This document shows, piece after piece, positions 1-64,000 of a DNA stretch of 64,000 nt. Each line of letters starts with the position of its first letter. Position 1 is the stretch's first letter. The position numbers were made by a program, and so were the translations under genes. Below the pieces are notes generated by a model. It searched no databases and was not told the origin of the DNA. It worked only from the letters and a program-made list of their open reading frames with translations. The stretch comes from Neoechinorhynchus agilis (Eukaryota > Animalia > Acanthocephala), in the NCBI GenBank assembly GCA_051530055.1, contig CM121342.1, positions 12,725,480 to 12,789,479 of the forward strand, in the 5' to 3' direction.

Positions 1-19
1 GAAAATTTGAAGCAATAAA
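1..19 (+). ncRNA. 3' half of a minimal type-I hammerhead ribozyme (cut by window edge) plus AATAAA
   Basis: GAAA-ATTT-GAAGC-AATAAA; positions 1-58 are identical to 53395-53452, where the full motif is visible. Confidence 0.6.
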
Positions 20-492
20 CAAATAAAACACCCATTTTCCGTTCGATAATAAATCTGGGATAAAAAATATCTCAACGTTTTACTAGCTCTTTGGTTACAA
101 TGTTGTTTCTATAAATTCCGAAAGCTACTCTTCGTTAAATCTAGCATATATTTTGGTTTTTACTGTTTGCAAACGTATATCCGACTGTCTTTTTGACATA
201 AATTACGGCTAAAATTAACTATTCTAAAGGCTGAACTTTTGAACATGGAAATCTATACATGCAAATTACCCAGTGTTACTGAAGGGTTTTTATGGATCTT
301 CTTAGACTGATGCGGGTTTTTTTGTGATTGCTGAGTCAGTAACTATAAGAGCCATGGTGCGAGGACGATGAAGAACAGATAAAGGAGAGAAATGCATTTT
401 AGATGAACAATTAATAGAGTTGCATGAAGAAGAGAGCTAAGAAATTATTTGCGTACAATGTGGCAAAGGTTGTTTGATTTAACCAAAATCAG

Positions 493-744
493 TTGCTTGT
501 AAGTTTTCTACAATTTGCTCACTATTTTGTCCCCTTTGGGGTAGAGACGTATGGAGCGCTCGGCAGCTCGGCACTCTCTCTGCTCAAGGATCTCTCGAAG
601 AAATTGAGAGAGGCAACCGGAGACTCAAGAGCAGGCTTATTTCTTCGACAAAATATCTCGCTGGCAGTACAACGGGGCAATGCTGCCAGCGTGATGGCGA
701 CGGTCGAGGAAGGACAAAAGCTGGAATTTGGTGGGAGGTGGTGA
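493..744 (+). mobile_element. 3' fragment of CRE-like non-LTR retrotransposon (REL endonuclease C-terminus)
   Basis: FVPFGVETYGALG...FLRQNISLAVQRGNAASVMAT; same motif as 31960-32469. Confidence 0.8.
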
Positions 745-834
745 ATGTTTAAATGATTATCAAATATATTATTTTTCCCCATTTCATTTGAAGACAATGA
801 TTCTTTGTTTTTAATTGTAGAAAACTTACAAACA

Positions 835-879
835 ATCGCTGAAGAAGATCCGAGATAGTGGATCGAAATATCCAATAAA
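835..879 (+). ncRNA. minimal type-I hammerhead ribozyme (Penelope type) plus AATAAA
   Basis: ATCG-CTGAAGA(839-845)-A-GATCC/GGATC stem II-GAAA(865-868)-TA-TC-CAAT; stem III palindrome ATAT; stem I has one mismatch; AATAAA 874-879. Confidence 0.75.
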
Positions 880-3038
880 ATCTTTATTTCATTTATCTCT
901 CCTATCGACAAATAACAATGAATTATCTTTTCAGCAAAATCAGTTACAAATGGCTTCATTGGGCCAACATATTTAAACAAAAGGGTCCGAAAAAACTCTA
1001 TACTGTTTTGGGTGTAAACAAAAACACTGATCTTTCCAATATACGATCGCTTTTGTTCGCACTTTCTACTGCAAGGATATTGCGCTATATTAATCGAAAC
1101 GAGCGATTGAAACAAACGACCAAAGCTTAAATTACTCGCCTCGGACGACAGATCGCAACCGATTCGAATGACATCATCGAATCCAAAACAGTGATTTCTT
1201 CTAAAGGACCTCTATGTTTTATCTGGATCAGATAGGCGTCAAGAAAAGGCTAGTCAATCGCTAGAACGCCGAGTCCAGTTATGGTTGCAAATACCACTAC
1301 GGCGAAGCAGGGTTGAACCTTTGGTAGCATTGTTCCTCACCTTTATTGCCACTATTTTTACAACAAAAATCAAGTAGTTCAATCAAAGGGCTATCAAACT
1401 TAATTCGGATAAAATTAGGATACATCTTTTGAATTTCTCCAATAAGAATTGGTTTACTTTGCACTTTGCAGTAGAATGTCGAGTTGCATTCCGATTGAAA
1501 ATTGCAAAATGACGAGCCTCGTGTGAAATTTCTTTATTTCGATTTTCATTTTTCATTTTGTTTCCAGAATCTAACAATTTATTCTGAAAACGAGACAAAT
1601 ACGACTTTTAATTTTTTCATTTCCTCACATAAACCAAAAAGCGTGAAATATGCGCCAATTATTTGCAAAAAAATTAATTCGACACTTATTTAGTTTAACG
1701 GGAAGCAGGTTGCGATGCTCGAAATCATCAACACAGTCTAACGATTGTTTGGTGATTTTTGCGTATATTAATGTTTCTTCGCTGAATTGCACTAGAAGTC
1801 ATTGTTTGAGCAACGTTGAGCAAACATCGAACCAAAGAGCGATAAAGATGATCTCTGATTGGCTATTGTCTAAAAGGCGAAATTATATTTTTGCTACCGA
1901 TAATATGTCTTTCGGTACATGAGTTGGTAGGTTTAGAAACGACCTACGACGTTGAGCAAAGTATTCAGACTTCTAAGACTTTAGTTCGCTTTGTTATATA
2001 AGCCTCTTCTTGAAAGCTTGAAAATTCTCATGATTCAGTTAAATAATCACAATGAACAATCCTTTCAAACTAATCAGGTCCCATGCTCGCTTTGATACAT
2101 TTGTTGTTGTTGTTATTGCGTGCAACCATTGAACCTTGCAGCGCAAGACGTGCAAATCGCAATCATTTCTCGATCCGGGGAGGATTTAATTTGAAGATTT
2201 ACGGAAGCTGCATTTGTCTCCTCGTACTCTTAGATTCTTGTTGAACATTAACTTTCTCTCTTTAAGACACCTTCACTCAAGCCATTCAAGAAATCTAAAT
2301 CCCTCGAAAAACGCGTTTTTCATTCTTTAGACGAAAAATCAATATTTGCCCTTAGTAGACAACATCATGTTTTGATGGGAAACGAGGCTTCACATTCAAA
2401 GATAACGTAGTCATCATCAAGACACGCAGATATTGAGGGAGCACCCACGATTGTTCATGTTGCGGCTGTTTGCATCGTCGCTTGAACATTCCTCGCATTT
2501 GCATCCGCCAGGAAGGTACTTAATTTTTACGTTGCATTTGATAAGGCTGGCTGGCTAGTATCCGAATGTTTGACGGCCATTAAAATGTAATCTCATTCTC
2601 ATAAAAACTTAGTATAACATTTAGTTAAGAAAATCTACGATCAAATCATGTAGATATTTCATCAAACGTTGACTTTAACTGATATAAAACGGCGCAAACT
2701 TTAGAATTTATATTTCGGAACATATATTCCAGCTTTGGAGAATAGGCTCTCCTATACTGGTATTCTGGAAACACGTCGCGTAACCTTAGATGATCTCAGA
2801 TACTCTTTAGAGTATAATATTGTGACAAACCCGCCGCATATACTGGACGACTTACTTGATATTGGAATCGAGCAAGATTTTCAACGATAGCAGCTTCCGA
2901 ACAGGAAGTAAAAGTGAAAGCATTTTAGAAATCGCAATATCCACTGGCAATCACCAGAGCTAATAAGAGTCGATGATTTGCAGTACTTTTATCCTCTGAA
3001 AATCTAATAATCACACTTAAAATACCAGTATTTTTAAG

Positions 3039-3877
3039 ATGAAAATTGAAATTATCCTTCTTGTATTGCATGTGATGATAGCAATGGCAGGCGTTCGATT
3101 AGTGGACATCGATACATTGACCTTTCGAATAGATCAGAACACCACGTCCATAAAAGATCGAATAATGCCACAGGTACTCTTCGTGTTTTTAAATTCAAGC
3201 CTCGTGCTTTTGTTAAAGATCTTATGTACCGGTAAACGCTCGTCGGATTGTTTCGCTTTAATCGACGTTGTAGTCTGTCAAAACCTGGACAAAAGCGCGG
3301 ACTCAATCAGTTCAATCAAGGTTGCCCTTTAGAGGCTATTGTCCACTTCAATGTTATCTTCTTTAGTGGAAATGCCTGGCATCTCTACCGAACAACATTG
3401 AATTCGATCGCCTCACTGTTTCCTGTGAAAGCGATCCTAACGATCCTTCGGGAGAGTCAATAATCGAAGGAAGCTGCACGGTATGAAACCCATGTTTCTC
3501 GTCGTCGAATTAATCATTAAACGGAAACATTTAGCTCAAGTACACAGTTAAAGAAAAATCACATGACGTCATGATATGGCTTCTAACCTTTATTTTTAGT
3601 TGCTGTATTCTGTACGCTTTTATACGAATGTTTTGTAAGAAATCAATCAATCGAGTAATAGCGACCGAAGATAGAACTTGCGATTTCAGATCAATGCCAT
3701 ATTACTATTACGATGAGTAAGTCAGACGTTGATTTTCGGTTTGCAAACGACTCTCATTCAGTTTTTATTCACACTACGAAGAAACTTCTGAAACTGAAAT
3801 TCAGTCAGGTCAGTTTTGAGTCAGTTATATCTAATAAACCTAAATTTTTAGGAACAGCGGATACTGAGATACGTTGA
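3039..3877 (+). CDS. SARAF: SARAF/TMEM66-like type I membrane protein, 6 exons
   Basis: Signal peptide MKIEIILLVLHVMIAMAG. Spliced product VRLVDIDTLTF..MPQ|ILC..VVCQN..|WKC..TVSCE..GSC|LKY plus TM resembles the SARAF luminal domain. GT-AG introns 3174-3218, 3321-3366, 3481-3534, 3717-3761, 3809-3851 keep frame. Confidence 0.8.
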
Positions 3878-4140
3878 ATGTATCAGAAATTACACCCAAC
3901 ATAACTGTCTCATGAGCCAATGAAACAAAATTATTCCTAAGTTAATTGAGGGCACTTTGGTCTTAAATTATTCAATATGTATAAGCGACATAATTTCTGG
4001 GAGCCTAGGTGACAAGGCTTTAGTGAGAATTCTTAAACATGATGAACTTCATGACACGCGATCAATATTTCCGAATATTCTCAATGGCGAATTGTAACAC
4101 ACTCGAGTTTTCGAAAAAATCATATATTTCCCCTCAAAAT

Positions 4141-5842
4141 TCAGATGCTCTCTTTGATAGTTCCACTCACATTTTGTTCGTTCGTCCCATAATCCCGTTC
4201 TTTTTTCACTTCGGGCTCAAAGCATTCTTCGCTTGCATGACAAACTGTTAGTTTCGATACCACAGATCCCTTGGCGTTTTCTAAAACCAAAACGTGCGGA
4301 TTATCATTGCACGGCCAGCTTCTTTGTTTTAAACGAAAGGCGCCTCGTGGACCGGCGTTGGACGAATACACGCAAAGTTCACCGTCAATCGTAGAATTTC
4401 GTGGAAATTTGAACGCAACAAGAAGTTCTTCGTCTGTTGCTGTTGTATCGAACCACTTCAGCTGCCATCCAGAAATAGAAACAGGCTTATCCGATTTCCC
4501 TGCGATTTTCACCATCTCTTCAGAAGCACTACTGATCCCAATGGCACCCTCGGTCTTTACAGACGAAACCAACGAGACATACGACTGCTCCTCATCTTCA
4601 TCCGAGAACGTTCTTTTCCGAGCAATCTTCAATCGTTCTTCTCCGCTTTCCATGAGTTGCTTATAGGTACAAATCTCCCGATCGAGTGTTATATTAACCT
4701 GAAGAAGATCATCGTATTTAGCCTGAAACTCTGCGATTGCGATATTTAATCTTTCAATCTCCTTTTCCTGTATCAAAGAATGATAATTATTAGCTGTTTC
4801 TAATTGTCCTATCTGATGCTCCAACATTGACACTGTAGATAAAAGCTTACCGAGACGGCGATCTTGAGATTCTTTTTCTCGTTTTGTTTCCTCTAATCGA
4901 TACTTTGCCAATTTGTAATTTTCCTGAATAATTCGCAACGAATCAGCGGCGCGGTCTGCTCGCTCGCGTTCCTTTCCCAGTCTCATCGCCGTCTTCTGAT
5001 CCGAATCGAGCCTTAAAAGTTCCAGCTTCTCTTTACTCTCATTCCGCAATCGGCTCAGCTGATCCTGAAAACTCATGTTCACACGCTCATTCATAATATT
5101 TTCTATTTTAAACAAATGTGAGATTACCAGCGTGGCACTAAAGAGATTTCGTTAGTCTCACAATTATTTCTCTTAAAGTTTCTACATCTACAACGCTCTT
5201 TGAAACCGCTGAGCTTTCGGCATCTGATACAATTTGAGAGAATTCGTATTCCTCTTTTATGGAAAGGTTTTGATTTGCGAGATCAACGTTCGTTACAATC
5301 TCACGATCGAGCGCATCCTTCAAAGAATTGAGTTCTACGGTCAATTCGGTCATTTTATTCTCGCTCATTTTCCATTTCTCGCTCGCAGTTGCCAATTGAA
5401 CTTCGCATTCATTGAATTTCCTTTGAAGTTCATTCAGTCGAAATTCCGCATCCGTTACTTTTTCGTCTGTTTCGTCGAGCAAAACGTCTTTCTCGCGTTC
5501 GTTGTTCTTTACTTTCTCGTACTGCTCACAAATGCGGTCATTGTCCAGTTTTAGTTTTGCAGTTTCTCTATGAAGATCGTCCAGTGATGATCGTAGCACT
5601 AATCTTTCATCGTCGTATATTTTTCGCAGTTGTGATTTCGCTGAGACCGTTTCGTTTTGATAAGACTTTAAAGTCTCTCGAAAAGCGGCGTTCTGCTCTT
5701 CTAGGAATGCTACCTTCTTCATGTAAACAGCCAAGCGATCGTTTAAGCCTTGTAACTGAACTTCCTTCTCTTGGTGCCATGATGATAGCCTCAAAGTAGG
5801 CTGTCGTTTTTGCTTCGACTCTGAGGGCTCGAGTTTTTCCAT
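4141..5842 (-). CDS. lamin-like intermediate filament protein (rod plus lamin-tail domain)
   Basis: Rod start QLQGLNDRLAVYMKKV, rod end LDREICTYKQLMESGEERL, basic ARKR, LTD-like VSISGWQLK..FKFP. The two ORFs must be spliced at 5110-5160; the true 3' end is uncertain (GTGAGT donor at 4170). Confidence 0.85.
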
Positions 5843-5949
5843 TTAAAATTCTCAATAGTAAAATCTCGAAGATTACTGGTTTGAAGGGAAGCGATTGTCA
5901 GAAAAATATCCTGCTTGTGTATGGTCAAGGAAATACGAAAGAACACGAA

Positions 5950-8230
5950 CCATCATAACGCTGCAGTTTTTAACGTGTTTAACATTTTGCGGAAAGTCGG
6001 AAATGAATGGCGGATCATTATCACTATTTCTGCGGGTGCGCCTATGCGTGCGAATACTTCCTTTAGTGTTTGTATTACCAAGGATGCTGTCGTCGATCTC
6101 ATCTCGATGATTTCCGATCTCTAGCAAAATGAGATATGAAAGTTCGTCAAATTGTCCGGCAAATGGACGCGCTCCCACTTTTCCTCCGAAATATTCCTTT
6201 CACCGAGAGGAGGTGGAGGTTTTTGTGGTCTGTTAGCCTGACATTTTTCACACCTTCCAACCCAGCTTTCGATGTCGGAATCAAACCTGGGCCACCACAC
6301 ATAAAAACTCGATAGGTTTTTCACCGTTGCGATTCCAGAATGCCCCTCATTTAGAACTCCCAATACTGTTTCCCATATCACTTGGAATGGCAATTCGGTC
6401 TGACATCCCGCATAAAGATGAAACACGCTGGGGATTTGTTGGGCTAATTCGTTTCGACATACTTTCTCACCATACATAATTCGAAGTCTGTTCCAGTTGC
6501 GATTTTCAAAGATTTCAATGATATGTCGAGACCTCAAATATTTCATTTTGCGTTTCTTCTATGAAGTCAATACTTTCTGGGTTGTCTCTCGTGCTTTAAT
6601 TAAACCTCGATAGTACGTCTGCCATTACATTTTTCCTGATAATTGTACTGGGACAAGACAATCGTCCAGCGTGAAGGTGCGTCCCATCAGTTAAAAATTA
6701 AAGTTCGTCACGCCTTACACCAGTGCCAATACTTCCCGTTCAATCTGGGCATACCTCTGTTCAGCTGGTCGGAGAGTCCTCGAGCAATAAGCGACCGGTC
6801 TGAACTATCTTCGGTATCTTTCTAAAGTAAAACAGCACCTAGACCTTGAGTACTGGGAAGTGCATTTTTGATATCCTCAATTGCCTGATCTTGCTCCGCA
6901 CTCCAGTGCCAATCTACTGTTTTAATATACGATACAGGTTCGGAATAAATCTTTCCACGAAATTGACCGCACCAATAAACGCTCGGAGCTCTGTTACGTT
7001 GGTTGGGCTATTCATTGAACGAATCGCTTCAATTCTCTCCTCGTCCGGTTTTATTTGACTAGTATCGAGCACATGCCCCAGGAATTTGGCCCTTTTCTGT
7101 GTGAAAGAGCGCTTTTCATTCTTAGCTTTCATTCCACTATCAGACAACCTCTTTAGTACTTCCTTGAGATTTTCAAAATGGGATCGGTCATTATTCCCGG
7201 CTACAATTACACCATCTAAGTAGACAGAAACATTCGGAATCCCGTGCAACAAGTCACTCATATAACGTTGAAATATAAGTGGCGCGGCCGACACTCCGTA
7301 AGGCAGTCTACAGAATTTGTAAAAGCCGATCGGAGTGGAGATTGTTAGTAATGATCTGTACTTCGATTCGACAAGCATTTACAGGTACGCCTCTTTTAGA
7401 TCGATCATCGAATATTTCTGTCCACCTGCGATTGGGTACATCGATTCTTCTTCAAATGTTGGCATAATGTATGAATTAGTCGTCAAATGTAGATTGATTG
7501 TTGCTCTGAAGTAGCCACATAATCGTATCCCTCCATCGCTCACTCTATCGCTTCCTTTGATGCGTCAACCGGTACTAGAATTCCAGATGATACCATTCGG
7601 TTGATCTCTTCGCTTACCGGTTCGCAAAGCATTATAGGTATCCTTCTCGATGGTATACACTTTGGAGTTGCTTGCGGCGAGATAATTTCGCTTGAAAATT
7701 CTTAATGTGCCCTGTCCCTGATGCGAACAAACCTTTCATTTCCATTAGCAACTTTTCTAGCTCGTCAATGTAAACCTGGAACGTGATTTGGGATATTGAT
7801 ACTTCCTTTGGCCATAGCAAACCGAAAGCACTTATCCATGTCCGGCCAAACAATGGATGATCAGTTCCTTCTACCACTACTACTACTGGTAACTCTTTCA
7901 CATTGTTGTTAAATTTGACTCGGACCGTACATTCTCCTATAGCGTTGATTGTTCCACTTCCATAGGTACGACGGTTGTTTCGCTTTTTCACAAATGGAAA
8001 TATGATCTTTATCCACCATCGTTCCGACAATATGGAGATAGCCGCATCGGTGTCATACTCCATTGGGACTAAGGTCCCATTAATTTCCGGCGAGATCATC
8101 GGTCTGTCTTCATGATCATTGATTTCGTTAACGCCGGATACTTCATTCGCACACATGTTCGCAACGATAGACGAACTCATGTGGTCAACTTGTGGCACTC
8201 CACATCTTTCACAGTGCACGCCGCTGTCTA
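5950..8230 (-). mobile_element. degenerate Ty3/Gypsy pol (protease, RT, integrase)
   Basis: Protease-like MEYDTDAAISIL; RT RLPYGVSAAP..VYLDGVIV; integrase HSGI..WWP..CEKCQ and FARIGAP..DNDPPF; frameshifts and deletions. Confidence 0.85.
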
Positions 8231-8231
8231 A

Positions 8232-9246
8232 TAGCAATAATAACAAAGGATAATCGCGAACCAATATTTTTGTGCCAAAACATTAGTCTCACCGTGCAGC
8301 GGTGAGTGAATTAAATGTTTTGTGGATATAAATTTTATAAAATTTAATAAAATTTGTTTTAACAGGGAAACAATTACCTTATTAAAAAGTATAAGAAGTG
8401 CACTAGGTTACTATGAATTTTGTTCGTTATAAGCTAGGCATCGCTTTTTTGGCCGGTGGCATCTAAATATCGAATAATATTTAATCTATCCGAAAGGCGT
8501 TCAGCTTATTTGTTCTCGCATTATTTATCTGATGGAGACAGTTAATTCAGATTGCCTTTTTAGAAGAAAAATAAAATAGTAAAACGTTTTTTAGATGTTT
8601 TCATTAGCTAATGAAAATCCATCAATCTAGATTTAGCGTCGTCTCTTAGGAACTGGAACGGTCGAAGCGGTGGATAAATACAATCACTTTCAAGCGAAAA
8701 AACGGTCGGTTGGGTCTTTTAGCGCCATACCACATAGGAGGTATCCCTGTGAATAAGTTTACAAACGAGCGAAAATTATAAAATACGCACCCATCAGAAG
8801 CAATCCAATGTCTGAGAACGTTCCAAGCCTAAATTGGATTCCTCTCCCATTCAGGAACACATGGATGAAGAAGGACAGCAATTAAAAACTGTATATGCAG
8901 AAAAAATTGTCTTCAAAAGTTTATCAAAAGAGAAATTAATTTAATTGGTAATTAATTGATAGTTTGATACTAATAAACAAACCGTGATAGCTATCGCGAA
9001 TCTGAAAACATTTTTGGATTCAACGAGTTGAGATGTACAAAATGCTCATATCAAATTTTAGCTCCGCTCCATCTCGGCGAATAAGTTTACAAACAAGCGA
9101 AAATTTACCTAATCAACGAAATTCTCGAGTTATATGCGTTCGTGATACTTCGTTCCAAACTGTGAGCCGCCTTGCTCAAACCTTGTTCTCTGGTTTCCCG
9201 AATTCGAAGTTTGAGAACTTAGTGGAGAAAAGCAGTAATTGACGCC
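8232..9246 (+). repeat. copy A of a 1-kb dispersed duplication (copy B 28110-29130)
   Basis: Direct line-by-line near-identity with a few indels; starts with a CRE 3' end (..QNISLTVQR*). Confidence 0.95.
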
Positions 9247-9560
9247 GCACAGAAAATAAGAGTGGGAACCTTGAATGTTGGTACTATAAACCGTAAATGT
9301 ATGGAGGTAATAATAACACGTTTAATTTGTTAATGTACAAAGAAGAGGATCCATGTACCTTTGGGTCCTCAATGTACCTTTGGGTATGATGAATCGAAGA
9401 AAATTTTTCTGTTTCCAGGAATTAAGATAGAAGATAGTGAAAGCGCGTTAATAACTTGACAGCTACAAGCTCAATTACAATGGATCATCGTTTTGTCGAA
9501 ACTTTATTGGAATAATCCTAAATTATAAATACACAGATGGAATCATCGAAGTCGACAGGG
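9247..9560 (+). mobile_element. RTE-type APE endonuclease N-terminal remnant
   Basis: KIRVGTLNVGTINRK, then broken FQELR and SYKLNY motifs. Confidence 0.5.
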
Positions 9561-9576
9561 AAAACGACTGGATATT

Positions 9577-10170
9577 GTGGATGTGAATAGAAATTCGAGG
9601 ACAATTCCTGGGCATAGTTTCCTGTTACGCTCCATAGAAGCAGAGATTCTCAATCTTCAACCGCAAATTTCGATGCTGTGCGAACGTGTTAATGAATTAT
9701 CTTCACACGAGGCTCTGTTCCTGATCAAGAGCACTCTCTTCATTCCAAAATTGTTGTATTAGCTGCGCGCAGCACCTTTTTGGACATAAAGATAGTCCTT
9801 TGTGCGAGCATTCCGATAGCGAGCAGGGACCGGTCAATGGTTGCAAACAATCAGTTTGGGAGAATTACAAACTCTTTATAATTATTGTTGATTTCTTCTC
9901 CCGATAAATAATTTTTCATCAAAAGCGTTTCGATAAACTGGTGATGAACCCCACGAGGTTCGAAAGGTTTTTAATAAAAAATTATTGACCTCTAATCATA
10001 TACCCCCAACTTCGCGGAATCTCCCTTCATTTTCCCGTACACCAACTGACCATGCAACACTCGTGGAGAACCACATGAGTGCTAAGAAACCTTACTCTTT
10101 AAATTCAGATTATCGTGACCCGGTGAACCGAACTCGATTGGCGGCAGCTTTTACAAGAGAATCGGGGACT
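9577..10170 (+). mobile_element. CRE-like fragments
   Basis: LCERVNELSSHEALFLIKSTLFIPKLLY parallels the 27120 region; 9823-9880 and 10097-10170 match 34420-34560. Confidence 0.7.
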
Positions 10171-10183
10171 GTATTGCCATCTT

Positions 10184-11794
10184 TTAAATAGTTTTAAAAC
10201 GTTCAGGGATATTCATTTGATAACAAAAGCGAAATAATCTAGAACCGACGAGTGTTCCAGCCAGTGCGAAGCATATTACGCTCGCAATCAACATCAGATT
10301 ACGCCAGCTCACAACGACGTCTTCTATGATCGTGGTATTTATTTCCAAACGAGCTTCACTTGTAGTACTATGCTTAGTCGTGCTTGACTTGAAAATCGAT
10401 GGGTTTTTCCACTTGTCCACCTCATTATTTACTAACTGAAAAAACTCTGGATCAGGTATACGACCGCCTGCCATTTTTGTTTGATTGGAGTGGTTGCGCC
10501 ACGTTTGAAGAAGATAAACACAAAATCTTCTTTTGTTTAATTTATGCCATGATGAAAAATTTCCCAAATTATAAATTTCTGCGTTGAGGAGTTTTTCAAT
10601 ATGATTCCAGTTCTTATTTTGATTTTGGGTTTTCAATAATATCGTATGATTAATCAACAATGAAAGGTGCTCTAGTTCTTCTTTAAAACTGTCATTAATT
10701 TCTATGGAACTTACTTTAGCGAAACCTCGACTTTCGTCTACCTTTGGTAATTGCACTTCAGCAAGTGAAATCGAAGTAGCTTGTATAGTTTCTGCCGTCG
10801 TTGCCCCTTCTGTTGTCCAAGTGGTCGTTTGTGTCGCAGCTATGCCGGCCGTTGTTTTCCTGGTTTTTCTGTAGATTGTTTTTCCTCCTGTTGTTACATT
10901 TTTCACTGATTTAGTTATGTTGGTGTCATATGCACTGGCGATTGTTGAAGTTGTGGCCCTGGTAGGTACCATGGTGCTCATCATCGAAAATGCTGTCGAA
11001 ACAGTACGGAATGTTGCGTTCGCCATTTTAATTGTTTTTGACACAGGATAGAATAAAGTGTTTAAGAAGACTGTTGCATTCAAAACAAACGGAGTTGTTT
11101 TCTCGATAATTGCTGCACCTAAAGTCGTTGTGATTAATGTAGTTGGATTGGTGAGCATTGTTTCTGTTGTAGGCAGCGCTGTCGTTGTTGTGGTAGTTGT
11201 TGGATTATACGTAGGCGCTTCTGGAGTACCTTTTTCAAGCAACAAAGGCCGAAAACCTACGATCGAGTTTGCAGTATTGCTGGGACAATTTTTAGGTTTG
11301 CAGTACGTTTCGTAACAGCGTAATTCTGTCCCATGCTCATCAGAAAACATTTTCCATTTCTCTCCGTTTGTGAACAACAGCAATAATCGAAAAGCGTCGC
11401 TCTCACTCTGGTGATATCGATTGAGCTCCTCGTAGGCCATTCTTAGTGCATCCCTTACATTAGCCCCCTCTGGGTACCATTGCCGGCGAAATTGCGTAAC
11501 TTGTGCAACACCGAGCAGATTTCTATACCCTTTGTTTTCATTTTCTGCGGCACCGACCATGATATCAGCGTCTAGATCGTATCTAATCAACGAAATTCTC
11601 GAGTTATATGCGTTCGTGATACTTCGTTCCAAACGGTGGATAAACTCAATAACTTCCCAACGATAAAGTCTGTCGGTGGAGTCTTCTACCACAATGACCA
11701 CGTCAAGTTTTATTCTTGCACATAGGTTCAACATATCATCTGCAATTGCAGTTCTTACAAAAGATAATACTAAAATGATCTTCACCAAATTCAT
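10184..11794 (-). CDS. intronless type I membrane protein: signal peptide, vWA-like domain, Thr-rich mucin-like stalk, C-terminal TM
   Basis: MNLVKIILVLSFVRTAIA; LDVVIVVEDS (degenerate MIDAS), ISLIRY, LLLLFTNG; poly-Thr tracts; hydrophobic LMLIASVICFALAGTLVG. Confidence 0.8.
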   Translation of the reverse strand: MNLVKIILVLSFVRTAIADDMLNLCARIKLDVVIVVEDSTDRLYRWEVIEFIHRLERSITNAYNSRISLIRYDLDADIMVGAAENENKGYRNLLGVAQVTQFRRQWYPEGANVRDALRMAYEELNRYHQSESDAFRLLLLFTNGEKWKMFSDEHGTELRCYETYCKPKNCPSNTANSIVGFRPLLLEKGTPEAPTYNPTTTTTTTALPTTETMLTNPTTLITTTLGAAIIEKTTPFVLNATVFLNTLFYPVSKTIKMANATFRTVSTAFSMMSTMVPTRATTSTIASAYDTNITKSVKNVTTGGKTIYRKTRKTTAGIAATQTTTWTTEGATTAETIQATSISLAEVQLPKVDESRGFAKVSSIEINDSFKEELEHLSLLINHTILLKTQNQNKNWNHIEKLLNAEIYNLGNFSSWHKLNKRRFCVYLLQTWRNHSNQTKMAGGRIPDPEFFQLVNNEVDKWKNPSIFKSSTTKHSTTSEARLEINTTIIEDVVVSWRNLMLIASVICFALAGTLVGSRLFRFCYQMNIPERFKTI

Positions 11795-13714
11795 TTTTGT
11801 TGACAATTTACTTGGGAGCATTGTATGCAACGTATCTATGGTAACTAACTTTCCAAATCATTTATGCTACTGCGCAAAATTATTGCCGAACCCTTGACAA
11901 ATAATTAATGTTAAACACCGTTTGGTCTAGTTTTGGATTAAGAGACGTGAATGAGTATACAAATGCATTGACAATAGTCATTAAAAAATTGTATTTAGTC
12001 GAGAAATTAACCCACGTGATACATTTCTGTCGCGATTATTTATCTATTTTGTTTATTCTTCTAATAAGGAGAGCGAGAAAAAGTAAACATCGAAGTTGTA
12101 CTTATGAATCACAAATTTGTATTTCTTTAAGTAAAGAAGTGTTTATTGTTTTCCCTGTTTCTTGGATAAAATACTTAAAATTTTCAATCATTTAAAAATG
12201 CCGTTTACTAGCGTTGTAAAAAACAGTAGTTTACACATTGTATATCATTTATCATGTTACCAAGTAAAAGCACTTCGATGTACCTTTATTTTGTGTAAAT
12301 CTTGAATTATTTGAAGATTTTGTAAAATTAAAATGTATTGAGATCATGAATAATTTTTGACAGCCTTAAAATTTTATACCTTGGAAAATACGCGTCATAG
12401 TATCGTTTGTAGCAATCTACATATTGTTCAAGATTCGGTTATGCATCCTCATTAATCTGTACTACTAATTTTATTCCGCTATTTTTTATGTTTTAAAGTT
12501 TCTGTAGTTCAAATTGTACCGAATTTAATTATAATAATAAAACGTTTCAATAATGAACAAAAAATAGGACACATGTAACATTGGGTCATCGCCTACATTC
12601 CAATTCGTAAACACTCGAGTTTTGATAGGGTAAATGAATGTATCGGTTGATTTTGTAGTGGTTTACGGGGATAGTTTGTGAAGTTTCATCTTTCTTAGCC
12701 TCATTTTGGGTCATGATATCCGAGAAGATTGGGCAGTATAAAAAAGAAGAGGAGCTTCCATATCGAGCTGAATAGCTTCCGCTAATATATCCTGAACTGT
12801 GCTCATCGCTTCAATTAACGAACCCTTTAAAGTTGCAGTAACTCGTAAGTGCAACATCAACAAGATTGGAATACTTGACCGTCTCATTCAATGTTCATTG
12901 ATTTTCATTTAAATGCATTCCTAATTATAAATTAGCACCTGGCGAAAAGATAACGACGAAAAACGCCCAAGCGATCAAAATGCTAATTGCTGACTTCACT
13001 CGCGCGAAAAAGTGAATAATGTCAGCTTACTTGTTTTTGAAGCCACGAGAAAATATTTAGAGCGGTAGATGTGGTGATCACCGGATGCAGGTTAGATAAA
13101 TAACTCGTTTCATTTTAGATTTATGGTCATGTGCAGCTCGAGTTCTTGTAAAATGACTTAAAAACCTCTTTCCAAATGTGTGCGCTCTGAGAATACGCGC
13201 ACTCACTAAAGTACTAGAAGATTTGATTTCAAATTAATTCTTTTTTAAAAACTTTTGTCGTATGTCTCTGAATTTAATCGTAAAATTTTGTTTTAGAAAG
13301 TACTACCAAATTTGTTGAAATTTCTCAAGTTTTCCTCATTTTTTGGCGATCATTTGAAGAATGATAAAGAGAAATGATTTCTGGATTTGGAGATGTGGTG
13401 ATCACCGGATGCAACATATTGAATGGAATGATCTCTCGTGGGACCCCTAACATCATCAGTCATCTAAAAAGACTTTCCCGAACCTCGAGGACGATGATCC
13501 TGCTTGCACGAACCCTAAAATACAACTAAAATCTTTTACGATGGTACAGCCACGTCTCTAACTTTTTGCTTTGTTGTTTATTGGAAATGATTTCATCGTA
13601 ATGACGCAAAAATCTCAAAGCTCTTCGAAAGAATCATAATCGATTTGGTGCTTCTTGAAACCGATATTCTCTGTGTCCAGTATTATTGGAGGACAGATTC
13701 GGCCTTTTTTGTTC

Positions 13715-16700
13715 TTTTCGATTGGCTCGTTGGTGATATTACATCAAAATATACACTATGATATCGCGAGATCTTTTTGTATTGTTACTCGCCTTCGATT
13801 GGCTCGTTGGCGTGATTAAATCAAAATATCCACTATGATATCGCGAGATCTTTTTTAATATATTATGTTTTTTTATTAAATGTCGTTTTTTATTTGATCG
13901 TATTCATAGCGGTCATTTCTATAGTTCGAATCTAAACTTTCTGTACAAACAGATGCGGATTTTGTAACTCGCCTTCGATTGGCTCGTTGGTGCGATTACA
14001 TCAAAATATCAACTATGATATCGCGAGATCTTCTTTTCGATTTAATGTTTAGACATTATTTTTTATCCAAATCATAACAGCTATTAGTACGATGAACTAA
14101 AGTTGAAAATTGATTTGACCCTCTTGTTTAGGTCATTTCCATAGTTCGAATCTCAACATTCTGCACAAACAGATCCGGATTTTGCTACTCGCCTTCGATT
14201 AGATCGTTGGTTATATTACATCAAAATATCCACTTTGATATCGCGAGATCTTTTTTGCCGGTTTAATGTTACTTCTTAGACGTTTTTATCTGAATCATAA
14301 GACCTGTTAATACGCTAAAGTAAAATTTAAAATTAATTTAAATGTCGTTTTTTATATGATCATATTCATAGCGGTCATTTCTATAGTTCGAATCTAAACT
14401 TTCTGTACAAACAGATGCGGATTTTGTAACTCGCCTTCGATTGGCTCGTTGGTGCGATTACATCAAAATATCCACTATGATATCGCGAGATCTTTTTTCG
14501 GTTTAATGTTACTTCTTAGACATTATTTTTTATCCAAATACTTAACAGCTGTTAATACGAATAACCAAAGTTTAAAATTAATTTATATTTCGTTTTTTGG
14601 TCTGATCATATTCATAACAGTCATTTCTATAGTTCGAATCTATGCTTTCTGCACAAACAGATCCGGATTCTGTTACTCGCCTTCGATTGGCTCGTTGATG
14701 TGATTAAATCAAAATATCCACTGTGATATCGCGAGAACCTTTTTGTCGGTTTAATGTTACTTCTTAGACATTATTTTTTATCCAAATCATAACAGCTGTT
14801 AATACGATGAACTAAACTTTAAAATTCATTTGACTCTCTTTTTTTATGTGATCACATTCATAGAAATCATTTCCATAGTTGGAATCTAAACTTTCAGCAC
14901 AAACAGATCCGGATTTCGGTTCTCGCCTTTGATTGGCTCGTTGGTGTGATTACATCAAAATATCCACTATGATATCGCGAGATCTTTTTGTCGGTTAAAT
15001 GTTACTTGGACATTTTTTAGTCCGAATCATAACAGCTATTAATACGATGAACTAAAGTTGAAAATTGATTTGACTCTCTTTTTTTAGGTCATTTCCATAG
15101 TTCGAATCTCAACATTCTGAACAAACAGATCCGGATTTTGCTACTCGATCCAGTTGGCTAGTTGGGGCGATTACATCAAAATATCCACTATGATATCGCG
15201 AGATCTTCTTTTCGATTCAATGTTTAGACTTTTTTATCCAAATCATAACAGCTGTTAATACGATGAACTAAAGTTTAAAATTGATTTGACTCTTTTTTTA
15301 TGTGATCACATTCATAGCAGTCATTTCTATAGTTCGAATCTAAACGTTCTGCACAAACAGATCCGGATTTTGTTACTCGCCTTTGATTGACTCGTTGGTG
15401 TGATTACATCAAAATATCCACTATGATATCGCGAGATATTTTTTGTCGGTTTAATGTTACTTCTTAGACATTATTTTTTTTATCCAAATCATAACAGCTG
15501 TTAATACGATGAACTAAAGTTTAAAATTCATTTGACTCTCTTTTTTTATGTGATCCCATTCATAGCAGTCATTTCTATAGTTGGAATCTAAACTTTCAGC
15601 ACAAACAGATCCGGATTTTGTTACTCGCCTTTGATTGGCTCGTTGGTGTGATTATATCAAAATATCCACTATGGTATCGCGAGATCTTTTTTGTCGGTTT
15701 TATGTTACTTCTTAGACATTATTTTTTATCCAAATCATAACAGCTATTAATATGATGAACTAAAGTTGAAAATTGATTCTACTCTCTTTTTTACGTCATT
15801 TCCATAGTACGAATCTCAACATTCTGCACAAACAGATCCGGATTTTGTTACTCGCCCTCGATTGGCTCGTTGGTGCGATTACATCAAAATATCCACTATG
15901 ATATCGCGAGATCTTCTTTTCGATCTAATGTTTAGACATTATTTTTTATCTAAATCATAACAGCTGTTAATACGATGAACTAAAGTTTAAAATTGATTTG
16001 ACTCTCTCTTTTTATGTGATCACATTCATAGCAGTCATTTCTATAGTTTGAATCTAAACGTTCTGCACAAATAGATCCGGATTTTGTTACTCGCCTTTGA
16101 TTGGCTCGTTGGTGTGATTACATCAACATATCCACTATGATATCGCGAGATCTTTTTTGTCGGTTTAATGTTACTTCTTAGACATTATTTTTTTTATCCA
16201 AATCATAACAGCTGTTAATACGATGAACTAAAGTTTAAAATTCATTTGACTCTCTTTTTTTATGTGATCCCATTCATAGCAGTCATTTCTATAGTTGGAA
16301 TCTAAACTTTCAGCACAAACAGATCCGGATTTTGTTACTCGCCTTTGATTGGCTCGTTGGTGTGATTACATCGAAATATCCACTATGGTATCGCGAGATC
16401 TTTTTTGTCGGTTTAATGTTACTTCTTAGACCTTATTTTTTATCCAAATCATAACAGCTGTTAATACGAATATCCAAAGTTTAAAATTAATTTACATTTC
16501 GTTTTTTGATCTGATCATATTTATAGCAGTCATTTCTATAGTTCGAATCTATGCTTTCTGCACAAACAGAACCGGATTTTGGTTCTCGCCTTTGATTGGC
16601 TCGTTGGTATGATTACATCAAAATATCCACTATGATATCGCGAGATCTTTTTTGTCGGTTTAATGTTACTTCTTAGACATTATTTTTTCATCCAAATCAT

Positions 16701-17995
16701 AACACCTGTTAATACGATGAACTAAAGTTTAAAATTCATGTGGCTCTCTTTTTTTAGGTGATTTCATTCATAGCAGTCATTTCTATAATTGGAGTCTAAA
16801 CTTTCAGCACAAACAGATCCGGATTTTGGTTCTCGCCTTTGATTGGCTCGTTGGTGTGATTACATCAAAATATCCACTATGATATCGCGAGAATTTTTTT
16901 GTCGGTTTAATGTCACTTCTTAGACATTATTTTTTATCCAAATCATAACAGCTATTAGTACGATGAACTAAAGTTGAAAATTGATTTGACTCTTGTTTAG
17001 GTCATTTCCATAGTTCGAATCTCAACATTCTGCACAAACAGATCCGGATTTTGCTACTCGCCTTTGATTAGATCGTTGGTTATATTACATCAAAATATCC
17101 ACTTTGATATCGCGAGATCTTTTTTGCCGGTTTAATGTTACTTCTTAGACGATTTTATCCGAATCATAAGACCTGTTAATACGCTAAAGTAAAATTTAAA
17201 ATTAATTTAAATGTAGTTTTTTATATGATCATATTCATAGCGGTCATTTCTATAGTTCGAATGTCAACATTCTGCACAAACTGATCCGGATTTTGCTACT
17301 CGCCTTCGATTGGCTCGTTGATTATATTTCATCAAAATATCCTTTATGATATCGCGAGATCTTCTTTTCGGTTTGATGTTATTTAAACATTATTTTTTAT
17401 CCAAATCATAAGAGCTGTTAATACGATGAACTAAAGTTTAAAATTGATTTAAATCTCTTTTTTTTATCTGATCACATTCATAGCAGTCATTTCTTTAGTT
17501 CGAATCTAAACTTTCAGTACAAACAGATCCGGATTTTGTTACTCGCCTTCGATTGGCTCGTTGTTGTGATTAGATCAAAATATCAACTATGATATCGCGA
17601 GATCTTCTTTTCGATTTAATGTTTAGACATTATTTTTTATCCAAATCACAACAGCTGTTAATACGATGAACTAAAGTTTAAAATTGATTTGACTCTCTTT
17701 TTTTATGTGATCACATTCAAAGCAGTCATTTCTATGGTTCGAATCTAAACGTTCTGCACAAACAGATCCGGATTTTGTTACTCGCCTTCGATTGGCTCGA
17801 TGAAATCGCGAGATCTTTTTTTGTCGGTTTAATGTTACTTGGACATTTTTTTAGTCTAAATCATAACAGCTGTTAATGCGATGAACTAAAGTTTAAAATT
17901 GATTTAAATCTCTTTTTGATCTGATCATATTCATAGCGGTCATTTCTATAGTTTAAATCTCAACTTTCTGCACAAACAGATCGGGAATTCTGTTA
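13715..17995. repeat. tandem satellite, about 18 units of about 213-248 bp, with higher-order structure
   Basis: Recurrent ACAAACAGATCCGGATTTTG, GATTGGCTCGTTGG and GATATCGCGAGATC anchors at roughly 220-248 bp spacing. Confidence 0.97.
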
Positions 17996-18388
17996 TTTTC
18001 TCCGATGTCCAGATAACGTGAGCCAAATCTCATATTGATATGGAAAATGACAGTTTGAAAAAACGGCAAGGACGCGCGATAGTTCCCCAAAAATAATGAT
18101 TGCATGAAATGTTCTTTTTTAAATTTCTTTATCGACAAATGTTTTCTTTTTCACATCCCCACATCTCAAGCCTTTATATTTCTGTTTTTATAAAGGGGCA
18201 AAAACCGTTAGCCGTTTTCGATGTCAACTACTGCACCCCCACCCACCCCTCGTCTCCGCCGCCCGACATCACTCAAACAGTCCCGCTCGCGCGTTTGTGA
18301 ACAGAAGGAGATTTGGGGTGCAATTAGTGGACGAAGGAACTCTCAATTTCTCTCTCTATGTACCTGCAGAATGTGATTCCCACCCCCG

Positions 18389-19759
18389 TCAAAAGAGTGA
18401 AAACTCCTTTGAACAAGATGGCTTGCTGATTGGTTTTGCCTTTTTGTTCCATGGATCTTCATTTGCTTTCTGCAACGCTTTTCTTCTTCTATTGTAAAAG
18501 AATCTTCGTTTCTGACGGTACTGTTGATGACGTTTCTCGATCAGTTGTTGGACGCTTGTCCTATTCCATAATGGTCCATTAGTTGCTGTTGTCCTAAGCA
18601 CGAATTTAAATTTTTGTTGTTTATCCGCTAGAGGAACCACAAATGCTTCATCAATTTGTCCACGTTCAATTTTTTGAGCAAGCTTTTGAATGTCAGGTTT
18701 AAAGTCTGCCCTATAACGAAGTCTTTCCCCGTTTAAGGTGGGCGGAGGCGGTAGATGCTCTTTGACGTACTGAAACTGTTCATTGAATCGATCATCATCC
18801 CAAATGGGTTTAGGCCCTTTTCGCACTAGACCTTGCTTACAACTATAATCAAACTCAGGCAACTTTCGATCTGGTCGAATTTCATCAAGGATGGACACAT
18901 AATGACCACTACGGGCGAGTGCAGGGCGTGGACCCAGGACCTTTGGACGCTGCCAAGACCGCTTCGGCTCGGGCTCACCTAAAGCTGCATTAATTATTGA
19001 ATCGAAATCGTCGTTATCGATCTCCGGTGTTCGTTTACGCTTCGTCCTTACGTAGTTTATCACTGTACCATCAAATCCAATAAAATCAGGAAGTGTGTCC
19101 AACTTCTCATACGGAGCAAGATTAGAAACAATCTTTTCTACACTTGGACTCTTTTGCTTCTCATGTTCAAAGCTGTTTCGATTATGGTGCTGTTGATCCT
19201 CCCGCTGCCATGAAGGGTTGTGACCCATCGAACGAAACGGACGATGGCCGGCACGGTTACGTCGGACGTGCCCGCGATGTGTTCGATTCATTTCTGAAAC
19301 GAAATGGTGAGTCGATTGTTGAAAACGAGAACGTCGGCGAGAATAGTTGTTGAATTCGGAGAAATCAGATTTTTGTGAACATTTATGGACATTGCCTAGT
19401 GGCGGCTGAGAACTTGGAAAAAATTGCGATTTTGAACGACAACTGGATGAATCGCTTTTTGAATCGGGAGTATGACTTAATTTGTATAGATTTTTTTCTG
19501 CTAAATATGAGCCACTAAATGTTCTTCTAAATTCCGAAGATTTGCTTGGGAATGGTGAACAATGCATGCTGGGATGCTTGTTACGTGGAATATTTATAAG
19601 TGGAGCATATCCCGATGGCCATAACCAATGGTCATTATTAGTTCTATGAGAACGGTAACCAATTTGGTTCGGATTGAAATAACCACCCACTGGATGACGA
19701 TCGCGAAAATTGGAGAACCGTACATGGTTCAACTTAGAATCTTGACGATGTAAACTCAT
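18389..19759 (-). CDS. intronless hypothetical basic, Ser/Arg/His-rich protein (about 456 aa from first ATG)
   Basis: Uninterrupted 1.39-kb ORF in AT-rich DNA; ATG at 19759; no recognised domain. Confidence 0.6.
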   Translation of the reverse strand: MSLHRQDSKLNHVRFSNFRDRHPVGGYFNPNQIGYRSHRTNNDHWLWPSGYAPLINIPRNKHPSMHCSPFPSKSSEFRRTFSGSYLAEKNLYKLSHTPDSKSDSSSCRSKSQFFPSSQPPLGNVHKCSQKSDFSEFNNYSRRRSRFQQSTHHFVSEMNRTHRGHVRRNRAGHRPFRSMGHNPSWQREDQQHHNRNSFEHEKQKSPSVEKIVSNLAPYEKLDTLPDFIGFDGTVINYVRTKRKRTPEIDNDDFDSIINAALGEPEPKRSWQRPKVLGPRPALARSGHYVSILDEIRPDRKLPEFDYSCKQGLVRKGPKPIWDDDRFNEQFQYVKEHLPPPPTLNGERLRYRADFKPDIQKLAQKIERGQIDEAFVVPLADKQQKFKFVLRTTATNGPLWNRTSVQQLIEKRHQQYRQKRRFFYNRRRKALQKANEDPWNKKAKPISKPSCSKEFSLF

Positions 19760-20077
19760 TTCTGAAAGCGATGATAGCAATAGCGCAATCTACGAGCGAG
19801 GGAGAGAATGCGATGAATGTACTACATCGTGCGCGTGAGCTAAGCAGCGGAAAGTCACGTGGTATATTAATTCTTACGGATACATAGCGCGTTTTTGGAA
19901 ATTAGCAAAGTAACGTGACGTAATCTAGAAAACCTGTTCGTAATCTGCGGATAATTATCTTTGCAAATTAATGCTCTCATTGGCCGGATGTTTTTATCTC
20001 GAATTACGTAATCATTTTGATAATGGGATGCTATCGATTGCGGTGACGTAACAATTAATAGCATAATGTTTTTAAAT

Positions 20078-20200
20078 AGCAGAAAAATTAAGAGTTTATT
20101 GATTCCAATATTTCGGCACAACCTTGTGCGATGCTGCCTTCATAAAGGCACAGGATTGTACCGAAATATTGGAATCAATAAATTTTCAATTTTTACGCCA
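20078..20200. mobile_element. MITE-like hairpin, family 1
   Basis: Inverted arms AAAAATTAAGAGTTTATTGATTCCAATATTTCGGCACAA / TTGTACCGAAATATTGGAATCAATAAATTTTCAATTTTT; related to 36848 and 55052. Confidence 0.6.
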
Positions 20201-20253
20201 TCAGCAAGCATGAAAAATTCAATCTTCAAACACTGATAATATCGCATTCTTTT

Positions 20254-20448
20254 GGGTGGCTCAGCCGGTAGTCTTTTTATAGATATGTTTTATTTTTTTC
20301 CATACACGGCCGAATGGACACACCGTCCATCGATTTCGATCTGGGAAGCGCTGGTCTGCGCTCAATGCCCCATCGGTGCACTGTGTGTCCATTCGGCCGT
20401 GTATGGAACAATAAATATCTATCAAAGAGACTACCAGCTGAGCCACTC
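20254..20448. repeat. 195-bp imperfect inverted repeat (about 70-bp arms)
   Basis: GTGGCTCAGCCGGTAGTC..CCATACACGGCCGAATGGACACAC mirrored by GTGTGTCCATTCGGCCGTGTATGG..GACTACCAGCTGAGCCAC. Confidence 0.85.
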
Positions 20449-20518
20449 ATGAGACTGCTATAATCGGAAAGCTTATCCAAGCTGAAGTGGCGAAGTTTGT
20501 ACATTCCGTAGTTATGCT

Positions 20519-20720
20519 GAGGTGCTCAACGGGACCAATGATCCTGATCTCATTTAGGGTCAACGGGTTCGAATCCGATACCGCCGATGACCCACAACCA
20601 AAGTGGACGAAATACTGCTAAAGGGAGGAAACTCATTAATGAGTCGCGCCTCCTGGAGTTATCTGAGGATCCTGATAACTGATAATATCACGTGGAGAAA
20701 ATCCTTCTGGATAATAAAGT
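20519..20720 (+). mobile_element. possible tRNA-derived SINE-like element
   Basis: A-box-like GGTGCTCAACGG, B-box GGGTTCGAATCC at 20565, CTCAT loop; cloverleaf imperfect, so not called a tRNA. Confidence 0.4.
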
Positions 20721-20884
20721 TAGAATCGAAGAAATATTTCGTCAATCATCGTGTGGTAATCGATATTAACGTCAGAACAATAAGTGCGTTATTGCGGGGT
20801 GCGTGTTAGTTGTTTTGTGTGTGTGTGTGGTCGTTGGTCAGGTTATAAAAGATAAAGCGTTTGTCTGACCAGCGGGATAAAATC

Positions 20885-20895
20885 TGGTGACGAGG
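20885..20895 (+). promoter_or_regulatory. primer-binding site of the Gypsy element
   Basis: TGGTGACGAGG directly before gag, following a short LTR-like segment. Confidence 0.65.
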
Positions 20896-21154
20896 AGTTG
20901 AAGGATGTCGTTGATAGGCAGGGTCGATTGTTAGAAGCGATCGCTAAATTACTTATGCGGGACGAGAAAAAACTAGCAAGAACGGAATTACTGATCCCAG
21001 CTTTCAGAATGTTCCGCGAGGAGGATCAGAAATGGAACAACTATGAGGCTCAGATGGAAGAGCATTTTCGAGCATATGGGGTGAGCGAAGGTAAAATCAA
21101 ACGTGCTTGTTTACTGTCATGGTTGAGTCCAAAGACGTACGAGGCTGATCGGAC

Positions 21155-23201
21155 TTGATGTTACTGATTCTTGTCAGTCACGTAAAAGAAGCAGCTCCGG
21201 CGGCCAGACAGCTACTGATAGTAGCCTGTCAACGCGGGGTCGGTATGCCGCTCCACTTGGTGATGCGGCAGCGAACGGAAGCAACAAAATCCACCAGTGC
21301 AACGGGAAAAAGCGAGGGCGTCGTAGCTCTCGCCGACGACTTGAGCGTCGAAATGGGCGAAACTGTCGCCGGAGGCAACGAAAGCGTCGGTCGAAGCTCA
21401 TCACCGTGGTGCGTACGGACTGTTCAGGTGGCGCTGACAGCCGTGAGCCCTTTGACCCAGCTATTTCAAACAGAAGATGACTACGAATCGGATCCTTGAA
21501 TTGTAGGAGTCTGCGAGCGCAATGGCGTAAGGGAACCCTGGCCAAATTGGCAAGGGACGCCAGAATGGATCTTGTGTTTTTACAAGAATTGCGCATAAGA
21601 GGCCAGTCAGACACAGACGTAAATCAGTAGGATTTAGGAGGAGGGTGGTCATTATGTTACCTATCTGCGGACAGTCGAGGAAATGGAGGTGTAAGCATTT
21701 GTTTATCACCCCGCCTCCGAAAGTCAGCACTATGCAGTACTATAACTGACCGAATCCTTCGTGTCAGCATAAAGCTATGGTGGCTCAGTACCTCAAATCT
21801 GGTCAAACGCATTTAACAATGATCCCCAAGAAATGCTGCGCGACAAAGTTGGAGGACTACAGAGGTATATCCTTGATGTCCAACACGGTAAAACTTTTCA
21901 GTAGCATTTTGAGACGCCGAATTCAGCCAATCCTCGAACCGTTTCTAAGAATTGAACAGAACGGCTTCAGGAAAAGTTGAGGCATCACAGAGCACATATT
22001 GGCTTTGAGGAGGAAACTCGAGGAGGCACGAATTAATCAAACGGATGTGACGCTGGTATTTTGGTATTTATTGATTTCCGTCGAGCTTTCTATCCGGTAA
22101 ATCGAACGATGATTGCCGGTATCTTAAAGGAGTATGGAGTGCCGCCGATCATTGTCACATCCGTTATGGCGTTATATAAAAACACAAGGTCCGCCGTCAA
22201 TACAGCTGACGGTTTGGCAGAATACTTTTCCACCACTTCAGGTGTTCTGCAGGGCGACACATTAGCTCCTTTCCTCTTCATCTTGTAGATTGTTTGGGTA
22301 ATGAGATGGGCACTACCGAATGATGAAGATGGATTTCTTCTGTTGAGGAAAAGAGCTCGCAGGTATCCTGAGATACGCGCCTCGTACATGGCATATGCCG
22401 ACGACATCGTATTGATGTCCTCAACAGTCGAAGGAGCTCAACGCATGCTAAATAGACTGTGCGAGAGGGCGAGTATAATTGATCTGACCATCAACTCGAA
22501 AAAGACGGAATTCTTGACGATTCCGCATGTCGCGCATACAGTTCTCTGGCGAAGGGTCGAATGGCGTTGGGCAATTAAAACAGATAGAGCGGTATGTCTA
22601 TCTGGAAGCTGTCGTTCCTGAGGTGAGTGCGGATGTCAGCTGACGGAGAGCTATAGCTTGAAGAGCAATGGGGCAACTTAAACCACTGTTTGGCAGTGAG
22701 TCTTTGCCAGATGAACTCCGTTCGCAGCTGTTAAGGGCTCTAATTGAGAGCATTCTCTACTACAATGCAGAGACCTGGACAGTGTCACCAACGGCGACGA
22801 GGCAGTTGGACCAAAATCATTCATCTCTCTTACGTGCGGCGTTCAAGGTCAGATGGTCAGATAAAGTGACCAACAAAGCACTGTATAAGAGAGCTGGAGT
22901 CCAACCGCCCAGTGAATATTTGCGCCGCAGACGACTGCAATTCACGGGCAATATAATTCGGTCCGAGGTATCTTGCCAACAGGTCGTGCAACAGTTCCTT
23001 TTCTGTAAGCCAACGACATTGTATCGTAAAGGCAAGGGGAACTGTCGTACACACGATGACCTGATTTTAAGAGACGCGAATTTCGCGCATAACAGGACTG
23101 CTGTCGTGTATTTTAGATCCCTTGCAGAATCTAATTCGACCTGACGGGCTTATACCTACGGTGCAACGTAGGAAAGTACCGTTGCATACAATACAATACA
23201 A
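21155..23201 (+). mobile_element. RTE-clade LINE nested in Gypsy gag (internally deleted, stop codons)
   Basis: EN start (NCRSLR..DLVFLQEL); RT YRGISLMS, FIDFRRAF, GVLQGDTLAPFLF, AYADDI; 3' hairpin TGCAACG/CGTTGCA followed by a (TACAA)3 tail. Confidence 0.88.
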
Positions 23202-26200
23202 GGGGTGCTGATGCTTCGGTGGAATGTAACTACGATGAGCTGATCAAAATCATGAGAGGACTCTTTGTATCAGAGACACCGGAGTTGGTATGCAGGTACA
23301 AATTCTATAACACCAAAAATGAAAACGGGGCAGTCCTACACAGACTGAATCAATTACCTGCGGGGAGCCTCTAAAGGATGTAGTTTATGAATTGACTGCG
23401 GCCGCCATTCAAATTCGTGATGTCGTAGTGCTTAATGCCCCTCACAATGAGATAAGAAGGAGAGCTCTACTAGAACACAATTTATCTTTGGATGGTTTGG
23501 TGAAGATAATGCAAACCTTCGAATCGACTAACAGCGCTTTGGATGTTTTACGTCCAGTTGATCGCTCATCGAATCTGTTCGAAGCACACGCTATAAAAAC
23601 AAGTACATCCGAATCTTGAAATGTGCAACGCTCCAAGGATAGGAGGGTCGACGGTTGGCCAAGAAGACCCCGATGTACGAATTGTGGTAAATGGCAACGT
23701 CGCGACTTTGAGAATTGTTCTGCAAAAGACGAAAGGTGTTTCAAGTGTAAACGCAAGGGTCATTTTGCGCGTTGTTGTGGCCGACAAGTACACAAGTTGG
23801 ATGTGAGGGATGAGGACGAAGATATCACTGGAGAAGGCGATGATTGGAAAGAGATTCGCAGCATCAAAGCATTGGATGGCGTCAGAATAGCTTAAATATC
23901 CCCAATGAAAATGGAATTTGATTCGGGTGCCGTAGTCAGTGTGATTTTGAAGGAGATTTGGTCAAAAATTGGTGCTCCGAAGCTGACAAGTGCTAAAACG
24001 ATACGAGCATTTGGCGGAGGGAAATTCAATACTCTGGGTCGTTGCACCGTCGATGTGGATTATAAGAATCAAAGCAGACGATTGGAAGCCGTAGTAGTCG
24101 ATGCAGCAGAAAGGCCGTTGTTTGGTCTGGATTGGATATTGAGCTTAGGAATAACTATCCCTGCAAAAGTCGTGAAGGTCAATGTTGTTCGCGGGATGGA
24201 AGCAACACACAGGGTATCAAGGACTTCGTAGCGTCGTTGGTAGTGTCAGTCGAATCGAAGCCTATATAATGGAGTGCTCGCAGGATACCCTTCGCATTAC
24301 AAGAATCGGCCGAAGCAGAGCTAAGCAGATTAGTTAATGACGGGGTTCTTGTTCCGGTCGATAGCCTAAAAGAGAAAATCACATGGGCCACGCCTATAGT
24401 ATTGGTCAGAAAGGCAAACGGGAACCTTCGAATTTGCGGAGATTTTCGGGTCACGATCAACAGGTTTCTGAATGTCGATTCATTGCAAATTCCAACATTC
24501 GAACAAATGATGAACCGAGTTGCGGGTGTCGAAAAATACAGCATCATTGATCTAAAAGATGCTTACTTTCAAATTCCAGTGGATAAGGATACTAGTCGAT
24601 TGCTCACTATTGCGACTCCGTGGGGATATTACCGCTACCAACGTCTGCCGCTCGGTATCTTAGCAACGCCGGTAATCTTTCAAAGATTCATAAATAAGAT
24701 TCTGGACGGTCTCGAAGGAGTAAGTGCATATCTCGATGATATTATTGTTACAGCACCATCGGATGTTATTCATGTGCAGAGATTGATACAAGTGTTTGAG
24801 AGACTGAACGCCACCCGAGTCAAAATAACACCATCCAAATGCAAGTCCTTGCAGGACGAAGTAAGCTTCCTGGGATATAAGCTGACCAGAAATAGAATGT
24901 CACCAGAGGAGGAAAAGACACGTGTTTTGGTGAACGCAACAGCGCCCACGAATGTTAAAGATCTCCGCTCGTTCCTAGGACTGGCGAATTACCACGCTCG
25001 ATTCATACCACATTTTCAAGCGATTTGTTCGAAGTTGGACGAATTGACAAGAGTTGACACGAAATGGGCCGGGAACTCCGAGCATCAAAGGGCATTCAAT
25101 GAGATCAAGGAAGCGCTAAAAAGGGCAACAAATATCATGGCTTATGATAGTCGTTTACCTATTACACTCGCATGTGACGCTAGTGATTCCGGGTTAGCGG
25201 CAGTGTTATTTCATGTGGTCAATGAAAAGGGAGACATGGTGCCCATGTCTTTTGCGTCACGAGTATTACGAGATGCAGAAAAACACTATGCGACGATTGG
25301 AAAGAAAGCGCTGGCACTGGTTTATGGTTGCCAGATTTTTCGCAATTGCATTTATGGAAGATCCTTTAAGCTGCTAAGTGATCATAAGCCACTCAACTTT
25401 ATTTTCGGCGAGAAACGAAACTTAGCTAAATTGACTAATAGTAGACTGGTCCGATGGGCTCTCCAACCTTCTGAATATGATTATACAATCGAGTATATTC
25501 CAGGAAATAGCAATAATTATGCTGACATCTTATCGCGGATCCCATAGAAATCAAACGAATATTCACCAGATAAGGAGTGGGAAACCATGGATGTGAAGAA
25601 CATACAGGAAGAGAAATGCTCGGTAGCAGGCTTAACAACGCAGTCACTTAGAAGTGAGACTTAGAAGGATGGCCAATTGCAACGTATAAAGAGATATATG
25701 TTGTCGGGTTGGCCGCGTGGAACCATTAACCGGGAGGATAAGACTTTCGAGATCCGCAAAGACGAATTAACTCTGGAGAATGGAATGCTTATGTGGTTAG
25801 AACGGATCGTCGTACCGTATAATCTCAGAAAAGCCTTTTTGCGGTGAAACAGCAAGCAAAGCCATCGCCCGTTACCATTGTTGGTGGCCCAGAATCGAAG
25901 AGGATATAAAGGAGTTTATCTCTAACCGTGGTCAATGTCAGTCACATCGACCAAGAGAACCAGAACAACCATTGTTCCTTTGGGAACACCCACGAGAACC
26001 TTGGGGCCGAATTCATATAGATCTGGCGGGTCCAATACACAACAGGATGTTTCTAGTGATCGTGGACGCTGGTACAAAGTGGCCCGAGGTTTTCGTCAAA
26101 GAAAGGTTCAACACGAATGACGTAATCAAATGCTTGAGAGAAACGTTCAGTCGATAAGGCGTCCCATATCGCTTAGTGTCTGACAACGGTCCGCAATTCG

Positions 26201-26279
26201 TGTCGGAACAATTCGAAGAATTCTGCAAAGGAAATGGAATTGTTCACTGCAGGAGTGCGCCCTATCAACCCCATGTCTT

Positions 26280-28185
26280 CAACGAGTTGATCCGCTGCGA
26301 TTTCGATAGGAAACGCTTTACCCAAGGTGATTGATCGGTTATTGAGGGGAGACCTTGGTACGATTCTAAAACAGTTCTTCTTACATGCATCCCTGCATCC
26401 CTGTGCGGTATTTCAAAAAAGGAGAATTCGTCCGATTACGATAAGCTGTACCTTGCAAAGATTATCCGCAAAAATCATATGCAAAAGGATCACACAGAAA
26501 GTTGGCCTGGTACTTCGCCCCATACAACTCGGTTGTTATACATCATGTGGATCAGAAGCGATCGTGCATGCCCTGAGGAATCTCACCGAGTTATCCCCCC
26601 ACCAAAAAGCTGTATTTGACTTCAGAAACATGCTTTTAAACAGAATCTCAGATCACCTTCCGGAAGCTCTTCCATATTCCAACACAGCTTATGGCTCGAA
26701 AACCCATTAATTCTAGGAGAATAACCTGAATTGGTTTCAATCCGATGTACAACCGGGAGATCCTCTGGGCCCGATCGGATTTTCAATTGCGATATACCCG
26801 CTGACATCACTCAGATCGAAATTCAAAGAGTGGTATTTAGATGACGCTATTCTTGGAGACAAGCCGGAGATTGTATTAAAGGACCTGAAGAAAATTTCGG
26901 AAACGATTTCAGCGTTTGGTTGGGAGCGCAACTTCTCGAAGTTTGACCTGCTGTCAATTAACGTGGAGGAGGTGAACTGGACCAACATACTTCACGACTT
27001 TACCTCCGTCGCACCAAGCTTGGGGCCGATTCAGTTATATCAGCTTAGTTTGTTGGGTTCATGTGTACTAGGGCAGAACGTTCCAATGGATACCGAAGGC
27101 TCGCTGCCCAGTCTGGAGCTGCTATGTGAAAGGGCATCAAAGCTAAAAGCCCACGAGGCAGTGTTTCTCATCAAAAATTACCTCTACATACCGAAGCTTC
27201 TCTACAAGCTCAGAATCACTCTAACCTTCAACCATCAGATCGACTTGGCTAAGCTCGACAACCTCGTACGTGACAAACTTGAAAGCATTATGAAGGCAAA
27301 CAACCTCGCCCGCATCTTTCGCTGGTTCTGGCATTAGACGTACGAGTGACCTTGCCTTACCCTCCTTCCTTGCGTCAATATGCGCGAGTCATGAACGCTT
27401 GAAAAAGTTTTCGATGAGGTTAGTGAAAGGCATCTCAAAGCGGCCCTATCGAAATGGTCGTCACTATCGGATTGGATGATCCTCCAGGAAACTGCGCCAA
27501 ACAGCAATCTTGGGACTCACCGCTCGTTCATCAGGTTTACAACTCTTTAATGGACCTGATGGATGAGATGTCTCGAATTCGATTGATGGCTAATTCGACC
27601 AAAGAATTGGGATCATGGCTCGAAGCTTTGCCCAATGAACGCTTGGGAACATTACTAGATGACGAGAAATTGCGCATCTCATTTTGCCTCAGGTTCGGAT
27701 TGAATATTTGCATCATCGCGCACCAATGCCGTTGTGGCTCACATGTAGACGAAGCTGGCACGCATAGACTCTGTTGCAGGCGCTCGGCAGAGAGGTTCCC
27801 GATACACTCGGCACTCAACGACATAATCAGCAGAGTTTTGTCCCGCATTAACAATTCCATCGTCCTCGAGCCAAGCAATCTAGGACGCCTCGATTAAAAA
27901 CGCCTGGGCGGAGTGACCGTCTTCCCCTTGAGCCGCAGCAGCTATCTTATGTGTTATTGGCCAGGAGCAACTTCTAGGTTGCGAAGAAAGGCGCCGGCAA
28001 AGTCGCCACTGCTGCGGAGCGAAGGAAAATTGCCAAATACAGCTACCTCGCTCCGTTAGGCTTCAAAACCTACGGGTCGCTGCGCTGACCAAGGAAATAG
28101 GTCTGCGATTAGCAATAATAACAAAGGATTATCGCGAACCAATATTTTTGTGCCAAAACATTAGTCTCACCGTGCAGCGGTGAGT
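26280..28185 (+). mobile_element. CRE-like non-LTR retrotransposon (RT, zinc finger, REL), decayed
   Basis: RPITISCTLQRL, QPGDPLGP, WYLDDA, CRCG..H..CC, terminal FLCQNISLTVQR. Confidence 0.85.
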
Positions 28186-29130
28186 GAATTAAGTGTTTTG
28201 TGAATATAAATTTTACAAAAAATTTGATAAAATTAATTTTAACAAGGAAAAAATTATCTTATTAAAAAGTATAAGAAGTGCACTAGGCTACTATGAATTT
28301 TATTCGTTCTGTGGCATCTAAATATCGAATAATATTTAATCTATCCGAAAAGCGTTCAGCTTATTTGTTCTCGCATTATTTACCTGATGGATACAGTTAA
28401 TTCAGATTGCCTTTTTAGAAGAAAAATAAAATAGAAAAATGTTTTTTTAGATGTTTCCATTAGCTAATGAAAATCCATCTATGAATACTTGAATGTCGTT
28501 TCAAAAATCTAGATTTAGCGCCTTCTCTTAGGAATTGGAACGGTCGAAGCGGTAGATAAATACAATCACTTTCAAGCGAAAAAGACGGTCGGTTGAGTCT
28601 TTTAGCGCCATACCACGTAGGAGGTACCCCTGTGAATAAGTTTACAAACAAGCGAAAATTATAAAATACGCACCCATCAGAAACAATCCAATGTCTGAGA
28701 ACGTTCCGAGCCTAAATTGGATTCCTCTCCCATTCGGGGACACATGGACGAAAACGGACAGCAATTAAAAACTGTATATGCAGAAAAAAATTGTCTTCAA
28801 AAGTTTATCAAAAGAGAAAGTAATTTAATTGGCAATTAATTGATAGTTTGATACTAATAAACAAACCGTGACAGCTATCGCGAATCTGAAAACATTTTTG
28901 GATTCAACGAGTTGAGATGTACAAAATGCTCATATCAAATTTTAGCTCCGCTCCATCTCGGCGAATAAGTTTACAAACAAGCGAAAATTTACCTAATCAA
29001 CGAAATTCTCGAGTTATATGCGTTCGTGATACTTCGTTCCAAACTGTGAGCCGCCTTGCTCAAACCTTGTTCTCCGGTTTCCCGAATTCGAAGTTTGAGA
29101 ACTTAGTGGAGAAAAGCAGTAATTGACGCC
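28110..29130 (+). repeat. copy B of the 1-kb dispersed duplication
   Basis: Matches 8232-9246. Confidence 0.95.
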
Positions 29131-29520
29131 ACCCGTTGTTAGACAGCTTCCATTCTTTGCAATTCTTCAACAGTGGAATGGCTAGTTCAATCACCTCTTC
29201 AACTGGAACCTTCGTGAACAACGATATGACATCCGCAGATACCATTTTGCAGGAGTCATTGATATTCACTTTTTTCAGTCGATCAATTAGAACCCCTAAT
29301 GAAACAGCATGGATGGACGGGGGGAAGGAATCGTTTCAGAAGACCGGATAGAAACGTGAGCAGCTATGATCGGCGGCCGTGCACTTATGGGAGATTTGTG
29401 TACTTTCGCTAACATATACATTTTGGGAGTCGGTATGGATGGATCCAATTGTGGTGGTGCTTATAAAGATTCCATTTCAATTTTGCTGATTCAAAAGCAT
29501 CCAAAGTGTCATAACGTTTA
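29083..29520 (-). mobile_element. Penelope-like element RT fragment
   Basis: KVHKSP..RP, MVSADVISLFTKVPVEEVI, FSNFEF. Confidence 0.8.
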
Positions 29521-29539
29521 GCTATCCTTGCAGAAGCCT

Positions 29540-29985
29540 AGACGTCCACTCGTCACACTCAAAATGGGCACAACTCAGCGGTATTTAACAGAAAAGGGAG
29601 AACCTTAGATGGCATGTTCCTACCCAGATGGGTTGACGAGGTCTCCGGGTGTGTGTACAGGATACTCTGTAACGATTGTGACCAATCATTTATTGGACAA
29701 ACCAATAACATCCGAAGAAAGTTGACCGAACACAGACCGGCCATCAGCAAGTTGACCGATCTCAACTCAGCATTAGTTCATCACGTTAAAGAAAACAAAC
29801 ATCGAATTGATCTTGATGCCACTGAAATAATAGCGAGATGCGACAACAAACGTGACCGAATCACAATGGAGGCCATCATGATTGAACATGGCAACACGTT
29901 CACGCATAACAAAGCGGACTACACACTTAATTTACGTGTACCCTTTAACGCTGTGGTGAAAGGGCGGAAACTCAATCCGGACTAA
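29540..29985 (+). mobile_element. Penelope-like element GIY-YIG endonuclease C-terminus
   Basis: GCVYRILCNDCDQSFIGQT..EH..SALVHHV..H.ID..R..MEA..I. Confidence 0.88.
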
Positions 29986-30003
29986 TGTGCATGTGTGTTT
30001 CAG

Positions 30004-30050
30004 ATCACTGAAGAAGACCAACGCATTGGTCGAAAATTCTGATAAATAAA
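30004..30050 (+). ncRNA. minimal type-I hammerhead ribozyme at the Penelope 3' end plus AATAAA
   Basis: ATCA-CTGAAGA(30008-14)-A-GACCAA/TTGGTC-GAAA(30032-35)-AT-TC-TGAT; perfect stems I and II; AATT stem III; AATAAA 30045-50. Confidence 0.9.
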
Positions 30051-30109
30051 TTCTTAATTTCCTTTATTTCACCGTCCAAATTAACTTTTAAAATTTACAT
30101 GCTCAAAAG

Positions 30110-30530
30110 CTGCGCCATTTAGGAATCCCTTCGCCTGCTTTCTTTAAATTTTACTACAGGTCTTTCTTACCCTGTATCACGTACAATTATCCCGGATTTT
30201 TCAATCAGTCCAAATCACAAATCCGTCGCATTGTAACGTTTCATGGAAGAGCCTCTAAATTTTGCATAGTTTATTTTTTTCTCGCTCGACGAATACCGTT
30301 AAGATTTTAAACAAACAATCATAACCTCTCTCAACCCTACCACTACGATTTCTACCACATATCGCCCCCTTTTCACACGAGCACATCACTCGTAATCCCA
30401 ATTCCTTTAATCCTCCATCAACCTCGCACCTCCCTCTACCTCTGCTCCTTTTTCCATATTGCTCAATCTTCTTGGATATCAGCACCCGAAATGAACCGGA
30501 GTAAAGACCCGACGCCACAAACTCTCCTAC
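30110..30530 (+). mobile_element. 3' fragment of CR1/L2-like LINE
   Basis: 30163-30265 closely matches 49404-49505. Confidence 0.7.
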
Positions 30531-31181
30531 AAACAGTTGGTGGATTCAAATAAGGACAAATTTCTCCTACGAACAATAGCCACAAATTATTACCCAGCCA
30601 GACCCATCATCTACTCTAAAATAAACAACTACATTCAATGTCGCGAGTTCGGGTGTTCACGACGACCCAAATGTACATGGTTTCTCTTCTTCGGAAAAAT
30701 AAAACGCGTTTTTATCACTTATAAAATTAATCGAATCGTTTATGCAACAGTACGACCGTGAATACTAAGCCACTAGGCATTAAACAATTATCAATACAGA
30801 AAACGTGTACGCTAAAGTTATTGTAAGTAAATTTAGTGGATCATCAACAAATCAAGCTAAACAACATTTGTGTTTTTGATTGAGCGAGTCCTTGCACGTA
30901 GTAAAGAATTCAGACGAATAACACAAGAGTAACTAAAGGAGCCTTAAAGAGTATGGACTAATGATGAATGGCGAATCGTTAGTCCAGGGCACCCACTTAT
31001 TTAACTTTATAGAAAGCGCAAATATAGAAAGTACTCCATACGCAAAATTTTAACGCGGCACAAATAGCGCATCGCACCGCTGTATCACTGTAACATTTTT
31101 AAGTGCGTTTTAATTTCGTTGAATACGATTAGTGCGTGTTACTTGGGATATTTTCGCTTTTAGAAAACAACAAAAAGTTTC

Positions 31182-31643
31182 ATGGGCGATCAAATAAAAA
31201 ATCCTTCTAGCCTCGAAATTACTCGAAGAGATTCGGCTTACGTTTCATTTGGAAGCTTAAACGCTTCGAACAATTCGAAAGCCACTTCACGATCTTCCAG
31301 TGACCAAACAACTTCGGAAAGTTTTGGTGATTTAGCTGACTGTTGCAGGTCGACGGGCTCGCTGAGTGACACCGTAAATACCGGTCATCCAAATCGGAAA
31401 TCAAAGTCAAAAGGAAGGACACTGAATTCCGATGGAAGGGATCTTAAAACGCATTCAAGGTCAAGGAATATTCACCGCAAGAGACTTAAGAAGAATAATC
31501 GGATAAAAAGTAAATCCAAAACGACAGCTAAAATAACAAATGAAAATGAACGTGCATTAAGGTATTTGAGGGATACCTGGAACGAAGTTCAATATGAAAT
31601 GGCTAATGGTCATGTATACTACTTATCAGACGAATCGTTTTGA
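31182..31643 (+). CDS. hypothetical Ser/Lys/Arg-rich protein; C-terminus weakly FAM195/MCRIP-like
   Basis: Single ORF with ATG; NERALRYLRDTWNEVQYEM resembles the MCRIP helix by eye only. Confidence 0.45.
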   Translation: MGDQIKNPSSLEITRRDSAYVSFGSLNASNNSKATSRSSSDQTTSESFGDLADCCRSTGSLSDTVNTGHPNRKSKSKGRTLNSDGRDLKTHSRSRNIHRKRLKKNNRIKSKSKTTAKITNENERALRYLRDTWNEVQYEMANGHVYYLSDESF

Positions 31644-31959
31644 ATTCAACTTGCTAAATAATGCCACTTTTCTTGAATATGAGCGATTTCAGTTGTTGTT
31701 CTGGTGGTCGCATGCTTTATTTTATACGCGAGAAACAGCGCCTCCAGCATTGAAGGAGGCTTATTTGTAAAGAAATCCCAAACGGCTCTGTAACTCATTG
31801 CTTAAACTTTCAATGTTAATTTTATTCATCTTATTTATTGTTAGAGTTTATTAATGTAACAGTTCTGCCTTTGGGGAAGCAGATTTTCGGACTCAATGGT
31901 TGGTTTTAAACCACATGCAAAACATTTTCCACGAAGACGATTATCCTACAGTTAGGATG

Positions 31960-32469
31960 AGTTTTATAATGTTTACTTGCAAGAGATCGAGCGGTCGTTT
32001 CCCAAGGCACGCAGAGCTCAACGCGATCATTAGCAGAGTTCTGAACTCGATCCACGTTCCAACCATCCTGGAGCCCAATCACCTCTGTCGCTCGGATGGT
32101 AAGCGTCCCGACGGTATGACCGTTTTCCCTTGGAAAGAAGGGAAGAGTCTAATTTGGGACGCAACATGCGTGGACTCACTCGCCCTGTCCAACAGACAAG
32201 ATGCTTTAGCGGAGACGGGAGGAGCAGCGAGTGCCGCCGAAAGGAGGAAAGCGGAGAAATACAGTGAGCTCAAACAAAATTACATTTTCCTTCCTTTCGG
32301 CGTGGAAACACAAGGGGCGCTGGGATCTTCGGCACGAAGCTTTTGTGACGAACTCGGACGACGACTTGCAGCACAAACAGGGGAGCGACGCGAGAGGATT
32401 TTCCTGGTCCAAAGAATAAGCCTCGCAATCCAACGAGGAAATGCGGTCAGCGTCCGGGGGACGATTTAA
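31960..32469 (+). mobile_element. 5'-truncated CRE-like element with an open REL endonuclease domain
   Basis: RHAELNAII..KRPDGMT..WDATCVD..PFGVET..QRISLAIQRGNA; A-rich sequence after the stop. Confidence 0.88.
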
Positions 32470-33450
32470 TCTAAAATTAAAATTATCCTCTCCAAAAAAA
32501 ATTTCTTTAAAAAATGTGTCTATTAGGATTCCGTTGACGTAAATATCGAAATAATTTGTGAACAAGATTTATGCTTCTTCGAGCAAATCTGTTAACATTT
32601 TCCTTTAATTTGGTTTATATTAAATATACAAAGCGTTGTCTTCATTCTCAGTGATTTTTGCATCTAATATAGCTTGTAGATAACATTCGACGACAATAAA
32701 AAGTAACGACGGATTGATAATGCTGGCAAAAATATTGTTTTATTTATTTTAACTTTTGATCGATATTTGTCACTACTTTTTTGACCACTTAAGCGTAGCA
32801 ACTGTTTTGGTGTATAACCTAGAGCATTATGATCCTCCTTATAAATTCGCAGAAGTTTTCGGACCTATAATTGTAGCTGTCGATAAATGGTTAAAATAAT
32901 GGCGCATTATCATTGATCACAGTGTTTGTTGCTAAAACCTGAATTCCTTTTTTAAGAAATGATCGCTCCTCTCGAGTGATGCGCCTACACGATTCCGCTT
33001 AAACCATATTTTGGTGTTCAGTTACGCTTATTAACGACAGATCCCCGTGCAGTTCACCGAGGTTTAATAACAAACACTGAATAATGTAGCTATAGTAGAA
33101 CATCGTTTATCCGCGAATTAATTGGGACCGGGCACTACTCGGATACAAGATTTTTTGAGATAACCGAAACCCCCAACGTGATGTGCCCTTAATATGCAGG
33201 AGAATTTGGATTAAAAAAGCAAAATTAAGGTAGGACAACATAATTTTACCTGTATTGTTGAAAATAATACTTTATTTCCCTGAATGATATCTGATTCTCT
33301 TCCAGCAACAGTAGCTGAGTAGGACGGCAATCCGAATAAAATTGACATTTCGGATAATCGATATTCTACAGTATTTCAATTTTTACTAGCCCTTTTAAAC
33401 CGGTACTCGTTTGTATTATGGACAACATCGAATCTGATTTACTCAAAGAA

Positions 33451-34008
33451 TCACTTAACAAACAACCCGTAGTTAACAATGAAGAGAATAACGTTGACAA
33501 TATAAGTAGGAATGCAAACAAGGCATATATCGGATAGGACGAAGAACAAGACGTACGCAAGGTAAATAGTGACAACAATGCTGAACAGTGATGAATAATA
33601 TGCAATTGCTAATAGAATCGGTGCCGTCGAAAAGCCTAGATTTTTGATAATGTGATTACCTTGACTTTACATTGCTACTTACATGTTATAAGCTGAAATA
33701 GATAAAATCCAATACCAGGAATACAATTGGGAACATTGAATATCGAGTCCTTCCCGAAGATAAATTCAGCTATTCCAAAACCTTGACTAAATCTTAGACC
33801 GCGATCAGAATTCGGATTAATGAAATTTCAAAAATGAGATGCCATACCTGCTTTTCATTACGTTGGTGCAACTGATTCCTGATCGGAGATCACAAACAGC
33901 TACGTAATTTGGTTCGCTTCTTAGTCGCAGTTCAACGTACATAGCGTAAAATGACAGCAGCAATCCAACTAATGATAGTAGAGCTTTGAATTCGATTTCC
34001 GATATCAT
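33451..34008 (-). CDS. VKORC1: vitamin K epoxide reductase (VKORC1/VKORC1L1-like), 3 exons
   Basis: GLLLSFYA..CD..ISCTNV..SR|FSQGFG..NVPN..FY..|..YLAYVLFFVLSDICLVCIPTY; active-site CxxC present; two short GT-AG introns. Confidence 0.92.
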
Positions 34009-34143
34009 TTCGTTGTCTAAATTAATCTGAAAATTTCTTCTATGGATTAACATGCTAAAGCGGTAAAAAACTGTGTATTTCTCTTCGCCCATGTCTTGCT
34101 CTTCATTCCAAAATTGTTGTATAAGCTGCGCACAGCACATTTT

Positions 34144-35196
34144 TTAGACATAAGGATAAGCTGGCAAAATTAGACGAGAAGGTGAAAGCCTCTTTCGAGA
34201 AAATTTTAAATACTCAGCTGTCGGACGAGGCCTGGCGTCAAGCGTCCTTGTCAGTGTCGTCCGACGGTTTGAGTAACCGAAAAGCAGCCGATATTTCTCT
34301 GCCAGCTTATTTGGGATCGTATGAAGCAAGCCACAAAATAGCTCAGTCTTTTGGCGAGAATTACACTTTGGGTGAAGATTTCGTTGAGGCTCTTAATCTT
34401 TGATATGGAGTTTCAGGCAGCGAGCAGATAAGCGTCGATGGTTGCAAACAATCAGCTTGATGCTCACGCCTGGTAGCGAGAATTCACAGCTCTTTAATTT
34501 CAGATTCTCGTGAACTGGTGAACCGAACTCGATTGGCGGCAGTCTCTACAAGAGAATCGGGTGCTCGGCTCAGTGCTATCCAAATTGCTTCTGTGGGTAC
34601 CCTTTTCTTCGAAGAGACAGTCAGTATGGCAGTGTCCCTGAGACTTGAGGTACCGATGTGTACATCCTTTCGCTGCCGTTGCGGAGCGACCGTAGAATCA
34701 CCGGAACGCCATGCTGTTAGTAATCAGGCGGGAGAACCTCACGACACGACGAAGTGAACGCAATTCTTAGTCGTGCCCCGAATACTGTAAATGCGTTCAA
34801 CATTTTAGAGCCTTGTAGTCTTTGCCGACTCGATGGCTGTGGACCGGAATGCAAATGCCTTCTCTGGATGCCATGTTCGTCGACCCGCTCGCAGCCAGCA
34901 ACATTAAATTTGCCGCTATTAAACTGGAGGAATATCAAGCGCCCAAGAACATCGGAAAAAGGCAAAAAAACAGGGACCCGCGTCGAAATCATTGTTTCGT
35001 TCCCTTTGGCGTCGAGACTCGGGTCGTTTGGTACCGCGACTTAGGAACTGGTCAAGCGAGTGTCCAAGAGATTGAGACGAATCACTGGCGATCCAAGATC
35101 AGAAGCATCCCTGCTACAAAAGATAGGTCTGCCCCTGCGACCTGGGAGGGAACGCTGCATCCGTCATTTGAACCATACCACCAGGACGGTTGCTGA
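34144..35196 (+). pseudogene. decayed CRE-like element (RT C-terminal part, zinc finger, REL)
   Basis: AWRQASLSV..GL..R, CRCGA, FVPFGVET; many frameshifts. Confidence 0.75.
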
Positions 35197-35708
35197 ATGA
35201 CCCAGAGCGGTGGTGTGAATGATCTAACGTGTTATATAAGTAAAAAAAGCAGTTTTCATTGGCAAAAAGTAAATGACTTAAGAACGAGTAGAGTACCCTT
35301 TAAAATAGGAAATGTCAAAGAGAAAATTTTCTATCCAATACTTTAGGATACATTACGAGCATTTTCCCAACTTCAAGTTATAACAAATATGTTGTTGTGC
35401 ATTCGCACGAAAAACGCTTGAAGCTTTTTGAGTTTGGGGATGTATCAACTAAAATTTCGACACGAAATTTCCTATTTCAACTTTGCTTTACATTTGTCAC
35501 TCTATAATTGTGATTCAGAATTCTTGGTGTGGTTCAACAAGGTGTTTCATTGCTGTAAAGGAAAGTATTAGTTCCGCCCACGATTCATGCATCACATACA
35601 ACAGGTAGAGCCAGGAATTTACCGCTGGATAAAACTTCAATTTTTACATTTTGAAACCTGGAATCACGAGTCGACACACGAAACTTAAATTTAAAACTCT
35701 TGTTCCAT

Positions 35709-35860
35709 AAGCTCTCATTTAAGTCTTCTATAAGCCATGTTATCATCAAATCTCAGCACCTTTAAAAGGAAATACTGTATCTTACAAAGCTAGATATGTT
35801 CATGACAAACCGGTTAGCTTCGAAGCAAAATGAGTAACGGTGAGTAAATGATGTAGATTT
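35709..35860 (-). repeat. decayed tandem duplicate of the VMAT last-exon end and 3' UTR
   Basis: Matches 36039-36190 at a 330-bp offset; premature TAA in the duplicate. Confidence 0.85.
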
Positions 35861-36118
35861 TGTGCTGTAGGATAAATGAGAACTTAATATTGTTTCCAAA
35901 ACATAAACGTAAAGTATAATTACTAAAAGCTAGAATATTTTTGAGCTCTTAAGATAGAAAACTCTTTATAACACGCACAGTTGCTGAAAAGCAAAATAGC
36001 GAACCGAGAGTGGCTAACACTCATTTATTGCAAAAAGAAGCTCTCAATTAAGTCTTCTATAAGTAATGTTATCATCAAATCTCAGCACCTTTAAAAGGAA
36101 ATACTGTATCTTACAAGG

Positions 36119-39100
36119 CTATATATACTCATGACAAACCGGTGGGTTTCGAAGTAAAATGAGTAACGGCGAGTAAATGATGCAGATTATGGCAATCACC
36201 ACTAGCATTCCATTGAATCCAATCATTCGAACAGCTAATCCGCCAAGTGACGGTCCTACAAGCAAATATTTTTTAATCCTCGCTTTCAAGCTCTTAAGAC
36301 TTGCCCAATGCGTATCCAAGACAGAAAGCAATATCACCGATGGCATAGACATTGGCGTATACTGAGGAGTGCCTTATATCGACAAGATGGGCGAAGGTTG
36401 GCATCATTGAAGCGTCAACCATTCCGATAGCTATTCCGATTATTCCATTTGGTACCAGAAGCGAAATTATATGATGAGCTGTGTGAATCTACGTGAAGCT
36501 CTTCAAGAATTTGGTGGGCAATTCAAAATTTTGCTTACGGTTAATAGGCCAATAGCGACTAATTGAAGGCCAATTAGACAACAGAGCCACCGTCCAAGCC
36601 AAAATGCTAATGATCCAAAAAGATTTGCACTTAATAAATATGTCACACTTGCAGGAAGGAAGACGCTACCTATTTCCAAGTTAGTCTCGGTAAATTAAGA
36701 GGCATCTTGAATATGGAAGGATCATAAGATACTGTCGTTCCACCCAAAGGCAAGTTAGATAGTCGATTTAGCGCAATTGACCATTATTTTTTACCTAGAC
36801 TTAGAAATGTTTTCAAAACTATTGTTGTTTGAAGATTGAATTATTCATGTTTGTTTACGGCGGAAAAATGAAAGAGTTTTATTAAATCCGATGTGTAAAA
36901 CTTACTAACAACCTTGATTAAAGCACAAGATTGTGCCGAAATATCGGATCTAATAAAACTCCTTCAATTTTCTGCGATAAACAAACAAGACTTGTTAAAA
37001 ATCAATCCTTGAGCATTGCTTTGATTTAATAAACCGCAAATTGGGATGGGATATGTTTTGAGCCTTACATTCGCTCAAATTAACGCGTACATCTCAAGTC
37101 TAACAAAAATGTGAAATTAAATCACACGAGACAGTTTAACTTTTCGTCTTAATGTTCAACCATCGCTTACTCAAAAGCCACTGAAGATTTTCGATTTTAT
37201 TGAATGAAGAATAAAGCTGTTACTACTGGTCCCGTCAAAAACGTGCCCTTGGAATATATGACAGTAAATTAAGGCAGAGTTAATTTATGGAAGCAGTGGA
37301 TACGAACAGAAAGGTGAGCGAGTTAAGAATTATTCACCGATTATCATAATGGCTGAATTTTTTGTTGAGAAACTTTCCAGCACAAGATCGCCATTATTCT
37401 AACAAGTAAATTTAGTTGCATATTTGAAAATATTTAATGAAAATCCATTTTTCTTTTTGTATTAATACTTGCCTTGTTGCCATTCTGATGCGTTCATCGT
37501 CGTTAACATCCACATTGGTAGTAATGGTTCCATCATCGCGATTCCAACATTGCCAAGTGCAAGAGCTCCTAATTGAGATTGATTCACTAATTCGCGATTG
37601 TGCTAAGGTACCTGTTGTAATGAGTATGTATGGATCCAACATAAGTTTCCAAACGGAGGGACCACGTTCTCGTTCCGGTTTGATTGATGGTTTAAGCCCA
37701 ATTAACTGAAGAGCTATTTTGGAGGGAAAGAATCTAATGCGCTGTTGATAGCACACCATAATCATGACATACCGCCGTTACAAATTGCCAAGACAATTAA
37801 GGTGTAAAAGGGAGCCTTCCTACCAACGAACTGGTACATAAATCCGCCAAAAGGTGGCCCAACTATTTTAAGATCCTTAAGGATATTGAACCGAAATCTC
37901 CCATACTTAGTACTCCAACTGCCAATCCACCTAAAGCAATTCCCATGCTTTTTCCGCGCTTCATATCGTCTTGAAAGTGATCCGCCAGCATGCCCAATCC
38001 TATTTTTTAAATATATTTAATTGGATGTTTTTCACGCGTACATTATTTAAAGAATAACCACAGAAGTCTAAATTGCAATAGAGAAACACGAACTGATGGT
38101 GGAATTAGAACTATTAAAAGGCATTTTCATCTATCAGTTTTATTATTAATCAGTGATTTACGAAACATGCTATACCAAAGTTGACTGTAGTCAAAATATC
38201 GTTAAAGCGACTACAATGAAAATGAACTCTTCTATTCTTCAATTGTTCATTTATCTCTTCCACATATATTAACTAAAGGTTGGAAAATAATTATTCAACA
38301 CTTCTCAAGTTAATAGAATGACACAAACGTTGCTATCCTTATTTTGGTCTACACAGTGACAAATACAGGATAAAAACTCTGACCATTAATAAATCTCCAA
38401 ATTTAAAATCAAACGCAAATTTAAGTCCGTCCGGATTTTCATAGAACGAAAACAAATTACGAGAATTTTTGAAGTTGCACATTTTGACTTCTTTTCCATA
38501 ACAATAATTTATCTTTATATCGCTAGACTTAAACGTTTTACTTCCACAAATAAATGCCAATGTTCGACTTAATCCAATACTTTCACTTAAACGCGATTCG
38601 AGACTTGCACGCTAGTTCATAATCTACTTTAAAATTCGTACCACGATATTTTTCAATCACATAGACAAAAATCGTGCCAACCTGCAACGCTTGACATTGA
38701 AGATCCAACTCCTTGTATAGCTCTTGCACAGAAAAGCACTCCATAATTCGATCCGTGAGCGAATACTAGTTTTCAAATCTTTGCTTAATCACTAAGGCTA
38801 GTTAGACTGTATGTGACTTACACAGGGTAGAAAACGACATTATTATAAGTCCAACGAATAGCGGAATACTGTATCCGACCCTTAAAAGAAGATATGGTAT
38901 TTCTAAGGGTAGATCAATTCACCGATTAATCGTAAATCCGACAAGTGGATTAAATAAAAGTTGGACAATAGCTTTGGATGCGAACATAATTCCAACTTTG
39001 GCGTTCTCTTTGCCGAGCCATTCTTGGTGACTAATGTTTGCTTGTGGTCCTAGTTTCCTCAAATCGATGTGATAAAGAAGATCGGGTACGATCGCGACTT

Positions 39101-39246
39101 TTAATATAGGTCAAATATAAATGATGAACGCTGACATGCTTACCTATACTTGTGAGGAGCATATTATCCAAAAACAAGGCTACAAAAACAACGACAATCA
39201 TAATCACATCGAATTTATCATAATCCGACAATGAGAATATTCCCAT
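36119..39246 (-). CDS. VMAT: vesicular monoamine transporter (SLC18A1/2-type), multi-exon
   Basis: [56 protein letters not shown] (VMAT rather than VAChT signature), [25 protein letters not shown]; most introns 42-59 nt plus two long ones; exact C-terminus uncertain. Confidence 0.93.
36848..36987. mobile_element. MITE-like element, family 1, in a VMAT intron
   Basis: About 45-bp TIRs TGTTTGTTTACGGCGGAAAAA.. / ..TTTTCTGCGATAAACAAACA. Confidence 0.65.
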
Positions 39247-39941
39247 TCTGGTTATAACGATGAAAGCACGACTTCTTTATTTGAAATGGAAACATGGGCT
39301 CCGCATTTGCACCATTGCAATCTTCAATCATCTAAGGCGTGCTGGAGCATATGCAGTGAGCGTAGGAAATTTAGCATTTACCATTATTTCGTGTGCATTT
39401 GAAGATAGGCGAGAGCTCAAATCAGACCGCGAAAAGGGGCGTCAAAACAAGATGGTATTCAACCCCCCTAAGATTACTTGACGGTACAACGATCATCAAA
39501 GAAGACGTGTTAATAAGTTTGTTTCTTTTTTACATTCCGGAACTGCGAACTTGCCCACAATTTACCTACCCAGCCATTTATATCTTATGCGAAACCTTAA
39601 ATCTACGCATAGAATTATATCCATCCTTCAATTTGATCTGTACACTTCATGAAAAAGGTATCGCATTTCACATTAAAATCAAATTGCGTCGCCATCACAG
39701 ATAGTATTTCACTTATTTTCTTTGAATATTCGCACTTCTTTTAGAAAGCCAACACAAGTATAATCTCGTAAACATTTCTTTGGCAATTCGTCTGCATTCC
39801 TGCTGTTGAATGCGAATCGTAGCGAGGATCATTCCTAATAAGTCACTGCTTCGCTGTTTTTTGTATATTAAGATTGCAATTTTCTAATTGTTTGATAATT
39901 CAATATTTAAAATCACGTCCAATCTCGCAACCGATGGAGGC

Positions 39942-40040
39942 AGTGCCCATAATGCTGGCTGCGTTTCTCCGCTGGACAACCATGTTTATCCTCTCTATTA
40001 AAAAAGTCTTACTCTTGTTGTCGAAGGTCGCTTCCCTCAA
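39942..40040 (-). mobile_element. CRE-like 3' remnant
   Basis: Minus-strand LREATFDNKSKTFLIERINMVVQRRNAASIMGT aligns with the 493-744 peptide. Confidence 0.7.
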
Positions 40041-42167
40041 CCAAATGCCTGTTTTTATTATCTTAATGTGCATATAAAAATATGAAAGTGGTGTATTAGC
40101 GTTGCGGTAAGAAACTCTTGATGCCCCGAAAAATTGTTACTTAAAATACCATTCTTTGGCAAAACTGCGGATGAACTTTAAATAAGCACTGAAGAGTTGA
40201 CAAATAAAAAAGAAAGTCGGTTGTTTTAATTGTCGCAAATCCAGGTTTTATGAAGCTTTATGTACATATCTAGCTAATTTGAATCAGTTAATTCTTAAAA
40301 AAGATACGAAGTTGCATTTTACTTGCAAGTGTTCATGTTACAAGCAAGGTTTAAAATTTATTCCACCTTTTCGATATAATGATTGTGATTTGTTATTAGC
40401 TCGCAGCCAATCAGCGTAATATCTCTGCTTGCACTATCACGGTAATGCCTTTCTCTTCCGGTATTGCACGATCGAAATTCGTCTTTCACTAACCGATAGT
40501 ATTTTAGACAACACCTTTAAGACTATAAAACTCACAACAATGCCCATCAAAATCGCTGAGGATTTAAGACACCAAGGAGATAATTTCCAACTTTTTGTTG
40601 AACAAAATTTTGTTTTTTCTCTTGCAAATAAAATTGCGCATACTTTTTGTTGTTTGTCATTTTCGTTTTTTGCCCAATCAATCGGTTTCCTCGCAAATTT
40701 TAATGTAGCTACATTCTACTTGAATAACACCTATCATGCATGTATAACATGATTTACTTAAATTATTAAAAAAATTCGTTTGATTTTTTACCTTTAATTA
40801 ACATCTCAATTGCTAAACTTTTACGTGCATTTTTAAAACCTGCACATCACTCATAGTAAAAAATTGTTACTAATATCAATGATTGTCGCTTTCGTGCAGC
40901 TATTAAACACACCCGTAAAATCCGGATCTGCTCAATACGATGTGTAATTTAATTTTGCAATTAATATCGTGCTCATTCTGCTGATCCCTCTATGCATACG
41001 TCAATGAAGCATTTAATCAAATTAATCCTCAATGTCGATAAAATAGCTTTTATTATCAATAACGCCATCTTACTTGTGCAGAAGATCTGAACAACTAAAT
41101 TTCTTTCTTTAATAAAACCCATCAGTAAAATAAACTTTCACGCCTTTTTTCACACAATATGTACTGATGATTTTATTGATAAAGCACAGAAATTTATTTA
41201 AATTAGTAGATGGGAAATTAGTATTATAAAAATCACATCATCATTCGTAATCTAAATTATGTACTTAATCCGTAAATATTTTCGGTAAAGTACAAAAAAT
41301 CAACACGATGTCGTTCATTTTTTTGGTTGAACGATCGAATAAGGTAACCTATCTAGGTGGAAATTTCTTTTCGAAGAAAAAAGAGGAAAATGATAATCCT
41401 TATGCAAGAATTTATTGATCGGACGTTTACACACTATTGAGTTCTATTCGATTTGAGGTTTTTGTAGAGATGCTGACTACTTTATCTTCTTATATATAGT
41501 TTTCCAAATCGTTCCTCTAATTTATAATACTAAATTATCTGCATATTGAGCGATACAATAAAACGGTTGGTAGTTGCAGATCACAAAAATGTCTTATGTG
41601 TTGTTCACCCATAATTAATTTCGAACAGAATTAAGTGTATGCCTCCTTTTTTTGTTTTAATTGGGCATTCAATAATAATGTAACCATAAAGAAGGCGAAT
41701 TTACCTCCAAATCATTAACCGCATCTATGCGCACATATTCAATCGATTATAGTTTAAACAGTCATACCATGTATATTTTCGATTCGATTGACAAATGTAC
41801 TCAATTGTGCTATGATTTACTCTCAAAGAGCGTTTGCTCCATGATCTGGGGTTACGATCAAATTTAGAGTTCCTGGATAAGGGCGCCAGTCATACCGGAC
41901 ATCCTTCCCAGTCGACATCTACAAGTGCTCCAGCGGCTAATTCAGCCTACCCTCCCAAACAAGCTATGTATGAGCTAAACATCACTCCTTGGGTGCAATC
42001 GTTCAACAATGATGGAATAAAACGTATAGATCGAATTACATATTACGTTAATACAATGCGGATTTTTGTCATTAATCATGAATGGTTGGTTCACCTGACC
42101 AAATTCACCCGATCCATACTATCAAATGCTACTTATACAATCTCTTCTTCGTCACAAAAAGAACAAC

Positions 42168-42297
42168 TTCTTGTGCATTTATCTACACCCGCATTTGAGT
42201 AATGAAGATAAAGATCTCTTCGAATCGTCCTTTTCTTGTGCATTTATCTACACCCGCATTTGAGTAATGAAGATAAAGATCTCTTCGAATCGTCCTT
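42168..42297. repeat. perfect 65-bp tandem duplication
   Basis: 42168-42232 equals 42233-42297. Confidence 0.95.
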
Positions 42298-43022
42298 CCA
42301 CCATAAAATAATTTTTTTCCATGGTCAACCGATCTCAGCCGCTATGGTTGAAGGAGCAAGACATGTCCGGGATGATTTATGTACCCGACGCTCTTGTGCT
42401 TTCAATTGCTTTGGAATTAATTTTTCGCAAGTCGAACTGCGGACAATACGAATTTATCTTTCCACGCTGTAATATCTGTCAAATGCGGTACCATTGATGT
42501 CAAAATTGCCCTTATAATGCCACTAAATGTTGTCACTGTGGGGACTCGAATCATGCTTCTGATAAATGTCAGAATCCCCGAAGTTGACGTTGTGCCAATT
42601 GTCAAGGAAAAGTTTGATAATTTTTTTAAACCTGAACCTTTTTTATTTCCGCATAACGTCGTTGCTAAGTTCCCAGATCCATCTCTTCGCCACTCGGAAT
42701 CGTCGTAAGGACACTCGCAGCGTTGCCGCGCTGGATCGTGAGACCTATGTTTTACAGGAAGAACATTCCTGCTCTTGGGTCTCCGGTTGCGATCCTCCTC
42801 TTCCTTGACAGATCCGCCGTGAAGTTCTTGGCCTCACACAGAAGGTTCCGAGCGTCTCAACGCCGAAAGGACGAAGTGGTGATGCAGCCTTTTTTCAAAG
42901 AATGTCTAGAATTTAAAAAATACTGGGCTTTGTTCAATAAGAGAAGTACTTCTCCTCGTCAATCCATCACAGTAACTCATCATTCTGCTCCCGTCTCGGT
43001 ACCCTCTCGATCTGCAAACTAG
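42236..43022 (+). pseudogene. possible PIF1-type helicase remnant (Helitron-like)
   Basis: TVGTRIMLLINV, VVAKFPDP and FYRKNIP resemble PIF1 motifs; broken frames; weak. Confidence 0.3.
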
Positions 43023-43718
43023 TTTACTAAGATATTCGTCGCAAACTACTTAAACAGTTAATTTGTTACACTTGAACATTCGGATCATCGTTTGGAGGAA
43101 ACCTATAATCGTCTCCTTACATTAATGTAATCTCGCATCACAGAAGCTATAGTAATCGACGAAAAGAAAATAAGCTCACTTATTTCAAAGATCATTAATC
43201 TTCCTGGTATTCTCCAATCAATTATGACGAATACCAATTCCTCCCTTTTGAAGAGATCTAACTCATTTGAACATCCTTGAGAGGACGTTCACATTGGCTT
43301 CAAAGAGAACGATTCCGAATTTGTCAAAGGTATCATTGAAGATCAATCTTCTCATATCAGCTATGGTGTTGCGTTTCTTATTCGTGGCTCAAAATCGAAG
43401 ATCAGGAAAATCCCCAAGAAACCCGTAGCTCCAATAAGCTCAGGTAATGGTAGAGCGTTTTCGCTTATTACAGTGGAATTGTGGCACGCGACCAATCTCT
43501 CCAATATTACGCATCTTATTCCTGGAATATCTATTTTTTTAAAACAAAAATCTAAAAGTTTGTATAATCCTTCTCGATCTTTCAACTTACTACCTCATTT
43601 CAACTATTTAGATTACGTTTAGTTTTTTACAGAACCTTTTAGTTCCGCTTCGTGGGGTCTCATCTCGGTTTTTCGTTCCTTTTAATCTCACTGTTATCTC
43701 TTACGGGTATCGAATGAA

Positions 43719-44087
43719 TTGTCTTATTTTCTTTATAAATTTTTATTAAATTATCTACAACTCACTATTGTTAATCTGTATATTCGACCTGGTTTTGTCC
43801 ATCGTCCTCAAGTTAAGGAGATTTTAAAGGGGCGTCTTAAACCAAGCATTGACTTTATTGTTGGTGACTTTAATGACCCTTCATTGAAATGGGCCAAAGC
43901 CATAGTCAAGACAATTGAACCCCTTTATGATCTTTCTCTGTCTTCATCTCCTACTTATCATAATATAACTAAGGATGTCCAATCTTTTTTAGACATTATT
44001 ATTCTCAAGAATAGTCTTAATTTACTACCTCAAGTTGACCGGCAAGTATCCCTTTTTCACTTAGCTGGTCATTCTCGGCATTTCTAG
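43719..44087 (+). mobile_element. LINE APE endonuclease remnant
   Basis: TIVNLYIRP, FIVGDFN, PTY, LDII. Confidence 0.7.
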
Positions 44088-44321
44088 GCAGCTCGTGGTC
44101 GGCAACAGCTTAAATCTGCTGCTGCTGGTTTAAAATCTCTTACTCCATTTTCTTCAAAATGGTGGCTTACCTTTTCTAACAAGAAATTTATAAGCTGAAA
44201 ATCAAAACTTTCTGTTTGGTTAAAAGACTCGACTTTGGACAATATGATTTCCACTCATCATCTTGCGTTAAAGGCTCCAGTACTTCTATAATTTTCCGCA
44301 GATTATATATAAACCGTTCTG

Positions 44322-44535
44322 ATCTTCTCGTCAACTCAATCGTTCAACGTTCTCTCTCATCAACTCAATCGTTCTCTCTCTCGTCAACTCAATGGTTCTC
44401 TCTCCCGTCAACTCAAAAGTTCTCTCTCTACAACTCAACGTTCTTCCTCTCGTTAACGTTCTCTCTCGTCAATCGTCAACGTTCAACGTTCTCTTTCTCG
44501 TCAATCGTCAAAGAACAACGTTCTCTCTCTCGTCC
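44322..44535 (+). repeat. degenerate minisatellite of about 21-nt units in the LINE 5' region
   Basis: Repeats of TCTCTCTCGTCAACTCAATCGT-like units. Confidence 0.8.
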
Positions 44536-44539
44536 GTCA

Positions 44540-47500
44540 TAAACACTTGCAATCAATGCCGAGGCCAAAGCACCCAACCACCAAGCTCGTCCCCTGTGAC
44601 ATGGACGATTGTCAGGTTAAAACCCAAATATTCGTCTCAAGTACCTGGATAGCAGGCAGGAAATTCATTTGCGGTTTCTGTGCAGCTGCCTTGCTCAAAC
44701 CTTGTTCTCCGGTTTCCTCCCTTCCCAATAAGTACTTAAACCCTAACCGCTAACAAACCCCCAAACCCCAACCCCTTCCATCTTTAGTTTCCCAACCCAA
44801 ATCTCCTCTTCCTCACTTTATTCTTCAAATACTTTCCACCCACCCTTTGCTGTCTCCGCCCTCCAAGACTCCTCTCCACACTCAAATTCGACTTCTCAAC
44901 AATCTTCTCCCTTCCTTAATTCCGTTCATATCATCCCGCATAACCCTCTTCCCTCGTCCCTGCACTCTAAGTCTCACTCTGCTCCACCATTAAAACCGAA
45001 CCCCCCATCCTCCTCGACCGCATCTTCCCCCACCTCCTCTCTAGCACCCCGTACTGCTAGAAAATACCAGAAACCCCTCCCATCCTTCTACGATTACGTT
45101 TCAACTTTAGCCCCATCAAAACCTACCACCTTCTCTCCTGTACCCCGATTTTCTAGTAAAAAGCACGCACCCCTACCATCCTTCAACGACTACATTAAGC
45201 ATCCCTCGCCTCGTAAATTAACTCCTCCTAAACCTCTCTCATCCTTGCTGCCTAAAACCACTATTCCGCACCCTACCAAATCTGGAAATTTTCGCTTTGC
45301 CCCTCAGAAGCGAAAAATACCTTGGACGCTCACACTACCTCACCTCTTAACACCTCCTTTTCAACTCCCAATCCCGCATGCACAGTTCCCACCCTTATGG
45401 TCCCTACACTCAAATCACACCTTAATACTGTGTCCACCCACGAATCCCTTACCACCGAACTACCCCACCGGTCAACTCCCAACCCTTCTCTCTCTACGCA
45501 GCTTCAACCCTCTCCGTCAGTGTCCATCCCTCATGTCCCTTCTAAACATCCCTTTCCAATAATCTTTTATTCTAACATCCGCAGTCTCCTCCCCAAACTG
45601 GATGAGCTCCATATAGTGGCCTCTTCTTGCAACGCCGACATCCTTGTAATTACAGAAACACGGCTCTCGCCCATAGCAAATTATCTGCCTTCCTTCCAAA
45701 CTTTCAAGCTTTTCACCTCACAAGGGATTTCCGAAACGGGGGAGGCATATCGATCTTCATCCGCACCTCTCTCTTACCATTGCTCTTCACCCTACCTTTT
45801 CATCTCCGACGATCTTGAATGGCTACACATCCAACTTCATTTCCCCCTCCGCAATGGCCAACATGAGATCTCTATCGCTGGCCTTTATCGCCCTCCTTCC
45901 TCAAACATCCCCAACACACTTCAACAAATAGACCGCGATTTGAACAAACTGCCGATCCCGCCCTCGCTCTCTCATATTTCCCAACTCGTTACTTTACCCA
46001 CACGCTTCTCCTCCCGCCTTGATAAAAATTTCTCAAACATCATGCAATACCCGTGCACTACCACGCCTCGTCTGACCATTGTTCCATCCTTCTCTCCCCC
46101 GCATCACCTCAAAAACGTACCTTTCCGACCCCTACGTTGTCTGGGATAAGCGTGACCATCATACCCACGCCTTTGCTGTGTGTGTCAATTCTCTTATCAC
46201 GTAAAACCGCTCTACCATCTTTGGTACCGACCCCTCGATTGCCGTGGGCTCTTTGTTAAATCTAATAGAATCTGCGATGAAGGCCTCCTTTCCTCGCAAA
46301 ACAATACGAATATCGAACCGCGACCCTCCATGGTTCTCGTCTTTTCTAAAACCCTTCAAATCCAGGTAACCAAAGCCTTCCGGTCAGGCAATCCCGCTTA
46401 CCCCTCCCTCCACTCCACACTGACCAAACGCATCCGAATAGCCCGCAAAGTATTCCTCTCATCTCGTCTCTCGTCTGTTCCCAATCGAAACTTTTGGCGT
46501 GAAATAAAAAATGTCACTGGTCTTGGTAGATCCACCCCCTTCGCATCTCTCCACAAATCTGATCTCTCGATCCTCAACACCACGAATAAAAACCTCTGTC
46601 CTCCCCAAACCTCCTCTCAATTGTTCCAACCTCCCTTCTCACTTTCGGACCCGTCCATTCATACATGCCCTTCCTTAGTTTACCCTCTCGAAATCCTAGA
46701 GATCCTTAAACGCCTACTCCGCCGTTCTTCCCCTAATTCGACTATCCCAAATTGGGCCATTCGTTTCATCATCCCGGAACTTATCGATCCTCTAACGCAC
46801 ATAACGAACCTTAGCTTTCTATTGGGCTCTTTCCCATCGTGTCTTAAGGAAGCCCGTGTCGTCCCCCTACCCAAAAACAATAAACGGATTTCCCCCACAT
46901 CCTTTCGTCTCATCTCTATCCTCTCACCTTTCTCTAAAATCTTAGAAAAATGTTTTAAAACCCGCCTACTTCCCTTCTTCCTCAAAAACATCTCCCCTTC
47001 CCAATTCGCTTTCCGTCCCAATTACTCTTGTTCTGATGCCCTCCTCTGCATCTACGATACGCTTGTGCGCAGCTTAGATTCCAATCCAGAATCAATCGTC
47101 CGTCTCGTGCAACTGGATATTTCCAGGGCGTTCGAGTCGGTCGATCACTTTCTTCTCTCCAATCATGTGCTTCTTTTGGCCTCCCAACCTGGCAACTCTC
47201 TTGGATTTCCTCTCCAACCGCAAACAATATATTCAATGTGGAACTTCTTGCTCCTCTTCTCTACCCATATTTAAAGGTATCCTCCAAGGCGCCGTACTTT
47301 CCCCTCTCCTTTTTGACATTTTTCTAAATGACCTTCATCCCCTCACTCCCCCTACCAAATATTTTCTCTATGCCGATGACCTCACAGTCATTATCATCGC
47401 ATCTCCCCCTCTCCCCCCTCTCCGCAACCATGGACGAGCTCAACCATCTCATTTCCTCGCTCTCCACCCTAAACCTCTCCCTAAATTTATCCAAATCTTT

Positions 47501-48050
47501 TGAGCTTGTCCCCCACATTTCCAAACGCAACCTTATCCCCGCGCCTCTCCCTCTCCCCATCCAACGCTCCTCTTCTCTCCGAATACTGGGCCTGATTTTA
47601 CAAGAAAACCTTAAATGGGATGCCCACATTTCATTTACACTCTCTACAACAAACCCTCGTTTTTACCTTCTCAAACTCCTCCGGCGTCTCGGCGTTTCTT
47701 CTAAACACCTTGCACACTTTTATCTCTCTGCCATCCTCCCTATCCCTTCATACGCTTTCCCCACTTTAATCGCCCTTTCCGCCAATGCCCTCCATTCCCT
47801 CGCAACCTTCCACAAGAGAGCAGCGAGAATATGTGGGAATTCACTTCCTCCCCTCGACGCCCACCTCCACTCCATTTTCTCCAAAAACGCCCTCCCTCTC
47901 CTTCAACCCCCTCCACAATTTTCTTCCCTCATCTCTAAATACTCTTCCCTAGTAAACACCCGGAACCCCAACCTTTTTCATCCCCCTAGCTCGTACCACC
48001 CTCTACCAAAAATCCTTTCTCCCCCAAACCCAATCTTTCCTTAACAACAG
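44540..48050 (+). mobile_element. CR1/L2-group LINE (PHD-like ORF1, APE plus RT ORF2), frameshifted
   Basis: ORF1 C..C..FICGFC; EN SNIRSL..VITET; RT LDISRAF, QGAVLSPLLF, YADDL, LRILGL..LKW. Confidence 0.88.
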
Positions 48051-48289
48051 GAGAACAAGGAAAGACTCCCAATCGGTCATTCTCCTGTAAAACTCCAAAT
48101 ACAAATCCCACCTCCCTGTCTCAACATCCGACATCCAGACAACTTCAGCAAAGATAGATGCTGACAATTGTATGGATCGTTCTTCTTAATCAATAAAACG
48201 TGTTTATAATATCTTGAAAGTTTGGGCGTTCAATCACAAAACATCTCGTTTTATAGCTTTTCTGGTGCTAAAATTTTAAACCTTCTCTC

Positions 48290-49740
48290 GCATGATTGCA
48301 TCCTTTACATTGCAAATTTTATGCTTATATCTCCGACCTATTTTTCTTGTTAAGAATGGGGAATCTATTAAGGCTCCGCCTGGGCGTCGTTGGATCTCGC
48401 TTCAAAACTCCTTAGTCACTATTTATGAGTGCGCTTTTCCTCACCGCCTCAATCTCTCCATCGAGGACATGAATCGCAACATTTTTATTAATGGTATAGC
48501 TGAATCCGATGTTGCAGACCTTTTCGCCTCTTATGTACACAGCCGCCACAAGATTCTTCGTATCGGTCAATTCCTTTTCCCGGCATTCACTCTACTATTC
48601 TTCATCCATTAACTGTTATGCGCATTCCATCCAAAAATCCCTTTAACCCGTGCCACGTCTCCTCAAAGTAACTTTTAATTCACCACTCGTAGCCTCTCTC
48701 ATTCTTAACAGGAGATACAAACTCCTCATTTCACAACTTTCTAATCGTATCTATCCACATAAAAACCTCCCTACGTTCGACAATACCCAAAAAACTCATT
48801 AAATTATCCAATAGTGACCCATCTTGGTTGAAACATCTTCAAAAGCAAGCATCTAAGGTCCATCGCAATAAATCTCATGCTTTTCTCCGTTTGCAAAAAG
48901 TACTATCCGACAAAATACTTCTTACCCTCAAAAACTTCCTTTCCTCCAAAATTCGTTCAGGTGGCAATTCAACATGGTGACGCGGAGCCCTGTTCCGATT
49001 TCGGTCTAAACTTGTGGCAGATCCACGGGCAAGCCTCTTATCTTCACAGTCTCAAAGAATACATTCATTGCCTGTCAAACTCCTCGATGATCGGCATATT
49101 CCTCACTAAAGGCGTATCTTAAACTGCCGTCATGTCACCACTTTACTTTAATATTTTCCGAAGCGACCTTGAATCTATATCCTCTCACTCTAAACTTTTC
49201 TTATATGCCGACGATCTCACCCTCATCGCTTCTCTAAATGCTTCGAAGTGATCCCCCACTCTCCCGCAGCCCCATATCCTATTATGATCTTTTAAATGAA
49301 ATCCGACGATTCACCTCCCTAAGAATCCTGGGTTTCCAATTTCAATCCAACTTGAAATGGGAATCGTCAAATGCAACACTTTTCCAAAATTCACTACAGC
49401 TTTATCTTACCCTGCATAACCTATGATTATCCCGTCTTTTCCAACTTGTCCAAATCGCAAATCCGTCGCATTGAAACGTTTCATGGAAGAGCCTCTAAAT
49501 TTTGCACGGCTAATTTTCCCCCTCTCACAGAATACCTTTATAAAATTCTCTCGAAACAATCAAAACGCATATCAACCCTACCATCACAATTTTTACCACA
49601 TTTTATTTCCCCTTTCAAATGATTACAACACTCGCAATCCCAATCTCTTTGATCTTTCCTCAATCTCGCAACTCCCTCTACCTCTGCTTATTTTTCCATA
49701 TTGCTCAATCTTCTCTTGTATCATAACCTGAAATGAACTT
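48290..49740 (+). pseudogene. second, more decayed CR1/L2-like LINE
   Basis: QG..LSPLYF, LYADDL, SLRILGFQFQSNLKW fragments. Confidence 0.7.
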
Positions 49741-50036
49741 GAGGAAAGATCGAAAACCCTACTTCACAAATTTCCGACAACACCTCTCAAAGAACCTAGT
49801 AAACGCTAATGGTCGTGCGTTCGCGAGGAACCAGAGGTAAATCGTTCCTCTACCTTGTTTCAATAAAAGGCGTTCAAAAAAAGCTTATGACTCATAATCC
49901 TAGTTTCCGTTTAATTCGCCTTCATTCCTTATCATTTAGACAAAGCAAGTATCGTTATAAGCAACGATTTCTTGTGGGGCATACATTCCAGAACTGTTTC
50001 CAACGATAAACGGGTAGTTTTTGATTAGCGTGGCAA

Positions 50037-50303
50037 TTGTTGCCAGCAGAATTTTTACAGACTCACGTCCGTTTTCTTTCTACGAAATTATATAAACACG
50101 TTTATTTTAAAAGAAGAAGAATAAGTCACCGAACTTTGTGCCTTATGCTAGTATTCGCGGTATTGAGCTTTGCAATGTTCGTGTTAGTTATTTTCTTGCC
50201 TGAAACGATAACGCGTACATTCATGGAACTTGAGAGATTAGTTGATCTCAAACTGTATTCGGTCGACATTTGTAGCGCTCAAACGCCTGATACCGCATGT
50301 TGA
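50037..50303 (+). CDS. short ORF with one TM segment (possible type II anchor), unassigned
   Basis: Basic KRRR then hydrophobic LCLMLVFAVLSFAMFVLVIFLP; non-ATG start in the ORF track. Confidence 0.25.
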   Translation: MLPAEFLQTHVRFLSTKLYKHVYFKRRRISHRTLCLMLVFAVLSFAMFVLVIFLPETITRTFMELERLVDLKLYSVDICSAQTPDTAC

Positions 50304-50804
50304 CTCAAGTTCTGACGATTGTGATTTGTGGGTGATCGTTGTTTAGAAAAATTTAATTGCTTGTATTTGAGCAATGAAAGGTTTTTCAAAAACGTTTCAT
50401 AATGTTTAAAAGTGCACACACAAATCACTGCATATCGCACTACTTCCTTAATTTATGATACCCGTTTCCCTTCAATTCGCCAGTTAAGGGGAAAATTAAG
50501 ATGAAATTCTCAGTCGTCTCGATTTCATGAAAAGCAGATGATTATTAAAATAAGCATTATTATCTTGCCAAGAAAATGTCAGAGGAAAAATCAATTTATA
50601 GTATGCAAGGCGGTTATTGTGACGCACTCGGACAAAAGTCAGGCTAAATACCATTTCTTCAAAAATAAATGATATTGTTACGGCTGCAAGCGAATACTAC
50701 GTTAATGATTGGTTGTTGTGTTACCGACGTAACCACATTAATTGAAAAAGATTTATAAATATACGAGCTCTCCTAGCACTCATACCTCTCTAAGACCTCA
50801 AAAT

Positions 50805-51461
50805 ATGTACTCTAGAGTCGCAATCGCTTTTCTCGTAGCATTCTGCGTTCATTTCCACGCTGCAAATGAAACAATCGCATTGGATATGAGAGAACGCCTA
50901 TCAAAAATCCTTTTGAATTGTCACAATGGTTACCGTACCGAACACAATGTCGATCCACTAGAGCTAGATTCTAGCCTTACCAAAGGTGCTCAGGAACATG
51001 CAGATGAAATGTCTCAGAAAAGGCAGCTATACCACACAGACCCAAACATTCTTAGTAAAATGAACGTAGGTGAGAATATTTACACTCTCGGCATGCAAGC
51101 TATAAACGGTCAGAATCCCGACGAAATATTTGAGGCGAATATAACAAAAGCTTGTAGGATGTGGTATTGTGAGGCAAGGAATTACGATTTCGAACAAGCG
51201 AAACCACAAATGCAATCTCTTCATTTCACACAAATGATTTGGAAATCAGCTAAAAAAGTCGGATTTGGATTTTCGAAAGATACTGAAGGAAACACTGAGC
51301 AATTTAAAATAAGTGTTTACTATGTAGTGGCCCAATATTCACCTTCAGGAAATACATGGAACCAATTCGGAAGTCAAGTGCAGAAGGGAAATGCCGATAT
51401 TGCGAAAGCGTGTCCCATTGGACGGAAAAGAGAGGTTCAATTTATCCAAGCGATAATTTAG
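50805..51461 (+). CDS. secreted CAP/SCP (GAPR-1/allergen V5-like) protein
   Basis: Signal peptide MYSRVAIAFLVAF; HNGYR..H, GENIY, WY.E..YDF, HFTQMIWK, VVAQYSPSGN. Confidence 0.92.
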   Translation: MYSRVAIAFLVAFCVHFHAANETIALDMRERLSKILLNCHNGYRTEHNVDPLELDSSLTKGAQEHADEMSQKRQLYHTDPNILSKMNVGENIYTLGMQAINGQNPDEIFEANITKACRMWYCEARNYDFEQAKPQMQSLHFTQMIWKSAKKVGFGFSKDTEGNTEQFKISVYYVVAQYSPSGNTWNQFGSQVQKGNADIAKACPIGRKREVQFIQAII

Positions 51462-53368
51462 ATATCGGTTTCAATTTCAAAGCACGATGTTGATGCTCTT
51501 TGCAAATCGTGCGAGAATTAATTAAACAGTTTTTACGAGTTAAAAAATAAGTTAGATTTGAAATCCAACGGAGAATTTTTAGTTTCCTAACTTTGTTTTG
51601 AGACCATAGAAAATTTCGAGGTAATGCATGGAATGGCAATAAATGGCGTCTGGCTACTATAATATTCATTTCAACAGCCTAGAATTTTTTTAAGGGTTAA
51701 AAGAGTGCTGCCTTCTCGTCATTTTTATTGCATCACTGTAAAATATACGTGCTACGTTAACAATTTCGAGAGCTCAAAGTTCCGATAGGACGACGAAACA
51801 CATTATCCTCCATTGCCTCAAGAATGGACCCAGCATGCTCTTTCTGATACGCACAACTGATTCTCTGATAAAGATAGTTTCAGTCCCTCGATAAATCAGA
51901 AGCAAAAACAACCAAAACGGCATTTGATAAATAAAAAGAGAACACTGGAAACGTAATATCTCTTCGATAGAGTTATCGACCAGTATAGTGACTAATGAAA
52001 GGATACTACCGTTATCAATATGCATGTCATTAGAAACGATTATTTCGTTTGAATTGTGGCGATGATAATCCACAATAAAACGTATTTTATGATATAGAAA
52101 TACGTTTTATGCAACATTATCATGTCCACAATTAAAACTGTATCATCCCGAAGCATTTTCTCTCAGTTATTTTGTTTTTAATTTAATACAATCGACGGTT
52201 CAAAAATTATAAAATTACACGTTGTTCAAGCTTAAAGTTTTACGAAATGGAGAGAGTCACACTATTAACGAGAAAAAGGAAATCAGCCATGAACCTGACC
52301 TCGATCACAGGAGGCAAATCGAAAGGCAAGCAACGTAAAAGATAGCATGCTATTGATTGTAAACGGCTACATAGCATCTAAAACCAAGACATATAGATTA
52401 TTTCCTATATTTTCATTGTTGCATCGCTAAGGGAATGCGATGAGAATCGCTGGATCATAATTTTTATTAAATGCCAATAAGTAACAGTTCTCAAATTGAC
52501 ATTAAGCCTCTTTAAATCAAAAGCTGAGACGATTTATTGCCATCGATCAGTTTGTTAAGCAATGCAATGATTTTAGTTTAGAGCGTTAAGCGACGTTCAG
52601 ATCCATCTTCCTGCTAGGAATAATAGAGGGCTTGATCTAAAATGTGAACATTAGTCTTACGTTATCATCATTTAAAGACGAATCTTGTCTATAGTATTTT
52701 GCGAAAGTGCTGTCATTTCCGATCGAGTTAAATAAGAGAATCATAAGGAGACCCATGCAGAAGAGTGCAAACATCCACATGACAGCGGGAGGAATACTGA
52801 GACCATCGGTTAAAAACAAGCATTGATTGGACTGAAAGCAATTGAAATCGTTGCATTCGTTCTGGTTTTCCTGAAGCTAAATAGAAAAGATTTCGTGAAT
52901 GTTGTTCATCGTAGAAAACATTCTTACAGCGGTCAATAAACGTTTCAGCGATTGAATTTCAGCACAAAATAACTCACAAAGATTGGCATTCTCGTCCATT
53001 TATCGAACTCGAATGTCTGTGTATATATATGGAAACTTAAAAGGTTGGGGTAGTGAATGTCGAAACTATGTCACTGTTATTTTTGATGAACACTGGCACC
53101 ACCAACGTGTGACTCGATCGATGAATGGGGTGGGAGAAATAGAAGGAATGGGTGCGACAGCCGTATGATGTATGTGAGGAGCAAACCAGTTGGTTCCAAT
53201 GACTACAATCAAAGGTACTTAAAAGGGCATTTTAGTGTGATGAGGAGTGAAAACGAAGAATTAGTCTATCCACGAGTCTAGTTCACGTTTGGCAATCGTG
53301 GCATTTTAAAGAGGAAAACGAATTTCCTTTAATAACAAATTTTCGACGCCTTGCGTCTCCGAAGAAAA

Positions 53369-53413
53369 GCTTCCTGACGAAGACGCGAGGCGTCGAAAAT
53401 TTGAAGCAATAAA
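53369..53413 (+). ncRNA. minimal type-I hammerhead ribozyme plus AATAAA
   Basis: GCTTC-CTGACGA(53374-80)-A-GACGC/GCGTC-GAAA(53395-98)-AT-TT-GAAGC; perfect 5-bp stems I and II; AATAAA 53408-13. Confidence 0.9.
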
Positions 53414-54345
53414 CAAATAAAACACCCATTTTCCGTTCGATAATAAATCTGGAATAAACATGAGGGTGTTGGGAAAAAAGGCTTTCCATAATATTCTTTT
53501 AATAACGATTTAAAAAGTGAGTTTGAATACTGTACAACATGTTTAAAACTAACAAAATTCGAATATATGATGCTCATCAATCAACATCCAAAATATGGTA
53601 AATTGAAGAAAATCCACAAAAAACATTGTTCAAATGAATAAGAAATTCGACATTTTCAAAATTCAACCGATCCAAGTCTCCTGCTAACCTCGCTTTTTGT
53701 CTAGTCAATTAAAAGTCAATAAACCAGTTAAGCGTTAATTGATTTCTGAGCACATATAAGATTATAATTTGACATGTTTGATTAATGCGAAATCAAAATG
53801 ATACTCAAAAAAGCATAGGCATTCAATGATAATAGTAAAGATATCGATAGTCAATTGAAATTACTTCGACTTATACCATCAACCCGCTTAGATTTAATAC
53901 ACGAAGCAGAATCACAATATGTGAGTCCGCGGCCAAAAGTCGAAATTATCTAAATGAGAGCCGTTAATGGTAAACGGTGTACGATGCAATTAAATGTCAG
54001 ACTTTTTGATCCCAAGAACAAAGCCGTAATTGATATTTCGATTGATATACTAGTTCGAACTTTAATCAATTTTATCTTTCATATCAATCTTGCCTGAAAA
54101 AACACGATCCATCAAACTAAGTCGTACACTACGAGAGTTTAAAATGTGTGCATCACTAACAAGTATTTTGCGAAACTGAAATATCATACACAAAGTGTAA
54201 AGAAATCTATATTGTGATATTTAAACGGTTGGCGACAAATCTTGCATTAGTTTATTAAGACGGAAAAAAAGAACCAATGGAATAGCTTCAGACTACGCAG
54301 TTAATTCCTGAAAGTTCGCACTGCATTTAATTAGAGACAATAGTC

Positions 54346-54803
54346 CGGATAGAAAATATTTTATTGAATTGGGATAAATCGCGAGGAAGCTTCATCTCCT
54401 GACGATCGATTAATCGATTACACTGTAAATTCCAGACGGTTTACACTTCTAAGTTAGAGATGTGGTGATCATAACAATCCGGGTAGAAAATATTTTAAGG
54501 AACTGAGATATCTTGCGAGGAAGCTTCACCTCCTGAAGATCGACTAAATCGATTACACTGTAAATTCTGGACGGTTTACACCTCCTCTAAGTTGGACATT
54601 TGGATATGTCATTCGCGGATAGAAAATATTTTATTGAATTGGGATAAATCGCGCGGAAGCTTCATCTCCTGACGATCGATTAATCGATTACACTGTAAAT
54701 TCCAGACAGTTTACACTTGCGCTGATTTGGAGATGTGGTGATCAAAATCCTACGGATAGAAAATATTTTATCGAACCGAGATATTTATAGAAGAAGCTTC
54801 GGA
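54346..54803. repeat. about 135-bp tandem repeat, 3.4 units, alternating (dimer of about 270 bp)
   Basis: CGGATAGAAAATATTTT anchors; CTGANGA at 54399, 54533 and 54669. Confidence 0.92.
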
Positions 54804-55051
54804 GACCTATTTTAAAATTTTAAGGGGATGGGGTTCAGTTTATAGGTATGAATTGAATCAAATGGTATTCTGCCGAAGTTGTCTATAAAAATCCTTCGAA
54901 TGCTTTAGACTAAATGGTTCGCATAAACTAAAAGCGAAAGAAGCGGTATAGAAAACATTAGGAGAAATTCGTTACAATAACGTTTGCGTGAAAACCGGAG
55001 AAGATATGCCCATAATCGCCGAATTAATAGTGGGCATGTGCACTAATTTTT

Positions 55052-55258
55052 GTTTGTTCATGGCGGAAAAAGTGAAGGAGTTTGATTAAATCTGATATTT
55101 CTGGGCACAAAATTGTGCCTTTATCGAACTCTGCGAAAAACAGCTTCTAAACTTTCTCTCTTATGTTGAAAGAATTTATAACCTTGATAAGGCTTAATCT
55201 TGTATGCGGAAATATCGGATTTAATAAAATTCCTTCAATTTTTCCGCCATAAACAAAC
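55052..55258. mobile_element. MITE-like element, family 1, upstream of POLR3C
   Basis: TIRs GTTTGTTCATGGCGGAAAAAG.. / ..TTTTTCCGCCATAAACAAAC. Confidence 0.7.
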
Positions 55259-55494
55259 GTGAATATAATTCAATCTTCGAACGTACTAATTTTTAATGGG
55301 TAATCGACCCCGCGCTTATTTGGCAGTGCCACTAGCGATTCTGCATTTCCAATATTATGTGGTAACGTTATTATTTATGAATCGCAAGGGAATACGAAAG
55401 CTACTTGCTGAATATCATCAATAAAGCTCACCAGAATCCCCCTGTATTTCTTTGTTTATTCGGTATGTTCTAAATCTGGAAACGTTTCGTTCAG

Positions 55495-57262
55495 ATGTCT
55501 AAAGAATCAATTTCCGACCTAGCGATCGTGATCGTCCGTCTATACTACGGCATCGTAAATGCGGACTTGATCTCGGTTTTGTGCCGACGGGGCACCGCAA
55601 CGATGAACGACATTGAACAAGAAATGAAGCGATCGCATCAAGACATAAAAGCTATACTAGCAAATCTTATACGCTACCGGCTAATACGATTCAGTACTAC
55701 TGCTCCCATTCTATATAGACTGGACTTAAAAATGATATACCGCGTTCAATGCTTCACGAAATATTCTCAAATAGCTGGACGCTTTTTCGGAAAAACGGGA
55801 TCCTCTATTGTATTTGCAATCGCCCTTAGTGGGATCACAAGTAAAGATATTATCTTGGACGAAGTGACAACTGCGTTAAACATAGACAAGCAACTTGGCA
55901 ACAATGTTTTCGATAAAATGGTTCAAAGTGGGTATTTGAAAGATATGGCTTGTGGTCACATGTACCATCTAAACTGCGAACAATTCGAACATATTCAATT
56001 TCTTGACGAGATTGTATCGTGTCATGAGAGACAGTTCGGTTCAGTTGTAGCTTCGATTGTCAAAGCAATCGCTAGGATGGGCGTTTCCCTTGAAATATGT
56101 TTGGTTCGTAATGCCACTTTGTCATTTAGATCAAGCGCCTCCGAAATGTTGCAAACATCAAAGATCAAACTATAGAACGAACCTGAATAGTAATTTCTTG
56201 CGAACTATTTGAACAGTTCGTCGATTGTCGACTGATTTCTCCACCACTTGTTCTCCTTTTGATTTGTGTTATTTTACCACCTTACGCGGTTAAAACAAAT
56301 TTATTTTAGAACGAGTATTTCGGATTGCACGACCTGAAGAAGGAGTAAAACTCCGAAATATTGGCCCAAAATAAAGAATTTCGTTTCAATCACGTAAAGT
56401 GCCGAACTAACGGCCAAGCGTTGACTGAAAGAGATATTCTTCTCAACCTCTGTGCTGTACAATTCTATAACCATTACGGATGCGCTTGACTTACTGCCGC
56501 TGAGATATTAGATGAATTACGGAGCAGCGACGTATCCTTGCAGCAAATAGAAGAAGCCCTAAGCACTTTATCAAGAGACCGGTTTTCCAATATCGAACGT
56601 GACATGGACGCACAACGCCCAAAGTATCATATATCGATGAACCCATCACAACTTTTCTGCGACAATCTCCATAATTTTCTTGTTAAGAAATATGGCCAGC
56701 CTTCGGCTCAAATCGTAAGCACTATTCGCGCAAACAAGCGACTTCAACAAGATAAAATCAGTCAATTTGCACTGATCGATATACCAACAAGCAGTAGACT
56801 GCTGACAACTTTGTTTCGGGATCAAATCATTAGAATACACGAGTACCCACGATTCCGAACCACTGATTTGGTTCCTCAAAAGTGTGAATACTACTTCAGC
56901 GTAGCTCAGTCTTGTGCAAGGAATGTGATCATTTGCAAAAGACCGAGAGAGACGATTCCAATGTTGCAAACGTTCTTTTGAACATGCTTTACAAATCCGT
57001 CGCCAATATGATGGCGTTTATAGAATTTCTGCTGGACACCATCACAGCCGCCGGGCGGATTCAGTCACTTGTCGATAAGGAGTTTGAGTTGGAGCAGTTG
57101 AAGGGCAACTTGGATGATGGCAGTTACGAGCTTTGCGAAGGAGATTTGAAGTTACTAGAAGAGTTTTGGAGGAGGTTTCAAAAGTTAAGGGTGAGTTCAT
57201 GCGAAATCGCGCCTTTGATTGTCATAGTAGAGCGGTACTTAGAGCACAAGCAAAAAATATAA
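55495..57262 (+). CDS. POLR3C: RNA polymerase III subunit RPC3/RPC62-like
   Basis: N-terminal winged helix LAIVIVRLYYG..LIRYRL; KKYGQPSAQIV..QQDKISQFALI; LYKSVANM; 41-nt intron 56901-56941 restores frame; exon structure 56085-56490 unresolved. Confidence 0.75.
56330..56375 (+). ncRNA. minimal hammerhead motif with decayed stem I plus AATAAA, inside the POLR3C locus
   Basis: CTGAAGA(56334-40)-A-GGAGT/ACTCC-GAAA(56355-58)-TA-TT; stem I pairs only 2 of 4 (CGAC/GGCC); AATAAA 56370-75. Confidence 0.65.
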
Positions 57263-57831
57263 CCAATGCAACGATGCTAGTGAAAGCAATGCCTCGAATG
57301 CATTCGCAAATGTTTCTATGATTCGGTAGTGAGACCTAACCAACCAAATATCGTGAACGTTCGCTTCAGTTAATATTCTGTTTCTCTTCTGTGGCTGAAT
57401 CCGTCGTCCTCCAATTAGGAAAACAAAAATTATTGTTTACCACACTAAATCGCAGTTTCATGTTTTAGGACAGGCGTTTAATTTCACGTTCGTTTTTGTT
57501 ATGTTTTAAAAACCTGATCAAAATAATTGTTCGTAGCCTCAATGTTAAATTAGCGGTTTTCCGCACAGACTTGTGCAGAGTAATGTTAGAGGAGGTTTTA
57601 TTCAATCTTCGTTTAGTTTTAGATCGAGCAAGATTCTATATTTCGCGATAACAAAAATCCGATATGTGCGGTGAATAAAAATGCGAACACAAAACTATGT
57701 TTGAAAAATAGAAGATGGTTAGGTTAAAAAAATTAAATAGAAAACTAATACTAAAATTAGAGGATTTGTAAATATTCGCAATAGCGGAAAATATAGAGTA
57801 TGTGCAAAATAAAAAATATAACAATAATCCA

Positions 57832-58398
57832 TCATCCTTTTTTCTTTCTATTAAATGACTTATTTTTTCGACTAATGTTTCGCTTGTATCCTAGATGTTT
57901 AGCGTTCTCGTTGCGTTGCTTAATAACCTTTGTCAAAAGTTCAGTTTTTAGATGATCTTGCGCTTGTTTGAGAGCATCATTCGCACTTGTGGGTCTATCG
58001 TTCAATTTACATCTGCATAACTTGGCCAAAAACTCTCGGACTTCTTCGGGAGAACGTGGTTTCTCTAATCGATCCTCCATGACGCGGCGATTACTATCCA
58101 CTCCCAAGTATACTGGAACACGATTGACTTTGAACCTTTCAGCAGCCTTGGGTATCTTTGTGACATCCACCCTAACCAAATGAAAACCACATGGATCATT
58201 CGTGATACACTCCGATACCCATTTAGAATAAAAATCGATTATAAAAGGAGAACCAAAGATCTTAGAGGATACAATATCGTGAAACTCATCGGCACTCTGG
58301 GGGTTAAAGATGTTTACTTTTTTCCCGATAGATTTTATCGCGTCTTTTCGCAATTTGGCTCTCTGTTCTGATCGCCTCGATTTCCGTTTTAGGTCCAT
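57832..58398 (-). CDS. thioredoxin-fold protein lacking CxxC, with basic termini
   Basis: PFIIDFYSKW, LVRVDV, AERFKVNRVP match the Trx pattern; WVSEC at the active-site position. Confidence 0.55.
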   Translation of the reverse strand: MDLKRKSRRSEQRAKLRKDAIKSIGKKVNIFNPQSADEFHDIVSSKIFGSPFIIDFYSKWVSECITNDPCGFHLVRVDVTKIPKAAERFKVNRVPVYLGVDSNRRVMEDRLEKPRSPEEVREFLAKLCRCKLNDRPTSANDALKQAQDHLKTELLTKVIKQRNENAKHLGYKRNISRKNKSFNRKKKG

Positions 58399-58691
58399 TT
58401 TAAATGCTTGATAAACGGTTATCAATTAGCTCGCCTGTATTTCAGTTGGGTCACAATAATGGTTGTTATGGTGACGGGACTATATCATGCCGTCTGAATA
58501 ATATAAGAATGTAAGGACGAAGAAGAGTAGAACGATATTGCAAATGAAGTGCATAACGGAGCAGTTTAAGAGTAGTGTGCGATCGAAGGAATCTCTTCTT
58601 CTAGGTTTCAAAAATCTAAAAATTATAGCCTAGTCACATTATACGTTCACACTATAAAATTACTTCTTCTCACATATACAGCGAAAAGTAG

Positions 58692-60401
58692 TCATAATTC
58701 TGATGCTTGTTCATAAAGGCTACTATTAGTTGAGGAACCTTTTCGCCGACTGCTCACACTTTGCCGCTCACTATGAATTTGATTGCTGATTGTTTCTAAT
58801 TTCCGAAGTGCTTCGTTGTACTCATGTTTGGCTTCTAAGACGCACTTCTCAAGTTGACATATAAAAGTGACTTGACCTTCAAGCTTTTTTTGTAGCTCGA
58901 ACTTTTGGTCATAAAAAGGTTTTGCTCTCTTGATTTGTTTCTTTATTCCTTTTTCAGCATGAATAAGTATTTCTTCAACGCACGCCAATAAGACCTGACT
59001 CCGTTGTACTTCAAGGTCAGCTTCGGTCTTCTCTCGTTTTACTTCATCAACTTTGCTCAGTGCTTCGTTTAATGTTCGATCCCATATAGGAGATAGGCCT
59101 TGTTCCAGACGAAAACTTTCGATTTGGTCGATAAATTCCCCGATGCTTAAATATAGATTTTGAGCACGTTCGAAGCGAAGGTGTGCTGCTCTGTTAGATA
59201 TCCGAACCTATTGAGTGGAATGAGAGTGAATGGGAAATTATTATTTTAAGAAGAAAAGATAGGATAGTTTGCTTTAAAAAAATTACACAGTCGATATTAA
59301 ACCAAATAGCTTAACGAAGAAGTGGAACGGAAACAATGATGTTTTTCAGTAATAAACATTAAGCCTTTAAATAGAAGACCGTTTGTTACTCTTAAGTGAC
59401 CAAATGATCACTATTTTGTTTTTAGAGACATTTGACACACTAAGGGTAGAATATACTTTCAAAGGAACTGAATAGGAAATTAAAAACATGAAAACCGGCT
59501 CGTCTAATTAGTGACATGGACTTAGTTACCTTAAAAGAATCAAATTTTTAACACGGACTACCCTTTTTCATAGGTAGGGCTATCCTAAGGAACAAAAAGT
59601 GTAGAAATCATTTGTAAAATCTGAAAAAAATATACCATAAAACGATTAGTAAGTGTTCTAACTAAACGATGATCGCCTTAAAGAATGCGTGGAATTTGGT
59701 TGATGAGTATGCTTAAGGACATTATTCCAAAGTGATTCACCGAAATGGACAAAAATAAGTAGCTAACTTTTTTGACATCCTCCAGAGCGTCGTAATAAGA
59801 CCGAGAAGCTTCTACACATGATCCAAGTTTCTTTTCCGTTAGCGAAAGTTGATGGTTCGCTTCTTCAATTATCGACAGTTATCGGCGAGTGAGAATCATA
59901 AGATTACTGATTAACAATCGCTGATCTATACGAATGTCGCGCTTCCTAAATCCGAAAAATTAAAATGCTTACAGAGCACAATAGACAACTTACTCCAAGT
60001 TCTACTTCCAATTTATTTATAGCGTCATTTCTTTGGTTCAAAATGTCCAGTTCGACCTATACACGAACGGTAATAACTAGAAATTAAGCGAAAAATATGC
60101 GAACTGTCACTCGAGGGTCGATCCCTTCTGAACTACTTTTGTCTTCATCATCAACGCTAATATTTGATGTTGTGTCATTAGACTCGGAGTTCTGAGTTTC
60201 ATGAGTGATTTCTTGAAACGTGAGTGTACTAATCAACAGCCGGACAATCTCTCGAACGTCAGTGTCGATCGGATCTTCGTTTGTCGGCTCAATATTTAAA
60301 GTAGTGTTCAGTTCGTCTGGTGGAATTGGAAGTTTTAATATTGGCGGCGTAATTGAGAAATTGTTCTTGTGAGTATGTTTCCGTAGAATATTGGGCATCA
60401 T
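58692..60401 (-). CDS. SH3BP5: SH3BP5/SH3BP5L (Rab11 GEF, parcas)-like, multi-exon
   Basis: IDPRVT|VELDILNQ..INKLE..|EAR; KKLGSCVEASRSYY; WDRTLNEA; KRAKPFY..AKHEYNEALRKLETISNQIH; start codon tentative. Confidence 0.85.
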
Positions 60402-61691
60402 AGTTTTGCCGTCTACAAAAGAATATTTTAGCTGCACTAGTAAATGTTGAGCTCTCGTGTGTACGTATGTTTTTATTCGTGAGTTACTCACCTTCAAATG
60501 GAAGGATGGGCGAGCCTAGGAGGTTTTTTAACGAGAAAACAATAAAAACGGGCTAGGTTTTTATAGAGATAAAAGTGCGAGGAATGAGAAATCGTTTAGG
60601 CGCATGCGTTTGCTTCAATGGAGGCAAGAGAGGGATATGCGAAGCAAGTGCCGATAAGCAATTTGACGAGCACGATGCCTACAAGGCACGACGAGAAGTA
60701 GCGTGAACGTGGTAGAGATGTACTTTATCCCATTTTTGGTATACAAGTGATAATGATACTTAGAACGCGTACGGATTTTGAGATTAATCCATTTACTACC
60801 ATGATCCATAATGGGGATCATTAATGACATCCTACTGGAACTTATAAAGGTCTTCTTCCCATGTCTTGGCCGCAGATGGAACTCCTATGTTGTTTAAAGT
60901 GCCGGGTTCCCTGTTATGTGGATCATAGTAATTGATAGGGTTAAAGAGAACTCACGGCTTATTTGCTCGGAAGTGAAGCCAAATTGAATATAGCAGTAGG
61001 CTTTACATGACTTTTTATTTTTCGGGTTGATAAAAAGCTACCACCGATCAAGTGTATCATCGTTTCAAATGCGTTCAAGATCCAGACAATCACTAATACG
61101 CAATGTTATGGTCCAGAATCTTCAGTAGACCATGCTTATGAAGGAGTTAGGAATGTCTAGGTACTGTCGACGAAATAAGGCATTTATGTGCTGTGGAAAT
61201 GGTCTCAGCAGAAAGTATGAGCTAAGAGCGCACGATGATGGCTTTGCTGCCTATTCGTAAATAATTGAACGGTCTTTTAAAGGTCCAATTACGGTTCATT
61301 CTATTGAAACATCAAGATTTATCGATCCGTTGTCCTATTCCGTCATATTGACAAGTTACTAATTCTGCAGAATTGCGCCTATCCGTTACCATCAACATTT
61401 TCACCTCATTTCAAAAGAAAACATTGCGTCTCAAACTACTTTTAGAAAATCTCAGGAAAGACTCATTTTGAATCATGCCTCAAGAAAGACACACCGTTTT
61501 CCTATGATCTCAAATACCAAGAGATCTAATAATTCGCGTAAGCTGCAAAGCTTAAAATTAACCACTGCATTCATTGTGGATTCCTGGTCGGATCGATATC
61601 TGGACCAACTGTTTATCTTCAATTCTGAAATAAACATAAATTCGTAAATGATTTGATTGTGTCTTTGATTTCAATCGGGGGGAATTCCAAT

Positions 61692-61889
61692 TTATTGATA
61701 GTTGCAACCTTATTTACCTCCCCGATGACTGATTTATACGAATTTTCGTCAATCCCGGGCACCTGAGTTCTGCCCAAGCTACACTCACCATGTACTATTC
61801 TAGATGCCTGAAGAGGTCTGTATGCAGACGAAAATTCGTACAAATAAATCAGTCATCGGGGAGGTTAATAAGGTTGCAACTATCAATAA
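61692..61889. repeat. inverted repeat (about 60-bp arms) overlapping the hammerhead
   Basis: 61692-61750 is the reverse complement of 61827-61889 with one mismatch and a 4-nt gap. Confidence 0.9.
61804..61848 (+). ncRNA. minimal type-I hammerhead ribozyme plus AATAAA
   Basis: TGC-CTGAAGA(61808-14)-G-GTCTG/CAGAC-GAAA(61830-33)-AT-TC-GTA; stem I 3 bp including G.U; AATAAA 61843-48. Confidence 0.8.
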
Positions 61890-63830
61890 TATAAATGATT
61901 TGAGTAAATATTAAGCTACTACTTGAACGATCACCGATATATACTGATGTTAACAAATAATCTGTAATAGATGAATTAACCGCAGAGCAAATTATCATCT
62001 GGGCTTTTAATCTGTCTAAAGGTACAAGCAAATAAATAATCGTTAAGTCAAAAAAGGTGAGGTCGGAAAATGATGAAACGTAAATATTACACTCATTTTC
62101 TTAAATTGGATAAAAGAAAAAGAAATTTGGAAAAATCTTAGCCTGCCAAGTAAGAAAAATCTTTTAGTTTGTAACCAAACGAAGTTGGGATTAAAAAAAA
62201 TTAAAAATTGTTAACTACATCCATCTAAATTTTATACAAGGTCCCTTCCATATTCGTTTTTATAATCAAAGAAAAAGCAAACATCAAGGAATTTTGTGGA
62301 TGTTCCAAGTGCTTTTGTATTGACTATCGGTAACTTGCGTTGTTTGCACGTTCTAAAAGCTGTTGGTTTCTCTAATTACTAAACGAACTATACAATGTAT
62401 TCGAATGAGTCTTTTGTTTTCATCAAGACGTAATTCACGTTGTGAATGGCGACCTAACATATGCTCAGAATTCTTATTTACTTTGATTTATAGGAAAGGA
62501 TGATGGAATTTTTGCGTTATAAGGATTTGCACAGTAAATTCATTCGAGCAAGCCTTCATTAATCAATCCCCATGAACACGAGTAAAATTCATCAGGAGAA
62601 ACCAAAGGTTACTCGTCCTGCCCTCTACTAAACTTTACTGGAACGGAGGAGTAACTCTAAAGAGAGCCAATGTTTTGTATCACCTGAATAATTAGAGAAC
62701 ATTGAAGATCGAGCATCAGCATTGAATGCGTTCGAATTTACGCATTCTATCGCTGTTTTTTCCAGTTTGATAAACAAATCACGGTTCAATAATTTGCACT
62801 AGTATACATACGGCTTAGGATAAAATACACTAAAATCGGAGGAAATTAAAAATCGAACAGTCTATGAAGAAAGATTAGGAGTTTTCAAAAAATCTCACCC
62901 TAGATTATCAAAAGTCACGCTATTAGGCGATTATTTGGGTTATTTTATTTTCCAGATTAGTTTCTACATGAATGTCTCCCATTTGAGTCATAGTGTAAAT
63001 AGAATTGCGAGAATCGGTAAAGAAGGAAACAGTTGTGTGTTTACTTGTAAAATATCAGAAGAAATTTTTACGATCTTCCGCAGTGCTCAGGAAACTCATA
63101 ATAATCTATAAAGTTTTGTAGAATAATAACACGTTTATTTGTTTGTTAGATAACAAGAATTGTACCCACTTAATTTTGGGTCCTCATTGTGGCATTGTTT
63201 TCGATGACGATAGGATAATTGTTATTTAAGCGATAAACAATATTGGTTTGAAACTATGGAATGCGGATTTGTTGAGGTCGGGCGAAGTTTGTTCGGGTGG
63301 GGATTGGTGGTTATTGTTTGCAGGAGAGTTTGTGAGGTTGGTACAGGTCAGTCGTTGTCATCATTTGCGTCCACCGGTTTTAGGTCTGAGAAGAAAAACG
63401 AGTACGTAGGAATTATGATGATGTGACGTCATTGTGCTGTTAGGACGTTTTTCAAACAGCGAGTTCAAATAAAAATTAACCTTAATTGATTCGTCGGAGC
63501 GCCGATGGGGCAGAAACTGTGGCTGGTTGTGTGTTGAACTGTGACTGACATTTACATTTGCCCTTGGACGCAGAGCACGGTCGAGAAAATGCCTTGAACT
63601 AGAACATTTAAATGGAACATTCATCAAGTGAACACTCGCAGAATGTTGTTTTTCGCAAAAAATGATTCTTGGACAGAGTACTCGTTGGTGTTTTGTTAAC
63701 TTCTCCGAAATTTCCGACAATTCTAATCTTTAAGATTTGGAATTCAACGTAAAGACCTACATTAAATTATAGTTAAAGATAAAATCCATGAGTATGTGGC
63801 GGTGGGGGAAAAATTATATCAAAGAATCAC

Positions 63831-63879
63831 TTTAATCGAAATATTTCGCCCAATCACACTGGACTTCTTCAGTCAATTA
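63831..63879 (-). ncRNA. minimal type-I hammerhead ribozyme plus ATTAAA
   Basis: Minus strand TAATTGA-CTGAAGA-A-GTCCA/TGGGC-GAAA-TA-TT-TCGATTA; 7-bp stem I and 5-bp stem II, each with one G.U. Confidence 0.85.
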
Positions 63880-64000
63880 TCTAAAAAGGAATTAGGAACC
63901 ATCAGTGCCTTATCCGGAGATATCCCCAACCTTAGGGAATAATCTGTCTTATTTCCCTCGAACGTATTGGCTGCCTGAATGAACATGGCTTCGATAATAA
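63873..64000 (-). mobile_element. Penelope-like GIY-YIG C-terminus (element continues beyond the window)
   Basis: IIEAMFIQAANTFEGNKTDYSL aligns with ITMEAIMIEHGNTFTHNKADYTL at 29860-29930; the stop codon lies in hammerhead stem I. Confidence 0.8.

Follow-up and report, generated by a model that had tools for sequence, protein, structure and literature searches.

In the 64,000 nucleotides of Neoechinorhynchus agilis DNA analysed here (contig CM121342.1 of GCA_051530055.1, positions 12,725,480 to 12,789,479 of the forward strand; hereafter the window), minimal hammerhead ribozymes closely followed by a poly(A) signal recur at scattered sites, and the question arises what such cassettes are: members of one non-autonomous, ribozyme-defined family, signals by which the host processes its own RNA, or remains of retroelements. 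We favour, with a probability of about 0.85, that each motif belongs to the 3'-terminal module of a Penelope-like retroelement (PLE) or of an element which PLE enzymes have copied. The cassettes of the window are an ordinary and already known kind of repeat, encountered here in a thorny-headed worm, a species outside the coverage of the publications on PLE minimal hammerheads (PMC4209133; PMC6765202).

Census of the motifs and comparison with chance

A strict descriptor (CTGANGA, zero or one extra nucleotide, stem II of at least 4 bp, GAAA, two nucleotides, T, and a nucleotide other than G) applied to both strands of the whole window returned six matches, at 839, 30008, 53374, 56334 and 61808 on the plus strand and at 63872 on the minus strand, and none beyond them. 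These are exactly the six complete motifs of the original prediction, whose cut positions (872, 30039, 53402, 56362, 61837 and 63840) were recomputed identically; the partial motif which it had placed at position 1 is 98% identical to 53395-53458. A similar motif density in shuffled sequence would have contradicted the original prediction; 1000 dinucleotide-preserving shuffles of the window contained 0.03 matches on average and two at most. The view that AT-rich sequence produced the motifs by chance, which could draw on the silence of Rfam and on the poor helix I at two sites, is refuted by this excess and deserves practically no credence. When the cores alone were sought with no stem demanded, nine sites were obtained, among which pairing in stem II was bimodal (5-7 bp in six, 1-2 bp in three); the 3'-half core combined with a poly(A) signal occurred 12 times against 0.86 expected; and the families are multi-copy in the DNA reads. 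Rfam reported no hammerhead at the gathering score in the whole window and none at E up to 10 between 52 and 64 kb, a blank which is to be expected and does not weigh against the motif, because the Rfam hammerhead models need helix III.

Five further relics were found, namely a decayed motif at 9938 and members of a half-core family at 20114/20163, 36938 and 55209, and the relic total of the window amounts to a small-repeat density of about one per 5 kb. In annotating this acanthocephalan genome, the densely spread small repeats for which such relics account are best masked as PLE ends and not taken for genes or regulators. A candidate at 41164 (CTGATGA...GAAA) was rejected as chance, its stem II being 1 bp long and the sequence failing to align with the half-core family; the one-mismatch matches at 8344, 13292, 22252 (minus), 36816 (minus), 41125 (minus), 51540 and 62911 (minus) look like chance in AT-rich sequence. 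The features of the window are as follows.

1 to 64, plus strand: partial 3' end of the 53374 family, from GAAA onward, cut by the window edge
839 to 879, plus strand: minimal hammerhead with core at 839, cut after 872, AATAAA at 874-879 and helix I of 1 bp
9907 to 9990, plus strand: decayed hammerhead at 9938 with core CTGGTGA, non-palindromic helix III and AATAAA
20076 to 20201: half-core head-to-head twin with GAAA-TA-TT and AATAAA on both strands (20114, minus; 20163, plus), 54-nt arms, 83%
29542 to 29982, plus strand: GIY-YIG endonuclease ORF of a 5'-truncated PLE
29998 to 30050, plus strand: TTTCAG, helix I (ATCA), core at 30008, cut after 30039, helix I (TGAT), AATAAA at 30045-30050
36836 to 36999: half-core head-to-head twin, plus copy with GAAATATC at 36938, inverted 57-nt arm at 36836-36892
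53336 to 53358, minus strand: inverted fragment with stem II, GAAA-AT-TT and ATTAAA, joined head-to-head with the 53374 copy, 26-nt arms, 92%
53359 to 53495, plus strand: 5'-truncated copy of a family of about 200 copies, helix I of 5 bp, core at 53374, cut after 53402
55060 to 55258: half-core twin, very high-copy
56300 to 56375: truncated hammerhead without the 5' strand of helix I (56333-56375, plus) and inverted 3' half (56300-56324, minus)
61692 to 61889: young head-to-head twin, 46-nt arms at 98% and 25-nt arms at 88%
63831 to 63879, minus strand: hammerhead with 7-bp helix I, core at 63872, cut after 63840, ATTAAA at 63836-63831
63876 to 64000, minus strand: C-terminal part of a GIY-YIG ORF that continues beyond the window edge (tblastn and translation)

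Common architecture and relation to Penelope-like elements

All six complete motifs have an unpaired nucleotide between A9 and position 10.1 as well as a G10.1-C11.1 pair, neither of which is forced by the search, the descriptor having permitted zero or one nucleotide and accepted any pair. Helix III is reduced in all six to 1 bp with a palindromic AAUU or AUAU loop. Helix II comprises 5-7 bp, with three to four pair types at each of the positions 10.2 to 10.5 and zero mismatches, a pattern partly imposed by the descriptor but in line with the earlier argument that a stem variable in sequence yet paired speaks against chance. Less uniform is helix I, measuring 7 bp at 63872 (minus), 5 bp at 53374, 4 bp at 30008, 3 bp at 61808 and 1 bp at 839 and 56334; of the architecture originally ascribed to all loci, the cores, stem II, the two nucleotides and UH are present at six sites, but stem I hardly exists at the last two. 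At 30008, an unconstrained fold yields helices I and II. A[AT]TAAA begins 1-7 nt past the cut in all six, as had been predicted, against a background probability of about 4% that one starts within 20 nt. TTYYAG lies upstream of the core in five of six families, and exactly 4 nt before it in three, against a background of about 3.6%; in three families a splice-acceptor-like AG stands directly at the start of helix I. The module opens with a splice-acceptor-like YAG, followed by a short helix I; then come the minimal type-I hammerhead, the poly(A) signal 1-7 nt past the cut and another 50-90 nt up to the element end. The 53374 copy carries AATAAA at +5, +13, +39 and +50 and ends near 53495; in the plus copy of the 61808 twin (61751-61889), TTCTAG and helix I are followed by the cut after 61837, AATAAA at 61843 and an end about 52 nt past the cut.

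Published work on PLE minimal hammerheads (PMC4209133; Lunse, Weinberg & Breaker 2017 via PMC6765202), as far as its descriptions of motif structure and placement go, gives the same picture: type-I order with CUGANGA and GAAA cores, the unpaired base between A9 and 10.1, the G10.1-C11.1 pair, a long and variable helix II, a short helix I, a 1-bp helix III whose palindromic loop implies dimers, many sequence families per genome, and placement past the GIY-YIG ORF near the 3' end. What distinguishes the window motifs is the invariance of the poly(A) signal just past the cut, which none of the publications consulted mentions. According to what PMC4209133 relates of the Drosophila virilis Penelope (Arkhipova 2003), the intron of that element ends at helix I of the ribozyme, and the pyrimidine-rich YAG directly before helix I is alike here; helix I of its ribozyme is described as 2 bp long and helix II as bulged, and the acceptor in the window motifs is putative. 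Taken together, the poly(A) signal so close behind the cut in every family and the AG at the start of helix I in three families offer a compact and testable picture of possible PLE RNA processing.

The link with Penelope, originally drawn from GIY-YIG ORFs abutting two copies, is strengthened by these hallmarks in all six motifs and by the ORFs themselves. ORF 29542-29982 matches Pfam PF01541 (GIY-YIG, E 1.4e-4) with 22.5 bits, just under the curated cutoff of 22.6, its look-alikes in the Atlas are eukaryotic GIY-YIG clusters (score 0.92), and it ends 25 nt before the core at 30008 and 21 nt before helix I. At the far end of the window, 63995-63921 (minus) matches the C-terminus of this ORF (residues 109-133, 48% identity, tblastn E 1e-3), and the stop codon (63875-63873) abuts the core at 63872. 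The ORF at 478-741, whose stop lies 95 nt before the 839 motif, is the tail of a different, abundant and unrelated retroelement. For RT, a weak candidate only was obtained, at 29063-29335 (minus). The 147-aa EN ORF drew no match in a word-based protein search, an uninformative blank for so short and diverged a query. Neither tblastn nor Pfam found an RT or EN remnant beside 839, 53374, 56334 or 61808, and ten stop-free pieces upstream of these four ORF-less copies gave no Pfam family even at E 1, which agrees with the earlier observation that the remaining copies have no Penelope ORF alongside; because no such remnant adjoins them, the families from which they descend could lack coding sequence.

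A catalogue of HHR-bearing Neptune and Penelope/Poseidon families exists for the acanthocephalan Pomphorhynchus laevis (Craig et al. 2021, PMC8557442). The canonical EN+ PLEs of this species, a member of the same phylum, likewise bear ribozymes, are frequently 5'-truncated and are accompanied by adjacent inverted truncated copies, an inverted 5'-truncated copy beside the element being a PLE layout (PMC8557442). The window copies are by comparison extreme truncations of 50-200 nt, and their assignment to PLEs stops short of the clade (Neptune or Poseidon), because there is no full-length PLE in the window.

Families, truncation and inverted twins

The 53374 family reaches a DNA read depth of about 3100 against about 14, which corresponds to roughly 200 copies. 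Upstream of 53359, 1805 reads continue with a consensus of 93% agreement, and 1044 reads extend past 53495; most reads thus share one upstream sequence and about two thirds go on downstream, and the typical unit of this family is longer than the local copy. For the 56334 family (roughly 25 copies by read depth), the consensus upstream of 56333 also continues in the reads with 93% agreement and restores helix I as GGACC/GGUCC, only 56333-56364/75 being common to the local copy and the others. Measured against its own family, each of these two local copies is truncated at the 5' end. The half-core family at 55205, whose plus fragment (55205-55258) begins inside the ribozyme (GAAA-TA-TC and AATAAA), shows a depth of about 3300 with loose ends before 55205/55209 and behind 55258. 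Read data hence provide a simple recipe to tell truncated copies from whole small elements. Searching the window with the read-derived flank consensuses of the 53374 and 55205 families, 3 mismatches allowed, recovered no further fragment.

Inverted twins occur at seven loci (9938, 20114/20163, 36938, 53374, 55209, 56334 and 61808), and the 5' cut-off points differ among the local copies. Of the four solo copies three are head-to-head twins, each of two truncated copies, and the five extra relics are without exception head-to-head twins as well. The 'opposite strands' joints of the 53374 head-to-head fusion are present in the DNA reads. The minus arm of the 61808 twin (61750-61692) starts in stem II, the partner of the 9938 relic is an inverted partial copy of 27 nt (9907-9933), and the twin at 20076-20201 has no intact CUGANGA. 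Inverted repeats near 839 (17 nt, 76%) and 63872 (minus; 23 nt, 78%) look like chance. The ORF-less copies are several families with only the motif in common, and with two of the solo copies truncated and three of four twinned, the proposal of one non-autonomous family defined by its ribozyme is not supported.

Alternative explanations and possible mechanism

Some families, notably 53374 and the half-core family, might instead be short non-autonomous retrozyme- or SINE-like elements, mostly ribozyme module and copied by PLE enzymes, which we regard as unlikely but worth serious consideration. Such elements would suit a module of about 140 nt that recurs almost unchanged roughly 200 times, the four copies without adjoining coding remnant, the tandem joints which 'go back 118' (53476 to 53359) or 'go back 54' (55258 to 55205) in DNA reads and RNA contigs, and the argument that retrozymes derive from PLE terminal repeats (bioRxiv 10.64898/2026.07.22.740005). 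However, the joints, which stem from elsewhere in the genome, account for less than 1% of reads, no ribozyme motif of the window lies in a tandem array, EN ORFs accompany two copies, and the continuation of reads beyond both ends of the 53374 module, upstream with one shared sequence, indicates a longer unit. Non-LTR retrozymes (Cervera & de la Pena 2020, PMC7229834) resemble the window copies in the type-I hammerhead, in probable mobilisation by PLE enzymes and in being transcribed, but their units of about 170-400 bp are arrayed in tandem, carry canonical hammerheads with loop-loop contacts and give rise to circular RNAs, whereas the window copies are dispersed, single or twinned, of the minimal variant and without the arrays that characterise retrozymes. 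Non-autonomous derivatives may nevertheless exist, the rare 118-nt joint, seen in DNA reads and in one RNA contig, keeping this reading alive.

Far less probable is a function of the cassettes as host 3'-end or RNA-processing signals, by ribozyme cleavage and/or polyadenylation. AAUAAA or AUUAAA is retained just past the cut in all copies, a mammalian Clec2 hammerhead lies between stop codon and poly(A) signal (PMC6765202), and the 56334 family has transcribed members, RNA contigs covering the 56334 core to a depth of 265/411/56 versus 98/82/44 for POLR3C mRNA. Against this, the 56334 twin, the sole copy inside a gene, sits in a POLR3C intron (56126-56490) which the mRNA splices out, and one unspliced RNA contig, of an assembled kind which cannot reveal RNA ends, crosses the cut site at 56362 uncut. 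Helix I is missing in two of six copies, the copies are placed in twins and beside other transposons, away from gene ends, and published cleavage of the minimal monomer is poor and needs a dimer or protein help, monomeric activity having been reported as undetectable. The host role once suggested thus finds no sign in these data. Given a helix III of 1 bp and such poor cleavage of monomers, the solo copies, especially 839 and 56334 without helix I, are most likely inert relics.

If the motifs are PLE ends, as we prefer, reverse transcription would set in close to the 3' end of the element RNA and frequently abort or switch template, so that nothing but the module survives in 5'-truncated copies and head-to-head twins; such copying would explain why ORF-less solo cassettes outnumber ORF-bearing copies. 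The study that described PLE minimal hammerheads already reported the majority as isolated motifs, probably belonging to truncated PLEs (Cervera & de la Pena 2014, PMC4209133). The RNA template would be uncleaved at the cut site, because every genomic copy spans it, and AAUAAA would most likely be the element's own polyadenylation signal. Also rather improbable is the idea that the acceptor-hammerhead-AAUAAA-tail module of about 140 nt is a complete cis-acting unit for PLE enzymes, that ultra-short ORF-less elements reach hundreds of copies by themselves as twins, and that the poly(A) signal kept past the cut marks an interplay of splicing, self-cleavage and polyadenylation.

The reverse transcription start of the Anolis PLE, about 85-92 nt beyond the cut, compares with a distance of 52-93 nt from cut to element end here. 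PLE 3' ends may further carry an optional 'tail' of 30-40 bp (PMC11167929), and the optional tail of the P. laevis PLEs has a possible counterpart in the window: the likeness of window 1-64 to the 53374 copy stops at 64/65, while the latter runs about 37 nt further, which in this one pair of copies fits a PLE tail.

Six minimal hammerheads and their type

A descriptor (CTGANGA, 0-1 extra base, a stem II of 4 bp or more, GAAA, 2 nt, T, non-G) scanned over both strands of the window matched six sites and none besides. These are the same six complete motifs as placed by the original prediction, whose cut positions were all reproduced exactly.

Complete hammerhead motifs, named by core start, with predicted cut position
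839, plus strand, cut at 872
30008, plus strand, cut at 30039
53374, plus strand, cut at 53402
56334, plus strand, cut at 56362
61808, plus strand, cut at 61837
63872, minus strand, cut at 63840

In 1000 dinucleotide-preserving shuffles the window gave 0.03 sites on average (maximum 2), and chance matches are excluded as the origin of the motifs; cores alone, with no stem required, gave nine matches, which split cleanly into six with a stem II of 5-7 bp and three with 1-2 bp. The partial motif claimed at position 1 was likewise borne out, window 1-64 being 98% identical to 53395-53458. Rfam revealed no hammerhead, neither in the whole window at curated thresholds nor in 52-64 kb at E up to 10, which is expected because these variants are devoid of a real helix III.

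Three features not imposed by the descriptor are found in all six copies: an unpaired base between A9 and 10.1, a G10.1-C11.1 pair, and a helix III consisting of A15.1-U16.1 only, around AU or UA, resulting in the palindromes AAUU or AUAU. In exactly these respects they resemble the 'minimal' hammerheads of Penelope-like elements (PLEs), of which the three are emergent hallmarks (Cervera and de la Pena 2014, PMC4209133). PLE motifs have a long helix II, a short helix I and many sequence families rich in compensatory changes, and the majority are single elements, 'probably related to truncated PLEs'; in vitro, single motifs showed no detectable cleavage and dimers were weakly active (PMC4209133), a dimer model restated in a later review (PMC6765202). 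When folded without constraints, 30008, 53374 and 63872 (minus) are predicted to form helix I plus helix II, 839 and 56334 form helix II alone, and 61808 misfolds.

Anatomy of the module

A poly(A) hexamer, A[AT]TAAA, begins 1-7 nt past the cut in six out of six complete copies (a random position has a chance of about 4% of such a start within 20 nt) and, the ribozyme families being otherwise unalignable, it is conserved as a component of the module. Its two common metazoan forms are both represented and, judged from sequence, the hexamer is the putative polyadenylation signal of the elements themselves; in the literature on these ribozymes, as far as accessible, we did not find this placement described. 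Within the 53374 family, T>G at 53410 abolishes the first AATAAA in half of the genomic copies, and C>T at 53414, present in similar fractions, gives rise to another AATAAA 4 nt downstream; the two changes occur in one contig at equal depth in RNA runs X3 and X4, with offsets fitting a single contig. This suggests that the hexamer of this family is maintained.

Shortly upstream of the core, a pyrimidine-rich TTYYAG is found locally at 30008, 61808 and 63872 (minus) and, for the 53374 and 56334 families, in the consensus of the reads (background about 3.6%; the pattern was defined after inspection, so the statistics are soft); three families have exactly four helix I bases and then CUGA after the AG. 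This splice-acceptor-like site matches the D. virilis Penelope intron, which stops where helix I begins on its 5' side (PMC4209133). From cut site to element end 52-93 nt were counted; in an Anolis element, reverse transcription begins some 85-92 nt beyond the cut site (PMC11167929). The copy at 1-64 stops about 37 nt short of the end of the 53374 copy, which fits the optional 30-40 bp tail described for PLEs (Craig et al. 2021, PMC8557442).

Truncated copies, inverted twins and relics

The region 52500-58400 was compared with RNA contigs (three sets) and whole-genome reads (one set), all from this species (single-copy DNA depth about 14). At 53374 the DNA depth reaches about 3100, thus roughly 200 copies at 90% likeness or more. 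Since 1805 reads run on before 53359 with 93% consensus agreement, the local copy is cut off at 53359 and its family extends further upstream. Past about 53495, 1044 reads run on with 67% agreement, as expected if about half of the modules lead into more element and half into unrelated DNA; by analogy, the element-followed modules would be those expected of a tandem, pseudo-LTR PLE layout. At 56334 only 56333-56364/75 is common to other copies (about 25-fold depth); in the consensus of this family, GGAC precedes 56333 and position 56365 is T, restoring a 5-bp helix I (GGACC/GGUCC). The local copy has no such helix and is thus cut off right at the border of its core. Another high-copy piece, 55205-55258 (depth about 3300), begins within a ribozyme-like 3' half.

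In inverted-repeat searches, the majority of modules proved to consist of two truncated copies joined head to head.

Inverted twins
61692-61750 with 61827-61889, 46-nt arms, 98%
53336-53361 with 53378-53403
56305-56324 with 56352-56371
9907-9933 with 9960-9986
three loci of the half-core family (20114/20163, 36938, 55209)

The window modules are in this respect like known PLEs, in which 5' truncation is frequent and an inverted truncated copy may lie next to the element (PMC8557442). A one-mismatch scan added a decayed copy at 9938 (core CTGGTGA, non-palindromic helix III). The pattern GAAA-(AT/TA)-T-H with A[AT]TAAA within 9 nt occurs 12 times (0.86 expected); its additional matches are the inverted arm 53344 (minus) plus 20114 (minus), 20163, 36938 and 55209 (plus), the latter four forming one family by alignment, which has retained the 3' half along with the poly(A) signal but no intact CUGANGA. 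This half-core family, known here from sequence, is comparable to 'half core' cases mentioned for PLEs (Craig et al., PMC8557442). With all relics counted, the window holds about 13 modules, one per 5 kb.

Neighbouring open reading frames

The original prediction that two copies abut GIY-YIG ORFs holds true for 30008 and 63872 (minus), not for 839. ORF 29542-29982, ending 25 nt before the 30008 core, is borderline against Pfam GIY-YIG (E 1.4e-4, 22.5 bits vs a cutoff of 22.6), and in the Atlas it resembles eukaryotic GIY-YIG clusters. A match to the C-terminal part of this ORF (25 residues, 48%, E 1e-3) lies at 63995-63921, upstream of the ribozyme at 63872, where, on translation, the stop codon of the frame touches the ribozyme core. 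A short minus-strand ORF, 29063-29335, resembles rotifer proteins, one such cluster carrying RVT_1; as a PLE reverse transcriptase it is a lead only.

The ORF before 839 is the tail of a different, abundant retroelement that occurs at least seven times in the window and has a conserved C-terminal tail, VETYG...QRGNA.

Copies of the VETYG...QRGNA retroelement
478-741
8231-8302
26717-28180
31855-32466
34446-35213
39930-40049, minus strand
42671-42870, minus strand

None of the other copies in the window is followed by a ribozyme. Nothing in Pfam matches this family, which in the Atlas resembles unnamed clusters of eukaryotes; it does not belong to the PLEs, and its one tie to the ribozyme is adjacency at 839. 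After its ORF end lies a pair of about 1 kb, 8232-9200 and 28110-29084 (86-99% identical), probably its 3' UTR; the latter copy adjoins PLE fragments at 29063-30100.

Origin of the modules

The window modules are of a known kind of element; in another acanthocephalan, Pomphorhynchus laevis, ribozyme-bearing Neptune and Penelope/Poseidon families have been described (PMC8557442). Next to what we observed directly (module anatomy, copy numbers, truncation points, twins and family transcription), a mechanism can be proposed: target-primed reverse transcription would begin near the 3' end and would often abort or switch template, leaving truncated copies and twins with the module alone. As every genomic copy spans the cut site, we infer that the RNA templates were uncleaved there, in agreement with in vitro work on the Anolis element, whose insertion was unaffected by ribozyme mutants (PMC11167929). 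Solo monomers should be inactive, above all the two without helix I.

It is possible that some families are non-autonomous and retrozyme-like, given the 118-nt and 54-nt tandem joints in reads and the four copies without an adjacent ORF; such joints are rare, however, and the typical family member exceeds the local copies in length. Family members of 56334 are transcribed (RNA contig depth over the core 265, 411 and 56 vs 98, 82 and 44 in the surrounding mRNA), yet a host role in RNA processing finds no support, the sole genic copy, 56334, sitting in an intron that is removed. Within the PLE reading, the new points here are that truncation is proved by reads, that twins are prevalent, that there is a half-core family and that acceptor, ribozyme and signal keep a strict order.

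Other features of the window

The intron around 56334 belongs to a POLR3C-like gene (exons 55495-56125, 56491-56902 and 56950-57190; Pfam HTH_9 and POLR3C_WHD) with two unconventional introns, whose joints are absent from the DNA reads. The first, 56126-56490 (365 nt, with ends TT..AC), is skipped in RNA contigs of three runs; 18-nt inverted repeats (56131-56148 / 56472-56489, 89%) bound it in the arrangement TA-NN-stem...stem-NN-TA, so that a single TA remains after removal. The second, 56903-56949, is a 47-nt near-perfect hairpin with ends AG..AG, likewise skipped in RNA contigs; the following intron is GT..AG, and a low-depth unspliced contig is present. Immediately left of the 53374 module lies a highly expressed gene, 52527-53035 (minus), whose RNA contig depth is about 600-790 and whose two short introns (50 and 51 nt) are GT..AG. 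Satellite repeats form an array of about 4 kb (13700-18000; period about 246 nt, 14-18 copies, 60-98% identity) that contains no hammerhead motif in the descriptor scan. In 44000-48000, C strongly exceeds G (GC skew about -0.5), and the plus strand has long open frames rich in proline and serine.

Follow-up and report, generated by a model that had tools for sequence, protein, structure and literature searches.

A mosaic of seven short copied pieces, host exon fragments among them, at a broken Penelope-like element insertion

The locus and the pieces of the mosaic

The sequence analysed here, called the window throughout, is a stretch of 64,000 nt from chromosome C2 (C2:12725480-12789479) of a 46-Mb animal genome. 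The region is dense in transposable elements (TEs), with an LTR-type element, LINEs, Penelope-like elements (PLEs), MITEs and many small repeats. Its coding features include an intermediate-filament/lamin gene (4141-5842), an LTR-type reverse transcriptase (RT)/RNase H open reading frame (ORF; 24402-25547) and, on the minus strand, an uninterrupted vWA-like ORF of 548 aa (10184-11830), which opens with a signal-peptide-like sequence, has a vWA-like domain in its N-terminal part and a Thr-rich stretch, and carries a hydrophobic helix at its C-terminus. A Pfam search of this last ORF gave no match, while a language-model atlas places its residues 1-200 with VWA clusters (score 0.91), a placement that we take as a lead towards a putative domain. 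A satellite array lies 1.9 kb from the same gene (13693-17995; about 17 units with a period of about 248 bp and 82-86% identity). The window also contains a perfect 65-bp tandem duplication (42168-42232 = 42233-42297) and three palindromic fold-back stretches (20083-20462, 61692-61889) of 112-232 bp, whose arms are 75-79% identical; a palindrome related to them is found at L048:2358-2641.

Within this window, a stretch of 1.1 kb consists of seven short copies of other sequences that have been joined together. Read along the plus strand, piece 1 (28963-28989) is an exact copy of 27 bp located 329 bp upstream in direct orientation (28634-28660, plus strand); piece 2 (28990-29048) is 59 bp of the vWA-like exon, antisense to the frame of that gene; piece 3 (29044-29083) is 40 bp from the 5' region of a LINE in LINE sense; and piece 4 (29083-29430), hereafter X, is a 348-bp internal PLE fragment from the start of the RT, in antisense. 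These are followed by 85 bp of a FERM-PTP gene of another chromosome, C1, in the sense of the donor gene (piece 5, 29428-29512), by 58 bp from a second C1 locus (piece 6, 29515-29572, plus strand), and finally by the 507-bp 3' part of a PLE in sense orientation, including its 3' UTR (piece 7, 29579-30085, hereafter Y).

Three of the identities on the left side had been claimed in the original prediction, and all of them are exact: 28963-28989 equals 28634-28660 (27/27; E-value in a within-window BLAST 4e-9), 28993-29044 equals 11583-11634 (52/52; 5e-24) and 29053-29082 equals 44688-44717 (30/30; 7e-11). The 52-mer extends to the 59 bp of piece 2 with two mismatches, at positions 3 and 56, and its donor site within the vWA-like ORF (11580-11638, minus strand), 17 kb from the chain on the same chromosome, is the sole other locus of the 59-mer in the genome. 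The LINE identity of 30 bp likewise extends to 40 bp, with one gap of 1 nt. The homologous site in the LINE copy of the window (44678-44717, plus strand) is located some 140-180 nt from the start of the LINE, upstream of the ORFs for endonuclease and RT (Pfam RVT_1 at 46180-47274). Genome-wide, the scoring of all 18 candidates gave at least 15 LINE copies that match piece 3, and the window copy is not the best donor among them, since it agrees over 30 nt exactly, as against 35 nt in five copies outside the window (L025, L027, L028, L033 and L034), relative to which piece 3 is shorter by 1 nt.

The chain as originally described is present, but it goes further to the right, where two additional single-locus pieces had been missed. 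Piece 5 comes from C1:6321084-6321174 and matches this donor at 86 of 90 positions, with a slippage deletion of 6 nt; the donor is an open coding exon of 330 aa situated between FERM_C and the start of a tyrosine-phosphatase (PTP) domain. Piece 6 comes from C1:7275091-7275148 (55/58), a donor that is unique and apparently non-coding. All 14 genome-wide candidates for the C1 pieces were scored, and each piece was found to have one locus. The earlier belief that every donor lies within the window has to be given up, both for these two pieces and for the LINE piece, which has better donors elsewhere.

The contiguous chain occurs in only two places in the genome, both in the window and within 20 kb of each other, and each of the three host pieces (vWA-like, FERM-PTP and the 58-bp C1 piece) has one other locus genome-wide. 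A single contiguous TE consensus carrying all of these segments, which would have disposed of the templated-copy idea, is thereby excluded: no repeat family corresponds to the chain as a unit, the 59-mer occurs otherwise only in the gene, and the 85-mer and the 58-mer have one locus each. The core of the original claim, that short copies of unrelated donors stand end to end beside an antisense Penelope RT, agrees with what is found. One may still ask whether an ordinary TE graveyard or an assembly artefact could imitate such a chain through chance matches, fragments of composite repeats or mis-joined reads, given that the region is TE-dense and that PLE structures are known to confuse assemblies (PMC8557442). 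We consider this very improbable, because the host pieces are single-copy elsewhere and abut without intervening sequence, and the chain unit does not form a repeat family. Moreover, the junctions to the left of 29130 occur twice, in copies with a divergence of about 5% in the neighbouring sequence, and therefore are not assembly errors; those to the right of 29130 are present at a single locus and depend on the assembly there.

Penelope-like arms, breakpoints and flanks

The RT of Penelope-like elements is a sister of telomerase RT, and the replication mechanism of these elements is poorly understood. In the family described here, the layout comprises the RT N-terminus, the RT core with its YVDD motif, a GIY-YIG endonuclease and the 3' UTR. 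Copy L047 displays the succession that identifies an EN+ PLE, namely KVHK..RP, SADVISLFT and YVDD, followed by GIY-YIG, the latter scoring 23 bits in Pfam (cut-off 22.6). Pfam RVT_1 gave no match on the PLE; the N-terminal ORF falls with DUF8422/RVT_1 clusters in the atlas, a lead that would be compatible with a predicted RT. A search with Rfam for the hammerhead ribozyme motif of PLE terminal repeats gave no hit, either across the window at the gathering threshold or across 28800-30300 at E<=1, and minimal PLE hammerheads are often missed by such models. Positions within the element are given on a ruler, for which the natural copy L046 in element sense was used instead of a consensus; L046, used here as the longest copy, is itself 5'-truncated, and the family extends about 390 bp upstream of its 5' end (L047:5927-6337; L054:638-1025).

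Fragment X holds the KVHK..RP and SADVISLFT motifs and covers ruler positions 908 down to 536. Its identity as antisense PLE RT had been recognized before, whereas its border had been placed too far to the right: PLE sequence begins at 29083 and not at 29131, as 29083-29130 is contiguous PLE in other copies. The alignment of copies L010-L015 and L045-L049 with the window extends from 29083 to 29358-29430, and these copies also run on leftwards of 29083. That position was considered as a true PLE terminus and rejected, since other copies run across it; the window PLE is therefore broken inside the element, which leaves the left arm without an outward 3' end. Fragment Y, in turn, runs from ruler position 1526 to the canonical 3' end, terminating within 1 nt of the 3' terminus common to at least 10 other PLE copies, and carries the GIY-YIG endonuclease ORF (29614-29985; Pfam GIY-YIG 23 bits, cut-off 22.6).

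Copies of the family share a common 3' end and have differing 5' ends, as expected for target-primed reverse transcription. In the normal copies L053 and L058, two arms are arranged as head-to-head twins with their 3' ends outward, flanked by target-site duplications (TSDs) of 11 bp (11-12 bp in normal copies of the family), and a 22-nt optional tail is present on one arm only. The family thus displays head-to-head arms, an optional tail and a variable TSD, and the twin layout is the published insertion signature of PLEs (PMC8557442, PMC3846280, PMC11167929). The window PLE keeps the two-arm topology, with X antisense and Y sense; the two outward 3' ends and the TSD of a canonical twin are not found in it. 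The arms of L053, L058 and L045 are joined directly or with no more than 12 nt between them (0-12 nt). In the window copy, X and Y are separated by 148 bp of non-PLE sequence, and the 85- and 58-nt host pieces occupy exactly the arm-to-arm junction. Among about five head-to-head or 5' PLE junctions that were inspected, the window copy is the only one with host filler; a 253-bp insert in L059 was considered as a second case and proved to be an ordinary multicopy small element.

The 5' end of Y (ruler position 1526) is no more than 4 nt away from the independent junctions of L053 (1525) and L054 (1522), two breakpoints that belong to different subfamilies and involve different partners. On the L046 ruler, recurrent PLE breakpoints are seen at 1522-1526 (three copies), 860/861, 1683 (two copies) and 1935, the last of these being represented by more than 25 mini-copies of 107 bp; breakpoint sites are located at window 29579, L053:1500, L054:1497, L049:7281 and window 9246. 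Such recurrence suggests preferred drop-off sites or RNA ends.

All joins in the mosaic have either 0-5 nt of microhomology or 0-6 extra nucleotides. The left flank meets the 27-mer without microhomology (28962|28963), and the 27-mer is joined bluntly to the vWA piece. An imperfect 5-nt microhomology (C.GTG) links the vWA piece to the LINE piece, a 1-nt overlap (C) the LINE piece to X, and an overlap of 2-3 nt X to the PTP piece. Two extra nucleotides (AA, 29513-29514) stand between the PTP piece and the 58-mer, and six (29573-29578) between the 58-mer and Y. No piece of the mosaic crosses a splice junction.

No TSD was found around the mosaic. The 9-mer AAAATTTAC, which occurs at 28984 and again at 30090, was tried as a TSD and rejected, because on the right LINE-homologous bases separate it from the PLE end. 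The right flank (30086-30715, plus strand) is the 3' part of a LINE, from the C-terminal RT region, with homologous sequence at L048:8286-8917 and window 49386-49749. In the left flank, the LINE sequence that should precede the target was not found, and this flank shows no homology that would make it the upstream part of the right-flank LINE. It follows that a deletion accompanied or followed the event.

A partial second copy and its short open reading frame

Part of the locus is present twice: segment B (28110-29130, plus strand) has a partial duplicate, copy A, at 8232-9246 (plus strand). Segment B begins with the last 105 bp of a TE (27226-28214); next comes sequence that occurs only in A and B (28215-28687), from which the 27-mer of piece 1 was copied, then old diverged repeats (28688-28935), then 27 bp that match none of these classes, then the chain and 48 bp of X. 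With this composition, 28190-28975, where further patchwork had been looked for, can be dismissed as an extension of the mosaic. In copy A, the chain occupies 9079-9198 and the PLE 9199-9246 (48 bp). The original prediction had noted the same chain at 9079-9246, and it is indeed identical to 28963-29130 at 167 of 168 positions, the single difference being C/T at 29075. Copy A is the shorter of the two at both sides, as in B the TE continues left to 27226 and X continues to the right; because it covers only part of B on both sides, A is most readily seen as a derivative of a B-like locus, and a derivation of B from A would be less parsimonious. On the right, copy A stops at ruler position 861, no more than 1 nt away from an independent PLE 5' end (L049/L015, 860). 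The 60 bp to the right of copy A are unique in the genome, which eliminates a LINE endonuclease start at 9247 as a candidate feature, and a 64-bp repeat just beyond (9307-9371) has 331 first-look candidates genome-wide, often in inverted pairs or arrays. The suggestion that exon bits are being shuffled into mobile cassettes finds no support in these data: the mosaic is found only twice within 20 kb, the second copy is partial and the PLE parts are dead.

The divergence between the two copies is uneven. Up to 28872, 37 substitutions separate A from B over 732 aligned bp (about 5%), against a single difference (0.4%) over the last 258 bp (28873-29130 versus 8989-9246). Fisher's test of this step gives p = 2e-4 at the post-hoc split and p = 0.013 when the split is placed a priori at the start of the chain. 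The ratio of 1/258 to 37/732 points to the chain-bearing right end having been copied or converted much later than the rest, or, alternatively, to constraint on this end.

A 69-aa ORF spans the chain (28917-29126, plus strand; 9033-9242 in copy A). It is intact in both copies and lies inside the low-divergence stretch, and the sole A/B difference in it is synonymous. Its presence raises the alternative of a selected patchwork, in which the ORF would be a young chimeric gene kept in two copies, and the intact frame, the position within the 1/258 stretch (against 37/732 outside it) and the synonymous nature of the one change are what this alternative would call for. Yet a search of protein families gave no match for the ORF, the low divergence also spans 44 bp upstream of it, recent gene conversion or secondary copying explains the pattern equally well, and one synonymous change carries no statistical weight. 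We see hardly any likelihood that selection has maintained this ORF.

Origin of the mosaic and comparison with known systems

Nested insertion cannot lay single-copy snippets of 27-85 nt end to end, so that templated copying or the capture of fragments is needed, and the only reasonable explanations for the mosaic are those that invoke serial template use or capture. It belongs to a known kind, the chains of filler or templated insertions, of which it is an unusually rich case with seven pieces. The mosaic is a one-off scar at a broken PLE insertion that was later partly copied nearby; the product would be immobile, and it has no evident function.

Our preferred reading, to which we give about an even chance, is that a head-to-head PLE insertion went wrong and that short patches, probably RNA-templated, came to bridge its ends. 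The right arm Y would have been primed normally, given its canonical 3' terminus, and copied back only to the site where cDNAs of the PLE family repeatedly break off. The gap to the left flank would then have been filled, one short copy after another, from whatever nucleic acid was available, namely 58 and 85 nt of host sequence, 348 nt of PLE RNA placed in the opposite orientation, 40 nt of LINE, 59 nt of the vWA-like gene and 27 nt of local sequence. These patches could represent template jumps of a retroelement RT or short cDNA patches captured by end joining, and most likely they were templated by RNA. The make-up, order, orientation and donors of the pieces, the canonical 3' end, the recurrent breakpoint and the relation of A to B as a subset are read directly from the sequence. 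We infer a single event, RNA as the template and the kind of polymerase that acted. At a later time, part of the locus would have been copied to 8232-9246, and its right-hand 258 bp copied or converted much more recently.

Several observations argue for this sequence of steps. That Y ends at the canonical 3' terminus supports a PLE-linked origin, because a random repair donor would rarely end there, and the position of its other end near the L053 and L054 junctions points to a polymerase that leaves its template at a preferred site. The topology of X and Y is also that of a normal twin insertion of the family, with two host pieces exactly where the arms meet. Among the donors are two coding exons, a LINE and, twice, PLE sequence, which are all classes that are transcribed, and two of the donors are on another chromosome. 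The lengths of the pieces fit RNA-derived patches (PMC5110952); insertions made by Pol theta have a median length of 7 bp (PMC4912351), compared with 27-348 nt for the pieces seen here. In addition, host DNA capture and template jumps have both been proposed for rotifer PLEs (PMC3846280).

Other observations speak against an RNA-templated PLE insertion. The orientation of the pieces in the left arm is mixed, with the vWA piece antisense and the LINE piece sense, so that a single cDNA would need an antisense LINE transcript, and the 27-bp piece, a direct copy of sequence 329 bp upstream, has the look of cis DNA-templated repair. The 3' side of X is broken, no TSD was found, the target sequence upstream is missing, and there is no spliced piece. 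These points fit DNA-templated repair of a break equally well or better. Host filler, in addition, was seen only in the window among the roughly five junctions inspected. In a scenario of DNA-templated repair, no retrotransposition would be involved: a pre-existing PLE twin, which is a fragile inverted repeat, would have broken once or twice and been healed by SD-MMEJ, TMEJ or an MMBIR-like process that copied short genomic stretches from near and distant loci. The mixed orientations, the 27-bp cis copy, the location of the vWA donor only 17 kb away on the same chromosome, the microhomology at three junctions, and the lack of a TSD and of the upstream target are all in keeping with it, as is the fact that the PLE arms no longer overlap, which means that the palindrome has been eliminated. 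Microhomology-mediated deletions are also common in rotifer PLE copies (PMC3846280). The genome encodes Ku (two loci) and one family-A polymerase, although their presence does not discriminate between the explanations, and the polymerase could be Pol theta or Pol gamma. On the other hand, the tracts made by Pol theta are usually much shorter and come from the flanks of the break itself (PMC4912351), whereas four of the pieces here measure 40-85 nt and two come from another chromosome. Repair of this kind also needs two separate fillings less than 500 bp apart, or else a single event of great complexity, and the 5' end of Y falls at a breakpoint seen repeatedly among independent PLE copies, which is a better fit to a polymerase working on PLE RNA. 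Taken together, we regard DNA-templated repair as a possible but somewhat doubtful origin of the mosaic.

Among the systems described previously, the class 2 templated sequence insertions (TSI/TSIP; Onozawa and Aplan, PMC5110952), in which patches from distant transcribed regions are captured at double-strand breaks, show many of the same properties. Like these insertions, the mosaic contains pieces of tens to hundreds of bp from remote loci, some of them on another chromosome, has neither a TSD nor poly(A), shows microhomology or a few extra nucleotides at end-joining-type junctions, and places no constraint on orientation. Unlike them, it concatenates at least six patches, two of which derive from a retroelement, and is located at a PLE insertion instead of a plain break; its RNA origin, moreover, is one that we infer. 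A different parallel is offered by the bipartite and tripartite chimeric retrogenes that LINEs generate through template switching of their RT (Gogvadze et al., PMC2104539) and by L1 chimeras (bioRxiv 10.1101/2025.02.02.635956). In both the mosaic and the chimeric retrogenes (PMC2104539), the 3' part is a 5'-truncated retroelement with its own 3' terminus, cellular sequences are fused to its 5' side, and there are several switches per product. The mosaic differs in that its parts are not all in the same transcriptional orientation, in that its 5' parts are internal fragments of 27-85 nt from long ORFs or a LINE instead of full-length RNAs, in the lack of detectable flanking direct repeats, and in that the element is a PLE and not a LINE.

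The rotifer PLEs (Arkhipova et al. 2013, PMC3846280; Craig et al. 2021, PMC8557442) share with the present family an RT with a C-terminal GIY-YIG, inverted arms and an optional tail, and share with the mosaic microhomology-mediated 5' junctions, host sequence inside or beside the elements and proposed template jumps. Yet the captures described in rotifers are single spacers of 0.9-1.5 kb, or whole genes, between pLTRs, some of which have been mobilised, whereas the mosaic holds several snippets of 27-85 nt from different loci in one dead, non-mobile copy. Pol theta end joining and filler DNA (Kent et al. 2016, PMC4912351; SD-MMEJ, PMC2943611) likewise involve serial template switching, with templated tracts accompanied by a few untemplated nucleotides, and the 27-mer copied in cis from the flank resembles their products. 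The typical tracts in that case, however, are a few to about 15 nt long and come from the break's own ends, in contrast to the mostly 40-348 nt found here, and the 27-mer is the only piece with a flank donor.

As matters stand, the mosaic is one dead locus within the known range of filler and templated-insertion events. It shows that exon snippets from other chromosomes can enter the non-coding DNA of a very compact animal genome, and it records at least six successive template changes at a recurrent breakpoint, which offers a concrete starting point for finding out whether the RT of PLEs moves from one RNA to another in vivo. A more far-reaching proposal would be that there are fixed sites at which this RT habitually drops off its template in vivo to move on through cellular mRNAs, so that exon-snippet mosaics form regularly and the 69-aa ORF is a gene born in this way; were this true, PLE insertions would be a regular source of such mosaics in syndermatan genomes. 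We rate this proposal as improbable. As to where PLEs insert, two independent insertions (window 30086 and L048:8094-8286) lie in diverged copies of one LINE family, 69-76% identical to each other, at sites that are about 120 bp apart in LINE coordinates, and this may reflect a regional target preference.
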